Source of the DNA: Candidatus Iainarchaeum sp. | GTDB lineage: Archaea > Iainarchaeota > Iainarchaeia > Iainarchaeales > DTGL01 | Direction: 5' to 3' | Length of the DNA stretch: 53,349 nt | Assembly: GCA_026396995.1 (NCBI GenBank) | Contig: JAPLVS010000060.1 | Coordinates: 1 to 53,349 of the forward strand | Shown here: positions 1 through 53,349 of the stretch, piece after piece | How the letters are laid out: the number at the start of each line of letters is the position of its first letter | How positions within the stretch are numbered: position 1 is the first letter of the stretch | The notes under the pieces: generated by a model | Told to the model about the DNA's origin: nothing | The model's input: only the letters and a program-made list of their open reading frames with translations | Databases searched by the model: none | Translations under genes and position numbers: made by a program

Positions 1-1032
1 ATGAGCGCTTGGACAGGCGGCACATCAAAATGCTGCGGCGACGACGGCGCAAGCGACGACACCTGCATTGCAGGCGGCGCTTCCTGTGTTGACGGCGCAT
101 ACCATGCGAGCCATTGCTCTGACGGCGTGCAGAACTGCGACGAAACCTACATCGATTGCGGCGGAGCCGACTGCCTTACCTGCATTTCAACAACAGTCGA
201 TGCCCCGAACACACCCGGCTATATCACCGCCGGAACATATTCACTACAGTTCAGCGCAATGAACAGGACAAGCAACGAAACTCATGCAAAACTCGCTTAT
301 TCTCCCACTGCAGGCTCTTTCACCAACACAATCCAGGCAGACATCCACCTCGAAGACTATGCAAGCGTTTCAGGGTTGTCCTGCGATGACGCGAATTTCC
401 GCGACTGGACCTCCTGCACTTATTCTTGGAATACCACAACCGCAACAGACGGCAATTACTATGTTGACATCAATGCCTGGAGTTCGCTTGGCTTCAGCTC
501 AAGCGATTCAAGCAATTCTTCCTTCATGATAGACAACAATCCGCCCTTCACTTCCAATAATGCGCCTTCAGGCTGGCAGTCAACAGATGTGAATGTCACG
601 CTTTCGTGCACCGACGGCACAGGCTCAGGCTGCTATGAAACAACCTGGTGCGTCAACCAGGACTTTTGGCTTAAGAAGAGCAGCAGCATTGCCTCGCTTT
701 GGTGGAATTCGAGTTGGGCTTACAGGAACCTTGTTTCCTTCAATAATTCCGGCAAGGTCGCGCAAAGCAATTATTCCGCACTGGTAAGAATGGATGTGAA
801 TAATTTCAATTTCGGTCTTGCAAAAAGCGACGGCTCTGACCTGCGCTTCGTGAATTCGGACAACAACGCAGTGCTCGACTATTTCTTCGACGAGTACGAC
901 AGCACCGCAAAAATCGCCACAATCTGGGTGAAGATTCCAGCATTGCTGGCAGACTCTAATTCGACCTACATTTACATGTATTACGGCAATGCGGCTGCAA
1001 GCGATGCGCAGGCAGCAAACTGGTTCCCGTGA
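1..1032 (+). CDS. C-terminal part of a Cys-rich cell-surface protein ending in a DUF2341-like domain; probably truncated by the window edge
   Basis: KCCGDD...HCSDGVQNCDETYIDCGGADC module and WWNSSWAYR...DGSDLRFV...IWVKIP...IYMYYGN (DUF2341-like). Both modules are paralogous to segments of 14361..21461. No signal peptide, so the true start is likely upstream. Confidence 0.7.
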   Translation: MSAWTGGTSKCCGDDGASDDTCIAGGASCVDGAYHASHCSDGVQNCDETYIDCGGADCLTCISTTVDAPNTPGYITAGTYSLQFSAMNRTSNETHAKLAYSPTAGSFTNTIQADIHLEDYASVSGLSCDDANFRDWTSCTYSWNTTTATDGNYYVDINAWSSLGFSSSDSSNSSFMIDNNPPFTSNNAPSGWQSTDVNVTLSCTDGTGSGCYETTWCVNQDFWLKKSSSIASLWWNSSWAYRNLVSFNNSGKVAQSNYSALVRMDVNNFNFGLAKSDGSDLRFVNSDNNAVLDYFFDEYDSTAKIATIWVKIPALLADSNSTYIYMYYGNAAASDAQAANWFP

Positions 1033-1079
1033 CAGGAACCCAAGAAGGCATTTAAACCTTTTAATGCCTATTTTTTGTA

Positions 1080-2090
1080 ATGGTTAAATTGTTGAAAGGG
1101 CAGGCAATTGAGGACCTTGAGCAAAAAATCAGCCAAAGGCTCAGGAAATTGAACGAAACAGTGGGCGAAGAGCTTGGTTTCGGCAAGCCCCCTTTCCGCA
1201 ATGCACTCGAATCCGTTGCCTTCATGAGCGGCCTGAAGCCGGCAATAGCATTCAGGATTCCTTACGACCGTGTGCGGTTTTTGGAAATAAAGGAATTCTG
1301 CAACAGGAACAATCTTTTTGCCAGGCACACTGCAGAGAAATTTGTCATCAACAGTAATACTGATTACACGAAATTTTTGCCTCTTGGAAGCGAAAAAAAA
1401 GGCGAAATCTATGTGTGCATTTCAAGTGAAAAGGAAAGGGCAGAAGCGGCCGCAAAGTCGTTTGCAAAGGACGTTGTGGTTTTCGGCAGGGCGATGGGCT
1501 ACCCTGAATGCTGCCTTGAATTCGGAGGAAGCCTTAGCAATAATGTGGGCAATGCGGAAAAAGAAAGAGGCGATTTTGTCTGGTCGAGGGCAAGAAACCG
1601 CTCTTACAGGAATTCGGAAAAATTTTCCCAATTGCTCAACGTCTTTTCTGGATTCTCCCTAATTCCGCACGTTCCCTGCCACCTTGACTGCGCTGAAAGC
1701 AAAAAATACGCGAAAAAAATGCTTGCCCTGATAAGGAAGCATGACAGCGCCCTGGCCAAAGACCTCCTTCTCTACCTGAAAATCCCGAGCCTTTTCTGGA
1801 ATTACTGCGATTACATCCTGTTTGACGGCACCGAAGAAAAAGGCGCACTGCATTATTCCGATTTGAAGTTGTACGCTGACTCCCCGAAGTTTTTCAGCCT
1901 GGCTCCGGATTACAAGGCTTCAACAAGGGCAAAGGAGGTTTATGGCTTTTTGAAGAAAGGAAACAATTTGAAGGATTCGAGGCTGTCCCTTGAAGTATTC
2001 CAAAACTCGCGCAAAACCGGCACAATCCTGAAAGAAAAGGAATTCGAGTTCTTCCTTGCCAATCCACAGAAAAGGAAAATCAAATTTTAG
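1080..2090 (+). CDS. DUF483-like Cys/His-motif protein at the edge of the Hxs cluster
   Basis: 336 aa; GRAMGYPECCLEF and LIPHVPCHLDC motifs; TTTAAA about 25 bp upstream. Confidence 0.55.
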   Translation: MVKLLKGQAIEDLEQKISQRLRKLNETVGEELGFGKPPFRNALESVAFMSGLKPAIAFRIPYDRVRFLEIKEFCNRNNLFARHTAEKFVINSNTDYTKFLPLGSEKKGEIYVCISSEKERAEAAAKSFAKDVVVFGRAMGYPECCLEFGGSLSNNVGNAEKERGDFVWSRARNRSYRNSEKFSQLLNVFSGFSLIPHVPCHLDCAESKKYAKKMLALIRKHDSALAKDLLLYLKIPSLFWNYCDYILFDGTEEKGALHYSDLKLYADSPKFFSLAPDYKASTRAKEVYGFLKKGNNLKDSRLSLEVFQNSRKTGTILKEKEFEFFLANPQKRKIKF

Positions 2091-2102
2091 CTTTGTTTGC
2101 TT

Positions 2103-2537
2103 TCAATTCTTTTCCAGTTCCACGGAATCGGATGGGTTGTTCATTTCCGTTTCATAGCATTTTTCACAGCACCATTTCAATTTCAGCGGCCTTGAACTGT
2201 CAATTGCCCCGCAGTCGGTCAGTTTCACCGAGCCTGTGTTTTGCGGCTGCAGCTGGCTTGTGATGCTTGCAATGTCTATCCCGTTCTTTTTTGGGATTGT
2301 GATTTCCGCTGAAACTATTATTTTGGCCCCGCTGTTGTAAAAAGGAACATTGAGCTTTCCTTCGATGCATTCGCTTTTGCCGTATTCGAGCACACAACCG
2401 TCATTTATTGCACCGTTCAAATCCGCTGCAGGCAAATTCACCGGATTAGTTATGTAGAAAAATATGCCGTATGTTGCGACGAACAGCAGGAAGAGCGCAG
2501 GCATCAGCCATTTGCTTTCGATTTTCCAGTCCATCAA
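2103..2537 (-). CDS. Single-pass membrane protein with a small Cys-containing extracellular domain
   Basis: N-terminal TM (WLMPALFLLFVATYGIFFYI); C-terminal WCCEKC; divergent from the 2588 gene across a shared TATA. Confidence 0.65.
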   Translation of the reverse strand: MMDWKIESKWLMPALFLLFVATYGIFFYITNPVNLPAADLNGAINDGCVLEYGKSECIEGKLNVPFYNSGAKIIVSAEITIPKKNGIDIASITSQLQPQNTGSVKLTDCGAIDSSRPLKLKWCCEKCYETEMNNPSDSVELEKN

Positions 2538-2555
2538 CCCATTTCTGTTCAGATA

Positions 2556-2563
2556 TTTATATA
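2556..2563. promoter_or_regulatory. TATA box (TTTATATA) between divergent genes
   Basis: About 25 bp upstream of ATG 2588 and about 20-25 bp upstream of ATG 2537 on the minus strand. Confidence 0.5.
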
Positions 2564-2587
2564 TCCCTTTTCCAGGCTCTTTCCCTT

Positions 2588-3514
2588 ATGGTCGAGCGCT
2601 TGGACTTAAAGCTGGGATTCAAATGCAACAACAATTGCCTCTCCTGCCCTGCAGCGCACCGCAGGCGCCTTGGCGACATGAGTACGGAACAAGCGAAAGA
2701 GCAGATTCTTGCCGGGAGGAAGGACGGCGCAATCGAAGTTGTCCTTACAGGTGGCGAGCCCACTGTGAGGCCGGACCTGGTTGAATTGGTGTGGTTTGCA
2801 AGGGAAAACGGCTATGAAAGAGTGCAATTGCAGACCAATGCCAGGATGCTTTCCTACAAATCGCTGGCAGTAAAGCTTGTTGAAGCAGGGGTAAACGATT
2901 TCTGTGTGGGACTGCATTCGGACACCGCGGAAATACAGGAGTTTTTGACCCAATGCCCAGGCTCTTTCCAGCAAACAATCCAGGGCATAAAAAACCTTGT
3001 GGCTTTGGGCCAACATGTTGCAATTAATTCGGTTGTCCACAAGCTGGATTTCGAAAGGCTCCCGAAGCGCGCAGAAATGGCTGTCGATTTGGGCGTCCAG
3101 CAATTCCAGCTCGCGTTCATACATTGCGCAGGCAATGCCATGAAAAACATCGATTTGCTTTTGCCGCGCAAATCCGAAGTCAAGCCTTTTGTGCATAAGG
3201 CGCTCGACATTGTCATTGAAGCAGGCCTAACCACAATGGTGGAAGCCTACCCTTATTGTTTCATGCAGGGCTATGAAAAATATTGCTCCGAACTCTATAT
3301 GCCGCCTTCTGAAATCAGGGATGCCGAAGGCGTTGTCGAGGACTTTGATGTTGTGCGCAAGGAAAGCGGCAAACTGAAAGGGCCGGAATGCCCGAAGTGC
3401 AGGTTTTTTGCAGTATGCGAAGGGCCCTGGAAGGAATACCCTGAAAAATTCGGCTGGAGCGAATTTGTTCCCATGAAAGGAAAAAAGGTCTTGAGGCAGG
3501 AGGACTTGCTTTGA
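2588..3514 (+). CDS. Radical SAM protein, HxsC-like paralog 1
   Basis: CNNNCLSC (CxxxCxxC), TGGEPT, QTNARM, EAYPYC, C-terminal CPKC-x5-CEG. ATG 2588 preferred over the ORF-track start at 2471. Confidence 0.9.
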   Translation: MVERLDLKLGFKCNNNCLSCPAAHRRRLGDMSTEQAKEQILAGRKDGAIEVVLTGGEPTVRPDLVELVWFARENGYERVQLQTNARMLSYKSLAVKLVEAGVNDFCVGLHSDTAEIQEFLTQCPGSFQQTIQGIKNLVALGQHVAINSVVHKLDFERLPKRAEMAVDLGVQQFQLAFIHCAGNAMKNIDLLLPRKSEVKPFVHKALDIVIEAGLTTMVEAYPYCFMQGYEKYCSELYMPPSEIRDAEGVVEDFDVVRKESGKLKGPECPKCRFFAVCEGPWKEYPEKFGWSEFVPMKGKKVLRQEDLL

Positions 3515-4098
3515 AACGGAAAACCGCCGCGCCCAAAAGGCAATATCTTGCCCTTATTGCCTTTTTTTCCGCCCTGTTTGTTTTCGGGTTGTTTTTGCTT
3601 TACATCAATATGAATTCAGGGCAGGGCAACGGAAACGGAGCACAGGCTTCTGCAACTCCGACTTCTTCAGTGCAGCCAACCAAAACTCCGGCGCCCACAC
3701 CGCAGCCTGAAGAAGAGATGGATTTGGGTTTTTATGTGAAAAAAGCCCTTGAAAAAGGTGAAGAGGGATGTGGTGATTCCCAGGAATGCCTGCGGCTTTT
3801 TTCTCTTGCTGAAAAAAACTGTTCTGGTTCCACAAATGAAAAGATTTTCTGCCTTGCTGTTTTCGATTCCAACAAAGATTACTGTGGATGGCTTAGCCTT
3901 GAATGGTATAAGGCCACCTGCATTGCGTTTTTGGATGGAAATGTGCAAGAATGCCTCGGGCTTAAGGCCGAAGCGGAAAGAATGCTCTGCGTGAAAGACT
4001 TGGCAGCCAACCTCGAGGAAATGGACTGCAATGCGCTTCCATCTGAGTTTGCGGCTATCTGCGGCGAGGAAAGGGCGAAAGGCACCATGGAAGAATAA
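3511..4098 (+). CDS. Membrane-anchored protein with a Pro/Thr linker and Cys-pair helical repeats
   Basis: TM segment, PTKTPAPTPQP linker, then repeated C-x(6-10)-C units (10 Cys). Confidence 0.75.
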   Translation: MKRKTAAPKRQYLALIAFFSALFVFGLFLLYINMNSGQGNGNGAQASATPTSSVQPTKTPAPTPQPEEEMDLGFYVKKALEKGEEGCGDSQECLRLFSLAEKNCSGSTNEKIFCLAVFDSNKDYCGWLSLEWYKATCIAFLDGNVQECLGLKAEAERMLCVKDLAANLEEMDCNALPSEFAAICGEERAKGTMEE

Positions 4099-4194
4099 GC
4101 TATGGATTGCTGCAGCCGGTGTTAGGTATTTATTTTTTTGGCATGATTAGTTCCTTGCCCTGATTATAGTCAGGAAACCGCCAAAGGCCCCACC

Positions 4195-5026
4195 ATGATT
4201 GAATTTTTTTTGGTTCCAGTTTTTGCAATCAGCCTAATCGCTTCAATCGAGGACTTCAAAAAAGGCATTATAAGGAACCATTTCATCCTTGCATTGCTTG
4301 CCCTTGGCATGCTCTTCCAGTTCTTTTCAGGAACCAGCCTGCCTGCGCTTGCAACTGTTTTGTCAGGCGCGCTTGCGATTTCCTTCCTTTTCTGGCTTGC
4401 CGGTTTATGGCCTGCCGGGGACGCAAAGCTTTTCTGGGCGTATTTTTTCTTTTTCCCGCCGGTGCTGCTCGGCGCGCAGTCGCTTTTGATGGATTTCCTG
4501 ACCAATATTTTCGTGCCGATTTTTTGCTTCATGTTTTTTGTCATACTTTACAGGAGCAGGCTCGGCCTTATCGGCGAGGCATTGAAGCCCCCGGGAATTT
4601 TACACGATTTCATTTGCGTTGATGCTTTTCAAAATAATCGCTGTTTTCGTTTTCTTCAGGTTTTTCATATTGTACCTTGCGTTCAAGCTTTACACGGACA
4701 AGGTGAAAATAAGCGAGCTCAGGGAAGGAATGGCGCCTGCGGAAGGCATTTTCAAGAAAGGCGATTCTTTTGAGAAAGAGGAATTCCTGCAGTCCTGCTT
4801 CACAGGCTATTTTTCGCAGAAAACAAGGAAATTCATCCACGGCCAGGAATCGCTTTCCGAAGAGGACGTGGAAAAAATCAAGGCGCTTGAAAAGCAGGGC
4901 AAATTCAAGTTCGATTCCCTGCTTGTCCACCAGGCACAGCCTTTCGCCTTGTTCATTTTCGCCGGCTTCCTTCTCACTCTTCTTTGCGCAGGCAGCGTTG
5001 TGACGTTTTTAAGGCTAGCCATATGA
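4195..5026 (+). pseudogene. A24 (FlaK/PibD-type) prepilin peptidase, split by a +1 frameshift at about 4588-4592
   Basis: The N-half has both catalytic Asp motifs (SIED, WPAGDAKL). The C-half in the next frame has the FlaK-type C-terminal domain (KVKISELREGMAPAE...QPFALFIFAGFLLT). Deleting one C from the C5 run fuses them into 276 aa (LKP-REFYTISF). Confidence 0.75.
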
Positions 5027-5061
5027 TTCTTTTTTTAATTGTTTTTTTGCCTGTTGTTTGT

Positions 5062-6018
5062 ATGTCGGTCAAGCGTTTTGACATCAAGCTCGGCTTCAAG
5101 TGCAACAATAACTGCCTTTGCTGCCCTGCCGCGGACAAAAAGTTTTTGGGCGACCAGGATTTGGCAAGCATAAAGCAAGAAATAACACTGGGTTTCAACG
5201 AAGGTTCCAGGGAAGTTGTGCTGACAGGCGGAGAGCCGACCGTCAGGAATGACCTCCTTGAAATAGTGGAATTCTGCAAAAGCACTGGTTTTGAATTTAT
5301 ACAACTCCAAACCAATGGCAGGATGTTTTCCTATGAAGGGTTCTGCAAAAAACTCATTGAAGCCGGAGTCAATGAGTTCGGCCCGAGCCTGCACGGCCCG
5401 AATGCAAAAATACACGATTATTTCACGCAATCGCCCGGTGCATTTGACCAGGTCGTGCAAGGGATAAAAAACCTCAAGGAACTAAACCAGAGGGTTATAA
5501 TAAATTCAGTAATCACAAAATTCAATTACCGCCTTTTGCCTGAAACAGCAAGGCTGTTTGTCTCTTTAGGTGTCGACCAGTACCAGTTCGTTTTCCCGCA
5601 CCTTGTCGGAAACGCGTGGAAGAATGCCGACCTCATCTGCCCAAAAAAATCCGAAGTGGAGCCTTTCCTCAAGGGAGGCCTTGAAGTCGGCATAAATGCA
5701 GGCATTCAGGTAATGGTTGAAGCATATCCTTTCTGTTTCCTTAAAGGGTTTGAAGTCTGCAGTTCCGACCTCTATATGCCGCCAGCCGACACTGCAGATG
5801 CGACAGGAATCCGCAAGGACCATCATTTGCTGCGGAGGGAAACAGGCAAGGTCAAGCACGCCAAATGCAAAAAATGCCGCTTTGGTCTTTTATGCGAAGG
5901 CCCCTGGAAGGAATACATTGCAAAGTTCGATTGGGATGAATTCAGGCCGGTTTCAGGGAAAAAAATAAAAAGCAAGGAGGAACTTTTTGAAACCTTTGGC
6001 AAGACAAAAGTTAAGTGA
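5062..6018 (+). CDS. Radical SAM protein, HxsC-like paralog 2
   Basis: KLGFKCNNNCLCC, TGGEPT, QTNGRM, EAYPFC, CKKC-x5-CEGPWKEY; closely similar to 2588..3514. Confidence 0.9.
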   Translation: MSVKRFDIKLGFKCNNNCLCCPAADKKFLGDQDLASIKQEITLGFNEGSREVVLTGGEPTVRNDLLEIVEFCKSTGFEFIQLQTNGRMFSYEGFCKKLIEAGVNEFGPSLHGPNAKIHDYFTQSPGAFDQVVQGIKNLKELNQRVIINSVITKFNYRLLPETARLFVSLGVDQYQFVFPHLVGNAWKNADLICPKKSEVEPFLKGGLEVGINAGIQVMVEAYPFCFLKGFEVCSSDLYMPPADTADATGIRKDHHLLRRETGKVKHAKCKKCRFGLLCEGPWKEYIAKFDWDEFRPVSGKKIKSKEELFETFGKTKVK

Positions 6019-6072
6019 AAAGGCGGCGGCGCTGTTTAACCTTTAAAATAGGTTGCCTTGTAAGGTATTTTC

Positions 6073-7524
6073 ATGGCCCAAAGCTTTTATGCGACCGAAT
6101 ATGTCGCTTCCACGCCTTATGCGGTCAACAGCTACAATTCCTTCAAGTTCGACGAAGACCATATCCTTGTAACGACAGAGCACAGCGCCTGGAGCGTCTT
6201 GTCAGAAAAAGAATTCGAGCTCCTGCGCTTGGGCAAAGTGCAGGAAGACCAGGGCCTGTTCAAGGAATTGGAGGAAAAAGGCATAATCCTGACCGAGAAA
6301 AACGCCCAGCAGGTCGTCAAAGACTATAAACTGAAAAAGAATTTTTTGTTTTCCAATCCTTCCCTCCACATAATCACGCCTACAATGCGCTGCAACCAGC
6401 GCTGCCTTTACTGCCACTCGGTTGCCAAACAGCCTAATGCAAAAGATGTTGATTTGGACTGGGCAACAGGCAAAGCCATAGTCGATTTTATCCTTAAATT
6501 CCCCCTGAAATCGTTCACTATCGAATTCCAGGGCGGGGACTGCCTCATGAATTTCGATGTCGCCAAAAAAATAATGGGCTATGCGCGGTCGAAATCCAAA
6601 AAAGCCGGGAAAAAAGTGAATTTTGCCCTTGTCTCCAACCTCACCTTAATGAATGACACCGTCCTTTCGAGCCTGGCCAAGTACAATGTCAAGGGCATTG
6701 CCACTTCATTAGATGGCCCGAAGGCAATACACGACAAAAACAGGCCTTTCCTGGGCGGTGCTGGCTCGTATGACAAAGCAGTATACTGGATTGACAGGAT
6801 AAGGGGCGAATGGAAGCACAGTTTCAACCTCAATGCCTTGTGCACAATAACAAAAAATTCGCTCGGCCATGAAAAGGAAATAGTCGACGAATATTTAAAG
6901 CACGGCCTGGTTTTCCTGTGGGTGCGGCCGCTCAACAACCTCGGCTTTGCAAAGGAAGAATGGGAAAAGATAGGCTATACTCCGGAAGAATTCCTCGCCT
7001 CTTGGAAAAAGTTCCTTGATTACATCATTGAAAAAAACCGCGAAGGGGAAAAAATAATGGAGCTTTTCACAGTGTTGTTCCTGAAAAAAATAATCACGAA
7101 ACGCGAACCCCAGATGGTCGACGTAATGTCGCCCTGCGGCGCCGCAATCGGCCAGCTTTTGTACAATTACAAAGGCGACATTTTCACCTGCGACGACGCC
7201 AAGGTTTTGCCCGAGTTCAGGCTCGGCAACGTGAAAACTTCGACTGCCAGGGACATATTCCTCAACCCGACGACAATTTCACTGGTCGACATCTCCTCGA
7301 AAAAGAATTTTTTGTGTGACCGCTGCCCCTGGGAACCGTACTGCGGCATTTGCCCGGTATATTCCTATTCTGCCGAAGGCACCATTGTTTCAAAGCTTGC
7401 AATGAACGACCGCTGCAAGGTTTACGGCAGCATGATAGAGCACATTTTCCGTAAAATACTTTTTTCACCTGAGGACAGGCGGATATTGTTTGGCTGGATA
7501 GAGGGCCAAAAAGTATTCAGTTGA
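6073..7524 (+). CDS. hxsB: His-Xaa-Ser system radical SAM/SPASM maturase HxsB
   Basis: LHIITPTMRCNQRCLYCH, IEFQGG, TSLDGPKAIHDKNR, SPCGAAIGQLLYNYKGDIFTCD, CDRCPWEPYCGICPV; lies in a cluster with a His-Xaa-Ser repeat peptide. Confidence 0.85.
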   Translation: MAQSFYATEYVASTPYAVNSYNSFKFDEDHILVTTEHSAWSVLSEKEFELLRLGKVQEDQGLFKELEEKGIILTEKNAQQVVKDYKLKKNFLFSNPSLHIITPTMRCNQRCLYCHSVAKQPNAKDVDLDWATGKAIVDFILKFPLKSFTIEFQGGDCLMNFDVAKKIMGYARSKSKKAGKKVNFALVSNLTLMNDTVLSSLAKYNVKGIATSLDGPKAIHDKNRPFLGGAGSYDKAVYWIDRIRGEWKHSFNLNALCTITKNSLGHEKEIVDEYLKHGLVFLWVRPLNNLGFAKEEWEKIGYTPEEFLASWKKFLDYIIEKNREGEKIMELFTVLFLKKIITKREPQMVDVMSPCGAAIGQLLYNYKGDIFTCDDAKVLPEFRLGNVKTSTARDIFLNPTTISLVDISSKKNFLCDRCPWEPYCGICPVYSYSAEGTIVSKLAMNDRCKVYGSMIEHIFRKILFSPEDRRILFGWIEGQKVFS

Positions 7525-7548
7525 ATTTATGGCAGCACAGGTGCCAAT

Positions 7549-8481
7549 GTGACTGAAGCAATAAAAACTGCAATCGTTTTGGGCTATAACTGCAACAACA
7601 ACTGCAGGTTCTGCCTCAGCCGGCACAAGAACGATTCAGTCAGGCCGCTTGGCACAAAAAAAGTCAAAGAAGAAATTGTTTTGGCGAGAAAGCGCGGTTC
7701 CGACAGGCTGGATTTTGTCGGCGGCGAGCCGACACTGAGGAAAGATTTGCCAGAACTGGTTTCCTTTGCAAAGGAAAACGGCTTTAAGTCGGTAAGAATC
7801 ACGACAAACGGCAGGATGTTTTCGCAAAAAAAATTCGCAGAAGAGCTTGTCGGCGCAGGGCTGACAATGGCGATTTTTTCAATCCACGGCCATACCGCGG
7901 AATTGCACGATTACCTTACAAGGGTCGATGGCTCTTATTCCCAGGCAGTCCAAGGGATGAAAAATGTAAGGGAGTTGGCTGAAGGCAGGCCTGACTGGGA
8001 GCAGATGGCAACAAACACGGTTATGGTCAGGCCGAACCTGAAATTCCTTGCACAAATAGCCGAACACAACATTGCGCTCGGTTCCAAAAACCTTGAATTC
8101 ATTTTCCCAGACCCGCAGGGCAATTGCTGGGATAATTTCGAGGAACTCGTGCCAAGGCTCCCGGAACTGATTGAACCTATGCGGAGTGTAATAAAGGCCG
8201 GGCAAAAGCACGGCCTGCACAGTTGCCTTATGAGATATTTGCCATTGTGCTATATGTACGGCTATTTCGAATACCTGAGCGAGTATTTGGCGGTCCGCCG
8301 CCAGAGGGAGCAGCACATAGGGCCGGACATATTTGACCTTGAAGTCGAAAAGTCGAGGCGCACTATCGCGAGGGTAAAAGGGCCGCAGTGCGCCGGCTGC
8401 AAGCGCTCTCCCGCATGCGAGGGCGTATTCAAGGAATATGTCCTGAAAAGGGGGTTTGAGGAACTGGTGCCGATGCCCTGA
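7549..8481 (+). CDS. Radical SAM protein, HxsC-like paralog 3
   Basis: CNNNCRFC, VGGEPT, TTNGRM, RYLPLC, KGPQCAGC-x5-CEG. Confidence 0.9.
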   Translation: MTEAIKTAIVLGYNCNNNCRFCLSRHKNDSVRPLGTKKVKEEIVLARKRGSDRLDFVGGEPTLRKDLPELVSFAKENGFKSVRITTNGRMFSQKKFAEELVGAGLTMAIFSIHGHTAELHDYLTRVDGSYSQAVQGMKNVRELAEGRPDWEQMATNTVMVRPNLKFLAQIAEHNIALGSKNLEFIFPDPQGNCWDNFEELVPRLPELIEPMRSVIKAGQKHGLHSCLMRYLPLCYMYGYFEYLSEYLAVRRQREQHIGPDIFDLEVEKSRRTIARVKGPQCAGCKRSPACEGVFKEYVLKRGFEELVPMP

Positions 8482-8516
8482 GCAGCTTGAATTTTGCGAT
8501 TGCCCAGCGCCGTTTT

Positions 8517-10358
8517 TCAATAAATATAACAATCCGGCTTTTTTCTTTCCGCGCTTTCCAGGAAATCTTCGAACAACGCATGCCTGTCCGGATATTTTTC
8601 TAGTTTTTTTCCTGCCGCGCCGTTGCAGAAAACCACGATGCTGCTTTGCACCGAAAACATTTCCCGGCACTCAAAGCAGTCTTTAGGGATCCTTTTAAGA
8701 AGGCGCTCCGGCAGGTCGGCCATTCCAGGGGGAAGCGGTTTTGTTACATTGAAAAGCATATTTTCCTTTTCAAGTTCCATGAAGAATGCTGCCATCGCAG
8801 CAAGGTCTTTTTTTGTTGTTTTTTCGCTTATAGTCGGGGAAAAAAGATAGAAGCGGAACCCTGTTTTCTGCATTTTTTTGATTTTTTTCAATTCAGAGAC
8901 AAAGCTGAAATTTTCAGGTTCGAGCGAAACAAAAGCGCTTTCCTTCGGAATGTTGTTCTGCGCTGTTTCCAGTGGAAATTCATGGAGGGAGGTGCAATAG
9001 GTCATGCTGCCAGGCCCTATCCTGATGAACGGCTTCAGGGCGATAACTTCCCTTTCAATTACCTGTTCGGCAAGTGCCCTGAAGTTCCTCTGGTTACGGA
9101 GGCATTTTGCCTTGTCCGGCTTGAGGATGCTGCGGTTTTTGTGGAGGCTTGCAAGCGGGCAGTCGCCCCAGCAAAGCTTGAAATCGCATTTTTTGCATTC
9201 CACGCGCTCCCTGAAACCGCGGAATTCCGAAATCTTTTTTTCGTCGATTTCAATCCTGCTGCTGGCTGCATCATATCTCCCGATGGACAGTTCGGCCAGG
9301 CCAGGATTGTGCTTTAAGTCTTCCTGGCTTGCATACATTTCGCAGGCATTGATTGCGCCGTCTGCGCCCATGCAGAAAAGGCTGCCGAGCGGGCAATGCC
9401 TTGTGCCTTCTTCCCGTAACAGGTTTACCGAACCTGTGAAAAAGGCCACGCCGAACTCGGCACAAAGGTCGGCAAACCTGCCGATTGCAAGCGTTTCTTT
9501 TTCAGGCGATTCCCTCCAGCTGTCGTGTGCGCGCCCGAAATTCATGAGCGGCCCCAATCCTATATGCCTTGAACTGAGGTCGTAAAAATAAGCGAAAATT
9601 TCCTTTTCCCTGCCGAAAACCTTTTCGGTGAGGGTCAGCCTTGTCTTGAAAGGCCTGCCTTTTGCAGCAAACTTCCTTATGGTTGCCTCGACAATCCGGC
9701 TGCTCCCGCCGCCGCCACTCAAAGGCCTTTGTGCGTCCTGGATTTCCGGCGGCCCGTCGCAGGAAACCTGTGGTTCCGGAATATTGGCGGAAATCCAGTC
9801 AATGGTCTTGCCATCAATCATGCCGTTCGTCGAGAACTCCAGAGTGCCCAGCATGTTTTTTTCTTTCATACAGGCAACGGTTTTTTTTAGAAGTTCGAAG
9901 CTTTTCGTCTGCTCTCCTGGCGCCGTTATCACCAACCCGACTTTTTGGTCTGGCTTGTAAAGGAAGTCAAGACAGGTTTTTACCTGCTTCCAGTCCGGCG
10001 AGGTGGTTTTTCTTTTCTCCCCCCCGTGGCAAAAACAGTAGGTGCAGGCAAGCCCGCAGTCAGTGCTCAAAGCCGGCGCAAAGCCAGTGAAGTTTGGCAG
10101 CAGTTCCTTGAAGGGCGGCTTTTTTGCCTTGTTTTTTTCAATAAGGCCTGCGCAGGCATTGAATGCTTCTCCGTCAAGCAGGAGGATTGTATTCGGTTCC
10201 TTTGCAAAAAAACAGCGGAAACCATTTTTTTCGAAAAGGAAAACAGTGAAGCCGAGCCTTCCAATCGCCCTCTTTATTTCCTCTTCAGTGGAAAGCACCG
10301 CGGTGCTCTTTCCGACCACGGTGTATGACAAAAGCCTCATGTAGCCCCCTACTGGCAT
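8517..10358 (-). CDS. Radical SAM/SPASM peptide-maturase-like protein with an extra C-terminal Cys domain
   Basis: CGLACTYC, STNG, VSCDGPPEIQDAQRP, SPASM-type HCP...ACE...CKKCDFKLCWGDCP, then an extension of about 170 aa with CFEC. Confidence 0.85.
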   Translation of the reverse strand: MPVGGYMRLLSYTVVGKSTAVLSTEEEIKRAIGRLGFTVFLFEKNGFRCFFAKEPNTILLLDGEAFNACAGLIEKNKAKKPPFKELLPNFTGFAPALSTDCGLACTYCFCHGGEKRKTTSPDWKQVKTCLDFLYKPDQKVGLVITAPGEQTKSFELLKKTVACMKEKNMLGTLEFSTNGMIDGKTIDWISANIPEPQVSCDGPPEIQDAQRPLSGGGGSSRIVEATIRKFAAKGRPFKTRLTLTEKVFGREKEIFAYFYDLSSRHIGLGPLMNFGRAHDSWRESPEKETLAIGRFADLCAEFGVAFFTGSVNLLREEGTRHCPLGSLFCMGADGAINACEMYASQEDLKHNPGLAELSIGRYDAASSRIEIDEKKISEFRGFRERVECKKCDFKLCWGDCPLASLHKNRSILKPDKAKCLRNQRNFRALAEQVIEREVIALKPFIRIGPGSMTYCTSLHEFPLETAQNNIPKESAFVSLEPENFSFVSELKKIKKMQKTGFRFYLFSPTISEKTTKKDLAAMAAFFMELEKENMLFNVTKPLPPGMADLPERLLKRIPKDCFECREMFSVQSSIVVFCNGAAGKKLEKYPDRHALFEDFLESAERKKPDCYIY

Positions 10359-10387
10359 AAGTGGGAAATTATTTTATATTATGGCTT

Positions 10388-10690
10388 TCAAGGTGATCGT
10401 GGAACAGTGCTTGCAGCTTTCTCGCATTCCGCCCGCCAGGCGGCATCAATCAGATATGAACAGAATACTGGTTCTTTATAGGAAACCGCGAGGTTTTGTA
10501 TTTCAAAATCGGTTTCCGAAGCATTTTTGTCGAAGTTTGCGAGCAAAAAGCTTTCCTTGAAGGCAGGGCAGAGGCCTGCGTTCCCATAAGGCCTCGTCTC
10601 AGTCCTCGGGAACACAATGCCTGCAAAAAGCCCGAGTATTGCTGCAAGCGCGAGGAGTGTCAGGTAATTGCCTGCCTGTTTTTTGTCCAT
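10388..10690 (-). CDS. Small membrane-anchored Cys-containing protein
   Basis: MDKKQAGNYLTLLALAAILGLFAGIVF TM; FCSYLIDAAWRAEC; start coupled to the stop of 10690..11076. Confidence 0.65.
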   Translation of the reverse strand: MDKKQAGNYLTLLALAAILGLFAGIVFPRTETRPYGNAGLCPAFKESFLLANFDKNASETDFEIQNLAVSYKEPVFCSYLIDAAWRAECEKAASTVPRSP

Positions 10691-11076
10691 CAGACACCAC
10701 CGCATGTTTTCTCTGCCAGCGCCGCTTCGGCCAGGCAGAGCGACCTGTAGTGCCCTAAAGGCAGCGTATTGCAAAATTCCTTGTCGCGGGTGAATACGGC
10801 AGTGCAGGTTATTTTCAGCGCTTTGCTTTCTATGATGCCGCAGTACATTACATCGCGTTCCTTTATGGCTCTTTCGTAAACGCACTTTTGGTAAGCGATT
10901 GAACTCCTGTCGAATGTCATGCACCGGCCGGTGTCTATGCTGTCGCTGAACTTAATGCCCTCCACACGGACCGTTTTCACAGGCTTGTTGAGGAAAAAAA
11001 AGCCCAGGGCGGCAAATGCAAAAAAAACAAGCACTGCCGCAAAGGCCAGTTTCATGCCGATTTTTGTCTGGCCCAT
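10690..11076 (-). CDS. Small membrane-anchored protein with Cys-pair repeats
   Basis: TM, then C-x10-C type units (YCGIIESKALKITC, FCNTLPLGHYRSLC); directly downstream of hxsA. Confidence 0.75.
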   Translation of the reverse strand: MGQTKIGMKLAFAAVLVFFAFAALGFFFLNKPVKTVRVEGIKFSDSIDTGRCMTFDRSSIAYQKCVYERAIKERDVMYCGIIESKALKITCTAVFTRDKEFCNTLPLGHYRSLCLAEAALAEKTCGGV

Positions 11077-11085
11077 TTTAAATCC

Positions 11086-11463
11086 TCACGTTGCGAACTC
11101 TGCCGCGCACCCGCACTGGGCGTGCGAGGCATGGTCCGAGTGTGCTGAGTGTGATTCGTGCACTGAGTGTGCTGAGTGTGATTCGTGCACTGAATGCTCC
11201 GAGTGTGAGTCGTGGGAGCCGTGCGAGGCGTGCGATGCGTGGTGGCCGTGCTTTGAAATCATTGTGCCGGAACTCCACCCGACGCTGAAATAGTTCGAGT
11301 GGGCGGCCTGCACTTCAGGCAAAAGGTTCAAAAGCGAAATTGATGCCAGGAAGGCCCCGACTGAAAGCATTTTTTGTTTCGAGATTGAGCCCTTCTCTTC
11401 CACTAAAAAAGAGGAAATTGCCCTTTTTATTTCAGGGATGTATTTGCTTTTCTTTTTTGGCAT
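11086..11463 (-). CDS. hxsA: His-Xaa-Ser repeat precursor peptide (HxsA-like)
   Basis: 125 aa: charged leader, hydrophobic segment, then HGH-HAS-HAS-HGS-HDS-HSE-HSV-HES-HSA-HSV-HES-HSA-HSD-HAS-HAQ-CGC; next to hxsC and hxsD. Confidence 0.9.
   Translation of the reverse strand: MPKKKSKYIPEIKRAISSFLVEEKGSISKQKMLSVGAFLASISLLNLLPEVQAAHSNYFSVGWSSGTMISKHGHHASHASHGSHDSHSEHSVHESHSAHSVHESHSAHSDHASHAQCGCAAEFAT
11138..11191. repeat. Perfect 27-bp tandem duplication in the hxsA core
   Basis: GAGTGTGCTGAGTGTGATTCGTGCACT x2. Confidence 0.95.
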
Positions 11464-11484
11464 ACTAGTATTATCCGCCCCTAA

Positions 11485-11493
11485 TTTATATAA
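11485..11493 (-). promoter_or_regulatory. TATA box for hxsA (TTATATAAA on the minus strand)
   Basis: 22-30 bp upstream of ATG 11463, with no Shine-Dalgarno; consistent with a leaderless transcript. Confidence 0.55.
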
Positions 11494-11505
11494 TTATTGC
11501 TTTGG

Positions 11506-12360
11506 CTATCGCACGGCCTTGAACTCTTCTTCGCCGGCAAGCGGAAGGTAACTTATCCAGATTCTGGAACACAATCCCTTGACAGAGCAGGCTGTGCAGT
11601 TTTTCGAGAACGTGAGCTCTTCCTCCTGTTTTGTGACGCCGGCTGACATTGGCCAGTATTTTCTTCCGATCACGCAGTGGGGAAAATGGAAAAGTCTTAC
11701 CTCGAAACCGTTTTCTGCGAGCACACCCGCCGCCTTTTCCACAAAGGGAGCGGCAGCCGAATACCTTACAAACAGTTTTTTGCGGTAAATGAATGCGTTG
11801 CCTGTGTATTTCATGTTTATAAAAACAATCCTTGCAACTCCTTTCAGGTTTTTTGAAATGAATTCCGCTGTTTTTTCCAGTTCCCTGAAGTTTTCCCTGT
11901 TAACTATGACCCGCAATTCCACTTTCAGCCCGAATTCCACCAGGTTTTTTATGCCTTCGATTGTTTCAGCCCAGCTTCCGGCGGCCCTTGTGATTTTGTC
12001 GTGTTTTTGCCTTTTGTGGCTGTAAATCGGGATGCCGATTCTGAAATTGCCCAGGCCAAGGAATTTTTTTGCATATTCTTTGTCTGCAAATTTCCTGCCA
12101 TTGGAAACAAGGAATATTTCCTTCTGCGGCCACTTGCCCCTTGCAAATGACAGCAGCCCAGCCAGGTCTTCCAAAAGCGTCGGTTCTCCCCCTGTAAAGC
12201 CCATATATTGTGCCTCTTCGGACCGGCTTATTTGTTCTTCCAGTTCTTTCTGGCTTGGGTCGGGCATGAGCCTCATCTGCCTTGTGTCAAAAATGCAGGA
12301 AATGCAGTCGTTGTTGCACTGGAATGTTAACGCGCAGTCCATTTGACTACCAGCCCTCAA
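11506..12360 (-). CDS. hxsC: His-Xaa-Ser system radical SAM maturase HxsC
   Basis: CNNDCISC, FTGGEPTL, SNGRKF, GIPIYSH...HDKITRAAGSW..TIEGI, VELRV, FPHC, CTACSVKGLC; between hxsD and hxsA. Confidence 0.8.
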   Translation of the reverse strand: MRAGSQMDCALTFQCNNDCISCIFDTRQMRLMPDPSQKELEEQISRSEEAQYMGFTGGEPTLLEDLAGLLSFARGKWPQKEIFLVSNGRKFADKEYAKKFLGLGNFRIGIPIYSHKRQKHDKITRAAGSWAETIEGIKNLVEFGLKVELRVIVNRENFRELEKTAEFISKNLKGVARIVFINMKYTGNAFIYRKKLFVRYSAAAPFVEKAAGVLAENGFEVRLFHFPHCVIGRKYWPMSAGVTKQEEELTFSKNCTACSVKGLCSRIWISYLPLAGEEEFKAVR

Positions 12361-12448
12361 GAAAAGCCGTTTCGATCAATATGTGTAAGCCGGCACCTGT
12401 TTTAATTCATTTCCTGCCTCGCCTGCTTCGGCCCCGGGCAACAAGCAG

Positions 12449-12706
12449 TCAAAGGATGCTGCCCGCGCCTTTCCTGCACGCGATTACAAGGTTGCAGAAT
12501 TCCCAGGCAAGCCCTTCCAAATCCGTTTTCCCGCGCGGCTTGAACCTGACAACAAAATACTCCTTATCTTTGCTTTTGTCTGCTTTCAGGCCGCCTTCAA
12601 GCATGCCGATTGCATTGTCGACTGCTTTTTCCTGGTAAATGCCTTCCCTGAACCGTATTTCGACAGAATTAGCTTTCCTGTCTGCCTTGAATTGCATTCC
12701 AATCAC
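12449..12706 (-). CDS. HxsD-like small protein
   Basis: IYQEKAV...YFVVRF...LAWEFCNLVI resembles the HxsD fold; coupled to the upstream hxsD. Confidence 0.6.
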   Translation of the reverse strand: MIGMQFKADRKANSVEIRFREGIYQEKAVDNAIGMLEGGLKADKSKDKEYFVVRFKPRGKTDLEGLAWEFCNLVIACRKGAGSIL

Positions 12707-13188
12707 TTAGGCTTCTTCAGCCCTTTTGCTTTTTCAGGCACCCAAGGCGCTGAAATGCCTTCAGGGTCCTTTATATACAAATTTTCGTCCTCTTCAGGCA
12801 TTTTTATTTTTTTGGCAGCGCCTGCAATCTCTTTTTCCATTGAGCACTCAGGGCAGTACTCGTCCTCGATGTTTGTGGCAAGCGCCCTCTTGATTATTGC
12901 CTCCCTTACGGCCTGGTTCCTTGCGGCTTGGGCGATGTAAACGGAATAATTGACCAATTCGTTCCCGAAATCTTTTGCAAGCGTTTCCAGCGCCTTTTTG
13001 CTTATTTTTTCATCCTTGGCCTGCATTGCCACCATCAAGCCCTTTTCCGGGTCGCCGTCAAGGAAAAAATACGCCTTGTCAAGGAAAACGTAAGCGGCCG
13101 AATAAACCACTTCAAGGGAGTAAACCTTGGGGTTTACAGAAATGATTGCCTTTCCCTCGCGCGGAAATAATTCAATGTTTTTCATCAT
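12703..13188 (-). CDS. hxsD: His-Xaa-Ser system protein HxsD
   Basis: VYSLEVVYSAAYVFLDKAYFFLD...DFGNELVNY...VREAIIKRAL...DPEGISAPW. Confidence 0.8.
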   Translation of the reverse strand: MMKNIELFPREGKAIISVNPKVYSLEVVYSAAYVFLDKAYFFLDGDPEKGLMVAMQAKDEKISKKALETLAKDFGNELVNYSVYIAQAARNQAVREAIIKRALATNIEDEYCPECSMEKEIAGAAKKIKMPEEDENLYIKDPEGISAPWVPEKAKGLKKPK

Positions 13189-13293
13189 TAGAATCAGCTC
13201 TAGTTAAGAATAAAAGGCTATTTTAACCGCGGCAAAAATCGGCTGGCATAACTGCCAAAAGTATTAAAACCATTCAATGAGTTTAATTATTTT

Positions 13294-14220
13294 ATGGAAA
13301 GTGAAAAATGGGGCGGAGTGATTATAGGGCCTTATTGCAGCAACCGCTGCCTTTTTTGCGGCGGACGCGGAAAGATTCCAGATTCGGAATTGAAGCAGCA
13401 GGAAAACAATGTTTTCCGAAATTTGATTGAATTTAAAGGCAGGGGCATTAAAAAAGTGGAGATTTCAGGCGGCGACCCAATCGAATACAGCGAAATAGCC
13501 AACCTTATAAAATACATCAAAAAAATCGGCTTCGAGAAAGTGCACTTGTCCACGCACGGAACAAGGCTTTCCGACGAAGCCTTCCTGGATGAAATAATCC
13601 ATTCGGGGCTTGACATTCTCAGGATTCCGTTATACGGTTCAAAAGCCAAAATCCATGATTCCGTCACCCAATCCAAGGGAAGCTTCCGCAAAACCCTGAA
13701 AGGCATCAAAGGCATCCTTGAAAAATCTGAAATCCATATCAAGATTAGTTCCCTTATCGTGCAGCAAAACAAGAACGATTTGACAGGCATTACCGACTTG
13801 GTTGGCGGCCTCGGCATAAAGGATTTTTATTTTTCAATCCCCTGCCTTGTCGGCAGAAAAGACCTGTCCTATTACATTCCATTAAAGGATTTGGGGCCTT
13901 ATGTGAAAAAAGCATACGATCATTCGTCAAAGGAAGGTTTCGGCGCCAATTTCAAGGAAATCCCTTACTGTATCTTCTCCAAGGCGGACAGAAATAGAAT
14001 AGAAAACACCAGCAAACCGCCTGACCTTGGCAAATATTGCCAGCCGCCGGCAAGATTGAAAACCCAGGTAAAAGACCTTCCTTCCTACCGTGTCAAGGCC
14101 AAAACAGAAATGTGCAAAACATGCAAGTGCTTTGATTTCTGCGACGGCTTCTTTTTGAACGATATCACCAACTTTGGAACTGGGAACATCAAGCCTATCC
14201 TGGAACTTGAATCGCCTTAA
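13294..14220 (+). CDS. Radical SAM protein, divergent HxsC-like paralog 4
   Basis: CSNRCLFC, SGGDP, STHG, IPLYGSKAKIHDSVT, EIPYC, CKTCKCFDFCDG. Confidence 0.88.
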   Translation: MESEKWGGVIIGPYCSNRCLFCGGRGKIPDSELKQQENNVFRNLIEFKGRGIKKVEISGGDPIEYSEIANLIKYIKKIGFEKVHLSTHGTRLSDEAFLDEIIHSGLDILRIPLYGSKAKIHDSVTQSKGSFRKTLKGIKGILEKSEIHIKISSLIVQQNKNDLTGITDLVGGLGIKDFYFSIPCLVGRKDLSYYIPLKDLGPYVKKAYDHSSKEGFGANFKEIPYCIFSKADRNRIENTSKPPDLGKYCQPPARLKTQVKDLPSYRVKAKTEMCKTCKCFDFCDGFFLNDITNFGTGNIKPILELESP

Positions 14221-14360
14221 CCCCCAATTGCCTTTTCACCGAAAACCGAAACGCTTTTTTTGCCTTATCGACCTTAAGCAAACCTTTAAATTCAACAATA
14301 TATTAATAGATACAAGAATCAAAATCAAGTCTCCCGCCAAATCGTTCAAAGGGAGAAAAA

Positions 14361-17300
14361 ATGAGACCACAGGATAAACAGAGAACTGCGCAGATTTTGC
14401 TACTTATCGCTTTAGCCGCGCTTTTTGCCCCTGTCTCTTTTGCACAGGTCTGCACAGGCGGCCTGGGTGTTACCGGTGCGCTGGACTGCACAGGCACGAG
14501 CTCTTCAGCCTGCCATTACTGCGACGTCAACGCAATGCAGTTCCAGATAAGGGCGCCTGACGACACAAACACGACAGCATGGATAGCGGAAACATATTCG
14601 ACTGGAAGCGGCACATGCTCTTCGGGATGCGCGGACGAAACCTGGCTTTCGAGTTACGGTTACACTTTCTGCCATGCCGAAGGCGCATACGATGCGCGCA
14701 CAAAAGCAGGCTCGCAGAACGCTTCCGGTTATTCTTGGGAAACAAGCGACTGGAACACCAACGTATACACAGTAAACTGGGACACTTCAAGCGACTGGTG
14801 CCAGTGCAGGACAGGCTCAAGCGCGAACTGGTTTTCCACAGTAAGCGGCGGCTCGAACGGAAGCTGCTGCGGCGACGACACAACAAGCGACGACTTTTAT
14901 TATTATTCGGCAGACCCGACAACCGCAACCTCGCTTGCCTGCACGCGCTGCTCTGACGGCACAAAGGCAGGCCCGACAACGCTTTACGGGAACGGCTATT
15001 GGGGCGGCACAGACAAAACCACAGACACTTCCGGCACCTGTTATTATGGGGATATAAATTGCACGGCATCCACTGCAGCAAACGGCACTTCCGGCACCTA
15101 TTACGGGAACGGCTACACAACCGCAAGCCAGACCTCGGATTTGAACGGCTTATGCTATTACGGCGACATCACCTGCGCGAACGGCTCTGCCGCAAACGGT
15201 TCCTCACTGACACTTTACGGGAACGGCTCTGTTTTCGGGACAACCTGCATTTACGGCGACTGGACCTGCGCGAACGGCAGCGATTCCAACGGCTCTTCAT
15301 GCACGCTTGCCTGCAGCGGCCTCAGCACAACCTGCTGCGCAACACAAGCCTATTACAGGGACACAATCGCATGCGCAGAATCAGGCTGCGGCTACACAGA
15401 CCATGACAGGGATGACGGAGAAGCATACTGCACGGCAAGCTCTTCCAAATCAGTTTCCGACTCTTTCACCGATGAAACCAAGGTTGCCTCAAAAACTGAT
15501 TTGAACGTCGACACATCCGCAGGGCAGGTAAAGCTGAACGCTTCAAGCCAGGCCTGGTGGAATTCTTCTTGGGGTTATAGGAAGCCTGTTACTATTAATA
15601 ATACGGGCAATTCCAACACGCTTACCAACTATCAGGTTTTTGTAAATGTTTCCTTTGTTTCGGGCAAAATGAAGTCGGATTTCAATGATTTGCGCTTTTA
15701 CGACCACGATTCGAACACAGCGCTTTCCTATTGGATTGAGAATTATGTCGCGAGTTCTGATGCAAATGTCTGGGTGAAAGTCCCAAGCATTCCGGCCTCA
15801 AGCAATAAAACGATTTACATGTATTACGAGAACGGTTCAGCGACTTCAGACAGCAACGCGGAAGCGGTCATGCTTGTCTACGATGACTTCGCTTCCGGAA
15901 CAGAAGCCTGGACTGGCCCGGTTTGCACAGGCTATTCTTTGTCTAACTCTTCAGGGACAGCTTATCTCTTGGAGGGGGCATCTGGGGATTACCTATGTGA
16001 CCCAGTGTCAAGAAATGGGCAAGAAGGAAGCATGGAGAAAACTGTCACTAAACCAACTGGTGTCGGGTTGGACGTGCAATTTGACTGGAGGGCGACATCT
16101 GATACAGATGGTTCTACAGTGACAAATGCCAAAATCAGCTTTTTAAATAGTTCTGACACAACCTTGTCTTCCACTACTTTAGTGGCAGGCGGAACAGCAG
16201 ATACCGGGTGGAACTATGACTACAATAAGGCAGTCATAAGCGCCATTTCATCTGAAACATCAATAACGATAGTTCTTGGTTTTTGGGATTCTTGGACATT
16301 AAATCACGTGCAGAAAAACTATTACGACAATATCCAGGTTAGGCAATTCACCACCCCGACGCCTTCCGCCTCGCTCGGCACAGAAGAGGTTAAACTTTCT
16401 TACGCCACTTCCGGCACCCTCACCTCGACCAATCTCCTTTCAGGTTATACTTTTTCAAGCATTGACCAGTTCGGCGCAAACGCCTCTTCGATTCCGGCAG
16501 GGACAACCCTGAAAGTTCAGTTCTCGCAAAACAATTCCACCTGGTACAATTCTTCCGGTTCTGCTGAGGCATGGAACACGCTCTCGCAGGGATACAATTC
16601 AATCAGCCTGTCCTCGCTCGGCTGGTCCGGTTCGAATTTTTACTATAAGGCGCAATTCGATTCCAACGGCTCAAGCACGCCATTGCTTGACGACATTAAC
16701 GTTTACCAAGCAGGCACTCTCGGTGAAGCCACAGGTTGCACCGCTTACACCTGGGACTCCACTGGTTCAAAATGCTGCGGCGACGACAATGTTGCGGATT
16801 CATTCTGCACTTCTGGCGGCGGTTCCTGCATTTCAGGGAGCTGGACTGCAAACCACTGCCTTGACGGCGTGAAAAACTGCGACGAGATAGGCATAGATAA
16901 CGGAGGCGCTGACTGCAACGCGGAGGCCTCTGACACGACAGCGCCGGTAACCACAAGCGACGCAAATGAGCAATGGCAGACCGCAAACCAAACCATAACA
17001 TTGGCCTGCAGCGACGGCTCCGCGGTTGGCGCTTCCGGATGCCAGGCAACATATTATTGCATCGACGATTACAACACCTGCGAGCCTTCGGTTGCAGGCA
17101 CAACAGCGCAGGTGAATTGCAATTCTGACGATGTGAACAGGCAGTTTGTGAGGTTTTATTCTTTGGATTACAATTCGAATGTCGAGGACGTGAAAAGCGC
17201 CTACATCAAAATCGACAAGCAGAAACCGAGCACCGACAACAACATCAGCACCGCATGGGTTGACTCGAACGTGCACGTGAAGCTTTCCTGCACCGATTAT

Positions 17301-20300
17301 AATGGTTCTGGCTGCGCGCTCACCCAGTACAGGCAGGACACAAACCCAAGCAAGGAAATCACCTGGAGCGCCTGGGCGAATTACAGCACTGCAATAGTTT
17401 TCGGTTCCGACGGAAATTATGCAATCGACTTCAATTCAACAGACAACGTAGGGAACATGGAATCAAGCAGCAGGGCGCTTGTGAAAATCGACAAAGGCAT
17501 TGCCATAATCTGGCCGATGGAAACCTATTCATATTATTCCACTTATGACGGCAATGTGATAGTCCAATTCACGCAGGACGGCAACCACCAGCTGGATTTC
17601 AATTCAAGGGATGTTGCAGGAAACGCGGAACAGGTGCGCACTGTCTGGGTTGCAATCGACAAAACCCCGCCTGTGACAACGGACGACCTCAACACAGCAT
17701 GGCAGACCGCAAATTTTTCCATCGCCCTCACATGCAATGACAAGGCAAAGGAATGCACTTCCATAGGATACAGGCTGGACTCATCGGCTTCAAGCAGTGT
17801 TTCGATGGGGGCATGGGCCGCATATTCCACGCCGATTTCGATTTCAACAGACGGGAACTGGGCGCTGGATTACAATGCGACTGATTATGTCGGCTGGGTG
17901 GAGGCAACACACAGGATTTATGCATTGCTTGACAAGACCGCTCCGAGCACAACCGATGATGCGAACACTTCTTGGCACAACAGCAATTTTAATGTAACAC
18001 TTTCCGCAAGCGATGCAACCTCAGGCATAAAAGACACGCTTTTCTGCCTTTCAACAGGCACTTGCACCCCGAGCGTTTCAGGGAACAATGTGGCAATTAC
18101 CTGCCAGTCCGGCGCTGTCTGCAGGAACTATTTGTATTACCTTTCAACAGATGTTGCCGGAAACATTGAAAGCACCAAATCAACAGGCGAACTGAAAATA
18201 GACAGGCAGAACCCGATTGTTGTCAGCGATGCAAACACCGCCTGCCATCTTTCGGACCAGACAGTGCATTTGAGCAGTTATGACTGGAACGGTTCAGGCA
18301 TTGCAGCGACCTATTACTGCGTTGACGACACGAACACCTGCACCCCATCGGCAAGCGGCACCACGGCTGAGGTTTCCTGCGATGCGAATTCGCTCTGCCC
18401 CAAATACGTGCGCTATAATGCGACCGACCTTGCAGGCAACAGTTCAGTAACTTATTCCGCGGCCATAACAGTCGACAAAGGCGCGCCCACAACAACCACT
18501 GATGCGAACACTGCCTGGAAGAATTCGAACCAGATGATAACGCTCACTCCAAGCGACGGCGTGGGCTGCGGGGTTGCGGCAACCTATTATTGCACCGATG
18601 ACACGAACACGTGCGCTCCGACCACAAGCGGCACTTCGGTCAGCATCGATTGCAATGCGAGCAGCGTGTGCCAGAAATACTTAAGGTATTATTCGGTTGA
18701 CATCGGCGGCAGCACCGAATCCGTGAAAGCTGTTCTTGTAAGAATAGACAGGCAGGCGCCATCAGTATCGCACGATGCGAACACTGCATGGGTGAATTCA
18801 AACCAGACAGTGCACTTTACAATAAACGACGGTTCCGGCGCCGGTGGAACCCAGGCATATTATTGCACTGATGATGTGAATTCCTGCAATCCAAGCATGC
18901 TTGCTTCTTCGGCTGATGTCAACTGCGATGTGAATGCTGTCTGCCAGAAATATTTGCGCTTCAAGGGCGTTGATACCCTCGGCAACCAGGGCGAAACAGC
19001 AGCGGTCAAGATAAGGATTGACAAGAACGCCCCGATGACTGCAAGCGACGTGAACAGCGCATGGCGCTCGACAAACCACGTGGTTTACCTTACGGCGAAT
19101 GACACTGGCTCAGGCGTGCAGGCCACCTATTATTGCGGGGACATCACCAACACGTGCACCCCCAACATTGCCGACACTTCCTTCACTGTTTACGCATTGG
19201 ACAACCAGGTGGTTGTATCCTATGCCAGGTATTATTCCAAAGACAATGCAGGCAACAGTGAAAGCATTCATTCGGACATTATAAGGATGGACAAGCAGAA
19301 GCCTGCCACAACCGACGACTCGAACAGCACATGGCAGAAAACCGATGTCACTGTGCACCTCACTCCAGGCGACGGCTCTGGCTGCGGGATTGCTTCAACA
19401 TATTACTGCGTTGACGATTCCAATTCCTGCACCCCCACCACCGGCGGCACTTCGGCCAGCGTCACCTGCGAAGAAAATTCTGTCTGCCAGAAATACGTGA
19501 GGTATTATTCGACGGACAGCCTCGGCAACACAGAAACAACGAAATCCTCGACTGTCATAAGGATCGACAAGAACGCGCCTTATACCGCAGCCGACCTGAA
19601 TGCGGAATGGTATGGTGGAAACCAGAATGTCACTTTGACGCCGACCGACGGTTCTGGCTCCGGGATTGCCGCAACCTATTATTGCACTGATGACACCAAT
19701 GCCTGCGCTCCCACGACAAGCGGCACGTCAGCGAGCTTTTCCTGCGATGCGAATTCTGTCTGCTTGAAATATTTGAGGTATTATTCAAAGGACAATGCCG
19801 GAAACAATGAAGCAGTGCACGGCAAGCCTGTTAACATCGACAGCCAGAATCCTGCCTCGGCAGCAGTGTTCGAGGACGGCTGGCACGGCGATTTCAATGT
19901 GCAGGTTTCCTGCAACGATTACAACGGTTCAGGCTGTTCAACGCTTAAATACAGGATTGACAGCGGGGCGTGGACTGAACAATCGTTCGCAGGCAATGAT
20001 TCCAACATCCTTTTGAGCACAGACGGCAACCATTTGGTGGAATATTCTGCCTTGGACCTGGTTGATAACAACAGCGGCATAAAGCAGGGCTGGCTTGCCG
20101 TTGATAAAAATCCGCCGAGCATTACCATCACTGACCCGAGCACAGACCTGATGGAAAAAGGCACCCCGACAATTTCATTCAATATCGGCAGGCTCGGCGG
20201 TTCGGTCTTAAGCATTTCCTCGATTGTGGTTGACTTTAACGGAACGCCGAGCGACGACTTTGTTGCGGCAGCGGACTGCAACCAGAACGCTGCAGGAGAC

Positions 20301-21461
20301 TACAATTGCTCTTACACCGAACTGAGCTTCCCTGAAACAGACTACAATTTGAGCGTTTATGCAAAGGATGCCGCCAACAATGCGAGAAAGGCCTCAAGGG
20401 TTTTCACGCTGAAAGCGGTCATAAGCGCCAGGAATATCACGCCGTCAGGCGGGCTTGTGAAAGGAGCCAGCACAGTGCAGTTCGAGGTCAAGAACACGCT
20501 GCTTAACACGCTTTACGCGAAAATCTTTGTATCCAACTGGTTTAATGAGTTCGATTCCAATATTTCCGGCGTTCTCAACCTGAACGACCATGAAAGCATT
20601 GCCGGCCTTTCCTGCGACAGCACCGACTGGTGGACTTGGACCGAGTGCACATACGACTGGAACACTTTGGGCACCGCGGACGGCAACTATTTCATTGACC
20701 TGAATTTGTACAATGCAAGCGGAGGCACGGCCACAGCGCATTCCGCAATCCCGTTCCTTTTGGACAACACCCCGCCGGCTGCAAGCGTTACTGATGTTTC
20801 CTCAACGCCTGTTTACCTTGACAGGGTTTATTTGGGCTGCAGCGATGCAGGCTCAGGCTGCAAGCAAACCAAATGGTATTACTTCGCGACAGAGCCTTCA
20901 TGTTCCACTTCAAAGAGCGCTTACGCCCTGTCAACCACTGCCGATTATCTTGATATTGCAACAGACCACAGCGATTATATCTGCCTGTGGGCTGAAGACT
21001 TCGCGGATTTCAATGCAAGGGCTGTTTCGGCGCAATTGCATGTTGAAACAGGAGTTTACGTTGTCAGCAGCATTCCAAGCGAGTCGCTGGCTGTTGCAAC
21101 GCAGGACCTGAACAACGAGTGCCGCATGTACTTAGACCAGAACATCACAGTCGAATGTGCTTTCCAGAGCACTATCAAAATAAGCGAGTATGAAAAAGAC
21201 CTGAACCGGGTATGGCCTGACAGCCCCAGCCTGGTAGTCTCGCCAGCTAAAACCATAAGGGTGCTGGTGCAAAGCGAACTCGAGGCATTCTACAACAAGG
21301 ATTATTTCCTGAAATTCGAGAGCAATCAGCGCACCATAACAAGCCTCGGCAATGAAAGGGAATACCCGACAGTTGTTGTCAGGAGAAGGGTGATTCCTTT
21401 GCTCACGACGGCAGGCCAGCTTGAAGTCGGCACGCTCACAATAAAAGTAAGGCAGAAATGA
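14361..21461 (+). CDS. Giant (2366 aa) secreted Cys-rich surface protein with DUF2341-like and tandem Ig-like repeats
   Basis: Signal peptide (ILLLIALAALFAPVSFA), CCGDD modules, DUF2341-like domain, about 11 D-x-x-x-P-initiated repeats of about 90 aa. Confidence 0.85.
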   Translation: MRPQDKQRTAQILLLIALAALFAPVSFAQVCTGGLGVTGALDCTGTSSSACHYCDVNAMQFQIRAPDDTNTTAWIAETYSTGSGTCSSGCADETWLSSYGYTFCHAEGAYDARTKAGSQNASGYSWETSDWNTNVYTVNWDTSSDWCQCRTGSSANWFSTVSGGSNGSCCGDDTTSDDFYYYSADPTTATSLACTRCSDGTKAGPTTLYGNGYWGGTDKTTDTSGTCYYGDINCTASTAANGTSGTYYGNGYTTASQTSDLNGLCYYGDITCANGSAANGSSLTLYGNGSVFGTTCIYGDWTCANGSDSNGSSCTLACSGLSTTCCATQAYYRDTIACAESGCGYTDHDRDDGEAYCTASSSKSVSDSFTDETKVASKTDLNVDTSAGQVKLNASSQAWWNSSWGYRKPVTINNTGNSNTLTNYQVFVNVSFVSGKMKSDFNDLRFYDHDSNTALSYWIENYVASSDANVWVKVPSIPASSNKTIYMYYENGSATSDSNAEAVMLVYDDFASGTEAWTGPVCTGYSLSNSSGTAYLLEGASGDYLCDPVSRNGQEGSMEKTVTKPTGVGLDVQFDWRATSDTDGSTVTNAKISFLNSSDTTLSSTTLVAGGTADTGWNYDYNKAVISAISSETSITIVLGFWDSWTLNHVQKNYYDNIQVRQFTTPTPSASLGTEEVKLSYATSGTLTSTNLLSGYTFSSIDQFGANASSIPAGTTLKVQFSQNNSTWYNSSGSAEAWNTLSQGYNSISLSSLGWSGSNFYYKAQFDSNGSSTPLLDDINVYQAGTLGEATGCTAYTWDSTGSKCCGDDNVADSFCTSGGGSCISGSWTANHCLDGVKNCDEIGIDNGGADCNAEASDTTAPVTTSDANEQWQTANQTITLACSDGSAVGASGCQATYYCIDDYNTCEPSVAGTTAQVNCNSDDVNRQFVRFYSLDYNSNVEDVKSAYIKIDKQKPSTDNNISTAWVDSNVHVKLSCTDYNGSGCALTQYRQDTNPSKEITWSAWANYSTAIVFGSDGNYAIDFNSTDNVGNMESSSRALVKIDKGIAIIWPMETYSYYSTYDGNVIVQFTQDGNHQLDFNSRDVAGNAEQVRTVWVAIDKTPPVTTDDLNTAWQTANFSIALTCNDKAKECTSIGYRLDSSASSSVSMGAWAAYSTPISISTDGNWALDYNATDYVGWVEATHRIYALLDKTAPSTTDDANTSWHNSNFNVTLSASDATSGIKDTLFCLSTGTCTPSVSGNNVAITCQSGAVCRNYLYYLSTDVAGNIESTKSTGELKIDRQNPIVVSDANTACHLSDQTVHLSSYDWNGSGIAATYYCVDDTNTCTPSASGTTAEVSCDANSLCPKYVRYNATDLAGNSSVTYSAAITVDKGAPTTTTDANTAWKNSNQMITLTPSDGVGCGVAATYYCTDDTNTCAPTTSGTSVSIDCNASSVCQKYLRYYSVDIGGSTESVKAVLVRIDRQAPSVSHDANTAWVNSNQTVHFTINDGSGAGGTQAYYCTDDVNSCNPSMLASSADVNCDVNAVCQKYLRFKGVDTLGNQGETAAVKIRIDKNAPMTASDVNSAWRSTNHVVYLTANDTGSGVQATYYCGDITNTCTPNIADTSFTVYALDNQVVVSYARYYSKDNAGNSESIHSDIIRMDKQKPATTDDSNSTWQKTDVTVHLTPGDGSGCGIASTYYCVDDSNSCTPTTGGTSASVTCEENSVCQKYVRYYSTDSLGNTETTKSSTVIRIDKNAPYTAADLNAEWYGGNQNVTLTPTDGSGSGIAATYYCTDDTNACAPTTSGTSASFSCDANSVCLKYLRYYSKDNAGNNEAVHGKPVNIDSQNPASAAVFEDGWHGDFNVQVSCNDYNGSGCSTLKYRIDSGAWTEQSFAGNDSNILLSTDGNHLVEYSALDLVDNNSGIKQGWLAVDKNPPSITITDPSTDLMEKGTPTISFNIGRLGGSVLSISSIVVDFNGTPSDDFVAAADCNQNAAGDYNCSYTELSFPETDYNLSVYAKDAANNARKASRVFTLKAVISARNITPSGGLVKGASTVQFEVKNTLLNTLYAKIFVSNWFNEFDSNISGVLNLNDHESIAGLSCDSTDWWTWTECTYDWNTLGTADGNYFIDLNLYNASGGTATAHSAIPFLLDNTPPAASVTDVSSTPVYLDRVYLGCSDAGSGCKQTKWYYFATEPSCSTSKSAYALSTTADYLDIATDHSDYICLWAEDFADFNARAVSAQLHVETGVYVVSSIPSESLAVATQDLNNECRMYLDQNITVECAFQSTIKISEYEKDLNRVWPDSPSLVVSPAKTIRVLVQSELEAFYNKDYFLKFESNQRTITSLGNEREYPTVVVRRRVIPLLTTAGQLEVGTLTIKVRQK
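16930..20110 (+). repeat. Coding tandem Ig-like repeats (about 90 aa/270 bp units)
   Basis: Recurring APxTTxDxNxxW...DGSGxGxxxTYYCxDxxNxCxP...CxKYxRYYSxDxxGN. Confidence 0.8.
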
Positions 21462-21620
21462 TGCTTTGCGCGGGCGGCAGGGCTAGGCACGCTTACAATA
21501 AAAGCAAGGCTGGAATGAAGCCTGCGCAAGGCCTAGGTTCGCAGCTTGCAGCCCCCTAATGCAGGAATGAGGCCCGGGCAAAGCTTTGGTTCGCAGCTTG
21601 CGGTCGCATAAGGCAGAATG
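21429..21620. repeat. Degenerate tandem repeats that duplicate the 3' end of the giant gene
   Basis: 21429-21461 vs 21486-21518 match at 29/33 positions; GGTTCGCAGCTTGC occurs at 21536 and 21588. Confidence 0.7.
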
Positions 21621-21650
21621 CCCTGTTTCTTCTTCTGCCTGTTTGGAAGC

Positions 21651-22508
21651 TTAAACCCCGGGCGCCAAAAGGGATGTTGCAAGGAGGTATGCTGTCACCG
21701 AAGTGCTTAACAGTATAAGGCAGTGCTTTAAGCCTGCGACAAGGCTGTTTTCCGAGATTTTCCCAATCATCGGGCCTGCAAAAATGCTCTGCACTATCAA
21801 TAGGTTGAGGAAGTGCGCCGAAAAATCAAGTTTGGGCTTTTCCCCGGAGCCGACCTGCATGGATGAAATATCCCCGGAAAGCAGGCTGGCTGCATTGATC
21901 GAGGGCTGACTTGCTATGAGCGGCACAAAGTATACCTGGATTGCGATGATTATCATCACGAAAACATAGAACATCATGTATGCGTTGAAAAGCGTGGACA
22001 TAGTGCGGCTTTTCCTCTGGCTTTTCAGCCTTTCTATTTTTTCCACGTATTTTGCGCTTGTAGTGAAAACCTTCATGAAATTGCCGCCGGTGCGCAGGGT
22101 CTGGTTTATCACGGTAATGATTTTCCTTATGAGCTGGGAGCGGACATCGGCGAAAGTTATCTGCATTGCCTTTTCGAATGGAATGCCGAGCTTCACCTTT
22201 GCGGCAAGCCTTTTCACGTAAACGCTCAAAGGCCCGTAATCGTTCCTTGCAGTTATCTGCAATGCGTCGCTGATGTTGACGCCTGCCTGCAGGAGGTCCT
22301 TCAAATCGTCAAGGAGAACCCTGAAATTGTTCTCCATGCCTTTTATCGCCCTGTTTTTGAGGTAATAGGCCAAAACCAGCGGGCCGGCAAAGGCAATAAT
22401 CGGCACAATTATCAGGCCTGTGCCCGCCAGCAGGAAAAACAGGACAATGCTGGCGACCGCGCCTAAAAGCGCGAATTTCGCGTAGTAAAATAAAACCTCG
22501 TTTTCCAT
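21651..22508 (-). CDS. Type IV pilus membrane platform protein (TadC/ArlJ, T2SS-F domain)
   Basis: LLDDLKDLLQAGVNISDAL...DYGPLS...GIPFEKA...TGG; multiple TMs. Confidence 0.85.
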   Translation of the reverse strand: MENEVLFYYAKFALLGAVASIVLFFLLAGTGLIIVPIIAFAGPLVLAYYLKNRAIKGMENNFRVLLDDLKDLLQAGVNISDALQITARNDYGPLSVYVKRLAAKVKLGIPFEKAMQITFADVRSQLIRKIITVINQTLRTGGNFMKVFTTSAKYVEKIERLKSQRKSRTMSTLFNAYMMFYVFVMIIIAIQVYFVPLIASQPSINAASLLSGDISSMQVGSGEKPKLDFSAHFLNLLIVQSIFAGPMIGKISENSLVAGLKHCLILLSTSVTAYLLATSLLAPGV

Positions 22509-22553
22509 CTTTCCACTTTCATTTTTCCCTTTTTTGTTTTTTCAAAGCCCGGC

Positions 22554-23429
22554 TTATTCCGGGGACATAATCATCATTACTGTAATGAATAAAATGTTTG
22601 CAAGCGGTATCACGAGCCACACCCCGTAAGTTACCAACTGCTCCACGGAAAGCCCGAAAATGCCTGAATCGCTTGCGAACATCCCCAAAAGCATCACCGA
22701 AAAGAAAAGGAACAGCGGGGCGGCGATAAGGATAATGCTGTAAATTTCACCCAGCGTTTCGGCCCTTTCGGCGCTCCTTTCCAGCTGCAGCATGTATTCG
22801 AAGTATGCGTCGTCAGCGCGCTTTGCCATGAATTCCTTGAGGTCGCCGCCGCTCTTGAGGGTCGTGTTCAGTTCTTTCAGGAAGGTCTGCAGTTTTACTG
22901 ATGGCGTCAGTTCTATTTCCTTTGCCACAGCCTTGCTGAAAGACAAGCCGAGCTGGTCCATGAAGCGCTGTATTTTCGTGCATTCCTTTTCAAGCCAGGG
23001 GTAATCTGGATTGCCTGCAATCGACTGGAACATGTACTGGGGCGGCGCGCCGCCCTCGCTTATCGTGGACATTGTCAGGATTGCGAGCGGCAGATTTGCC
23101 GCAATGATTTTGTTTTTTTTGGACAATTCCATTGAAGGCCAGACCAAAGAGAATGCTGCAACTCCTGCTCCGGCGATAAAAGGCGCCATGAAAACGATGG
23201 GATTCGCTAATGTGCCTGAAAAGAACACAGCTATGGCAACAACAAAACCGAGCACTGCCGTGATGGCTGCAATGGTAAGCCAGTAGGCAAAATAATGGCC
23301 TGTGCTGTAAGGGTAATCGACAAGCGCCAGCTTTTTTTTGAGCGAATCCATTTCTATGTTTTTTGTGGCCCTGTAAAAGGTTTTTTCGGCCAGCCTGAAG
23401 ACAAGCGCTTCAAGCCTTTCCTTAAGCAT
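22554..23429 (-). CDS. Second type IV pilus membrane platform protein (TadB/TadC-like)
   Basis: NLPLAILTMSTISEGG...TPSVKLQTFL..LNTTLKSGGDL; TMs. Confidence 0.85.
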   Translation of the reverse strand: MLKERLEALVFRLAEKTFYRATKNIEMDSLKKKLALVDYPYSTGHYFAYWLTIAAITAVLGFVVAIAVFFSGTLANPIVFMAPFIAGAGVAAFSLVWPSMELSKKNKIIAANLPLAILTMSTISEGGAPPQYMFQSIAGNPDYPWLEKECTKIQRFMDQLGLSFSKAVAKEIELTPSVKLQTFLKELNTTLKSGGDLKEFMAKRADDAYFEYMLQLERSAERAETLGEIYSIILIAAPLFLFFSVMLLGMFASDSGIFGLSVEQLVTYGVWLVIPLANILFITVMMIMSPE

Positions 23430-23506
23430 TCCTGTGTCCCTCCGGCCTTCCGGGGCAGCCGGGCTTTTCTTTCAGCATTCCTGTGCCCCTCCTGCCTTCC
23501 GAATTG

Positions 23507-25768
23507 TCAGGCTTTTCCTTCAGCATTCTTGAATTCCTCCAGCCTTTTCGAGAACTCGGTGTAATCGGAAACGTTTTCTTCAGCGAGCTTTTTCATGAAA
23601 GCCGTGCGCCGTTCTATTTTTTTCTGCAGGTCCAGGAGCGGAATGCCGTGCTCCTTGCTTATCCGCTTCAGCAAAAAGCTTCTCCCGGTTATCGGGAAAA
23701 ATTCCGCAATGCTTTTGGTTGCGCCATGCAAATCCTTTATTTCCTCCAATTCCGTGTTTTCAAGCAAATCGTTGTATTCGAGCCTCAGTTCTTTCGCATT
23801 GTATTTTTTCACTTCCGCGATTGTCCTTATCTTTCTTTTTATTTCCTGCTCGCCTATAAAGCCGACATTTAAAATCACATCAACGGATTCGAGCAGCGAG
23901 GGGTAAAGGTTTATCGGGGGAGTGGTGAGCCTTGAGACAACATCATCAACCGACCTTGCGTGCAGTGTGGCCATAGAGCAGTGGCCTGACGCCATTCCCT
24001 GGAACAATACGAATGTTTCCTTTCCCCTTACTTCACCGACAATTAGATAGTCGGGCCTTTGCCTGAAGGATTCCATTATAAGCGTCATCATGTCGACTTC
24101 ACCGAAGCGCTTTCCTGTTGCATCAGGCGGCCCAAATCCCTGCCTTGCCACCTGGGGCAGCCAGTTCTCGTGCTTGATGTTCAGTTCCCTTGTGTCTTCG
24201 ATTGAAACAACCCTGTTCCCGTAGGGGATGAACATTGAAACAGCATTCAATATGGTTGTTTTTCCGCTTGCGGTCGGCCCGGTGATAAGAATGGATTTTC
24301 TGAATTCAATCACTGTCCAAAGGTATGCCGCAATCCTTGCGCTCATTGTGCCGTTCCTGACGAGCAGGCTTGGCGGCAGCGGCTTTTCAGGGAAAAGCCT
24401 GATGGTAAAACTGGGGCCTTTTGTTGAAACGGATTTTGTGAGCACCGCGTTTATCCTTGAACCGTCAGGCAGGACAGAGTCAACGAGCGGCGAGGCGTAG
24501 GAAACATATGTTTTGGAGAGCTGCGCAAGCTTGATTATAAAATCTTCCAGCGTTTCCATGTTCTTGAAAACAATGTTTGTGGCGACATGGCCCTGTTTTT
24601 GGTGCACGACATACACCGGAATGTCGGTGCCGTCGCATTCAATATCTTCTATGAGGGGATCGTGCATCAAAGGCTCTATCCTTTCAAGGCCTAACAGGTC
24701 CCTTGACAGGTAATACATGAGCTTATGCCTTCCCTGGCTTGAAAATGTGTAGCCGCGCTTTGAAATTATGCTTTCGACTTTCTCAAACATTTTTTCGCGG
24801 CTCAATTCCTCTATTGTTATGACTTCGATGAGCTCGTTTTTTATTTTTGTGATTTTATCACGTTCCTCATCGCTCAGGTCCGGTTCTATAATGTAATACA
24901 CTTTTTGGCCCTGCGCCCTAGAAATGATTTTGCCGTAAGCGTATCCCGGAATCAGGGTTATGAGGTCCTTTGTGTCCTGTGTGACTTCGGTTTTTTTGCC
25001 TTCGGCGAAAAGCGTTTCTTTCAGTGAGAGAATGGTTTCAGCGTGCTGGTCTTCTCCGGGTTCAACCTTCCTGAAGTCTTCGGTTGTGGTCTTTTCAGCA
25101 AGGCCTGAACCGGTGGCAAAAATAGGCACCTTAAAGACTTCCTGTATCTTTTCGCCTGTCTGAATTCCTCTGCTGCCGAACATCTTTCTTACAGACTCTG
25201 TCCTTTTTGCCATTGAAGAAATTGTTTTTGCGATTCCGCTGCCGAACCCAGGCGCTTTTCTTGCCTTTTGGCCGGGTTCGGTCTCAAGTTCGCCTATTTC
25301 GCCTTTCTCTGCCTTGCCTTCAACAAACAGAGACCTGACCCTGGTGATTGCTGACTGCCCGCCTTTCACAGGCCCAGGAATGCCTTTGCCGCCGGAAAAA
25401 ACGCCTGCGATTTTTTCCTTTGCCCCGCGGCTCCCGGCAATCACTATAAAGCCGGCTTCAACAGAAAAATCCCCTGCAATCCTGCCGTATAAATTGAATG
25501 CCTTCACGAATTCTTTTACAGATTCCTTTTCGGTTTTTTCCCTTGAACTGAGCTTTTTTCCGGAAATTTCTTCCGCAAGCCAGGCTGCCGCCTCCTTGCT
25601 GACTGCCTCCTTTTTCTGCATTTCCCTCAGAGCCAGCAGCAGGTTTTTCGGCTTGAAGTCTTTTCCCTGGAGGGCATCTTCAAGGAACAAAAGCCCTGAA
25701 AGGCGGCCCTTGAGAGCGGAAAGCATTTCCTGCCTGGCTTCAAGCCTTTCGGCGGTCTCAATTGTCAT
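23507..25768 (-). CDS. Type II/IV secretion (pilus assembly) ATPase, ArlI/TadA-like, with a long N-terminal extension
   Basis: DPLIEDIECDG, LPDGSRI, Walker A GPTASGKT, SIEDTREL, RQRPDYLIVGEVRG, GH...TLHA. Confidence 0.92.
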   Translation of the reverse strand: MTIETAERLEARQEMLSALKGRLSGLLFLEDALQGKDFKPKNLLLALREMQKKEAVSKEAAAWLAEEISGKKLSSREKTEKESVKEFVKAFNLYGRIAGDFSVEAGFIVIAGSRGAKEKIAGVFSGGKGIPGPVKGGQSAITRVRSLFVEGKAEKGEIGELETEPGQKARKAPGFGSGIAKTISSMAKRTESVRKMFGSRGIQTGEKIQEVFKVPIFATGSGLAEKTTTEDFRKVEPGEDQHAETILSLKETLFAEGKKTEVTQDTKDLITLIPGYAYGKIISRAQGQKVYYIIEPDLSDEERDKITKIKNELIEVITIEELSREKMFEKVESIISKRGYTFSSQGRHKLMYYLSRDLLGLERIEPLMHDPLIEDIECDGTDIPVYVVHQKQGHVATNIVFKNMETLEDFIIKLAQLSKTYVSYASPLVDSVLPDGSRINAVLTKSVSTKGPSFTIRLFPEKPLPPSLLVRNGTMSARIAAYLWTVIEFRKSILITGPTASGKTTILNAVSMFIPYGNRVVSIEDTRELNIKHENWLPQVARQGFGPPDATGKRFGEVDMMTLIMESFRQRPDYLIVGEVRGKETFVLFQGMASGHCSMATLHARSVDDVVSRLTTPPINLYPSLLESVDVILNVGFIGEQEIKRKIRTIAEVKKYNAKELRLEYNDLLENTELEEIKDLHGATKSIAEFFPITGRSFLLKRISKEHGIPLLDLQKKIERRTAFMKKLAEENVSDYTEFSKRLEEFKNAEGKA

Positions 25769-26091
25769 TCAGGCACAGCCTCCGACAGGCTTCCGATGCC
25801 TGAACTTTCAGCCCTCTTTTTATAGGATTCCTTGAGCTCGCCAATTATTTTCCCGAGTTCTATAACATCCCTGTCAAGCCTTTCCTGCATGCTTTCAAGG
25901 ACTTTTTCAAGGCCGAGCGCCTGCTTGCCTGCTTTTTCGTCTTCAATGCCGTCGCCCATTGCGGAATCCACGGCTTTGTCCCGCAGCGCACTCCTGCTTT
26001 TGCAGATTGAGCGCATTTCCTCGAGTTCTTTTATGCATTTTTCAGCCGCCCCTATCGATTCCTTCAGTTTTTCAGACGCATTCAGCTCCAT
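25765..26091 (-). CDS. Small coiled-coil protein in the pilus operon
   Basis: 108 aa, E/K/L-rich; overlaps both neighbours. Confidence 0.6.
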   Translation of the reverse strand: MELNASEKLKESIGAAEKCIKELEEMRSICKSRSALRDKAVDSAMGDGIEDEKAGKQALGLEKVLESMQERLDRDVIELGKIIGELKESYKKRAESSGIGSLSEAVPE

Positions 26092-26834
26092 ACAGCATCA
26101 CTCGCCCAAACCCTTATGAAATCGGAACCGCTTTCAAGCCTGAAATGCACATTGTAGCTGTGCCCTGTTCCGTAAATGCTTGCCTTTATTTCGCCCCATC
26201 CCTGGTTGTAGCCGCTTTTCGTGAACGCGGTGGCAATGTTTGCGTCCTCGCCAGCATGGCTGTCCATGTAAAAATCGACAAGCGCGTTCAGGTCCGCCGA
26301 GGAATCCTTGAACCTCACTTTTTGGACAAGGTTGCGCGCCTTCATTGCCGTGTTCGAGTCCAGTTTTTTTATTGCAAGGTAAATGTGCTCGTTTTCCAGG
26401 ACCAGGACATTTACATCATTGAGCGTGCTTTCATATGCGTCCACTTCCACGCTCACGCCTAAAAAATAATTGCCCTGGCTTTGCCTGGTCCTCGGGTTCA
26501 TGACCTGTGCGTCGGTTTCCTTTTTCACCGTAATCATTTCCGAAGTGCCGTTCACGTCCATCGAATCCTCGGCCAGGCTTACGCTTATCTTCCTCTGCGA
26601 ATCAGTGCCTTCGGCAGAAACAATCGAAATGGTTTTGTCCATTTCCTTGAGCGTCGATTCAAGGTTTTTTATCTCCCCCAAATCCTGCAGCCTGTTAAGG
26701 TAGGGAACGCCTATCTGCAGGACAATGGAAACAACAACAATGCTTATCAGCATGGAAATGACAGCGCTGATAAGGGGGCTCACGCCGCGGGAGAACGTGG
26801 TGTTCCTGTCAGTCCTTTTCCCCTGTTTTTTCAT
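26082..26834 (-). CDS. Class III signal peptide protein (pilin-like)
   Basis: SRG|VSPLISAVISMLISIVVVSIVL. Confidence 0.85.
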   Translation of the reverse strand: MKKQGKRTDRNTTFSRGVSPLISAVISMLISIVVVSIVLQIGVPYLNRLQDLGEIKNLESTLKEMDKTISIVSAEGTDSQRKISVSLAEDSMDVNGTSEMITVKKETDAQVMNPRTRQSQGNYFLGVSVEVDAYESTLNDVNVLVLENEHIYLAIKKLDSNTAMKARNLVQKVRFKDSSADLNALVDFYMDSHAGEDANIATAFTKSGYNQGWGEIKASIYGTGHSYNVHFRLESGSDFIRVWASDAVWS

Positions 26835-27439
26835 CCGCTCACCACGATTTCGTCCTGCCTGTGGATTTCGGCCCTGTAATCAAAGTCTTTGGTCAGGTCA
26901 AGGGTCTGGCCACAAATAATTAAGGAATAATCATTATTAAGCCATCCTCTGGGAAACGTTGCGGTTTCGCCGTTTGCGATTGTCAGGGGGCCTTTCTTGG
27001 TGTTATAGTATGTGCAGTCCTCGCCCCACCAGTTGCCGATAATATAATGCACCGAAGCGCCCCTTGTATATGATGCAGCAAACACAAACTTGAACGCATA
27101 GCCTTTTTCCATCGAGAACCTGTTGAAATCATCGCCTGTTTCAGAGAGGATGCGGTTAAGGTCGTCCTGGTAAATGCCCGCGGTATAAGACAGCGGCAGC
27201 TCGCTTTTGATGTTTTCCATCAGGAAGTGGCCTTCTGTCCTCTGGTGTGTTTCTGTTCTTGACACAAACGCAACAGCAGAAATTATCATTATGAGAATAA
27301 ATGAAACCAGCAGGTATGCCTGCCCTTTGCCGCCGATTCTCCAGGCAACCTTTTGCCTTGGCCAAGCCGCCCTTTCACAGTTGCCTTTCCTGCCGATTCC
27401 CGGCCAGGTTTTTTTTCCCGCCTTCCAGCCGCCCATCAT
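26831..27439 (-). CDS. Class III signal peptide protein (minor pilin-like)
   Basis: GKG|QAYLLVSFILIMIISAVAFV; start codon uncertain. Confidence 0.7.
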   Translation of the reverse strand: MMGGWKAGKKTWPGIGRKGNCERAAWPRQKVAWRIGGKGQAYLLVSFILIMIISAVAFVSRTETHQRTEGHFLMENIKSELPLSYTAGIYQDDLNRILSETGDDFNRFSMEKGYAFKFVFAASYTRGASVHYIIGNWWGEDCTYYNTKKGPLTIANGETATFPRGWLNNDYSLIICGQTLDLTKDFDYRAEIHRQDEIVVSG

Positions 27440-27834
27440 TCCACCTTGAAAACCCAGACAAAAATCTGGATTTTTTTCATTGAATGCGTTGAAATGTTCC
27501 CGTCAAAGAGATAGGAAACAGTCGAATATGCCTTGTCGCTTGGAATTGTGCCCCAGCAATTGCTTGTGCTGTTTGCATCGCACACCCTCAAGGAATAAGG
27601 GAGGTCAAAATACCCGTCGACGTATGCTTTAAGGGAGGCAAGGGAATTGTCGTCATGCACTGCGACCGCAAGGTTCCTGAAGGATTCCTCCTCGCAAAAG
27701 GACAGGACTGCGTTCTCTCCGGCATCCCTCAGGCCGGTGTATTTTTCTTCAGGCACAAAATAGGGCGATGAAATGAGCGCGATTGTGCCGAGAAGCATTG
27801 CTGTCGCCAGCAGGGCCTCATACGTCTTAATCAT
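27436..27834 (-). CDS. Minor pilin-like protein
   Basis: MIKTYEALLATAMLLGTIALI N-terminal helix; terminal beta strand KIQIFVW; coupled within the pilin operon. Confidence 0.65.
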   Translation of the reverse strand: MIKTYEALLATAMLLGTIALISSPYFVPEEKYTGLRDAGENAVLSFCEEESFRNLAVAVHDDNSLASLKAYVDGYFDLPYSLRVCDANSTSNCWGTIPSDKAYSTVSYLFDGNISTHSMKKIQIFVWVFKVE

Positions 27835-27852
27835 CCTTTTCCCCCAAATTTT

Positions 27853-30800
27853 TCACAGCCTTTTCAGCCTCCAGTAAAGGTATGCGCCCAAGCCGGCAAT
27901 TATGATAAGGATGAGCGGCACTGGAATTCCGCCCTGGATTCCGCTAAACGAAACGCTTGAAGCATCATAGCCGGAAGGCAGCGGCACAGGAATCTTAAAC
28001 GAGCCTGCGGCGCCTGCCTCAATCACGGAAATCTCTTCTTTTGTAAAGGCTTTTCTGGGCTTGTATTTTATGGTTTTTTCCTCGCCTGGCTGCAGTTCTG
28101 AAATGAAAAACGACACGACCGGGTCCTCGCTTGCTATTTCAAAAATCGTGTTGGAGGAAAGCAGCGAGGCTTTTTCGCCGACCTGTTTTGGGACAAACTC
28201 GACAATATTGAATTGCTGGGTTGCAGTGCTGCCTGTGTTTTTTACAGACAGCACTATTAGAACCTGTAGTTCGGTTGCATTCCCATCTGCCACTTCAATG
28301 GACAGGATTTCGCGCCTGAACGCAAGGCGGCTCCACAGGTTTTTTGATTCTGCGAGCGCCTGTCCGCTTAAAAACTCGGAAAGCGCTGTTTCAAGCGAGT
28401 CCCTGTCGGCTGCATAATCTATTGCCTGCGAGCTTTTCACTGAAATTTTCGGGCGCGCCAGGTCTATCTCGCTCAGAAGGCCTGAAGCAGAAGCGATTTC
28501 GCTTTGCACTGCCGCAATGTCGCCTTGTTCCAGTGCTTTTTTTGCGTTTTCCAGGTGCTCTCCTGCCTGGGCTGCCTTTGCCTTTATCTCTGCGCTTGGC
28601 TCAACAAGGAAACCGCCCAAAACGCCAAGCGCGGCTTTCAGGGCAGCATCCATCGAACCGATGCTTTCAAGTTTTTCGGTTATGCCGCTGAAAAGCACAA
28701 GGCTTGCGCTTTTTTCAGCGGCATTGTTCAGGTCGTCGAACGCTTTCGCAGTAACCCTGGCTTCGCCTGCCTCCCTGTTTTCAATGTTCCAGTCTATTTC
28801 CGCAACGCCCTGATTCAGGTCCTCTGCCAGGAATTGCGCCAGCATTCCGCATTTTTCGCCGTTGCACTGCGTTATTTCAAGCCTTTCTGCATCGCTTGAA
28901 ACCACCGCCCTTATTTCGGCCAGGGATTCGCTTTTCTGCACCACTGCAAGTTCGCTTATGGCCGGAGGCGTCGAATCTATGAAAAATGAAATTTCCTCGC
29001 TTGAACCCAGGCCAAGGCTGTCGGTTGCGTTTATATCCATCAGGGCATTCCCGTCAGCAAGCCCGAGGGAAAACACGCCTGAAAAAGCGCTGCCTGCCCC
29101 CTGCAGTTCAAAGGCAGAGGAATTGCCGTCAGTGTAATGTATTGTGCCTTTAACGCTGTTGAGCCCGAAGTCAGCGCCAACCAGGATGTTGTGGTCGCCG
29201 CCTGAAAAATATTTTTGGCCGTCCCTGTAAATGTAGCCGTACAATGTCACGGTTATCGAGGGCGCGTTTGCATCGCTGACCTGGCATTCTTCCACGCTCA
29301 AATCTGAAAGGTTGCCTGCATTGTCCAAAGCCTGCACCCTATAACAATACTTCGACCTGCCGCTCACAGCATGCAAAAAATTGGTGTCGTATTCTGTTGC
29401 ATAAAAGTTTGCGGCAGTAATTCCGCTTTCGGCGCCATAAAAAACCTTGTAACGGCTTATCCCGCTGCCCGCATCAGTTGAAGCGCTCCATTTCAGGGTA
29501 TTGTTGCCGTCTGTGTGGTTCAGGTCGGTGATAGACGGCACAGATGGCGCGGTCCTGTCAAGGTACACGGCATGCTGCACTTTCACGTTGTTGTCGTGGT
29601 TGTCGAAAACCTTTGCGTAGATTGTCCTGTTCCCGTCAGCGCTTGTGCAGCCGCTGCCTGAAGAAATTGAAAAGGTCTGCACCGGGAAAGCCGAAAAGGA
29701 ATTCGAATAATTGGAATCGTTGCAGCTCAGCCTGACGCTGTAGACATCGGTGCCGTAAATGTTTATGTCGGGATAATTTGAATTCGTGTACCAAGGCATG
29801 TCGAAATTGATGTCGGTAGGGGCGTTGAAGTCAGGCACAGTCGCGCTTGCGGAATTTGATATTGCGGAAATATTCCCTGCACCGTCAACCGCCCTTATCA
29901 CGTAATAATATGTGATGTCCTCGCTTGCAGTGCTCATCGCGTCAACATAGCTCCTCCTGGAACTGCCTATAGCCGAAGAAACAACAGTGGCGCTTGAAAT
30001 GTTCGAGGCGGTGATTGCCTGCGTGTACCTGTAAAGAGTGAAACCGGACAGGCCGCTGCCGCCTGTGTCTGACGGAGTGCTCCACGAGGCATTCAGGTCA
30101 TTGTCGCCTGACACGATCCGCACATTCAGGTCTGAAACCGCGCTCGGAGCGTTCTCATCTATCACAAAAGACCAGTTGAGGTCGTAATGGTTTCCGGCAT
30201 TGTCGTCGAAATAAACGCTGACAGGGATTGTTGTGCCTGAAAGATTGCTGTCCGGCGCATAGGCCATAAGGTAACCTGTCGAAACCGGGGTTTTTGTGAT
30301 GTTTGCATCAGGGACAGGAACGCTGTTCACCCACAAGAGAATAGAGCTCTGCTTTACGCCTGATTCTGCGTCCAAAAGCCTTACGTTTATGTCCGGGGTG
30401 CGGGTGTTCACATAGTTTTTCGGGCTTTCGCTTGAGTAAGTGGGCGCATTGACGTCAATGCACAATTGCGTGAACGAATTTTTTGTGCTGCTGTTTCCCA
30501 CCCTGTCGACCTGCTTTCCAACCACATAGGCCATGCAGGAAACGCTTTTCCCGAAAGTGCTGACGCTGAAGCTTGCACCGTAAATCCCGTCGTTTGAATC
30601 GATGTCGCTGTGCGCCCCGTCATCGTACAGATTAAGGTCGGCTATCGTGCCGATTGATGCAAAAGTATTGACGTCTTTTTCGCCTGAAACCCTTATTATC
30701 AGCGATTTTGTGCTGTTCAGCATGGAATTGCCGTCGCTTGAATTCGCGTCATGCCAGGCATAACTTATCACCGGCCCGTTGGTGTCAAGGTTTATTGTGT

Positions 30801-31134
30801 CGCTTGCAGTGGCCTGATTTGAATTCACGTCCTGCACCTTCAGGTACACTGTTTTCGTGCCGTCCCCGGAAGTGCAGCCTGCCCCTGTGTTCAGGTTGAA
30901 GGAATAGGTTGTTGCATAATCTGCCCAGCCGTAATAAGTGGAATTATCGCATGAAAAGTTCATCCTGTTGCCGTCTGTGGCTGAAATATACAATATCACC
31001 TGTGCGGAATTAGTGTCAGGCACACCCTTCTGGATATTGAAATCCGCAATCGAAACGCTTGCAAAGGCGCCCTTCAAAACCGCAAGCACCAGGATTGCCG
31101 CTGCAACCCAAAGCCAGTCCTTTTCCATTCCCAT
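27853..31134 (-). CDS. 1093-aa membrane-anchored surface protein with Ig-like/FN3 domains
   Basis: Signal peptide; FN3-like WSTPSDTGGSGLSGFTLYR...YYYVIRAVDGAGN and WSASTDAGSGISRY...YRVQALDNAGN; coiled coil; C-terminal TM plus WRLKRL. Confidence 0.85.
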   Translation of the reverse strand: MGMEKDWLWVAAAILVLAVLKGAFASVSIADFNIQKGVPDTNSAQVILYISATDGNRMNFSCDNSTYYGWADYATTYSFNLNTGAGCTSGDGTKTVYLKVQDVNSNQATASDTINLDTNGPVISYAWHDANSSDGNSMLNSTKSLIIRVSGEKDVNTFASIGTIADLNLYDDGAHSDIDSNDGIYGASFSVSTFGKSVSCMAYVVGKQVDRVGNSSTKNSFTQLCIDVNAPTYSSESPKNYVNTRTPDINVRLLDAESGVKQSSILLWVNSVPVPDANITKTPVSTGYLMAYAPDSNLSGTTIPVSVYFDDNAGNHYDLNWSFVIDENAPSAVSDLNVRIVSGDNDLNASWSTPSDTGGSGLSGFTLYRYTQAITASNISSATVVSSAIGSSRRSYVDAMSTASEDITYYYVIRAVDGAGNISAISNSASATVPDFNAPTDINFDMPWYTNSNYPDINIYGTDVYSVRLSCNDSNYSNSFSAFPVQTFSISSGSGCTSADGNRTIYAKVFDNHDNNVKVQHAVYLDRTAPSVPSITDLNHTDGNNTLKWSASTDAGSGISRYKVFYGAESGITAANFYATEYDTNFLHAVSGRSKYCYRVQALDNAGNLSDLSVEECQVSDANAPSITVTLYGYIYRDGQKYFSGGDHNILVGADFGLNSVKGTIHYTDGNSSAFELQGAGSAFSGVFSLGLADGNALMDINATDSLGLGSSEEISFFIDSTPPAISELAVVQKSESLAEIRAVVSSDAERLEITQCNGEKCGMLAQFLAEDLNQGVAEIDWNIENREAGEARVTAKAFDDLNNAAEKSASLVLFSGITEKLESIGSMDAALKAALGVLGGFLVEPSAEIKAKAAQAGEHLENAKKALEQGDIAAVQSEIASASGLLSEIDLARPKISVKSSQAIDYAADRDSLETALSEFLSGQALAESKNLWSRLAFRREILSIEVADGNATELQVLIVLSVKNTGSTATQQFNIVEFVPKQVGEKASLLSSNTIFEIASEDPVVSFFISELQPGEEKTIKYKPRKAFTKEEISVIEAGAAGSFKIPVPLPSGYDASSVSFSGIQGGIPVPLILIIIAGLGAYLYWRLKRL

Positions 31135-31223
31135 CTATATGAGTATTGTTCCCCACTTTAAAAACTTTATTAATATATAGAAAGGGGCGTAAACAGCGTT
31201 CTTCAAGGCGCGCCTGAACCAGC

Positions 31224-31631
31224 CTATTGGCTTGTTCCGGAAGCCTCTTCCGCAACCGCGGTTATCTTCTGCCTGAACCATTCAAGGGAATAAAGGCCTG
31301 TGAATTTTTCGTTGCCGAGGATAAAGCAGGGCACTTCCCCGGCGCTGACGTTGTTCTGCTCCATCTTGCCTGGCTCGGATTCGACGTTCACGATTGTGAT
31401 TTTTGCAATTTTGGAAAGGTTTTCATCCTCGGCAACCTCGCGCAGGGTTTCCTGCAGTTTGGCCGAATCACCGTCAAATGTTTTCAGGAATGCAACTATC
31501 TTTATTTCCCTTTTCCTCTCTGTTTTGTCGCCGGGCAGCAGGCCCTGCAGTGCAGGAAAAACCAAAAAGTAGAATAACAGCAGTGCGATTACTGCCAAAG
31601 TGATTTTCCCGACAGGGGTGAGTTTTACCAT
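31224..31631 (-). CDS. Membrane-anchored thioredoxin-fold-like protein lacking CxxC
   Basis: N-terminal TM; ITIVNVE...EVPCFILGNEKFTG matches the Trx cis-Pro region. Confidence 0.55.
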   Translation of the reverse strand: MVKLTPVGKITLAVIALLLFYFLVFPALQGLLPGDKTERKREIKIVAFLKTFDGDSAKLQETLREVAEDENLSKIAKITIVNVESEPGKMEQNNVSAGEVPCFILGNEKFTGLYSLEWFRQKITAVAEEASGTSQ

Positions 31632-31646
31632 ATAAAACCTTTCTTT

Positions 31647-32087
31647 TCAGCTGCAATCGGTTGTCGTGTCCGAAATGTCCTTGCAGTCCCTTGAAGTGAC
31701 CTTTATTTCGGCCGGGCTTTCCCCGGCATCAAGCCGGACATAAACGTTCCCGTAAGAGCCTTCCTCGAGGTTTACCTGGCAGATATTGATGTCGGAATTG
31801 CCGCTGTTGTATTTCACTGCGACTGTAAACGAATTCAGGTCCACGTAATCCGTGTTTTCCAGCTGTATTGTGGCAACGTTCGTGTCACCCTGGTCGAAAG
31901 CGCAGGAAACAATTGTGAAGCCGGCCTTGTCGCATTTTATCTGCATGTCTGACAGCTCTTTCTGGGAACTTAGCTGGTCGTTGTAATAGCTGTAAATCCA
32001 GCCCATAAACAAGGAGCCTATCCCGATTGCCACAAGCACCAGAAGGATTTCAGCAATTAACGGCGTTACTCCCCTCTGATTTCCCAT
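31647..32087 (-). CDS. Archaeal type IV pilin
   Basis: QRG|VTPLIAEILLVLVAIGIG. Confidence 0.9.
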   Translation of the reverse strand: MGNQRGVTPLIAEILLVLVAIGIGSLFMGWIYSYYNDQLSSQKELSDMQIKCDKAGFTIVSCAFDQGDTNVATIQLENTDYVDLNSFTVAVKYNSGNSDINICQVNLEEGSYGNVYVRLDAGESPAEIKVTSRDCKDISDTTTDCS

Positions 32088-32237
32088 CCTTTTCCACCTT
32101 TTGCTTTAAGCAGATAAAATAGCGTTTAACTGGTTTAAATATCTTTCTGTATTGTGCGGCCTTCGGGCTGCACCAGTGATAAAAAAATAAAAATAGAAAG
32201 AAGGGTGAAAACCCTTCTTTTCTGGAAATTATTCGCT

Positions 32238-32705
32238 TTAACCTGACTGGATGCTTGTGCCAGGCACTTCCAGTTTTATGCCGCACTCTGTCGATTCGAC
32301 GATAACCCTGGTTGGCTTTGTTCCGCCTGTGCCTGCTCCGCCCTGCGTCCAAGCGACTGCCTGGCCGCCCCCGGTAATGTTAAGGCTTACCGAGTTAACG
32401 TCGGAATTTCCGTCAGAGTAGTATGAATATACCTTGAAAGTGTTCAGATCCCTGCCGCTGCCGTTTTTCACCAGCACTTTTGTGGCCTTGAGTGCGCTGT
32501 ACCATGTCGGCTTGATGTCTGTCAGGTCTGCTGTCAGGCTCACATCGGCACAACCGGTCATCTTCTGCTGGGTTTTAGTGCTTTCTGTCTGCACGTTTCC
32601 CTGGAAACTTGTCACCCACTGCCAGATTATGACTCCGACAGCCATGCAGACTAATAAAAGCAAAACTGTTGCGATTAACGGACTAACACCTTTTTGGTTT
32701 TTCAT
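32238..32705 (-). CDS. Archaeal type IV pilin (candidate major pilin)
   Basis: MKNQKG|VSPLIATVLLLLVCMAVGVII; ATG 32705. Confidence 0.9.
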   Translation of the reverse strand: MKNQKGVSPLIATVLLLLVCMAVGVIIWQWVTSFQGNVQTESTKTQQKMTGCADVSLTADLTDIKPTWYSALKATKVLVKNGSGRDLNTFKVYSYYSDGNSDVNSVSLNITGGGQAVAWTQGGAGTGGTKPTRVIVESTECGIKLEVPGTSIQSG

Positions 32706-32871
32706 AGAGCATATCACCTTTGGATTTAACACATAAATTATGGCTTAAGTTCTTTATAATGCTTTCTTTTATGTTCTCCGTGCCATAAAACGCGGATTTT
32801 CCAGGTTTTCCGGCAATTTTGCGCCTCCCCCTGCGGAATGTTTTTATTGAAATAATGCGTTATTGAATTGA

Positions 32872-34779
32872 ATGAAAGCGCGCTTTTTGCTTTTGGCATT
32901 GTCCCTTGCCTTTGTTTTTGCAACAGCCATGGCTGCAGCCCCCTCGGCCATCCTTAACCAGCCCAACGGCAGCCAGGCAATCGGGAGCACTTACTCCGTG
33001 GATTTTAATGTGAGCGATGCAGACAACCAGGATTTGTATGCAACTCTTTACTATTCCACAACAAAAAACGACTTCAACAACTTCATTGCAGACCTCAACC
33101 TAAACGATTATCCGAATTATGCAGGCCTTTCCTGCGGCAGCACAATTTTCCTCACAAACACAAACTGCACCTACGACTGGAACCTATACAGGCCGGGAGT
33201 TTCAGCAAAAGACGCAAACCTTGTGCTTTTCATGCCCCTGGACACCTATTCTTTCCGCGATTTCTCGCCCTTGGCAAACAATGGTTCTGCCACAACCTTC
33301 GACAAGACCTCTTCAAGCGGCGTTGTCGCAGGCAAAATCAACAGGGCAATGAAATTCGACGGAGTGGACGATTACATCACAGTGCCTGACGCCAGCAGGC
33401 TCGACCTGCGCACAAGCGATTTCACTATAGAATTGTGGGCAGCGCGCTCTGCCACCGGTGCAACCCACGTGCTTGTCGACAAGCGCAACAGCGACACCAA
33501 TGGCTATTTGCTGCAATTCAATTCCTCAAATCAGGTTGAGGCGCAAATATGCAACGGCTCATGTGCCACAATCACTTCAACAGGCACAGTTGCAGACACA
33601 GGCTGGCATTATATTGCGGTCGAATTCGACAGGAGTGCTAATGCGCAACTATACCTTGATGGTGCTGCTGACGGCAGTGCAGTAAGCATTTCATCAAAAT
33701 CCGGCAATATCGACACAAATGCAGACCTCAAAATCGGCGTGCGCTCTTATGGCGCGGTTTCGAATGTGATGAACGGCTCAATCGACGAATTGCGCGTTTA
33801 CGATAAACTGCTTGGCGCAGCGGAAATCAAAAGGCGCTATACGATGGTGCAGGGCACTGACCTTAACAGGATTGCCGATGGCAATTATTTTTTGGACCTG
33901 AATGTCTGGGACCCGACAGATGCGAACGCAACCGAGTCCAGCACCACGAGTTTTGCAGTTGACAACAATGCCCCTGGCACAACAGATAATGCGCCTTCGG
34001 CAGCACAGAGTTCGGCTTTCACTGTAACGCTCACCTGCAATGACACTTCATATATTTCCGGCATCCAGGCAAGCGGGTGCTCTTATTCGGAATACAGGAC
34101 TGATTCAGGTTCGTGGAAACAGTCGAGCGCCGTGGCAGTAAACGGGGATGGCAACCATAAAATAGAATATTATTCTGTTGATGCGGCAGGCAATGCCGGC
34201 ACAATAAGGACAACTTATGCTTCGCTTCTCCTTACAGGGCATTCCTTCAATTTCGGCTTAAGGTTCGACGGTAACTGGTGGGACAGCACAGTCCATATTC
34301 CAGGCTTTGTTTCAGACCAGGCCATGCAGAATACTGTTTCGCAGACGCTTACGCAGGGCACAACCTTCGATTACGCGGCATTCTCGCGCAATGGCCTTGC
34401 AATAGGGCTTGTCAGCACAGGTTCCACTTACCTGATGGATATAACCAACGTGTATTCCTCCACTTTCAATATTTACCTGCAGCAGGCGCACAGGGCCGGC
34501 GTTGACGAAGAATTCTATCTCGCGTACACTTCAGGCAATTATACCGGTTTCGAGGACAAAAAGGAATATGTGAGGAACGGCGAGTTCCTGGACAGGGTGA
34601 ACCCTGCTTTCGGCGTTGCAACCAGCGCCCTTTACATTCTCACCCTCGGCTTAGACTATTATGACAGCAATGTGGACATCAATGGTTCCTTCCATCTCGG
34701 CCCTGGCTCGCATTCCCTTCTGATAACCAACCAGGGCACCTCAAGCGGCAAAGTCGTCATCGGCATTGCAAAGGACTGA
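32872..34779 (+). CDS. Secreted LamG/concanavalin-like domain surface protein
   Basis: Signal peptide; GKINRAMKFDGVDDYI...FTIELW...WHYIAV...LYLDG...NGSIDELRVY. Confidence 0.85.
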   Translation: MKARFLLLALSLAFVFATAMAAAPSAILNQPNGSQAIGSTYSVDFNVSDADNQDLYATLYYSTTKNDFNNFIADLNLNDYPNYAGLSCGSTIFLTNTNCTYDWNLYRPGVSAKDANLVLFMPLDTYSFRDFSPLANNGSATTFDKTSSSGVVAGKINRAMKFDGVDDYITVPDASRLDLRTSDFTIELWAARSATGATHVLVDKRNSDTNGYLLQFNSSNQVEAQICNGSCATITSTGTVADTGWHYIAVEFDRSANAQLYLDGAADGSAVSISSKSGNIDTNADLKIGVRSYGAVSNVMNGSIDELRVYDKLLGAAEIKRRYTMVQGTDLNRIADGNYFLDLNVWDPTDANATESSTTSFAVDNNAPGTTDNAPSAAQSSAFTVTLTCNDTSYISGIQASGCSYSEYRTDSGSWKQSSAVAVNGDGNHKIEYYSVDAAGNAGTIRTTYASLLLTGHSFNFGLRFDGNWWDSTVHIPGFVSDQAMQNTVSQTLTQGTTFDYAAFSRNGLAIGLVSTGSTYLMDITNVYSSTFNIYLQQAHRAGVDEEFYLAYTSGNYTGFEDKKEYVRNGEFLDRVNPAFGVATSALYILTLGLDYYDSNVDINGSFHLGPGSHSLLITNQGTSSGKVVIGIAKD

Positions 34780-34855
34780 AATGGCAAAGTGTGAAAGGTT
34801 CAGCGGAAGCGAGCTCCCGAAAAGGCATTTAAGCACTTTTCCCCTATTTTAGTGC

Positions 34856-35920
34856 ATGCCTCCAAAAGATTTCATTTCGCAGGCAGCTGAAAGCATCCTT
34901 AAGGCCGAGGAAAAAAGGCAGAAGCTGGTGCAAAAAATAAGGCCTTTTGTGAAAACAAAAATGAATCCATTGGAAATGATGGTTGAAAAAGCCGAATGCG
35001 CAGAACTGAATGGAAGGCTTGGTGCCGTCGATTCAGGCTTTGTGGGCCAGGATTTCCTGTCCTTGGACCTTGTCCTGATAAGGGCAAGGGGCGTTGTCTT
35101 CGATTACAAAAAAGGAAAGCTTGCCAAGGCGGCATATCACCCGAACTATTATTCTTTTCCGGAACCGTTGATTTCGAACAGGGCACTCCAGATAGAGGAT
35201 GTTTCGACAAACAAAAGCCTGCAAAGGCTGGCTAAAGAAATAGGGCTTGCCGAAGAAATAATCGGAAAATTTTCCCCGGACTATTGCTTTCTCGACGGTT
35301 CAATTGTTCCGCAGCACGCGGACAAGCCAAGGTCGAATTCAAAAATGCAGCCCTTCTACAAGGAAGTCATTGAAAAATTCGAATCGCTTTTTTCGAAGGC
35401 CGAGGAAAAAAACTGCACGATTATAGGCTGTGTGGAGGACTCGCGCGGCACAAGGTTCAAGGACATCGCCGAAAAAATAATCGGCAAAAAAGAATTCGAG
35501 GAACTCAACGAATGCTTTGACGTTGTTCTCCTTGATTCGCTTCTTGCCGAAGGCGAGCGCTCTTTCGCTTTCCCTTATGCGGAAAACGTGAAAGAGCACC
35601 CTGTGCTGCAGGATTTTTCGAAAGGGTTTGCGGAAATGGTGCACGCCTTTTACATCAAGCCCTCGGCGCTTGACAGGCCGCTGCGCACTGAGTTTTTGCT
35701 CAAGAAAAGCCAGGGAAAACAGGAAATAGACAGGATTGCGTCGATTGTTTTCGCGCAAAGCAGGCTCCACCGCGAATATTCTTACCCTGCGGTCCTCATA
35801 GAGGCGGATTTGCGCTCGCGCCTGAGGGAAGAGGAGATTAAAATAATTTGCGACAAGATATTTGACAGGATAGGCGGCAGCAAAAGGCTCTCGCTGAGAA
35901 GGGAGAAAAGGCCGTTTTGA
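34856..35920 (+). CDS. nurA: DNA double-strand break repair nuclease NurA
   Basis: GAVDSG, FLDGSI, YSYPAVLIEAD; directly upstream of herA. Confidence 0.88.
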   Translation: MPPKDFISQAAESILKAEEKRQKLVQKIRPFVKTKMNPLEMMVEKAECAELNGRLGAVDSGFVGQDFLSLDLVLIRARGVVFDYKKGKLAKAAYHPNYYSFPEPLISNRALQIEDVSTNKSLQRLAKEIGLAEEIIGKFSPDYCFLDGSIVPQHADKPRSNSKMQPFYKEVIEKFESLFSKAEEKNCTIIGCVEDSRGTRFKDIAEKIIGKKEFEELNECFDVVLLDSLLAEGERSFAFPYAENVKEHPVLQDFSKGFAEMVHAFYIKPSALDRPLRTEFLLKKSQGKQEIDRIASIVFAQSRLHREYSYPAVLIEADLRSRLREEEIKIICDKIFDRIGGSKRLSLRREKRPF

Positions 35921-36093
35921 AGATAGTTTACAAGTGATAGCGAATGAAAAAATCCAGAAAAACTTCGGTTGAAATCGTTTCGAAATGTGAAGCGAATGAG
36001 GCGCTCGCCCGTGAAATTGAAAAAGTTTATGCTGAAAGGAAAAGAGCAAAATTAAAAACTGTCAAAATTTAATGTTTAGGAGAAGTGATTTGG

Positions 36094-38649
36094 ATGGAAG
36101 ATTTTTTGGGCACAGTGATTTCGACCTTCACCTCGCCTTCGCCGAGCGAAATGAATTTCGTCGTTACAAGCGGGAACGTTCACAGGGGCCAGTTCGTCGA
36201 GGTTGATTATTCCGAAGGCACCATAGTTGCGCTTATCACAAATGTCGTGAAAACAAACCGTTATTTCGAGCGCGCTGATTCTGTAAAAGAATTCGAGGCG
36301 CGCGGCTCTGCGCTCTTTGAACAATTTCCAACAAGCGAATGGGAATACCTGATTGCGAACACAAGGCCACTGGGCGTTTTCAATAAAGGCCGCGTTTCAA
36401 GATCAAGCTTTCCGCCGTCGCCTGGGGCAAAAGTGAGGCTTGCGAAAGCGGAAACCCTCAAAAACTTCTTCAAGTTCGACGAAGAGAAAGGGATGAATTT
36501 GGGCAAGGTCGAATTCCACGACCTTGATGTGAAAATCAACATGACAAAACTCCTCAAAAAGCACCTTGCCATCCTGAGCATTTCCGGCGCAGGAAAATCC
36601 TATTTCACCTCGGTTTTGTTCGAAGAGCTTCTGGACAGGAAAAAAGAGAACGGCAGGATTGCCTGCGTTGTCCTTGACCCGCACGGCGAATACTCTTCCT
36701 TTGCCGAACCTGTGAAAGACAAGGAGCACAGCGATTACAGCGACCGCACGCTCCTGGTTAAAGGCAGGAATGTGCGCATTGCAGTGCCCTCCCTTAGTGT
36801 TGGAATGCTTGCCGGAATCATAACGGGTTTAAGCGGACCGCAAAAGAGGGATTTGAAAAAAATCCTCATCAAGCTCAATTCCGAAATGAAATCAGGTTTG
36901 GGCCCCTTCGATTTCGACAGCGTGAAAAAAGAAATACTGCAGGATGCCGAGATAAAGGAAAACACTAAAGGCCCGCTGCTGGGCTGGATTGCCGAACTGG
37001 AGCAGATGCACTTGTTTGCAAAAATAGATTCGCCGAGCGCGCGCGATGTCGTGAGGCCTGGCTTCCTTACAATAATCGACCTATCCGATATTATCGACAT
37101 CAAGAAAAAGCAGGTCATTGTGAGCCATTTCGCAAACAAGCTTTTCAGTGAAAGGCGCAAAAAAACAATCCCTCCTTTTTTGCTTGTGATGGAGGAAGCG
37201 CACCAGTTTTGTTTGAGTGAGGATACCGAGATTCTGACGGCCGGGGGATGGAAAAAATACATTGAAGTAGGGATTGGCGATTTGGCTTTTTCTTATAATA
37301 AAGAAACAAACAAATTGGAGATTAATCCAATAAAGAGAATAATTGTTAGGCCGCATGAGGGCAAATTAGTAAGGCTCTTTAATGAAGATAGCATTGATTC
37401 GCTGGTCAGTGATGACCACCGTGTTTTATGCAATGTCAGAACCACCGGCGCAGACCGAAAATGGAAATGGTCCAAATCCCGGTTTGTACCGGCAAAAAAT
37501 TTGCCAAGTGGAGCGAGGATCCCGGTAGCAGCCGGGTTAGATTCCGAATCCGAATGCAAAATAGACTCGGATTTGGTCAAAGTAATTGGCTGGATAATCA
37601 GTGACGGAAATCTGCACTCTTACCACGGCGGAAAACAGTCCTATTATGAAATTTCTCAGTCAAAAGCAAAGGGCAAAATACTCGATGAAATTATGGATGT
37701 CGTTCCACGCAGGTTCCCGGAAGCAAAAGTGCATTCCCGAAAAAGAACCTCCTGCTTTGATGGCGGAGCCAAAAGAATTGCCCGTTCGGAAGAGTTTACA
37801 TTTTATCTCGGAGCTGAGGCAACAAAAGAGATTAAAGCGTGGCTGGGAAACATCCCGCATCGGATTCCAAGAAAATTTTTAGAAAACGCCTCACAGCCGC
37901 AATTGAAAATTTTATTTGATGCGCTTGTTCAAGGCGACGGGTCAATACAATACAGTAAGAATAAGCACAAATATGTTATTTTTTATGCCGGCTATGATGC
38001 CAAACTGGCCGATGACTTCCAAGAATTATGCGTCCGTTTGGGCTTCTCAGCAGTTATTAAACATGTTCCGTCAAACAAACAGACAAAAGTATTGGTTTCT
38101 TTTAAGAGGAAGCATGCTTTTGTCAGGAAGACAAAAGAAGAGAATTTCTCTGGAAAAACATGGGACATAACAATCCAAAACGGGGCATTTGTTGCCCGCA
38201 GAAATGGGAAAGCCTTTATCACTGGCAATTGTCCTGAGAGGGTTTCGGAAGAGCAGGCTGTTTCCAGGGGCATAATCCGCACTATTGCCCGTGAGGGAAG
38301 GAAATTCGGCGCTTCCATATGCCTTGTGTCGCAAAGGCCTGTGCAGTTGGACACCACGGCACTCTCGCAATGCAACACAAAAATAATCCTGCGCATAACA
38401 AATCCCTATGACCTCAAGCACATCGCGGAATCCGCCGAAGCAATCGACCAGCGCTCGCTCGAAATGATTACTTCACTGCAGGTCGGCGAGGCACTTGTAA
38501 TAGGGGAAGCCGTGAATTACCCGCTTTTCTTCAAAGTCCGCGAGAGGAAATCCCTGCCATCAAAGCACGAAATTTCATTGGAGGATGCGGCAGTCGAATT
38601 CGAGTCCTCCAAGAAAAAGAGCGACGAGGAAACAGAAGCGTTTTTGTGA
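36094..38649 (+). CDS. herA: HerA helicase containing an intein
   Basis: HAS barrel N-terminus, HLAILSISGAGKS, DPHGEY, MEEAHQF|intein|CPE, IAREGRKFG...SQRP, SQCNT. Confidence 0.92.
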   Translation: MEDFLGTVISTFTSPSPSEMNFVVTSGNVHRGQFVEVDYSEGTIVALITNVVKTNRYFERADSVKEFEARGSALFEQFPTSEWEYLIANTRPLGVFNKGRVSRSSFPPSPGAKVRLAKAETLKNFFKFDEEKGMNLGKVEFHDLDVKINMTKLLKKHLAILSISGAGKSYFTSVLFEELLDRKKENGRIACVVLDPHGEYSSFAEPVKDKEHSDYSDRTLLVKGRNVRIAVPSLSVGMLAGIITGLSGPQKRDLKKILIKLNSEMKSGLGPFDFDSVKKEILQDAEIKENTKGPLLGWIAELEQMHLFAKIDSPSARDVVRPGFLTIIDLSDIIDIKKKQVIVSHFANKLFSERRKKTIPPFLLVMEEAHQFCLSEDTEILTAGGWKKYIEVGIGDLAFSYNKETNKLEINPIKRIIVRPHEGKLVRLFNEDSIDSLVSDDHRVLCNVRTTGADRKWKWSKSRFVPAKNLPSGARIPVAAGLDSESECKIDSDLVKVIGWIISDGNLHSYHGGKQSYYEISQSKAKGKILDEIMDVVPRRFPEAKVHSRKRTSCFDGGAKRIARSEEFTFYLGAEATKEIKAWLGNIPHRIPRKFLENASQPQLKILFDALVQGDGSIQYSKNKHKYVIFYAGYDAKLADDFQELCVRLGFSAVIKHVPSNKQTKVLVSFKRKHAFVRKTKEENFSGKTWDITIQNGAFVARRNGKAFITGNCPERVSEEQAVSRGIIRTIAREGRKFGASICLVSQRPVQLDTTALSQCNTKIILRITNPYDLKHIAESAEAIDQRSLEMITSLQVGEALVIGEAVNYPLFFKVRERKSLPSKHEISLEDAAVEFESSKKKSDEETEAFL
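37210..38229 (+). mobile_element. 340-aa intein with a LAGLIDADG homing endonuclease
   Basis: Starts CLSEDTEILT; block B SDDHRV; IGWIISDG and FDALVQGDG motifs; ends FVARRNGKAFITGN followed by Cys+1. Confidence 0.92.
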
Positions 38650-38741
38650 AGCGGCTTGTTCCCGAATGATTTCTTTTTCACTGTTCAGGGGAAGCGAACT
38701 CCCTCGCGTGCTTTTTAAGGCAGGAAAGCGCCTATTTTTGC

Positions 38742-40181
38742 ATGACTCTCGGCACAGCATATTTGGATACCGTAAGGTACCTTGAAGGCGAAGGCAAAAT
38801 AATTGCCTCCTTCAAATCCCTGGATTGCGACGGAAAAGAAACAGAAGCCGAATTCGGTTTCCTACCTGAATTAAGGCTCCCGCATAATCACGATTTCAAA
38901 CAATTCCTTGCATCGGTTTCACCGCAAGGGCTGATTTTCAGGGAAACTGAAAAGGGGATTTGCGCAAATTCAAAATCTTTTTCTGGCTTGGAACTGCTGC
39001 ATTCCCTTTTGTCAGTTTCCTTCAACGCTTTCGTTCCGCTACCCGAACCTGAAAGGCAGTTTTTGCTTTCGCGGGACTGGGGCTATTTCGACAAATTCGA
39101 AATCAGGGAAGGCAGGCAGGGCGGCCCTGCAGTTGAAAAAAAAGGCTTTGCCGAGGACTCAGTAAATTCGCCTTGCTTTCCTGAAAACATAAAACAGAAA
39201 GATGCGTTCCTTTCAAACCTTTTGCTTTTGCAGTGCAAAAAAATTCCTGCCGGGCAGGAAACAGGGATGGCTTTTTTGGAAAACGCCGCATTCGCCAATT
39301 TTTCGCTGATGCCTTCGGGGAAAACCCCAAAGCAGGCAAAGGATTCCTGCAAAAGCGGGTTTCATGACCTTATCGAGCTTGATTTTTCAAGGGCAATCCT
39401 TGAAAAAATCGCGGAATCAAACCTCGGCGCCGACTCCATTAACTGCGGTTGCTGCAGGCCAGAATCGCTGCATTCCGGGAATGTTCTCCCAAATTCGGCT
39501 GTCGAAGTCGAATTCCTTGAAAACGGCTATTATTTTGATTCATGCATCCCGCTTTTTGCAAGGCAGTTCCACGAACAAAATCCTGGCAAAAGCGCAAGGC
39601 TGGCAAGGAAAAAGGAATTCTGCCTTGAGGGAATGCCTGTCGGGCCTTTTTATTGCGGGAAAAAAGCCGTTGTCCCGCTGGCTGATGCTCTGCGGCTTGA
39701 AGGCGGCGGTGCAGCAAGAATCGTGGCTGAAAAGGAACTCAGGTGGCATTGCAGGAAAAAGCCTTCTTTTGTGGCTGCAGGCATTTCAGGCCTGCTTTCG
39801 CTTGAAAGTGCGCTCAAGGAAAGGATGGCTGCGCTTGAAAAAAAGGACATTGCGGAAAAAGGCCTCAACGCATTCAACCCTGTTTTTTCAAGCCCTGAAA
39901 AAACATCGCTTGAGGAATTCCTGCAGGCATGCTCCTGCCTCCTTGAATCGGTTTTTTCATGCCTTGGGACAGGCTCTTTTTCAGGCCAAAAGGATTTTTC
40001 GGAAAACGTGCAGGCATTCAGTTCAGGGCTTCTTTCCGGCTACAATGAAATGCTCGAGGAAAGGAATTCAGAGCCGATTTACCTTATTTCAGGGCGCGCC
40101 TTTGTCAAGCACATGGAGATTTTCACAGACCTCGCGGTGGTGTCAAAGGACACAGGAATGTCGCTTCCCTCGGTTTTCTAG
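38742..40181 (+). CDS. Inactivated family B DNA polymerase derivative
   Basis: IELDFS...NLGADSINCGCC and WHCRKKPSFV align to PolB (LDFxSLYPS...NISPDTLNCECC; WFCKKxxGFIP). The YGDTDS position reads IYLISG. Confidence 0.65.
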   Translation: MTLGTAYLDTVRYLEGEGKIIASFKSLDCDGKETEAEFGFLPELRLPHNHDFKQFLASVSPQGLIFRETEKGICANSKSFSGLELLHSLLSVSFNAFVPLPEPERQFLLSRDWGYFDKFEIREGRQGGPAVEKKGFAEDSVNSPCFPENIKQKDAFLSNLLLLQCKKIPAGQETGMAFLENAAFANFSLMPSGKTPKQAKDSCKSGFHDLIELDFSRAILEKIAESNLGADSINCGCCRPESLHSGNVLPNSAVEVEFLENGYYFDSCIPLFARQFHEQNPGKSARLARKKEFCLEGMPVGPFYCGKKAVVPLADALRLEGGGAARIVAEKELRWHCRKKPSFVAAGISGLLSLESALKERMAALEKKDIAEKGLNAFNPVFSSPEKTSLEEFLQACSCLLESVFSCLGTGSFSGQKDFSENVQAFSSGLLSGYNEMLEERNSEPIYLISGRAFVKHMEIFTDLAVVSKDTGMSLPSVF

Positions 40182-40270
40182 ATTTCCCCTCACGAGGAAT
40201 GGTTTTTAATCCTTTCCAATGAAAATTTCATACAGTCTTTTTTTAGCACTACACTCGTCATGGGATTAGT

Positions 40271-40477
40271 ATGGCCAAACTGACAAGATTCGAGGTAACA
40301 CGCCTCATCAGCGCGAGGGCATTGCAGCTCTCTTTCGGAGCCCCGCCTTTAATCAAGCCGGCGGAAGAAGACACTTCCTACCTTATTGCGAAAAGGGAAA
40401 TGTCCGAAAAAGTGCTCCCGATGGCTGTATTGAGGCGCCACACTGACGGAACCATTGAAAAGGTAGGAATGGAGTGA
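40271..40477 (+). CDS. rpoK: DNA-directed RNA polymerase subunit K (Rpo6)
   Basis: LTRFEVTRLISARALQLSFGAP. Confidence 0.95.
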   Translation: MAKLTRFEVTRLISARALQLSFGAPPLIKPAEEDTSYLIAKREMSEKVLPMAVLRRHTDGTIEKVGME

Positions 40478-40481
40478 TTTT

Positions 40482-40673
40482 ATGGGCAAAGCAGTTCCAA
40501 GGATCATCAAGCAGCGCTGCCTGAAGCTTTTGAAGGCCTATCCGGAAAGTTTCACAAAAGACTTTTCAAAAAACAAGGCTTTCCTGAAAAGCCTCAGCAT
40601 GCCTTTCTCAAGGACAGACATCAACCTGATGGCAGGCTTCCTCACAAGAAAGGCACCGGCAGTTGCGGCATAA
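40482..40673 (+). CDS. rps17e: 30S ribosomal protein S17e
   Basis: MGKA...IK...YPESFTKDFSKNK...NLMAGFLTR. Confidence 0.85.
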   Translation: MGKAVPRIIKQRCLKLLKAYPESFTKDFSKNKAFLKSLSMPFSRTDINLMAGFLTRKAPAVAA

Positions 40674-40705
40674 AAAATCCGCTTCTTTAATTCTATTCCA
40701 ACGCC

Positions 40706-43111
40706 TTATTGTTGCAGCGGCTCGAGGAGTTCGGCCCTTGTAATGCCTTCCTCTTCCTTGTTCCGTTCCAGCAGGTAAAGGGAAGCGCTTGCCGCCTTTT
40801 CCATTTCCTTGCTGTGCGTGATGAGAAACACCTGCTCCACCAATCCTTCGATCCGGCCGTGCATCATTTCCGCAAGCTTTGAAACAGCGTTTTCATCAAG
40901 GTTATGGGTCGGCTCGTCAAGGATTAGAATGCCGAGGTTCCTTGCAAGCACAAGCGAAAAAGCAATCCTTAAAGTGAGCGCCACAGAGCTCCTTTCCCCC
41001 CCGGAAAGAATTCCTTCTATTTTTTCCCATTTGCCGTTCCTTGCAAGCACCTTCAATTCGTAATCGCCTTCATTGATTTCCATTTTTGCGCTGACATAGT
41101 CGCCGTAAGGGTAAACCCTTTTCCAGACAATATCCATCGCCTCGTTGACTGTTTCCACCAATGATTCCCTCAATTCCGCCTGCGCTGCCTTCAATGCGTT
41201 CACAAAAACAGCCAGTTTCGATATCCCGAACTCGGTCCCATCCAAACTTTTCCTTGCGCTTTCAACAAGCCCTATTTTTGCCCTTATTTCGCTTTCGCGC
41301 TTTTTCTTCTCTTCGGCAAGTTCCCTTAACCCTTTCACTTCCATGCCGAAAGATTCGAGCCCCCTGAATTTTTCACCCAGCTTCCTTTCGGTTTCCATTG
41401 CCTTTGCCTCGTCAAAGCCCAATTCAAGCAAAGCTTTTTCCGCATCATTGAGTTCGGCGCTTTTCGCAGTGCGCTCTTTTTTCCTTTCAATGCCCTCGAT
41501 TATTTTTTCCACTTTTTCAAGCTTTTCAGCGCACTGCTCGAGCTCTTCTTCAACGCGCTCGGCCTTGAGGCCTTTCCATTTCTTTTCGAAAACCAGCAAT
41601 TGCGCATCGATTGCGCTTAGCCTTTCAGTGTTTTCCCTGAGCCTTTCCAGCGGCCTGCGCAGGCTTTCAAGGAAAGAATGGAGTTCTGCCAGCGATTTCA
41701 ATTCCTCTCCGGCTTTTTCCAGTTCTTCCTCGGCCTTCTTCCTTTCCGCCTTCAGGGAGTGGATTTTTTCGTGCAATGTTTTCCTGTCGGCGCCCAGACC
41801 TTCAAGCAGTGCCTCAGTCCTTTCAATAAGATCCTGCCTTGCTTCGCCTGAAAGCGGCCTCTTGCACAGCGGGCATTCCGCTTCATCCGATTTTATTTTT
41901 TCAAGGTTTTCCAGCCCGTCGCTTTGATTGCTTTCAAGAATGCCGACTTCCTCGCCCAATTCCTTTTCCTGCTTTTCGATTTCCGCAAGCCCATGCTTTT
42001 TTTCCTTTTCCTTTTTTTCCAGCGCTTCCTTTTTTTTGCCCAATTCCGGCAGTTCTTTCAGCAAATCCTCCTTGCACGCAATCTTTTCAGGCAGGCTTTT
42101 CACTGCGGCCGAATTTTCCTCTTCCAATACATCCTTTTTCGCCTTAAGTGCCCCTATCTCCGCTTCCAGCTTTCCGGCTTCCCTTTCCTGTTCCTTGAGC
42201 TGTTTCACTTTCGCCCTTATTTCCTCAGGCTTTCCCTTCAATTCGCCTTCTTTCACTCCGTCGAGCGAAACGCCTGTGTCCTTTTCAATTCTTTTCAGTT
42301 CCCTTTCAATGGATTCGACTTCCTGCTTCAGGGAAATGGTTTTTTCATTCAGGGAGCGGAATTTTTTCTTTTTTTCAGAGAACGCCTTCGCGGCTTTTTC
42401 CATTTCAGCCAGTTCCTTTTCAACCCTGCCTTTTTCCTCAAGCCTCACCTTTATTCTTTCCTCTGCCTCTCTTATCTCGGCGCCGATTGCGTCCAGTTCG
42501 CTTTTGCCTGCGCCTTTGCCCTGCTCTTCAAGGAATTTTTTCTTTTCCTCTGCAACTTTCTTCAAGGTGTTCGCGACATTCACAGCATTCTTCCTGACCT
42601 TTTCATACCTGTCCAGCCCAAGCAGTTCGTCGAATTTCTGCTTTCTTTCCCCTGCATTCATCCTGATGAAAAAATCCATCTGGTTTTGTTCGGAGTAAAC
42701 AGCGCGCGAGAACAATTCGTAGTTTGTCTCCAAGACCTTCTCGATGCGCTCGTTGACTTCGCTTACCTTCGGCCCTGCAAGGAATGCGCCGTTTTCATAA
42801 AGTTTTGCGGTGCTGGTTTTTTCGTTCCTGTAAATCCTGCGCTCCACTTTGTAGTTTTTGCCCCTATAATCGAATTCGAGCGCCACGCAGGCTTCGTCCA
42901 TTTTCGAGGGCCTGTCCATTATGGCTTCCTCGATTTTTGTTTCCCTTCTCTGCGCTTCAGGGAACGTTCCGAACAGCCCGAAACAGATTGCGCTCATAAC
43001 ACTGCTTTTCCCTGAACCCATCTGGCCGACCAGCACGTTAGTGCCAGGCCCGAATTCAAGGTCAGTATGCTTGTGCGAGCGCCAGTTTTCCAAGATAACT
43101 CTGCGAATCAT
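40706..43111 (-). CDS. rad50: Rad50 SMC-like ATPase
   Basis: LENWRSH, GQMGSGKS, Q-loop, zinc hook CPLC, LSGGE, ILILDEPT, LITH. Confidence 0.93.
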   Translation of the reverse strand: MIRRVILENWRSHKHTDLEFGPGTNVLVGQMGSGKSSVMSAICFGLFGTFPEAQRRETKIEEAIMDRPSKMDEACVALEFDYRGKNYKVERRIYRNEKTSTAKLYENGAFLAGPKVSEVNERIEKVLETNYELFSRAVYSEQNQMDFFIRMNAGERKQKFDELLGLDRYEKVRKNAVNVANTLKKVAEEKKKFLEEQGKGAGKSELDAIGAEIREAEERIKVRLEEKGRVEKELAEMEKAAKAFSEKKKKFRSLNEKTISLKQEVESIERELKRIEKDTGVSLDGVKEGELKGKPEEIRAKVKQLKEQEREAGKLEAEIGALKAKKDVLEEENSAAVKSLPEKIACKEDLLKELPELGKKKEALEKKEKEKKHGLAEIEKQEKELGEEVGILESNQSDGLENLEKIKSDEAECPLCKRPLSGEARQDLIERTEALLEGLGADRKTLHEKIHSLKAERKKAEEELEKAGEELKSLAELHSFLESLRRPLERLRENTERLSAIDAQLLVFEKKWKGLKAERVEEELEQCAEKLEKVEKIIEGIERKKERTAKSAELNDAEKALLELGFDEAKAMETERKLGEKFRGLESFGMEVKGLRELAEEKKKRESEIRAKIGLVESARKSLDGTEFGISKLAVFVNALKAAQAELRESLVETVNEAMDIVWKRVYPYGDYVSAKMEINEGDYELKVLARNGKWEKIEGILSGGERSSVALTLRIAFSLVLARNLGILILDEPTHNLDENAVSKLAEMMHGRIEGLVEQVFLITHSKEMEKAASASLYLLERNKEEEGITRAELLEPLQQ

Positions 43112-43135
43112 GCAGAAGAATTAGGGATAAAATGA

Positions 43136-43450
43136 TTAAAAAGAAAACCTGCCTTTATTCGCCGGCTTTCTCGACCAAACGCCTGCTTTCTCTTCCCTTA
43201 TGTCTTCCAAGAGCCTTTCTGCTTTTGGGATTATATGGTGCAATGCCCTGTCCCTTTGATAAAGCCTGAAAAGTTTTCTCCCAAGCTCGATTTCTTTTTT
43301 TGCAAGAGAGGTAAGCGGCTTCCTGTAGACGCGCTTGCGTTCCCAGTTGCTAGGTAAAATGACAGAGACTGTTGCCACGCCGGATTTTCTTGGTTCGGGC
43401 GGGTCCTCAAATACCTCTACAGTGTGCTTGTCCTCGTTCCGGCGAATCAA
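43136..43450 (-). CDS. Hypothetical basic protein
   Basis: 104-aa ORF filling the gap between genes; no motifs. Confidence 0.35.
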   Translation of the reverse strand: MIRRNEDKHTVEVFEDPPEPRKSGVATVSVILPSNWERKRVYRKPLTSLAKKEIELGRKLFRLYQRDRALHHIIPKAERLLEDIREEKAGVWSRKPANKGRFSF

Positions 43451-43452
43451 TT

Positions 43453-43671
43453 TCAGTATTCTCCCGCGCCTTCCACGTGTTTGGGCAAACTCTTTTTCAA
43501 TGTCAAGCGGACTTTCTTTAACTCAAGAAGCCTGGCGCCCAAGGCAGCCTCGGCAGCCTTAGCCCTTCTAGATTTTACAGCAGAGTTCCTTTCGGCTTCC
43601 AGGATTTTAACTGCAGCCCTAAGCCTTTTTGCAGCTGCTGCTTGGTTTCTCCTAGGGGCAGGTTTTGGCAT
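43453..43671 (-). CDS. Hypothetical basic helical protein
   Basis: 72 aa, MPKP start, K/R/A-rich. Confidence 0.45.
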   Translation of the reverse strand: MPKPAPRRNQAAAAKRLRAAVKILEAERNSAVKSRRAKAAEAALGARLLELKKVRLTLKKSLPKHVEGAGEY

Positions 43672-43709
43672 AATAAAATTAGCGCTAAACCAATTAAAAA
43701 GAAAAAGGT

Positions 43710-43970
43710 TTAAAGAAGTGTTTCGCCTTCCACCGTAACGCTTTCAACGCCCTTGACTGCCTTCACTTCTGCTTCCAGCGCGGCAACCTCGCCTTCCTTT
43801 GTGTTGGGAATCACGATGCCGGCCATTATGATGAACATGCCGAAAGCCAATGGCTCTTTCTTCGAATCCTGGAGCTTGCCTGCCTTAAGTTTCTTCAATT
43901 GCTCTATTACCTTGTCCTCGAGGCCAGGCTCTTCAGGCATTATTTTCAATATGACCATTGATTCGCCCAT
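43710..43970 (-). CDS. ef1b: Archaeal translation elongation factor 1-beta
   Basis: MGES.VILKIMPE...EPLAFG...GVESVTV; GGTGA RBS upstream. Confidence 0.93.
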   Translation of the reverse strand: MGESMVILKIMPEEPGLEDKVIEQLKKLKAGKLQDSKKEPLAFGMFIIMAGIVIPNTKEGEVAALEAEVKAVKGVESVTVEGETLL

Positions 43971-43994
43971 TTTTTCACCTAAACCGCGCCTTTT

Positions 43995-44150
43995 TCAAGG
44001 CCCTGTGAAGCCGCATTCAGGGCACGTGTAAGGCCTGCTCGAGCTTCTGCAGATATTGCATCTTATGATTTTGGCGTTAAGGCATTTCGGGCATTTGAAT
44101 TCCACGTACTCCGAAACAATCGCCTTATTGCAGGAACCGCATTTCTTCAA
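43995..44150 (-). CDS. Small Zn-ribbon protein (DUF1610/HVO_2753-like), below the ORF-track length cutoff
   Basis: MKKCGSCNKAIVSEYVEFKCPKCLNAKIIRCNICRSSSRPYTCPECGFTGP (four CxxC). TTG start after a GGTGA RBS. Its position just upstream of EF-1beta is the usual archaeal one. Confidence 0.9.
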   Translation of the reverse strand: MKKCGSCNKAIVSEYVEFKCPKCLNAKIIRCNICRSSSRPYTCPECGFTGP

Positions 44151-44324
44151 AAAACTCACCCCAAAAACAACAAAATTAAACCTATTAAACTAATAAGCAC
44201 TAATAATCCTTTAACGCAAGCTTTTAAAAGGGTGCTGAATATCAGCCAGCTTTCATAAAAAAAACAGCATGAAAGACTAAAAATATTCAGCAGCCTTTTG
44301 AGCCTAACAGGCAAGGCCTGCGTT

Positions 44325-44505
44325 GGCCCCGTAGCTTAACGGACAGAGCACCCGGCTTCGGAGAGCCTTTCTTTTCTTTAAAAGAAAAGAAAGCCTCGGG
44401 AAAGAAAAGAAGAGCTGAGGAAGAAAAGCCCTGGGAAAAGAAATTTGTTTCCCAAAAAAGCTTGAAGCAACCGGGCGATTGGGGGTTCGAGTCCCTCCGG
44501 GGTCG
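44325..44505 (+). tRNA. tRNA-Arg(TCG) with a 108-nt intron (44362-44469) at position 37/38
   Basis: Acceptor GGCCCCG/CGGGGTC, anticodon arm CCCGG-CTTCGG^A-CCGGG, T-arm GGGGG-TTCGAGT-CCCTC; BHB formed by the CTTC/GAAG helix with GGA and CAA bulges; no encoded CCA. Confidence 0.93.
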
Positions 44506-44605
44506 TAAGGCCACGGAGTATTTGAAACCGAAATTTCAATTTACTCCGGGGTCGATAGTTTCTATTGTACTCTGCTTTTGCCGGGTTTTTTCTTCTTAGC
44601 CCGAA

Positions 44606-45034
44606 CTACGGCTTTTTTACTTGTACGGCAAACGGCCTGCCATCGCTTCTATAACGTATAGTTTGCGTCTCGCCACCAGGCCCTGAATAGGTCACACTGA
44701 AGCATGGATGGCTTTCAGTCGCGTGCAGGCCCCTATCTGCAACCGTCAAGAACTGCCCTGTGACAATGGTGCCGTCTCTGTTTGTTTGCAACGTAACGGG
44801 CTTTTTTCCAGCAACGGTCTGCTCAGCCGAATTCATTGCGTTCATCCACCCTCTGGGCAGGGTTTTCCTTACTCGTGCCTCGCCCCCCAATACCATTCCC
44901 TCAGTTGGCTGGTTTTTCCCTGGTCTTCTTCCCTTTTTTGCTTCTGCGAGCCGGCTTTTGTATCTTGCCCTATCCGCCTTTGATGCTCCGCCAGACAATG
45001 ATTTCGGTTTTATGCCAGTAAATAGTGGCCCCAT
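44606..45034 (-). CDS. Hypothetical basic protein
   Basis: Open frame downstream of cca; start uncertain; no motifs. Confidence 0.35.
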   Translation of the reverse strand: MGPLFTGIKPKSLSGGASKADRARYKSRLAEAKKGRRPGKNQPTEGMVLGGEARVRKTLPRGWMNAMNSAEQTVAGKKPVTLQTNRDGTIVTGQFLTVADRGLHATESHPCFSVTYSGPGGETQTIRYRSDGRPFAVQVKKP

Positions 45035-46275
45035 GCGCCCAGTATTTTTTCTTGCAAAACCTTTGCGAGCGTCATGGCGCTGATGAATTTTCTCGGCTCT
45101 TCGACAACCCACCTGCCTTTTTCGATGCGCGGCCCTGTAAGAGGGTGGGAATGCTTTGCAATGAATGCTTTCGAGTGCTTGTCATCCCATGCCGGCGGCC
45201 CTGTGAAAATGATTGTGGGATTCAATTCAAGCGATTCCAGTTCCACAAAATAATCCATTCCTTTCCCTTCTTCCGCAAACAATTCCACCCTTCTCGGCAG
45301 GAACCCGTACAATTCGAAGCCGCTGTGCAGGTGCTTTTTGAATTTCCTCATCTGGCCCCAAATCACGTCGCTCAATGCCTCTTTCGGGAAAGGCATCCTT
45401 ACCGCAAACATCTGGTCCATGCCGATGAGCTTTCCCATCCTGTTTTTTGCAATCTGGTCCGGTTTCGAGGGATAAAAGAATTTTCTGTCAGGGCATTCCA
45501 AAAAAGCGCGGCTTGCTGAAACAAACCTTGCGAACTGCTCGATGCTGAGCGCCGCAGCAACATTCCTGTTCTTGTCTGTGGGGTCCAAAAAAACCAGCGG
45601 GGCATCGAATTTTTTCCCTGCTTTTTCGCCAACAGCCTCGCCGACGGACAGCGCAATGCCTGGCTTCCAGTTGCTTGCCTCTTCCAGTACTTTTTGGAAA
45701 GAGCCGTATTTTACGACCAAGATTTCCGCAAGGTATCCTGAAAAGCCCTCTTTCTCTATTTTCGCGCCATAGCAATCTATGCCTTTCAAGAATGCCTTCA
45801 ACAGCCTTACTTCGGAGCGCATTTCGCTTGTGAGCGTTTTGAGCAGGAACCGATTATGGAACGGCGAGCGGTCCACTGCGCTTTTCAGGCTGCCTGCCTT
45901 TTTCACATCATAGGACGGCACGACCTCTATTTCGAAGCCGTTTATGACCCCGCGCGTGTAGGGATGTTCACTGTATTCGAGCCAGTATTTGTGGCCTTTG
46001 AAGGCTTTTTTGCCGATTGCAAGGCCTTCTTTTTCGAATTCCTTGCGCGGCATTTTTTCAGGGAACAATACAAAGATGTCTATGTCCCTGTCGTTGCGCA
46101 AATGCGTGTTCCTTGCAATCGAGCCTGCCAGAGTGACACCGACATGCTTTCCCTTGAAGCCCCTGATTTTTGCCATTATGCTTTCCGCTGTCTGTTGCTC
46201 CATTTCCAGTTCTTTTTCTGTCGGGGTTACCTTTGCCAGCACTTCCTCGAATATTTTCCTTATCCAAACCACCAA
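45010..46275 (-). CDS. cca: Archaeal class I CCA-adding enzyme
   Basis: GSIARNTHLRNDRDIDIF, YSEHPY, SAVDRSPFH, GFSGYLAEIL, DPTDKNRNVAAA. Confidence 0.95.
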   Translation of the reverse strand: MVVWIRKIFEEVLAKVTPTEKELEMEQQTAESIMAKIRGFKGKHVGVTLAGSIARNTHLRNDRDIDIFVLFPEKMPRKEFEKEGLAIGKKAFKGHKYWLEYSEHPYTRGVINGFEIEVVPSYDVKKAGSLKSAVDRSPFHNRFLLKTLTSEMRSEVRLLKAFLKGIDCYGAKIEKEGFSGYLAEILVVKYGSFQKVLEEASNWKPGIALSVGEAVGEKAGKKFDAPLVFLDPTDKNRNVAAALSIEQFARFVSASRAFLECPDRKFFYPSKPDQIAKNRMGKLIGMDQMFAVRMPFPKEALSDVIWGQMRKFKKHLHSGFELYGFLPRRVELFAEEGKGMDYFVELESLELNPTIIFTGPPAWDDKHSKAFIAKHSHPLTGPRIEKGRWVVEEPRKFISAMTLAKVLQEKILGAWGHYLLA

Positions 46276-46344
46276 AAACCTATAAAGGCAAAAACATTAA
46301 TAATTACTTCTTGTTTATATAATTTGTCTTTTCGGGTGTTTTGA

Positions 46345-47931
46345 TTGTATAAAACCAATCTGACGGAAATAAAGGGAAAATTGCTGGAATCCTACGGCAA
46401 TATCCAGGTATTCGACGGCTTTCCCTACAAGCTTTACGAGGTCAGCGAATCAGACTTCCCGCCTGCCCAGAAAAAGATAGCGGAACTGCTCATAAGCTCG
46501 ATAAACCGCACTTATTCCCTTGACGAGATAAGGGAGGCAGTGTCGATAGACAAGGCAGTGGAATTCGTAAACCATTTCAATACCGAAATAATCCAGACAA
46601 TCGAAATAAACGAGTTGATGGTGAAGTTTCCGTCAACGCAGGTTTACACTGAATTACGGGACAAAATAGCCGAATTGTTCAAGAAATATTTGCCAAAAAT
46701 CACAAAGCGGGAGGAGGTCGCAGACTATATCCTGAACAGTTCCATAGGTTACTCTAAAATCTTCCCGGTCATCATGGACGAATCGCTTGAGGAAATAATG
46801 ATTAACGGCGCCAAAACCCCGGTTTTTGTTTTCCATAAAAGGCACGGCATGTGCAAGACAAACATTGTTTTCGACAATGAAAGGACGCTCCTGAAGCTCG
46901 CGGCAAAAATCGCGCTCACGGTTGGCAAAAAATTCGACGAAGCCAATCCCCTGCTTGATGCAAGGATGCCTGACGGGAGCAGGGCAAACGCCACGTTTTC
47001 CAATATCACGCCTTTCGGCCTTACTGTCACAATCAGGAAATTCAACAAAATGCCGTTGTCCATAGTCGAGCTGATAAAAAACAATTCCATTACAAGCGAG
47101 GTTGCGGCTTTCCTCTGGCTTACAGTGGAAGGCCTGAACATAGAGCCGATGAACATAATCATAAGCGGCGGGGCCGGAAGCGGCAAAACAACCCTGATGA
47201 ATGCGCTTGCGGCCTTTTTGCGCTATGACGACCGCGTCATTTCAATAGAGGACACGCTCGAGCTTGACCTTGGCTCAAGGGACAACTGGGTCCAGATGGA
47301 ATCCAAGCCCAAAATCCGCTCGTTCGAGGAAGTGACAATGGATGATTTGCTGAAAAATTCCCTGAGAATGAGGCCTGACAGGATTATTGTCGGGGAAGTG
47401 AGGGGCGAGGAAACCCAGACTTTGTTTGTGGCAATGGACACAGGTCACAGAGGCATTCTCGGAACACTGCACTCGAACACTGCAAGGGAAATGATTTTAA
47501 GGCTTGAAAGTGCGCCAATGAATGTTCCCGAGCACATGCTGCCTTTGCTCAACATCGCGGTAATAATGTTCAGGATGTATGACAGGCGCTTCGGCTTAAT
47601 TCGCAGGATAAAAGAGATAGCGGAAATCCAGAGGATGGAAAACAAGGTTTTGCTCGGCAATATCTATGAATGGGACAAGAAAACCGACAAGATCAAGAAA
47701 ACAGACATTCCCTCGCACACAATCGATGCGCTTGCCGAAAAAACCTCGCTGTCAAAGCAGGAATTGAAGGACGAAATGATTGTGAGGAAAAGGATTCTCG
47801 ACTGGATGATTGAAAAAAACATCTGCAAGGCGCCGGAAGTAGAGCAGATAATACAGGAATACTATTTGGATCCGAGAAGCATCCTGGAAAAAATCTCGCA
47901 GGAAAAGCCGGCACAGGCGGCAAACCAGTAG
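46345..47931 (+). CDS. Second type II/IV secretion ATPase (CpaF/TadA/VirB11-like)
   Basis: LEEIMING, MPDGSRAN, GGAGSGKTT, IEDTLEL, RMRPDRIIVGEVRG, TGH..LGTLHSN. Confidence 0.92.
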   Translation: MYKTNLTEIKGKLLESYGNIQVFDGFPYKLYEVSESDFPPAQKKIAELLISSINRTYSLDEIREAVSIDKAVEFVNHFNTEIIQTIEINELMVKFPSTQVYTELRDKIAELFKKYLPKITKREEVADYILNSSIGYSKIFPVIMDESLEEIMINGAKTPVFVFHKRHGMCKTNIVFDNERTLLKLAAKIALTVGKKFDEANPLLDARMPDGSRANATFSNITPFGLTVTIRKFNKMPLSIVELIKNNSITSEVAAFLWLTVEGLNIEPMNIIISGGAGSGKTTLMNALAAFLRYDDRVISIEDTLELDLGSRDNWVQMESKPKIRSFEEVTMDDLLKNSLRMRPDRIIVGEVRGEETQTLFVAMDTGHRGILGTLHSNTAREMILRLESAPMNVPEHMLPLLNIAVIMFRMYDRRFGLIRRIKEIAEIQRMENKVLLGNIYEWDKKTDKIKKTDIPSHTIDALAEKTSLSKQELKDEMIVRKRILDWMIEKNICKAPEVEQIIQEYYLDPRSILEKISQEKPAQAANQ

Positions 47932-47966
47932 AATGTGTTAAATATACGAAAGGAGGTAATACTGTC

Positions 47967-48206
47967 ATGGATTCGAAAAAATGGGACTTGGTTTTGCTGC
48001 TTATGGTATTCATTTACATTTTGGAAAATTTGGCCATATTTCTTGGAATCTATTCGTCACCCATTCACGGAAGCATTTTTGTAACACAATATTCGGCGGC
48101 GGAATTTATTTACCTCGGTTGGCTGTTTGCGTCAGTGGTCATTATATTAGTTGCTGCAAAAAAAGGAACATTTCTGCAAAACTGGCTGAGTAAGAAAAAA
48201 GAATGA
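47967..48206 (+). CDS. Small two-TM membrane protein
   Basis: Two hydrophobic segments; GGAGGT RBS upstream. Confidence 0.65.
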   Translation: MDSKKWDLVLLLMVFIYILENLAIFLGIYSSPIHGSIFVTQYSAAEFIYLGWLFASVVIILVAAKKGTFLQNWLSKKKE

Positions 48207-48221
48207 GCCTTGTCGAAGGCT

Positions 48222-48758
48222 TTACCCGAATTCAATCTTTTTCAGCACCGAATATTTCGGCCCCTGCGGCTCCAGAACCGACTGCATTACATCAAGGGAT
48301 CCGGCCTCGATTGTTTCAGCAAAACCCTTCTTTTCCAGTTCCGCAACCGCCTTGTCAAATTCCTTGCTGGCCATTCCCTTGTTTCTCGCAAGCGTGATAT
48401 GGGAGTGGAATTTTTCATCGTTCAGGCCGAGCGCTTCATCTATCCCTGCCCCCAATTCCTCAAGCTCTTTTGCACCCTGCCCGACGCCTAACCACAAAAC
48501 CCTTTTATGGAAGTGGCCGATGCCTTTCAGTTCCACCCTGAATTTTTTGGTTTTTTTTGCGAATTCGAGTTTTTCCATTGTTCCTCTGGCTGCATTATCG
48601 CCGAGGTATCCTAAAAATTTCATTGTGATGTGCAGGTTTTCCCTTTCCACCACCTTAAGGCAGTTTTTCGGCAGCAAGGGCAGGAGCTCACTGCAAATCC
48701 TGTCCTTTGTTTTTTCAGGCAGGTTCACAGCAATGAAAACCCTTATCGGTGCATTCAT
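48222..48758 (-). CDS. thpR: RNA 2',3'-cyclic phosphodiesterase (2H family, ThpR/LigT)
   Basis: RVFIAV, NLHITMKFLG, FHSHITLAR, SVLEPQGPKY. Confidence 0.92.
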   Translation of the reverse strand: MNAPIRVFIAVNLPEKTKDRICSELLPLLPKNCLKVVERENLHITMKFLGYLGDNAARGTMEKLEFAKKTKKFRVELKGIGHFHKRVLWLGVGQGAKELEELGAGIDEALGLNDEKFHSHITLARNKGMASKEFDKAVAELEKKGFAETIEAGSLDVMQSVLEPQGPKYSVLKKIEFG

Positions 48759-48767
48759 TCCGCAAAT

Positions 48768-49367
48768 TCACCTTAACTCTTTTCTGACGATTTCTTCGAA
48801 TTTTTCCACCCGCTCATAATTGAAGCCGATTTTCCTGTTCGCCTCTTCCACGATTTCCCTTATGAATTCATCGGAGGCAAGGATTTTTTTGCCTCTTTTC
48901 ACAAGCACCGAGATTTCTTCTGTCCCTATCAGTTCCACAATGAATTTTCCGGGTTTTGCGGTTATGATGCCGCCTCTTTTTATGCCGCTCTTGTCCTTGA
49001 GCGATAAAAGCTTTTTTGCGTTTTCAAGGGAATTGGTCCCGATGTGGATTATGAACGGCTCCATTTTAAGCCAGATTTCGCCTTCTGTTTCCTCTTCCAG
49101 CGCTTCAAGCACCTTTTCAGGCTCGACCTTTTCGTGCCATTTCCTGTGGAACCTGCTGTCAAGCTTGCTCCTGCTTTTCAGCCCGAGCAATATGATGCGC
49201 CCGCTGCATCCAGAGGAAGTGAAAAAGTTTTTCGTTCCGGAAATGAAATCGCACAGGCTGACCATCGCCTTGTCTATTTTCTTTTCGTCCTCGGCTTTTT
49301 TCAGGGTTGCAGCGTGCCTTTTTTTCACCATTTCAAACCTTGCCCCTGTCTTCTTTTTTCCTTCCAT
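48768..49367 (-). CDS. taw3: tRNA wyosine-derivative methyltransferase Taw3/TYW3
   Basis: KIDK...FFTSSGCSGRI, KWH, EPFIIH, SGIKRGG. Confidence 0.9.
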   Translation of the reverse strand: MEGKKKTGARFEMVKKRHAATLKKAEDEKKIDKAMVSLCDFISGTKNFFTSSGCSGRIILLGLKSRSKLDSRFHRKWHEKVEPEKVLEALEEETEGEIWLKMEPFIIHIGTNSLENAKKLLSLKDKSGIKRGGIITAKPGKFIVELIGTEEISVLVKRGKKILASDEFIREIVEEANRKIGFNYERVEKFEEIVRKELR

Positions 49368-49880
49368 CAGATCAGCTCCGCTTCCGGCTTTTTTCCTTTT
49401 TCAATTTTCACAATCGCTGCGCACCCTTCTTTTGCAGGGCCGGCATTCACGCACAATGTTTCCCCAATCACTTCAATGCCTCTTGTCGATCACCGCATTG
49501 CTGCTGTTAGCCAGGGAATTGGAAAAACGTACAGCCGGTACAGGTAGCACCGTTAAAATTGTTTTTATCGCATCGGAAGAAGAGCGCACACTCGGGTCCT
49601 GGGCGTATGCCAAGGAGTTGCTTGAGGAGAGTAAGCTACATAAAGAAAAAGAGCCGGCTAAAAATATAAGGGTCGTTAATCTGGAAACCATCGGAACCAG
49701 TGACGAGCTGGCTTATATACCTGAGGACGGCTTTGCCACACGCCGGTTTTTCTTGGCGCCTTGCGTGGTAAGGTCGCCTGTGATTATTATTGCATCGATG
49801 CCTTTTGTGCCGGTTTTCTGCAGTATTTCGTTTACTGCGCTTGCCTTTCCGTGGATATCGCCCAAAACAAGCATTTTCAT
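49367..49880 (-). pseudogene. Metallophosphoesterase (Icc-like) with its middle replaced by foreign DNA
   Basis: N-terminus MKMLVLGDIHG...IIITGDLT (49880 to about 49750) and C-terminus RGIEVIGETLCVNAGPAKEGCAAIV...ELI* (about 49484 to 49367). The GNHD and HxH core motifs are missing. Confidence 0.75.
49486..49748 (+). pseudogene. Internal fragment of an M28-family metallopeptidase gene
   Basis: ITALLLLAREL...VKIVFIASEEERTLGSWAYA...VVNLETIG; no start or stop of its own. Confidence 0.7.
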
Positions 49881-49943
49881 TTTCTTAAACCGCCTTCCCG
49901 CGCTTCCTGCGAAGGTTTTTATTACTTTTTTCCGGTTAATGTA

Positions 49944-50744
49944 ATGGGGAGCCAATTGTTTAAAAGGATTTTACTTGCATTGCTGCTGCTTTCAGTGCTC
50001 GCAGGCGCCGGCGCAACAATCGTTGTGCTCAAACCGGTCTATAAGGCCGTGGAGCCAGGCCAGACAGAAACCCTCGGCGCAATGATGCGCGGCGAAAGGC
50101 TGCTTATAACAATCGACAGGAACGCCTCATTCCACAGATGGACAGGCGCAAGCATAACCCAGTCTTTGCTTCCGCAGGGCTGGATTGCTTTCCCGGCAGT
50201 CGTGGAAAACACATCGATTTCACTTGAAGTTGTTGTGCCTGACAGCGCCGAAATCAGGTCGCAGACAATCGAAGTTACTGCAGTCGATTCGCAGACCGGC
50301 CTCGAGGAAAAAATCAACCTTGTTGTTTTTGTGGAACAGGGCCTTGTTTCCGTGCTGCTGCCTGATGCCCAGCAGAAAGTTAAAGTGAAAGATTCGCCCT
50401 GCTATCACATGATTTTGCAGAATGGCAGCATCGCATCGCACAAGGTTTTTGTTTCGAGCTCCCTGCCCAAATACTGGTTTGCGGGCATTGAAAAGGAAAT
50501 CAAGCCAAACGACTTCGTGGAATTCGATGCATGCATCAATGCCCTGGTCATAGGTTCGAGGGACTTTTATTTCTTCGTTGATTCCGCGCGGTCAACTGAA
50601 AGGCTGCGCTCAGTCAAGGCCTCGGTCGACGTGCTGCCCACCGTGCAGGGAAAATATTCCGCGGCACTGAACGGCTTCCCCTTCTATATGCCGACACTCA
50701 TCCCCTATTATCTCATTGATTCAGCCCTCTCGTTTTTTTCATAA
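49944..50744 (+). CDS. Secreted or membrane-anchored beta-rich hypothetical protein
   Basis: Signal peptide RILLALLLLSVLAGAGA; hydrophobic C-terminus; ATG 49944. Confidence 0.7.
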   Translation: MGSQLFKRILLALLLLSVLAGAGATIVVLKPVYKAVEPGQTETLGAMMRGERLLITIDRNASFHRWTGASITQSLLPQGWIAFPAVVENTSISLEVVVPDSAEIRSQTIEVTAVDSQTGLEEKINLVVFVEQGLVSVLLPDAQQKVKVKDSPCYHMILQNGSIASHKVFVSSSLPKYWFAGIEKEIKPNDFVEFDACINALVIGSRDFYFFVDSARSTERLRSVKASVDVLPTVQGKYSAALNGFPFYMPTLIPYYLIDSALSFFS

Positions 50745-50750
50745 GATTGA

Positions 50751-52340
50751 GTGAACAAAATGGGTTTTTCCGCTTTCTCCCCGGAAATAGTTTCCCTTAT
50801 CGAAAAAGGGATTATATCGAATGCGGATGAACTCAACAAGTGGAAGGCAAGGCTTGCAAAAAAGCACGGTCTGGCCGAATTTCCCTCAAATACCGAAATA
50901 ATGGGCAGCGGCATCCGCCTTTCAAAAAAAGCCCTTGCATTGCTCTGCAGGAAGCCTGTCAGGAGCATGAGCGGCATTACAGTCGTAGCGGCAATGGTTC
51001 CGCCGCATGAATGCCCGGGAAAGTGCACTTATTGCCCGTCAAGCCTTGTTGATTCGCGCACCCCGAAAAGTTATACGGGAAGAGAACCTGCGACAATGCG
51101 CGCAATCCAATCCAATTTCGACCCTGCGCTGCAGGTGAAAGACCGCCTGCGCCAATTGCAGGAAACAGGGCATTCCACCTCAAAAGTCGAATTCATTGTA
51201 ATGGGCGGAACGTTTTTCTCGCAATCTGAAAAATTCAGGGAAAAATTCATGCTCGGCGCACTGAACGCCTTCACAGGAAAAAATTCAAAATCTGTCGGGA
51301 GCGCAAGGCTTGCTGCAGAAAAATCAGCCACAAGGATTACCGGAATGGCCTTCGAAACAAGGCCTGATTTCTGCTCGAAAAAAGATGTCGGGGAAATGCT
51401 TTCCTATGGCGGCACGCGCTGCGAGCTCGGTGTCCAGATACTGGACGACGCGGTTTACAAAAAAGTGCACCGCGGCCATACGGTTGGGAATGTTGCTGAT
51501 GCCACAAAGAACCTGAAGGACGCCGGCTTCAAGGTTTTATACCACACAATGCCAGGCCTTCCTTTCACTTCCCCCGAGGGTGACCTTGATTCTTTCAAGG
51601 AAATGTTTTCCTCTGAATCCTTCAAACCTGACATGCTGAAAATCTATCCATGCCTTGTGGTGAAAGGCACAAAACTCCATGAAGATTTTTTGGAAGGGAA
51701 ATTCAGCCCTATAACCGAAAAGGAAGCCGTAAAGCTCATAATCAAAGTGAAAAAAACACTGCCGCGCTGGGTCCGCATTATGCGGGTGCAAAGGGACATC
51801 CCTTCGCCGCTTGTGGAAGCAGGAATAAAGCACAGCAACCTGCGCCAGATTGTCGAAAAGGAAATGAAACGCAGGGGCATCGAATGCAATTGCATCCGCT
51901 GCAGGGAGGCAGTTCTCCAAAAATACAAGGGCGGTGTTTCGCCCTCCCCCTCCGAAGCAGTTCTTTTCAGGGAGGACTACAGGGCAAGCGCCGGCACCGA
52001 AGTGTTCCTTTCGCTTGAAGACAGGAAAAGGGAAGCGCTTTTCGGCTATTGTCGCCTGCGCATTCCTGAGGGTTCCTACAGGAAAGAAATCGGCTCAAAG
52101 GGTGCAATTGTCCGTGAATTAAGGATTTTCGGCGAACCGCTTTTGCTCGGCAAAAGGAAGCAGGAAGCATTGCAGCACAAGGGCTTGGGCGCGAAACTGT
52201 TCAATGAAGCCGAAAAAATCGCTTCCGAAGAATTCGAAAGAAAAAAACTGGCTGTCATTGCAGGCCTGGGCGCCCGCGAATACTACCGTGAAAAACTCGG
52301 CTGCAAAAACGACGGATTTTATGTTTCGAAGAGGATTTGA
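50751..52340 (+). CDS. elp3: Elp3 tRNA uridine(34) acetyltransferase (radical SAM plus GNAT)
   Basis: RKPVRSMSG, CPGKCTYCP, PKSYTGREP, MGGTF, ETRPD, ELGVQ, RVQRDIP, QHKGLG. Confidence 0.95.
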   Translation: MNKMGFSAFSPEIVSLIEKGIISNADELNKWKARLAKKHGLAEFPSNTEIMGSGIRLSKKALALLCRKPVRSMSGITVVAAMVPPHECPGKCTYCPSSLVDSRTPKSYTGREPATMRAIQSNFDPALQVKDRLRQLQETGHSTSKVEFIVMGGTFFSQSEKFREKFMLGALNAFTGKNSKSVGSARLAAEKSATRITGMAFETRPDFCSKKDVGEMLSYGGTRCELGVQILDDAVYKKVHRGHTVGNVADATKNLKDAGFKVLYHTMPGLPFTSPEGDLDSFKEMFSSESFKPDMLKIYPCLVVKGTKLHEDFLEGKFSPITEKEAVKLIIKVKKTLPRWVRIMRVQRDIPSPLVEAGIKHSNLRQIVEKEMKRRGIECNCIRCREAVLQKYKGGVSPSPSEAVLFREDYRASAGTEVFLSLEDRKREALFGYCRLRIPEGSYRKEIGSKGAIVRELRIFGEPLLLGKRKQEALQHKGLGAKLFNEAEKIASEEFERKKLAVIAGLGAREYYREKLGCKNDGFYVSKRI

Positions 52341-52365
52341 GCAGGCCTTAACTTCGCCCAGTTCC

Positions 52366-53348
52366 GGCTTTGTAGAAATCCTTTTTAAATAGTGATAAAT
52401 AGGAGTTTGCACTCCTATTTATCGGTGACTCTAATGCGATTGTATGCTGTTCGGGTTAATAACTTTTATGGTTTGGTTGAGCGATTGTGTTGGTTGGCTG
52501 GAGTGCCTTACCGGAACTCTTTGTTTTCGAAAAAAATGTACGGCAACATCAAACTCTTGTTTCTCGCAGTTTACAGGGAAAAGCTCAATGTGTCGTATCG
52601 CCGGTTTGTTGAGATTTGTGAAGAGAACAATATTCGACACATGTTGAGTTTGAAAAGAATCCCGCATTTCAGTACACTGCAAAAGTTTGTGCAGCGTACT
52701 CCAAAACTATTGTTTGAGTTGATGGTTCGAGCGTGTTCAAAACTATTGAGAGTGAGAAACAGTATTGCTGCAATTGATGGAACCGGTTTTTCTAACACGA
52801 ATCCATCGCATTATTATGAAAAACGCGTTGACGGCGTAACCCATCCAAACTACACTAAAACAGTGTTTATCAGCGATATTAAAACAAAACTCGTTCTCAA
52901 TGTTCGAACTTTTTCTGACCACTCGAACGAAATCACAACGTTTCGGCCTATGGTTCAAGACGTATTAGGAGTGTTGCGAACTGTGTTGGCGGACAAAGGT
53001 TATGATTCTCTAGAGAACCGAGAGTTTTGTTGGTTGCACGGTTTGAGCGTGCATATTCCGTTCAGAAAGCACGCATCACAAAAAGACAAATATGGCCGGC
53101 AGCGTTATTGTGCTAAGCGCCGGAGAGCGTTGCAGAAATTTAACCTGAAAACTTATCAAAAGAGAGCGATTGCAGAGTCGGTGAATTCTGCAATCAAACA
53201 AACCCTGGGAGGGTTTGTTCGAGCAAAAAACGCAGCAAACCAACAAAAACAAGCAACCATCAAAGCAATAGCCTACAACATCGAACACATCGGACGAACA
53301 ATCAAAATCACGCTAACCCTCGCACTCCAATAGGATTTCTACACCGCC
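52366..53348 (+). mobile_element. IS5-like (DDE) insertion sequence, about 983 bp
   Basis: Left TIR GGCTTTGTAGAAATCC (52366-52381); right TIR GGATTTCTACACCGCC (53333-53348); 14/16 complementary. Composition differs from the flanking DNA. Confidence 0.85.
52434..53333 (+). CDS. DDE transposase (IS5/DDE_Tnp_1-like)
   Basis: IPHFSTLQKF, AIDGTG, ADKGYDS, YQKRAIAESVNSAIK; the stop codon overlaps the right TIR. Confidence 0.9.
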   Translation: MRLYAVRVNNFYGLVERLCWLAGVPYRNSLFSKKMYGNIKLLFLAVYREKLNVSYRRFVEICEENNIRHMLSLKRIPHFSTLQKFVQRTPKLLFELMVRACSKLLRVRNSIAAIDGTGFSNTNPSHYYEKRVDGVTHPNYTKTVFISDIKTKLVLNVRTFSDHSNEITTFRPMVQDVLGVLRTVLADKGYDSLENREFCWLHGLSVHIPFRKHASQKDKYGRQRYCAKRRRALQKFNLKTYQKRAIAESVNSAIKQTLGGFVRAKNAANQQKQATIKAIAYNIEHIGRTIKITLTLALQ

Positions 53349-53349
53349 C

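What the first reader, a model, noticed from the sequence alone, without database searches (positions are those of the whole stretch)
1080..14220. Expanded archaeal His-Xaa-Ser RiPP cluster: seven radical SAM enzymes, a prepilin peptidase and membrane Cys proteins around one precursor
Seen: within 13 kb there is one His-triplet peptide, seven CxxxCxxC radical SAM genes (2588, 5062, 6073, 7549, 8517, 11506, 13294), two HxsD-like genes, an A24 peptidase, a DUF483-like gene and four small TM/Cys proteins, in several separately oriented transcription units. Established: the canonical Hxs system (TIGR03976-03979) is a compact hxsA/B/C/D cassette with two radical SAMs, described mainly in bacteria. 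Inference: this is a much more elaborate variant in a probably genome-reduced DPANN archaeon. It would make a multiply modified, exported poly-His peptide, for metal binding, host interaction or defence. It is the best candidate for an undescribed system in the window.
Basis: partly seen in the sequence, partly recalled or inferred. Interest (0 to 1): 0.92.

Follow-up and report, generated by a model that had tools for sequence, protein, structure and literature searches.

The report
Expanded archaeal His-Xaa-Ser maturation locus
A small-genome DPANN archaeon carries a much enlarged version of the His-Xaa-Ser system, with seven radical SAM enzymes and its own prepilin-type peptidase around one His-rich, membrane-targeted protein, a layout shared by many DPANN archaea that I did not find described in print.

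Summary
Window 1080-14220 encodes an HxsA-type precursor, HxsB, HxsC, HxsD, an HxsD-like protein, four further HxsC-like radical SAM enzymes, a 613-aa SPASM radical SAM enzyme, an A24 peptidase, a DUF483-like protein and four small single-pass Cys-rich proteins.

The organism is a 1.35-Mb Iainarchaeota (DPANN) genome.

The accessory genes co-occur with hxsAB:
- An intact A24 gene lies within about 1.5 kb of hxsB in 14 of 15 loci from relatives.
- It lies within 3 kb in 30 of 38 archaeal loci from several DPANN phyla.
- These peptidases form their own clade.

- The window's A24 gene lacks about 72 codons. Independent contigs carry at least part of the missing piece, so this looks like an assembly fault.
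- The locus is half of a tandem pair, because contig C24 ends in the window's first 23 bases, in frame.
- Comparably expanded clusters exist in Elusimicrobia and CPR bacteria.
- NCBIfam already models related parts: HxsA3/A4, HxsC4 and HxsD_rel.

Bacterial HXS was shown in 2026 to block phage DNA entry. The function here is untested. I rate this a new variant of a known kind.

The parts
1..1032 (+). Flank: C-terminal part of a DUF2341 surface protein. It continues in frame from the end of contig C24, giving about 680 aa once joined.
   Evidence: Pfam DUF2341 58.3 bits. The last 23 nt of C24 equal the first 23 nt of the window, the 23-mer is unique in the genome, and the joined frame stays open to codon 680.
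1080..2090 (+). DUF483-like cytoplasmic protein, 336 aa, with invariant GYPxCC...N...HxPCxxxC (four Cys and one His; probable metal site).
   Evidence: No direct Pfam or NCBIfam hit. Homologues P0007-P0009 carry PF04467. Alignment A2. AF2 model pLDDT 87.8 with no PDB fold match at E<=0.001. Weak relatives lie inside Hxs loci L020, L026, L029, L038, L093, L102 and L111.
2103..2537 (-). Small single-pass Cys-rich protein, 144 aa, 6 Cys.
   Evidence: Hydrophobic segment 9-33. Paralogue on C24 at 37.5% identity. Relatives in 10 of 15 loci of the family, usually right after the rS4-type gene. No family hit.
2588..3514 (+). HxsC-like radical SAM enzyme rS1, 308 aa.
   Evidence: NF038332 HxsC4 148.5 bits (cut-off 500), TIGR03977 103.5 bits. 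CxxxCxxC at residue 13, GGE, and C-terminal CxxCx5C.
3511..4098 (+). Small single-pass Cys-rich protein, 195 aa, 10 Cys.
   Evidence: Hydrophobic segment 10-37. Relatives on C24 and in L023, L031 and L032. No convincing family hit: only Colipase-like at E 0.045, 14.3 bits against cut-off 27.
4195..5026 (+). Hxs-linked A24 (prepilin-type) aspartyl peptidase. It is split in this assembly at 4587/4588 and lacks about 72 codons.
   Evidence: Peptidase_A24 31.8 bits and Arc_PepC 41.4 bits on the two pieces. D20 and D76 (AGDAK) are present; these two Asp are invariant in 30 orthologues. The pieces align to orthologue residues 3-133 and 206-323. Contigs of two runs stop at 4573 or start matching at 4588 with 162/138 unlike bases before it.
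5062..6018 (+). HxsC-like radical SAM enzyme rS2, 318 aa, paralogue of rS1 at 53% identity.
6073..7524 (+). HxsB, radical SAM/SPASM maturase, 483 aa.
   Evidence: TIGR03978 411.7 bits, above cut-off 370.
7549..8481 (+). HxsC-like radical SAM enzyme rS4, 310 aa.
   Evidence: NF038332 162.5 bits. 56% identical to the C24 paralogue. Same type in 12 of 15 family loci.
8517..10358 (-). 613-aa radical SAM/SPASM enzyme rS5 (PapB/SCIFF-maturase-like) with a C-terminal extension of about 180 aa that matches no family.
   Evidence: PapB NF047865 69.1 bits; SPASM TIGR04085 25.1 against 27. Lies downstream of hxsA here and in family loci. Co-occurs with Cys-bearing HxsA tails. The Atlas lead for residues 430-613 is weak.
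10388..10690 (-). Small single-pass Cys-containing protein, 100 aa.
   Evidence: No Pfam hit.
10690..11076 (-). Small single-pass Cys-rich protein, 128 aa, 7 Cys.
   Evidence: No family hit.
11086..11463 (-). HxsA-type precursor, 125 aa. Parts in order: leader with invariant E23-x-G25-x-I27-S-K29; hydrophobic segment 31-51; PEVQAA; conserved HSNYFSVGW block; period-3 His repeat; CGC tail.
   Evidence: NF038309 HxsA3 42.2 bits (cut-off 65) and NF038313 HxsA4 29.8 bits (cut-off 55). Alignment A4..
11506..12360 (-). HxsC, radical SAM enzyme, 284 aa.
   Evidence: TIGR03977 is the best hit at 187.9 bits, below cut-off 267.9.
12449..12706 (-). HxsD-like small protein, 85 aa.
   Evidence: NF038315 HxsD_rel 44 bits, above cut-off 41.
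12703..13188 (-). HxsD, 161 aa.
   Evidence: TIGR03976 54.5 bits, above cut-off 50. AF2 pLDDT 83.
13294..14220 (+). HxsC-like radical SAM enzyme rS7, 308 aa, the most divergent of the set.
   Evidence: NF038332 80.6 bits, TIGR03977 76.4 bits. Orthologue in a same-genus genome (L023, 431 bits) and a relative in a Saccharibacteria Hxs cluster (L102, 241 bits).
14361..21461 (+). Flank: 2366-aa DUF2341 surface protein. It lies beside hxsD within the family only.
   Evidence: DUF2341 81.6 bits. A giant relative lies divergent from hxsD in L020, L028 and on C24. No relative was seen in loci of other phyla.

Best explanation
This is a DPANN-type, expanded His-Xaa-Ser (Hxs) maturation system for a small His/Ser-rich envelope protein.

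Shown by sequence:
- HxsA has a conserved cytoplasmic leader (...SFLVEEKGSISK), one hydrophobic segment, an outer domain with His at every third residue, and a short Cys tail.
- HxsB, HxsC, HxsD and an HxsD-like protein are present.
- Four extra HxsC paralogues each keep the CxxxCxxC motif and a C-terminal CxxCx5C.
- An A24 aspartyl peptidase with both catalytic Asp belongs to a clade found only beside hxs genes.

Inferred:
- In the cytoplasm the radical SAM enzymes modify HxsA. HxsC-type enzymes work with HxsD-type partners, as shown for E. coli HxsC-HxsD.
- The several HxsC paralogues install several or repeated modifications on the His/Ser repeat and the conserved block before it.
- The PapB/SCIFF-like SPASM enzyme cross-links the Cys tail.
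- The dedicated A24 peptidase then removes the leader at the invariant Gly on the cytoplasmic face of the membrane, as prepilin peptidases do with class III signal peptides.
- The modified His-rich domain ends up outside the membrane. It is either anchored by its helix or released after the PEVQAA site.
- The DUF483-like Cys4/His protein and the small Cys-rich membrane proteins are lineage-specific helpers of unknown role.

Function: by homology with bacterial HXS the most likely single role is an envelope barrier against entry of viral DNA (my estimate about 0.35). Metal binding and cell-cell contact are not excluded.
For: Core membership: HxsB 411.7 bits (cut-off 370), HxsD 54.5 (cut-off 50), HxsD_rel 44 (cut-off 41). 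HxsC and HxsA3 are the best hits for their genes.

All seven radical SAM proteins keep CxxxCxxC and GG[ED]. The five HxsC-type proteins keep a C-terminal CxxCx5C.

Conservation in relatives:
- HxsB was found in 10 of 12 other genomes of the same family but in only 2 of the 28 other families sampled in the order.
- In 15 loci from 12 related genomes, an intact A24 gene (345-361 aa) lies within about 1.5 kb of hxsB in 14.
- In the same 15 loci an rS4-type gene is present in 12, an rS1/2-type gene in about 10, the 144-aa Cys protein in 10, and an rS5-type gene at >=100 bits in 7.

Wider set: of 80 loci fetched with an HxsB profile, 31 of 38 archaeal loci have an A24 hit, 30 of them within 3 kb of hxsB. 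Four of the 7 without a hit are cut less than 2.4 kb upstream. Five of the 38 are the same contigs as.

The own genome has only 3 A24 genes in 1.35 Mb, so adjacency by chance is about 2% per locus (my estimate).

A24 clade: 30 Hxs-linked A24 proteins from several DPANN phyla form one side of a branch (SH-aLRT 97) against 10 other A24 paralogues of Iainarchaeota genomes. D20 and D76 are invariant in them.

HxsA leader: E-x-G-x-I-[ST]-K is invariant in 26 archaeal precursors.

Predicted complex of A24 with HxsA residues 1-70: weak support.
- Median score 0.59 against best control 0.00.
- The mark was reached by 58 of 80 solved complexes and 2 of 110 mismatched pairs.
- At 0.60 or under it was reached by only 7 of those 80 and by both mismatches that passed.
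- The runs agree in at least 78% of contacts, and partner pLDDT is at least 60.

Cys tail: the rS5-type enzyme is present in 9 distinct loci, and 8 of these have >=2 Cys in the HxsA repeat plus tail. Among the 37 HxsA rows without it, 7 do (two duplicate rows removed). The C24 paralogue has no Cys tail and no rS5.

Bacterial precedent (PMC13128918, sections 8-11 read):
- HxsB, HxsC and HxsD are all needed for a non-canonical N-terminal cleavage of HxsA.
- A +8 Da modification was mapped to an HxS repeat.
- HxsC binds HxsD.
- Mature HxsA is exported and blocks phage DNA entry.
Against: - No experiment or expression data exist for this locus.
- The leader motif does not fit the usual class III signal pattern (the pattern is recalled, not tested): Ser/Lys/Arg follow the Gly, and six or seven partly charged residues precede the hydrophobic segment.
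- The same ..EEG[KR]I[ST]K leader occurs in Myxococcota and Bdellovibrio loci that have no linked A24 gene. The motif may therefore serve recognition by HxsB/HxsD rather than cleavage.
- The complex prediction is only weak support.
- Three archaeal loci with more than 9 kb upstream lack a linked A24 gene (L041, L048, L053).
- The window's own A24 gene is not intact as assembled.
- HxsC (187.9 against 267.9) and HxsA (42.2 against 65) are below NCBIfam cut-offs.
- HxsD gave no significant fold or sequence match, so a leader-recognition role for it is not shown.
- Loci of kin are not independent. Seven of the nine rS5-positive loci are from one family.
- Near-universal presence with conserved synteny inside the family fits a housekeeping surface role at least as well as a defence role.
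Confidence: 0.68

Rival explanations
1. The product is a metal-binding surface peptide or protein (nickel, zinc, copper or iron capture, storage or buffering). The radical SAM enzymes shape a poly-His/Cys chelator rather than an antiviral barrier.
For: - HxsA has 17 His and 26 Ser in 125 residues, with His in strict period 3, plus a CGC tail.
- The locus also encodes several Cys-rich extracytoplasmic proteins and a Cys4/His protein.
- The system is kept in 10 of 12 other genomes of a genome-reduced family, which fits a housekeeping need.
Against: - No metal transporter, metallochaperone or metal regulator was recognised among the locus genes.
- The only characterised homologous system acts on phage DNA entry and its HxsA binds DNA (PMC13128918, section 9).
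- Distribution across the order is patchy, 2 of 28 other families.
Confidence: 0.15
2. HxsA is a pilin-like or fibre-forming surface protein. It is cut by its prepilin-type peptidase and assembled into a filament or trimeric fibre used for contact with the host cell, which DPANN archaea depend on.
For: - A dedicated A24 clade is linked to hxs in 30 of 38 archaeal loci.
- The precursor has an N-terminal leader, an invariant Gly and a hydrophobic helix.
- In one Woesearchaeota locus (L098) HxsA carries a C-terminal Peptidase_S74 domain, the trimerising chaperone of endosialidases (46.8 bits against 22). Three close relatives of that protein also carry it.
- Within the family, giant DUF2341 surface proteins flank the loci.
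Against: - No pilus assembly ATPase or platform gene was seen among the ORFs matched in the fetched loci. The compact form is only A24-HxsD-HxsD_rel-HxsB-HxsA-radical SAM. This was not searched for specifically.
- The residues after the Gly are charged, unlike known archaeal pilins (recalled).
- The S74 fusion is confined to one small clade of four proteins.
- Synteny with the surface giants does not extend beyond the family.
Confidence: 0.12
3. The product is a secreted RiPP-type antimicrobial or signalling peptide. It would be released after signal-peptide cleavage at the PEVQAA site and act on other cells.
For: - The architecture is typical of RiPPs: a short precursor with leader, several radical SAM maturases including a PapB/SCIFF-like SPASM enzyme, and a peptidase.
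- There is an AxA-like site after the hydrophobic segment.
Against: - No exporter or immunity gene was recognised in the locus.
- The precursor is conserved, including its core block HSNYFSVGW, across a family, and two paralogous copies are kept. This is unlike fast-evolving bacteriocins.
- E. coli HxsA acts as a cell-bound protein (PMC13128918).
Confidence: 0.05

Closest known systems
Bacterial HXS antiphage system, HxsA/B/C/D (TIGR03976-03978 plus HxsA). Function shown in E. coli by Li et al. 2026, PMC13128918 (abstract and sections 8-11 read). First defined by Haft and Basu 2011 (recalled; seen only as a citation in PMC9062424).
   Same: - HxsB and HxsD are above the curated cut-offs, and HxsC is the best hit for its gene.
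- The substrate has His-Xaa-Ser repeats and an N-terminal export segment.
- The substrate is expected to be processed at its N-terminus and exported.
   Different: - Seven radical SAM enzymes instead of two.
- A second HxsD-type protein.
- A dedicated A24 peptidase. In E. coli the enzyme that cuts HxsA is unknown.
- The precursor is 125 aa with a ..EEKGSISK leader and no peptidoglycan-binding domain.
- The host is archaeal. The paper reports 99.7% of its HxsA-defined systems in Pseudomonadota and 99.8% with four genes.
NCBIfam variant models HxsA3 (NF038309), HxsA4 (NF038313), HxsC4 (NF038332) and HxsD_rel (NF038315).
   Same: - The same leader type as HxsA3/HxsA4.
- HxsD_rel is matched above its cut-off (44 against 41).
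- HxsC4 is the best hit for four of the extra radical SAM enzymes.
- HxsA4 is above its cut-off for precursors of Woesearchaeota, Bdellovibrio, Elusimicrobia and Saccharibacteria loci.
   Different: - The window's HxsA is below both cut-offs: 42.2 against 65 and 29.8 against 55.
- The HxsC-like enzymes score 81-163 bits against a cut-off of 500.
- No relevant NCBIfam model matched five intact Hxs-linked A24 peptidases at E<=0.01, nor the DUF483-like or Cys-rich proteins.
- I found no publication on these variants.
Archaeal class III signal peptidases of family A24 (PibD, FlaK, EppA).
   Same: - Peptidase_A24 plus Arc_PepC domains.
- Both catalytic Asp.
- A multi-pass membrane protein.
- The candidate substrate has a Gly just before a hydrophobic helix.
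   Different: - A separate clade from the other A24 paralogues of the same genomes, with the lowest Pfam scores among them.
- The substrate motif E-x-G-x-I-[ST]-K is not the usual [KR]-G-hydrophobic pattern (recalled).
- The gene is linked to radical SAM maturases instead of pilus or archaellum genes.
Thioether-forming SPASM radical SAM maturases of Cys-rich RiPPs (PapB ranthipeptide and SCIFF maturases).
   Same: - The 613-aa enzyme's best matches are PapB (69.1 bits) and related peptide maturases, with a SPASM-like Cys set.
- It co-occurs with Cys in the HxsA tail.
   Different: - Scores are far below every cut-off.
- It has an extra C-terminal region of about 180 aa.
- The chemistry is untested.

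Membership tests
His-Xaa-Ser (Hxs) system | HxsB radical SAM/SPASM maturase (TIGR03978) | tested here: met
   411.7 bits against cut-off 370, model positions 5-466 of 466.
His-Xaa-Ser (Hxs) system | HxsC radical SAM maturase (TIGR03977) | tested here: inconclusive
   It is the best hit for 11506-12360 and nearly full length (positions 30-286 of 292), but 187.9 bits is below cut-off 267.9.
His-Xaa-Ser (Hxs) system | HxsD small protein (TIGR03976) | tested here: met
   54.5 bits against cut-off 50.
His-Xaa-Ser (Hxs) system | Precursor with tandem His-Xaa-Ser repeats encoded in the cluster | tested here: met
   Seven strict H-x-S, with His at every third residue over about 40 residues. Only two such ORFs exist in the genome, both inside Hxs loci.
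His-Xaa-Ser (Hxs) system | Compact four-gene cassette, order hxsD-B-C-A (99.6% of bacterial systems per PMC13128918, section 10) | tested here: not met
   About 17 genes in at least four transcription units. hxsB lies on the opposite strand from hxsD, hxsC and hxsA.
NCBIfam HxsA3 / HxsA4 precursor families | Score above the curated cut-off (65 / 55 bits) | tested here: not met
   42.2 and 29.8 bits. The leader motif is shared.
NCBIfam HxsC4 (NF038332) | Score above the curated cut-off (500 bits) | tested here: not met
   148.5, 150.7, 162.5 and 80.6 bits for the four extra HxsC-like enzymes.
Peptidase family A24 (prepilin / class III signal peptidase) | Peptidase_A24 domain with the two catalytic Asp | tested here: met
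   PF01478 31.8 bits against 26.5. D20 and D76 (AGDAK) are present in the window's N piece and invariant in 30 orthologues.
Peptidase family A24 (prepilin / class III signal peptidase) | Intact open reading frame | tested here: not met
   About 72 codons are missing and the frame changes at 4587/4588. Contigs of two runs carry unlike sequence before 4588, and its last 30 bases read on in the C-piece frame and resemble the orthologue (my hand translation). An assembly fault is therefore likely.
Peptidase family A24 (prepilin / class III signal peptidase) | Cleaves its substrate after a Gly preceding a hydrophobic helix | not testable with these tools
   There is an invariant Gly 6-7 residues before the helix. 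The complex prediction gives weak support only: 0.59 against control 0.00.
Radical SAM superfamily | CxxxCxxC cluster motif and a Radical_SAM domain in all seven proteins | tested here: met
   The motif is present in 7 of 7. PF04055 is above its cut-off in 6 of 7; the 613-aa protein scores 26.9 against 29.5 but matches PapB at E 3.8e-19.
DUF483 (PF04467) | Direct match to the Pfam model | tested here: not met
   No hit at E<=0.01. Homologues at E 2.8e-28 to 3e-18 carry PF04467. Atlas neighbours carry it in 13-34% of members.

The most novel reading that the evidence does not exclude
DPANN archaea, and in looser form CPR bacteria and Elusimicrobia, have their own ancient branch of the Hxs system. 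In it a dedicated prepilin-type A24 peptidase acts as the leader peptidase of a radical-SAM-modified surface protein. That would be the first case of a class III signal peptidase serving a RiPP-like maturation pathway. It would also name the enzyme class behind the unexplained non-canonical N-terminal cleavage of HxsA in the bacterial antiphage system. The mature His-rich protein, carrying several radical SAM modifications, would guard the cell membrane of these tiny episymbionts against incoming viral DNA.
Probability: 0.3. Interest if true: 0.8.

Novelty: new variant of a known kind. Interest (0 to 1): 0.62.

Why it matters
Until 2026 the Hxs system was a bioinformatic curiosity. It is now a proven bacterial antiphage system, but both its chemistry (+8 Da on an HxS repeat) and its processing protease are unknown.

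This locus, and the roughly 30 DPANN loci like it, add four things:
- The system has a deep archaeal branch. The published survey, built on HxsA of the enterobacterial type, reports 99.7% of its systems in Pseudomonadota.
- The archaeal branch brings its own A24 peptidase. That gives a concrete, testable candidate for how HxsA is cut.
- The core can be extended in modules: HxsC paralogues, and a SPASM enzyme that tracks a Cys tail. This offers natural variants for working out the chemistry.
- Genome-reduced DPANN archaea spend about 26 kb, close to 2% of a 1.35-Mb genome, on two copies. That argues for an important envelope function in organisms that live attached to other cells.

Tried and rejected
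- One search was a mistaken Pfam scan of a 33-aa fragment and means nothing.
- PADLOC (2023) gave only generic radical SAM likeness to viperins for HxsB, HxsC and rS4, and nothing for the other seven proteins sent. It predates the HXS paper, so this says little.
- Fold search of the DUF483-like model (pLDDT 87.8) and of the HxsD model (pLDDT 83) found no PDB match at E<=0.001. The weak top matches for HxsD are small alpha+beta proteins such as Rpb11, Pcc1 and YbjN/ExsC. The HxsD profile against PDB sequences gave 0 hits at E<=10. A PqqD-like recognition fold for HxsD is therefore not supported, but also not excluded.
- The Atlas search of residues 430-613 of the 613-aa enzyme gave only unnamed clusters and a 17% SPASM lead.
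- No RNA holder was listed for the locus, so expression could not be examined.
- I considered that the A24 gene is a true pseudogene or a programmed frameshift, and rejected that as the first choice. The break is a loss of about 72 codons, not a one-base slip, and it coincides with ends of independent contigs. A real deletion in part of the population is not excluded.
- I considered recent archaea-bacteria transfer as the source of the locus. The HxsB tree (FastTree, 83 rows) separates 40 archaeal-type rows from 43 bacterial rows on a branch with support 100. Two rows labelled bacterial (L043, L062) sit in the archaeal part. No root or AU test was done.
- I considered a collagen-like (Gly-X-Y) reading of the repeat because of weak hits to collagen-like adhesins in (GSH)n precursors. 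The window's repeat has no Gly register, so I dropped this for this locus.
- The DUF483 literature search returned only other DUF numbers that begin with the same digits.
- Supplementary files of PMC13128918 could not be seen. They may list the rare non-Pseudomonadota systems and unusual gene orders.
- The viral contig scan found 25 HxsB relatives at 34% identity or less. I did not analyse them further.

Full report
WHAT IS THERE

The window is contig C31 of a 1,346,962-base genome in 81 contigs, 92.8% complete. Between 1080 and 14220 I find 17 genes.

On the + strand:
- 1080-2090, a 336-aa protein.
- An apparent six-gene unit, 2588-8481: rS1, a 195-aa Cys-rich membrane protein, an A24 peptidase, rS2, HxsB and rS4.
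- 13294-14220, rS7.

On the - strand:
- 2103-2537, a 144-aa Cys-rich membrane protein.
- An apparent seven-gene unit, 13188-8517: HxsD, an HxsD-like protein, HxsC, HxsA, two small Cys-containing membrane proteins and a 613-aa radical SAM enzyme.

NCBIfam places these as follows:

| Gene | Model | Bits | Cut-off |
|---|---|---|---|
| HxsB | TIGR03978 | 411.7 | 370 |
| HxsD | TIGR03976 | 54.5 | 50 |
| HxsD-like | NF038315 | 44 | 41 |
| HxsC | TIGR03977 | 187.9 | 267.9 |
| HxsA | HxsA3, NF038309 | 42.2 | 65 |

The four extra small radical SAM enzymes hit HxsC4 (NF038332) best, at 81-163 bits against a cut-off of 500. The 613-aa enzyme hits PapB-type SPASM peptide maturases at 69 bits. All seven keep CxxxCxxC and GG[ED], and the five HxsC-type proteins keep a C-terminal CxxCx5C.

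THE PRECURSOR

HxsA is 125 aa. Its parts, in order, are:
- a basic N-terminus;
- the motif SFLVEEKGSISK;
- one hydrophobic segment, residues 31-51;
- PEVQAA;
- a conserved block, HSNYFSVGW;
- His at every third residue over about 40 residues (7 strict H-x-S, 17 His, 26 Ser);
- a tail with two Cys.

In 26 archaeal precursors the residues E-x-G-x-I-[ST]-K are invariant. The same leader type occurs in bacterial precursors of Elusimicrobia, CPR and Myxococcota loci. It is what NCBIfam calls HxsA3/HxsA4: HxsA4 is above its cut-off for 5 of the 10 precursors I scanned from other loci, though not for the window's. Only two ORFs in the genome carry four or more consecutive HxS, and both are HxsA genes.

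A SECOND LOCUS, PROBABLY ADJOINING

Contig C24 carries a paralogous locus at 93.9-104.8 kb: HxsA, HxsB, HxsC, HxsD, an HxsD-like protein, three HxsC-like enzymes, a B12-binding radical SAM enzyme, a methyltransferase and two Cys-rich membrane proteins. Identity to the window's counterparts is 50-61% for the core proteins. It has no A24 gene.

C24 ends with the same 23 bases that start the window. That 23-mer occurs nowhere else in the genome. The surface-protein frame that runs off C24 continues in frame into the window's first ORF, giving a 680-aa DUF2341 protein. Only two contig pairs in the genome show such an end overlap of 20 bases or more. The two loci therefore very probably form one tandem region of about 26 kb, with 13 radical SAM genes and two precursors.

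THE A24 GENE IS BROKEN ONLY IN THE ASSEMBLY, MOST LIKELY

Peptidase_A24 matches an ORF in frame 1 (4195 onward), and the archaeal A24 C-terminal domain matches frame 2 (open from 4586). This is not a one-base slip. The two pieces align to residues 3-133 and 206-323 of the same-genus orthologue, so about 72 codons are absent.

Logan contigs of two runs from one study were laid on the locus. One contig stops at 4573. Another starts to match at 4588 and carries 162 (X1) or 138 (X2) unlike bases before that point. No listed contig bridges 4574-4587. Read by hand in the C-piece frame, the last 30 of those unlike bases give ten residues that continue into the C piece. Over 19 aligned residues, 11 are identical to the orthologue just before its residue 206. 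The 30-mer is not in the binned genome.

I conclude that at least part of the missing middle of the gene exists in the sample and the assembly dropped it. A deletion variant in part of the population cannot be excluded. The N piece keeps both catalytic Asp, D20 and D76 in AGDAK.

DO THE ACCESSORY GENES BELONG?

Within the order: HxsB is found in 10 of 12 other genomes of the same family, but in only 2 of the 28 other families sampled in the order. Overall 13 of 41 genomes match, counting the own genome.

In the family: I fetched 15 HxsB loci from 12 of these genomes and mapped them with the window's and C24's proteins.
- An intact A24 gene of 345-361 aa lies within about 1.5 kb of hxsB in 14 of 15. 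The exception is the orthologue of the C24-type locus.
- An rS4-type gene is in 12.
- An rS1/2-type gene is next to hxsB in about 10.
- The 144-aa Cys protein is in 10.
- An rS5-type enzyme (>=100 bits), usually right after hxsA, is in 7.
- The DUF483-like protein is in 3, and the 195-aa Cys protein is in 3.
- The two distant families have a compact form: A24, HxsD, HxsD-like, HxsB, a 72-73-aa HxsA and one radical SAM enzyme.

Beyond the order: a scan of one genome per species with an HxsB profile confirmed 549 relatives, and the best 80 were kept. The closest named ones are 'Candidatus Iainarchaeum' MAGs. Others are Aenigmatarchaeota, Woese-/Nanoarchaeota, Nanohaloarchaea and MAGs labelled Methanosarcinales. 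Bacterial ones are Elusimicrobia, Myxococcota, Saccharibacteria and other CPR, and Omnitrophota.
- Of the 38 archaeal loci, 31 have a hit to my A24 profile, 30 of them within 3 kb of hxsB.
- Of the 7 without a hit, 4 are cut less than 2.4 kb upstream and 3 have more than 9 kb upstream.
- Five of the 38 are the same contigs as.
- Among the 42 other loci, 10 have a hit, mostly weak (29-86 bits), lying inside multi-radical-SAM clusters of Elusimicrobia and CPR.
- By chance, with 3 A24 genes in 1.35 Mb, about 2% of loci would have one that close.

A24 paralogues:
- Each of five relatives has 2-4 A24 genes, and the Hxs-linked copies have the lowest Pfam scores.
- In a tree of 40 A24 proteins, the 30 Hxs-linked ones fall on one side of a branch (SH-aLRT 97) against 10 other paralogues. 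Eleven loci were given, and one yielded no ORF hit.
- The other paralogues all come from Iainarchaeota genomes, so the test is one-sided.
- No relevant NCBIfam model matched five intact Hxs-linked peptidases.

Other accessory genes:
- rS1/2-type enzymes (>=150 bits) occur in 13 of 38 archaeal and 15 of 41 bacterial loci.
- rS4-type enzymes occur in 6 archaeal and 13 bacterial loci.
- The Cys-rich membrane proteins recur only in Iainarchaeota-like loci.
- The number of radical SAM genes per fetched locus ranges from 1 to 7 in archaea and 1 to 9 in bacteria. The window is at the top of the archaeal range but is not unique.

HOW IT PROBABLY WORKS

In E. coli (PMC13128918, sections 8-11 read):
- HxsB, HxsC and HxsD are all required for a non-canonical N-terminal cleavage of HxsA and for defence.
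- A +8 Da change was mapped to one HxS repeat.
- HxsC binds HxsD.
- Mature HxsA is periplasmic, binds DNA and stops phage DNA entry.
- The cutting enzyme is not known.

By homology, I take the archaeal core to modify HxsA in the cytoplasm.

The dedicated A24 peptidase is a membrane aspartyl protease that, in its known relatives, cuts after a Gly on the cytoplasmic side of a hydrophobic helix. HxsA offers exactly one invariant Gly, 6-7 residues before its helix. In the compact loci HxsA is the only candidate substrate I recognised (the matched ORFs there are A24, HxsD, HxsD-like, HxsB, HxsA and one radical SAM enzyme). A predicted complex of the peptidase with HxsA residues 1-70 gave weak support:
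- median 0.59 against best control 0.00;
- the mark was reached by 58 of 80 solved complexes and 2 of 110 mismatches;
- at 0.60 or under it was reached by only 7 of those 80 and by both passing mismatches;
- the runs agree in at least 78% of contacts, and partner pLDDT is at least 60.

Two points count against this. The motif is not a textbook class III signal. It is also conserved in bacterial loci without a linked peptidase, so it may be a recognition motif for the maturases.

The 613-aa SPASM enzyme tracks Cys in the HxsA tail. Of 9 distinct loci with such an enzyme, 8 have two or more Cys in the repeat plus tail. Of the 37 HxsA rows without it, 7 do. Seven of the nine are from one family, and the independent cases are a Nanoarchaeota locus and a Saccharibacteria locus. 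The C24 precursor has no Cys tail and no such enzyme. A thioether-type cross-link is the natural guess, by analogy only.

The DUF483-like protein has invariant GYPxCC, N, HxPC and C residues and a confident model without a PDB counterpart. Its role is open.

WHAT IT IS FOR

Nothing here tests function.
- For an antiviral envelope barrier: homology with bacterial HXS, and patchy distribution across the order.
- For a housekeeping surface role (metal binding, cell contact): near-universal presence and conserved synteny inside the family, two maintained copies, neighbouring giant DUF2341 surface proteins (family-level synteny only), and a Peptidase_S74 trimerisation domain fused to HxsA in one Woesearchaeota clade.

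My odds are about 0.35 antiviral barrier, 0.15 metal binding, 0.12 fibre or contact, 0.05 secreted peptide, and the rest unknown.

COMPARISON AND NOVELTY

The locus belongs to the Hxs kind: HxsB, HxsD and the repeat substrate are met. It fails the compact-cassette definition and the curated cut-offs for HxsC, HxsA3/4 and HxsC4.

In the HxsB tree, 40 archaeal-type rows separate from 43 bacterial rows on a fully supported branch. The window's and C24's copies sit in an Iainarchaeota group (FastTree, midpoint root only).

Literature searches for 'His-Xaa-Ser' with 'radical SAM' (5 papers), for the Hxs gene names (46 papers, of which 5 concern this system, two of them versions of one work) and for 'prepilin peptidase' with 'radical SAM' and 'precursor peptide' (0 papers) found nothing on archaeal or A24-linked Hxs systems. 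The library lacks most subscription journals, and the supplements of the 2026 paper were closed. NCBIfam's variant models show that curators have seen parts of this.

I therefore rate it a new variant of a known kind. The dedicated peptidase, the modular paralogue set and the DPANN-wide spread are the new points.

Noticed in passing
window 1-23 and the end of contig C24 (L008:19931-19953): The last 23 bases of contig C24 are identical to the first 23 of the window. The word is unique in the genome, and the surface-protein frame runs on in frame to give 680 aa. The two Hxs loci are therefore probably tandem in one region of about 26 kb.
   Followed up: partly
window 4574-4588: The A24 peptidase gene lacks about 72 codons here. 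Contigs of two public runs end at 4573 or begin to match at 4588, with unlike sequence before it that reads like the missing part. This is a likely assembly deletion.
   Followed up: yes
L098:6850-7422 (Woesearchaeota MAG): This HxsA-type precursor carries a C-terminal Peptidase_S74 domain (chaperone of endosialidase, 46.8 bits). Three close database relatives do too. This hints that the repeat protein can form a trimeric fibre.
   Followed up: partly
L024:2266-3729 (same genus as the window) and L082:3311-4825 (Paceibacterota, CPR): In both, HxsA is fused after the repeat to a similar C-terminal region of about 330-350 aa that has no Pfam match. The two start alike (a Cys-Pro-Phe stretch followed by NN[IV]LPESE). 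An archaeon and a CPR bacterium thus share the fusion.
   Followed up: no
L043 (labelled Aminicenantes) and L062 (labelled Clostridia): These two contigs carry bacterial labels, but their HxsB falls inside the archaeal clade. L043 also has an archaeal-type A24 gene (259 bits). This could be mis-binning or transfer.
   Followed up: no
L118-L142 (IMG/VR contigs): Twenty-five viral or proviral contigs encode HxsB relatives at 22-34% identity to the window's. They are presumably bacterial-type systems on prophages.
   Followed up: no
window 44325-44505 (+): A tRNA match spans 181 bases for a 71-position model, so the gene probably has an intron.
   Followed up: no
window 10919-11293 (+): A 124-aa Cys/Glu-rich ORF lies antisense to hxsA. 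It is the mirror of the His/Ser repeat and is most likely not a gene.
   Followed up: no
L008:3854-10121 (contig C24 89.8-96.1 kb): Upstream of the second Hxs locus lie a GT2 glycosyltransferase, an HpnJ-like B12-binding radical SAM enzyme, a PMT_2 glycosyltransferase and a KedN5-like B12-binding radical SAM methyltransferase. Similar genes recur next to Hxs loci in L022 and L026 and in several other phyla.
   Followed up: no

What the first reader, a model, noticed from the sequence alone, without database searches (positions are those of the whole stretch)
11086..11463. RiPP precursor with a prepilin-like leader, and a prepilin peptidase in the same cluster
Seen: the HxsA N-terminus is MPKKKSK...SSFLVEEKG-SISKQKMLSVGAFLASISLLNLLPEVQA-AHS. 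FLxEExG followed by a hydrophobic helix resembles Flp/class III prepilin leaders, which are cleaved after Gly. The only prepilin peptidase in the window (4195-5026) sits in this cluster, not in the pilus operon. Inference: the modified His peptide may be matured by a dedicated A24 peptidase and anchored or displayed like a pilin, linking RiPP and type IV pilus biology. Caveats: the +1 to +6 residues (SISKQK) are more charged than in canonical class III signals, and VQA|A could be a signal peptidase I site instead.
Basis: partly seen in the sequence, partly recalled or inferred. Interest (0 to 1): 0.85.

Follow-up and report, generated by a model that had tools for sequence, protein, structure and literature searches.

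The report
Archaeal HxsA precursor with dedicated A24 peptidase
A small histidine-rich peptide precursor of a radical-SAM (HXS-type) gene cluster in a DPANN archaeon carries a very conserved N-terminal leader, and a special prepilin-peptidase-like protease travels with such clusters, so it is probably the enzyme that trims the leader.

Summary
The ORF (11086-11463, minus, 125 aa) and its quoted N-terminus are real. It is an HxsA3/A4-like precursor inside an HXS-type radical-SAM cluster. The Gly of FLxEExG is kept in 22/22, 28/29 (one Ala) and 147/148 (one Ala) homologs.

A divergent FlaK/EppA-like A24 peptidase belongs to these clusters. In the window's phylum it occurs in 27/215 genomes. That includes 25 of the 26 genomes with the leader, and 28 of its 29 copies lie inside an Hxs gene block. 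In a second DPANN phylum, 19 genomes hold both, and in 18 they share a contig within 12.2 kb.

The window's "frameshift" is most likely an assembly gap of about 215 bases.

The site is not a canonical class III signal. Position -2 is mostly acidic, +1 is mostly basic, and 5-6 polar residues precede a short hydrophobic stretch that ends in a conserved signal-peptidase-I-like VxA site.

Verdict: a dedicated A24 leader peptidase is well supported by context. The cut site is inferred. Pilin-like display is not supported. This is a new variant of a known system.

The parts
11086..11463 (-). HxsA-type precursor ORF (125 aa, stop codon included)
   Evidence: NCBIfam HxsA3 42.2 bits and HxsA4 29.8 bits, both below cut-off
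11389..11463 (-). Leader, residues 1-25, ending in FLVEEKG (Gly25). Inferred to be cytoplasmic, to hold the maturases, and to be removed by the A24 peptidase
   Evidence: Conservation. HxsD-leader fusion proteins P0122 and P0157. The role is inferred
11308..11388 (-). Residues 26-52: basic patch SISKQK, hydrophobic stretch MLSVGAFLASISLLNLL, then PEVQA (a signal-peptidase-I-like V-x-A site)
   Evidence: [VA]-x-[AG] at the aligned place in 28/29 (read)
11089..11307 (-). Core, residues 53-125: AHSNYFSVGW..., 7 H-x-S triplets, C-terminal Cys pair
   Evidence: alignment
4195..5026 (+). Cluster-type A24 aspartyl peptidase with catalytic Asp20 (4252-4254) and Asp76 (4420-4422). It is broken at about 4573-4588, where about 215 bases (about 71 codons) are missing from the assembly
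6073..7524 (+). HxsB radical SAM/SPASM maturase
   Evidence: TIGR03978 411.7 bits, cut-off 370; Radical_SAM from residue 102
11506..12360 (-). HxsC-like radical SAM protein, next to HxsA
   Evidence: TIGR03977 187.9 bits, below cut-off 267.9
12703..13188 (-). HxsD
   Evidence: TIGR03976 54.5 bits, cut-off 50
12449..12706 (-). HxsD-like small protein
   Evidence: NF038315 44 bits, cut-off 41
8517..10358 (-). 613-aa radical SAM/SPASM protein. It follows HxsA in family-f1 clusters
2471..3514 (+). HxsC4-like radical SAM paralog. Three further paralogs lie at 4984-6018, 7549-8481 and 13294-14220
   Evidence: NF038332 81-163 bits, far below cut-off 500
2103..2537 (-). Small protein with an N-terminal hydrophobic stretch and Cys residues. 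It is conserved beside the HxsB-A24-rSAM module in family f1. A second such protein lies at 3511-4098 (+)
   Evidence: no family match
14361..21461 (+). 2366-aa surface protein with an ordinary Sec signal peptide (...PVSFA|QV). A giant protein also neighbours Hxs clusters in relatives
21651..32732 (-). Type IV pilus-like operon (two T2SSF, one T2SSE, pilin-like ORFs with [KR]G|V[ST]PLI). Used here as the canonical class III comparison

Best explanation
Window 11086-11463 encodes the precursor (HxsA3/A4-like) of an archaeal HXS-type radical-SAM system. Its first 50 or so residues form one conserved, two-part module.

Part 1 is a leader: [IL]P-x-[IL]KK-x-I-S-x-[FY]-L-x-x-E-[ED]-G.

Part 2 is a basic patch (x-I-[ST]-K-x-x), a hydrophobic stretch of 13-20 residues with an invariant Gly, and a small-x-small site (VQA in the window).

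Proposed mechanism:
- The leader stays in the cytoplasm and holds the precursor on HxsB/HxsC/HxsD-type maturases while they modify the His-rich core.
- The hydrophobic stretch then inserts N-in/C-out.
- A dedicated, divergent FlaK/EppA-like A24 aspartyl peptidase, encoded in the same gene block, removes the leader at the cytoplasmic face. The most likely cut is after the invariant Gly (Gly25|Ser26 in the window).
- The core ends up outside the membrane. It is either tethered by the hydrophobic helix or released by signal peptidase I at VQA|A.

What is shown: the ORF, the motif conservation, the intact catalytic dyad and FlaK-like fold of the peptidase family, and its constant genomic association with these precursors.

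What is inferred: that HxsA is its substrate, the cut site, the topology, and the order of steps.
For: 1. Motif conservation. Gly at -1 in 22/22, in 28/29 plus one Ala, and in 147/148 plus one Ala. Glu at -3 in 147/148, Ile at +2 in 140/148, Lys at +4 in 144/148.

2. A distinct A24 paralog. With a profile of 26 cluster copies, scores fall into two classes. There are 28 places at 345-449 bits, plus the window's two halves at 131.5 and 164.8 bits. All other A24 genes listed score 99.6 bits or less. Search of 215 genomes, 27 positive.

3. Co-occurrence in the window's phylum. 25 of the 26 leader-positive genomes have this paralog. The exception, G082, is 72% complete and its Hxs contig ends just after hxsD. 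The 2 genomes with the peptidase but no leader match have it beside hxsB/hxsD on contigs that end before the expected hxsA. 187 genomes have neither.

4. Position. 28 of 29 copies lie inside an Hxs gene block. Families f11 and f16 have a compact same-strand operon A24-hxsD-(hxsD-like)-hxsB-hxsA-rSAM.

5. Replication in a second phylum. All 4 of 4 loci found outside the phylum have the paralog on the same contig, from 28 bp to 12.2 kb away. In a sample of 301 genomes, 26 have the peptidase, 21 the leader and 19 both. In 18 of those 19 the two share a contig within 12.2 kb, and in two genomes they are 40-51 bp apart.

6. The enzyme looks active. Both catalytic Asp are invariant in 26/26 and present in the window copy. 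The AF2 model of an ortholog has pLDDT 86.9. Its best structural match is FlaK 3s0x_B (Z 10.8, rmsd 4.0, 161 aligned); the next row has Z 5.3.

7. Only candidate substrate. In the four minimal operons scanned, the strongest hydrophobic segments belong to the peptidase (KD15 2.8-3.5) and HxsA (1.75-2.2); every other protein scores 1.86 or less.

8. Topology. HxsD-leader fusion proteins (P0122, P0157) place the leader on the cytoplasmic, maturase side.

9. Complex prediction: weak support only. Peptidase plus 55-residue leader region scored ipSAE 0.58 (runs 0.57, 0.58, 0.60); best of 3 controls 0.00; partner pLDDT at least 61; runs agree in at least 76% of contacts. The pass mark was reached by 58 of 80 solved complexes and 2 of 110 mismatched pairs. 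A score of 0.60 or under was seen in only 7 of those 80 and in both mismatches that passed. No contacts were given.

10. Context from print. [quoted passage not shown] No protease is named (PMC13128918, sections 8-9 read).
Against: - No cleavage data exist.
- The site breaks class III rules. Position -2 is acidic in 102/148 and basic in only 22/148. Position +1 is basic in 120/148 and hydrophobic in 1/148. Two or more charged residues lie in +1..+6 in 135/148. The window's own pilin-like ORFs have none.
- No Flp, class III or pilin Pfam model matches.
- The uncharged run is only 13-20 residues and starts 5-6 residues after the Gly (13 in one of the 29).
- The run is followed by a conserved [VA]-x-[AG] site in 28/29, preceded in family f1 by Pro at -6, as in the ordinary Sec signal of the neighbouring giant protein. 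Signal peptidase I alone could therefore free the core. A candidate archaeal signal peptidase I exists in the genome.
- Conservation of the leader is equally expected if it is only a maturase-binding motif.
- A second Hxs cluster in this genome (contig C24), and one in G058, have no A24 of their own.
- The complex score is of the kind that is 'more often wrong than right unless the guess was likely beforehand'.
Confidence: 0.55

Rival explanations
1. Leader plus ordinary Sec signal. The conserved N-terminal motif only binds the maturases. The hydrophobic stretch is a Sec signal or signal-anchor, and signal peptidase I at VQA|A makes the only cut that matures the core. The cluster's A24 acts afterwards or elsewhere. 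For example it could clear the leftover leader-plus-signal fragment from the membrane, like a signal-peptide peptidase. That cut could be after Gly25 or inside the membrane at the invariant Gly at +11.
For: - Basic n-region, uncharged run of 13-20 residues, and [VA]-x-[AG] at the aligned place in 28/29, with Pro at -6 in family f1.
- Same layout as the Sec signal of the neighbouring giant protein.
- A candidate archaeal signal peptidase I at G000:C26 (34.1 and 29.8 bits on one frame, each below cut-off 51.85).
- Gly at +11 is kept in 146/148.
- A24 enzymes are GxGD proteases, like presenilin and SPP (established knowledge). The top fold match is FlaK, 'GxGD membrane protease'.
Against: - A signal peptide preceded by 20-30 conserved residues, or by a whole HxsD domain in P0122 and P0157, is not a canonical N-terminal signal.
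- A housekeeping clean-up role does not easily explain a dedicated paralog kept in nearly every cluster of two phyla, beside two other A24 genes per genome.
- SignalP could not be run.
Confidence: 0.27
2. HxsA is a pilin-like protein with a class III signal. After A24 cleavage it is anchored or assembled and displayed by type IV pilus machinery.
For: - Invariant Gly followed, after a short gap, by a hydrophobic helix.
- A cluster-encoded A24.
- In family f1 the ortholog of the window's pilus ATPase lies 7-10 kb from hxsA in 3 of 3 genomes checked.
- The F(-7) L(-6) E(-3) G(-1) spacing recalls Flp leaders. This is recalled from memory and was not tested with a Flp sequence.
Against: - The charge pattern around the site is the reverse of canonical, and the polar +1..+6 differs from the window's own pilins.
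- No pilin, Flp or class III Pfam match.
- In family f11 no ortholog of that ATPase lies near the cluster in 2 of 2 genomes checked. The compact operon holds no ATPase or platform gene.
- A conserved signal-peptidase-like site lies after the helix.
Confidence: 0.08
3. No functional link. The A24 gene merely sits in or hitch-hikes with the cluster and processes unrelated pilins.
For: Gene neighbourhood alone is not proof. The window's copy is broken in the assembly. Two clusters lack their own copy.
Against: - Near-perfect co-occurrence and co-location in two phyla, with different gene orders.
- A separate, strongly divergent paralog class.
- The break is an assembly gap.
Confidence: 0.04

Closest known systems
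Bacterial HXS antiphage system, HxsA/B/C/D (Li et al., Nat Commun 2026, PMC13128918; abstract, sections 8-10 and found passages read)
   Same: His-Xaa-Ser repeat precursor beside HxsB (above NCBIfam cut-off), an HxsC-like rSAM and HxsD. In bacteria the effector must be cleaved at the N-terminus and exported, and the cleavage is non-canonical and depends on HxsB/C/D.
   Different: [quoted passage not shown]
- Here a 25-residue leader comes first and the signal-like stretch second. No peptidoglycan-binding domain was found (no Pfam match).
- Extra rSAM paralogs are present, and an A24 peptidase is encoded in the cluster.
- The paper's text has no occurrence of 'archaea', 'peptidase' or 'prepilin' and reports 99.7% of systems in Pseudomonadota.
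- Defence function is untested here.
NCBIfam HxsA3 (NF038309) and HxsA4 (NF038313) precursor models
   Same: The window protein and 10 of 10 tested relatives match HxsA3 from profile position 2-3, that is through the leader.
   Different: All scores are below the curated cut-offs: 42.2 against 65 for the window, and 25-55 for the relatives. These proteins are relatives, not members as defined by NCBI. No NCBIfam model names the cluster's A24.
Archaeal class III signal peptides and their A24 peptidases (FlaK, PibD, EppA)
   Same: Small residue (Gly, rarely Ala) before a hydrophobic segment. The cognate enzyme has the two-Asp GxGD layout, a FlaK-like predicted fold (Z 10.8) and a distant full-length match to EppA (53.5 bits, cut-off 450, 1 of 4 tested).
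   Different: Long leader of about 20-30 residues. Acidic -2/-3 and basic +1/+4. A gap of 5-6 polar residues before a short hydrophobic run. A signal-peptidase-I-like site after it. No pilin family match.
RiPP leader peptidases encoded in biosynthetic clusters (for example LanP, or the C39 domain that cuts double-glycine leaders). Named from general knowledge
   Same: The logic is the same: a conserved leader ends in Gly and a cluster-encoded protease is present.
   Different: Here the protease would be an integral-membrane aspartyl peptidase of family A24. Three full-text searches that combined prepilin peptidase or class III signal peptide with RiPP terms found 0 papers.

Membership tests
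HXS system / HxsA precursor | Tandem His-Xaa-Ser repeats in a small protein | tested here: met
   7 H-x-S triplets in residues 75-113; 17 His and 18 Ser in the 73-residue core
HXS system / HxsA precursor | Encoded with HxsB, HxsC and HxsD | tested here: met
   HxsB 411.7 bits (cut-off 370). HxsD 54.5 bits (cut-off 50). The HxsC match is only 187.9 bits (cut-off 267.9)
HXS system / HxsA precursor | Score above the curated cut-off of an NCBIfam HxsA model | tested here: not met
   HxsA3 42.2 bits against 65. HxsA4 29.8 bits against 55. No TIGR03979 match at E<=0.01
HXS system / HxsA precursor | Antiviral defence by an exported, matured effector | not testable with these tools
   Known only for the E. 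coli system (PMC13128918)
Class III (prepilin-type) signal peptide | Gly, Ala or Ser at -1 | tested here: met
   Gly 147 and Ala 1 of 148; Gly 28 and Ala 1 of 29
Class III (prepilin-type) signal peptide | Basic residue at -2 in a short basic leader | tested here: not met
   The window has Lys24, but the family has basic 22, acidic 102 and other 24 of 148. Where the ORF start is clear, the leader is about 20-30 residues
Class III (prepilin-type) signal peptide | Hydrophobic stretch of about 20 residues starting at +1 | tested here: not met
   2 or more charged residues in +1..+6 in 135/148, against 0 in three pilin-like ORFs of the window. The uncharged run of 13-20 residues starts at +6/+7 in 28 of 29
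Class III (prepilin-type) signal peptide | Match to a pilin, Flp or class III profile | tested here: inconclusive
   No Pfam match at E<=10 for the window protein. None among the 25 families shown, of 32, for 100 relatives. HMMER filters drop weak matches. FlaFind and SignalP were not available
Class III (prepilin-type) signal peptide | Cleavage by an A24 peptidase | not testable with these tools
   Only gene context and a weak complex score
Peptidase A24 (window 4195-5026) | Pfam Peptidase_A24 above the gathering score | tested here: met
   31.8 bits against 26.5, plus Arc_PepC 41.4 bits against 23.4 on the second piece
Peptidase A24 (window 4195-5026) | Two catalytic Asp, the second in a GxGD-like motif | tested here: met
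   Asp20 and Asp76 (PAGDA) in the window. Invariant in 26/26 orthologs
Peptidase A24 (window 4195-5026) | FlaK-like fold | tested here: met
   Ortholog model with pLDDT 86.9. 3s0x_B Z 10.8, rmsd 4.0, 161 aligned; next row Z 5.3. Foldseek and the PDB sequence search found nothing
Peptidase A24 (window 4195-5026) | Uninterrupted reading frame | tested here: inconclusive
   Broken in the window: profile positions 137-207 are missing. No contig of runs X1 or X2 bridges 4573-4588, and a relative's contig carries about 215 extra letters there
Sec signal peptide cut by signal peptidase I | Basic n-region, h-region, small residues at -3 and -1 | tested here: met
   SKQK, then a 17-residue uncharged run, then V-Q-A. 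[VA]-x-[AG] in 28/29
Sec signal peptide cut by signal peptidase I | Lies at the very N-terminus | tested here: not met
   Preceded by 20-30 conserved residues, and by an HxsD domain in P0122 and P0157

The most novel reading that the evidence does not exclude
A large, unnamed family of DPANN-archaeal precursors shares one leader-plus-membrane module. It counts 597 clusters at 50% identity with E<=0.001. In this reading the module is processed by its own GxGD (A24) membrane aspartyl peptidase. That would be the first case of a prepilin-peptidase-type enzyme recruited as a RiPP or defence-effector leader peptidase. It would couple radical-SAM maturation in the cytoplasm to export, and would supply the protease that is still unidentified for the N-terminal processing of HXS antiviral effectors.
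Probability: 0.5. Interest if true: 0.8.

Novelty: new variant of a known kind. Interest (0 to 1): 0.66.

Why it matters
HXS systems were recently shown to block phage DNA entry in bacteria. There the effector's N-terminal processing is unexplained and no protease is known (PMC13128918). The archaeal variant carries a candidate protease in the operon. That makes the processing step directly testable with a two-gene assay: precursor plus peptidase, a Gly mutant and Asp mutants.

It would also widen the known substrates of A24 peptidases beyond pilins, archaellins and binding proteins to radical-SAM-modified peptides. It would define a leader type shared by hundreds of uncharacterised DPANN peptide families, some of them fused to HxsD or to Hint domains.

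For annotation, the paralog (no NCBIfam model) and the leader (no Pfam model) could both be given family models.

Tried and rejected
- Pfam on the window HxsA, whole and N-terminal 62 aa, at E<=10: 0 families.
- Pfam on 100 relatives at E<=1: only scattered chance-level hits. No pilin, Flp or class III family among the 25 of 32 families shown.
- PDB sequence search with the A24 profile: 0 matches at E<=0.01.
- Foldseek against PDB with the A24 model: nothing at E<=0.001. The VIA-align wide search then found FlaK.
- A FlaFind-like regular expression written from memory found no site in 148 relatives. It also missed the three obvious pilin-like ORFs of the window, so it failed its positive controls and I discard it. 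A simple charge count replaced it.
- The real FlaFind, SignalP 6 and TM predictors were not available. Hydropathy was only a Kyte-Doolittle scan.
- The resemblance to Flp leaders is from memory. I had no Flp sequence from a tool and did not test it.
- Pfam gave no RRE/PqqD match for the first 100 or so residues of HxsB. A leader-binding domain there remains an assumption.
- The pilus link: orthologs of the window's pilus ATPase lie 7-10 kb from hxsA in 3 of 3 family-f1 genomes, but not near it in 2 of 2 f11 genomes. I read this as inherited gene order.
- Literature: searches found the HXS paper. Searches found 0 papers. One search found 5 papers, seen as a search listing only, none on this topic by title or abstract. 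Supplementary Fig. 6a of PMC13128918 (type of the bacterial signal peptide) might bear on the comparison.
- Read laying used Logan contigs only, not raw reads. The gap at 4573-4588 is inferred from contig ends, loose ends and one relative's contig, not from read-level bridging.
Full report
**Observation**

Residues 1-25 end in SSFLVEEKG. Then come SISKQK, a 17-residue uncharged stretch (MLSVGAFLASISLLNLL), PEVQA, and a 73-residue core. The core has 17 His, 18 Ser, 7 H-x-S triplets and a C-terminal Cys pair.

NCBIfam matches it to HxsA3 (42.2 bits, cut-off 65) and HxsA4 (29.8 bits, cut-off 55), starting at profile position 3. The leader is therefore part of what is conserved.

Genes around it:
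- HxsB, 6073-7524 (411.7 bits, cut-off 370)
- an HxsC-like rSAM, 11506-12360 (187.9 bits, cut-off 267.9)
- HxsD, 12703-13188 (54.5 bits, cut-off 50)
- an HxsD-like protein, 12449-12706 (44 bits, cut-off 41)
- a 613-aa SPASM rSAM
- four HxsC4-like rSAM paralogs

The only Peptidase_A24 match on this contig is at 4195-5026, split over two frames. The genome (1.35 Mb, 81 contigs, 92.8% complete) has two further A24 genes on other contigs. Relatives carry the label Candidatus Iainarchaeum, a DPANN lineage (record titles).

**Is the motif conserved?**

Yes, very strongly.
- Gly25 is invariant in 22 of 22 database homologs.
- In 29 copies taken from related genomes it is Gly in 28 and Ala in 1.
- A profile of the 55-residue leader region finds 597 cluster representatives at E<=0.001 among 1.84 billion, and 61 at E<=1e-10.

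I aligned 148 of the 150 listed. I dropped the two proteins longer than 600 aa, P0068 and P0086, whose matches are internal repeats. In these 148:
- Gly at -1: 147, plus 1 Ala
- Glu at -3: 147
- Pro near the start: 141
- Ile at +2: 140
- Lys at +4: 144
- Gly at +11: 146

Ten of ten tested representatives hit HxsA3 below its cut-off (25-55 bits). This is a large HxsA3/A4-related precursor family with one shared N-terminal module and varied cores. Many cores end in ...H-x-H-H-x-S-H...S-Y.

**Does an A24 peptidase go with it?**

Yes. The 62-residue N-terminus is found in 26 of 215 genomes of the phylum, at 30 places. A Pfam A24 match lies on the same contig within 2.7-17 kb at 21 of the 30 places, in 21 of the 26 genomes. 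Of the 9 places without one, 8 have no A24 match on their contig at all; these contigs are 3.2-40 kb long. The ninth is the genome's second cluster on the 106-kb contig C24, where the only A24 match lies 26 kb away and is not of the cluster type.

Gene maps show two layouts:
- Family f1 has a module hxsB-A24-rSAM-small membrane protein.
- Families f11 and f16 have a compact same-strand operon A24-hxsD-(hxsD-like)-hxsB-hxsA-rSAM.

A profile of 26 such peptidases separates them cleanly from the housekeeping paralogs. There are 28 places at 345-449 bits, plus the window's halves at 131.5 and 164.8 bits. Every other A24 listed scores 99.6 bits or less. In all, 27 of 215 genomes are positive.

The co-occurrence counts are:
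- 25 of the 26 leader-positive genomes have the paralog.
- The exception, G082 (72% complete), has an Hxs contig that ends right after hxsD.
- The two genomes with the paralog but no leader match (G050, G068) have it beside hxsB/hxsD on contigs that end before hxsA would come.
- 187 genomes have neither.
- 28 of the 29 copies lie inside an Hxs gene block. The other is alone on a 3.3-kb contig.

Outside the phylum, one scan found four loci: two labelled Aenigmatarchaeota and two 'archaeon'. All four have the paralog on the same contig, from 28 bp to 12.2 kb from hxsA. In a sample of 301 genomes of that second phylum:
- 26 have the paralog (E<=1e-40)
- 21 have the leader (E<=1e-4)
- 19 have both
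- 2 have the leader only
- 7 have the paralog only
- in 18 of the 19 with both, the two share a contig within 12.2 kb, and in two genomes they are 40-51 bp apart

Kin are not independent. Even so, the gene orders differ between lineages while the association holds.

**Is the peptidase functional, and is the window's copy broken?**

Both catalytic Asp are invariant in 26 of 26 orthologs. They are present in the window copy as Asp20 and as Asp76 within PAGDA.

An AF2 model of the same-genus ortholog (pLDDT 86.9, pTM 0.80) matches FlaK best. The match is 3s0x_B with Z 10.8, rmsd 4.0 and 161 aligned; the next row has Z 5.3. Foldseek and the PDB sequence search found nothing. NCBIfam has no model for it. 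Three of four tested copies had no hit, and one had a distant full-length EppA match (53.5 bits, cut-off 450).

The window copy lacks profile positions 137-207 and changes frame at about 4587. Public contigs argue for an assembly gap rather than a real frameshift:
- In runs X1 and X2 (99% or more alike), no contig bridges 4573-4588.
- One contig ends at 4573.
- The contigs that match from 4588 onward carry 162 and 138 unmatched letters upstream.
- Read by hand in the downstream frame, the last 30 of those letters give LCAAARIVLA. This runs on without a gap into PREFYTISFALMLFK... and lines up with the ortholog's ...LCAFARVLLFPAEIYSIPFAINFLK....
- A relative's contig (X3, 90-95% alike) spans the place with 434 letters against 219 in the window.
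- The difference of 215 letters equals 3x71+2, which is exactly what restores one frame.

The break is therefore most likely an assembly gap, and the real gene has about 348 codons, like its orthologs. This rests on contigs, not raw reads.

**Is it a prepilin-type signal?**

Only loosely. The window's own pilus operon has pilin-like ORFs that read [KR]G|V[ST]PLI, with no charged residue in +1..+6. In the HxsA-type family:
- -2 is acidic in 102, basic in 22 and other in 24 of 148.
- +1 is basic in 120 and hydrophobic in 1 of 148.
- 135 of 148 have two or more charged residues in +1..+6.
- The uncharged run starts 5-6 residues after the Gly (13 in one of the 29 copies) and is 13-20 residues long, with mean hydropathy 1.6-2.15.
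- [VA]-x-[AG] follows it at the aligned place in 28 of 29, with Pro at -6 in family f1.

That layout matches the ordinary Sec signal of the neighbouring giant protein...LFAPVSFA|QV. No pilin, Flp or class III Pfam model matches.

The spacing F(-7) L(-6) E(-3) G(-1) does recall Flp leaders. That is from memory and I could not test it.

**How it most likely works**

In the four minimal operons scanned, the strongest hydrophobic segments belong to the peptidase and HxsA; every other protein scores 1.86 or less. HxsA is therefore the only evident substrate.

Two natural fusion proteins put an HxsD domain directly in front of the leader (P0122, P0157). This places the leader on the cytoplasmic, maturase side and argues for an N-in/C-out topology.

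A24 enzymes cut at the cytoplasmic face, just before a membrane helix and after a small residue (established knowledge). The invariant Gly is the only such position, although it lies 5-6 residues further from the helix than usual.

A complex prediction of peptidase plus leader region gave weak support only:
- ipSAE 0.58 (runs 0.57, 0.58, 0.60); best of 3 controls 0.00
- partner pLDDT at least 61; at least 76% of contacts shared between runs
- the pass mark is reached by 58 of 80 solved complexes and 2 of 110 mismatched pairs
- scores of 0.60 or under were seen in only 7 of those 80 and in both mismatches that passed
- no contacts were reported

I therefore propose that the leader holds the precursor on the maturases, the hydrophobic stretch inserts into the membrane, and the dedicated A24 removes the leader, probably after Gly25. 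The core is then either tethered by the helix or released at VQA|A by signal peptidase I. A candidate signal peptidase I exists at G000:C26.

The main rival is that signal peptidase I makes the only maturing cut and the A24 clears the remaining leader-signal fragment. That could be an intramembrane cut at the invariant Gly at +11.

**Comparison with what is known**

The bacterial HXS system is an antiphage defence. [quoted passage not shown] No protease is named. The authors place 99.7% of systems in Pseudomonadota. The text has no mention of archaea or peptidases (PMC13128918: abstract, sections 8-10 and found passages).

The archaeal variant differs in four ways: the order of leader and signal-like stretch, the lack of a peptidoglycan-binding domain, the number of rSAM paralogs, and the cluster-encoded A24.

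Full-text searches that combined prepilin peptidase or class III signal peptide with RiPP terms gave 0 papers.

**Verdict**

The link to a dedicated A24 peptidase is strongly supported by comparative genomics. The cut site and the order of steps are inferred. The pilin-like display idea is not supported. This is a new variant of a known system, and it can be tested with a simple two-protein assay.

Noticed in passing
window 4573-4588: The contig appears to lack about 215 bases here. X1 and X2 contigs do not bridge the place, and a relative's contig has 434 letters where the window has 219. This creates the apparent frameshift in the A24 gene.
   Followed up: yes
L085:9992-10678; proteins P0033, P0051, P0122, P0157, P0160: Several HxsA-type precursors are fused after or within the core to one or two Hint/intein-like domains (Cys-Phe start, ...VHN end). 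This suggests self-cleaving C-terminal processing in some family members. The domain call is by eye and was not checked with a profile.
   Followed up: no
proteins P0122 and P0157: An HxsD domain is fused directly to the N-terminus of the leader. This is Rosetta-stone-type support that HxsD works on or next to the leader.
   Followed up: partly
G000:C24, about 96.7-105.9 kb (locus L057): The genome has a second Hxs cluster (hxsB, rSAM, small membrane protein, hxsA, hxsC, hxsD, giant protein) without an A24 of its own. G058:C128 is similar. One peptidase may serve two clusters.
   Followed up: partly
window 14361-21461; L046:686-7504; 'giant' rows: A very large surface protein lies next to the Hxs genes in family f1, and a different giant protein precedes the A24 in the f11 operon of G072. 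Its role is unknown.
   Followed up: no
window 21651-32732, versus G051:C11, G053:C9 and G054:C8: The pilus operon lies 7-12 kb from hxsA in the window and in 3 of 3 family-f1 relatives checked, but not in 2 of 2 f11 genomes. This looks like inherited gene order.
   Followed up: partly
window about 11139-11192: A 27-base unit is repeated head to tail in the core-coding region. It gives the duplicated peptide SAHSVHESH. Repeat number in the H-x-S core varies widely among relatives.
   Followed up: no
window 11464-11500 (minus strand, upstream of hxsA): An AT-rich TTATATAA-like box lies about 25 bases before the ATG. It is consistent with an archaeal TATA box and a near-leaderless transcript of the precursor gene. 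Read by eye only.
   Followed up: no
f11 precursors in L043-L054; P0023, P0026 and others: Short precursors of 67-92 aa often end in ...S-H-x-S-Y, and some carry a poly-Pro run before it. The conserved C-terminal Ser-Tyr may be a modification site.
   Followed up: no
window 2103-2537 (-), 3511-4098 (+), 10690-11076 (-): Small proteins with an N-terminal hydrophobic stretch and several Cys, and no family match. The first two have counterparts in family-f1 clusters. They could be further precursors or accessory membrane proteins.
   Followed up: partly
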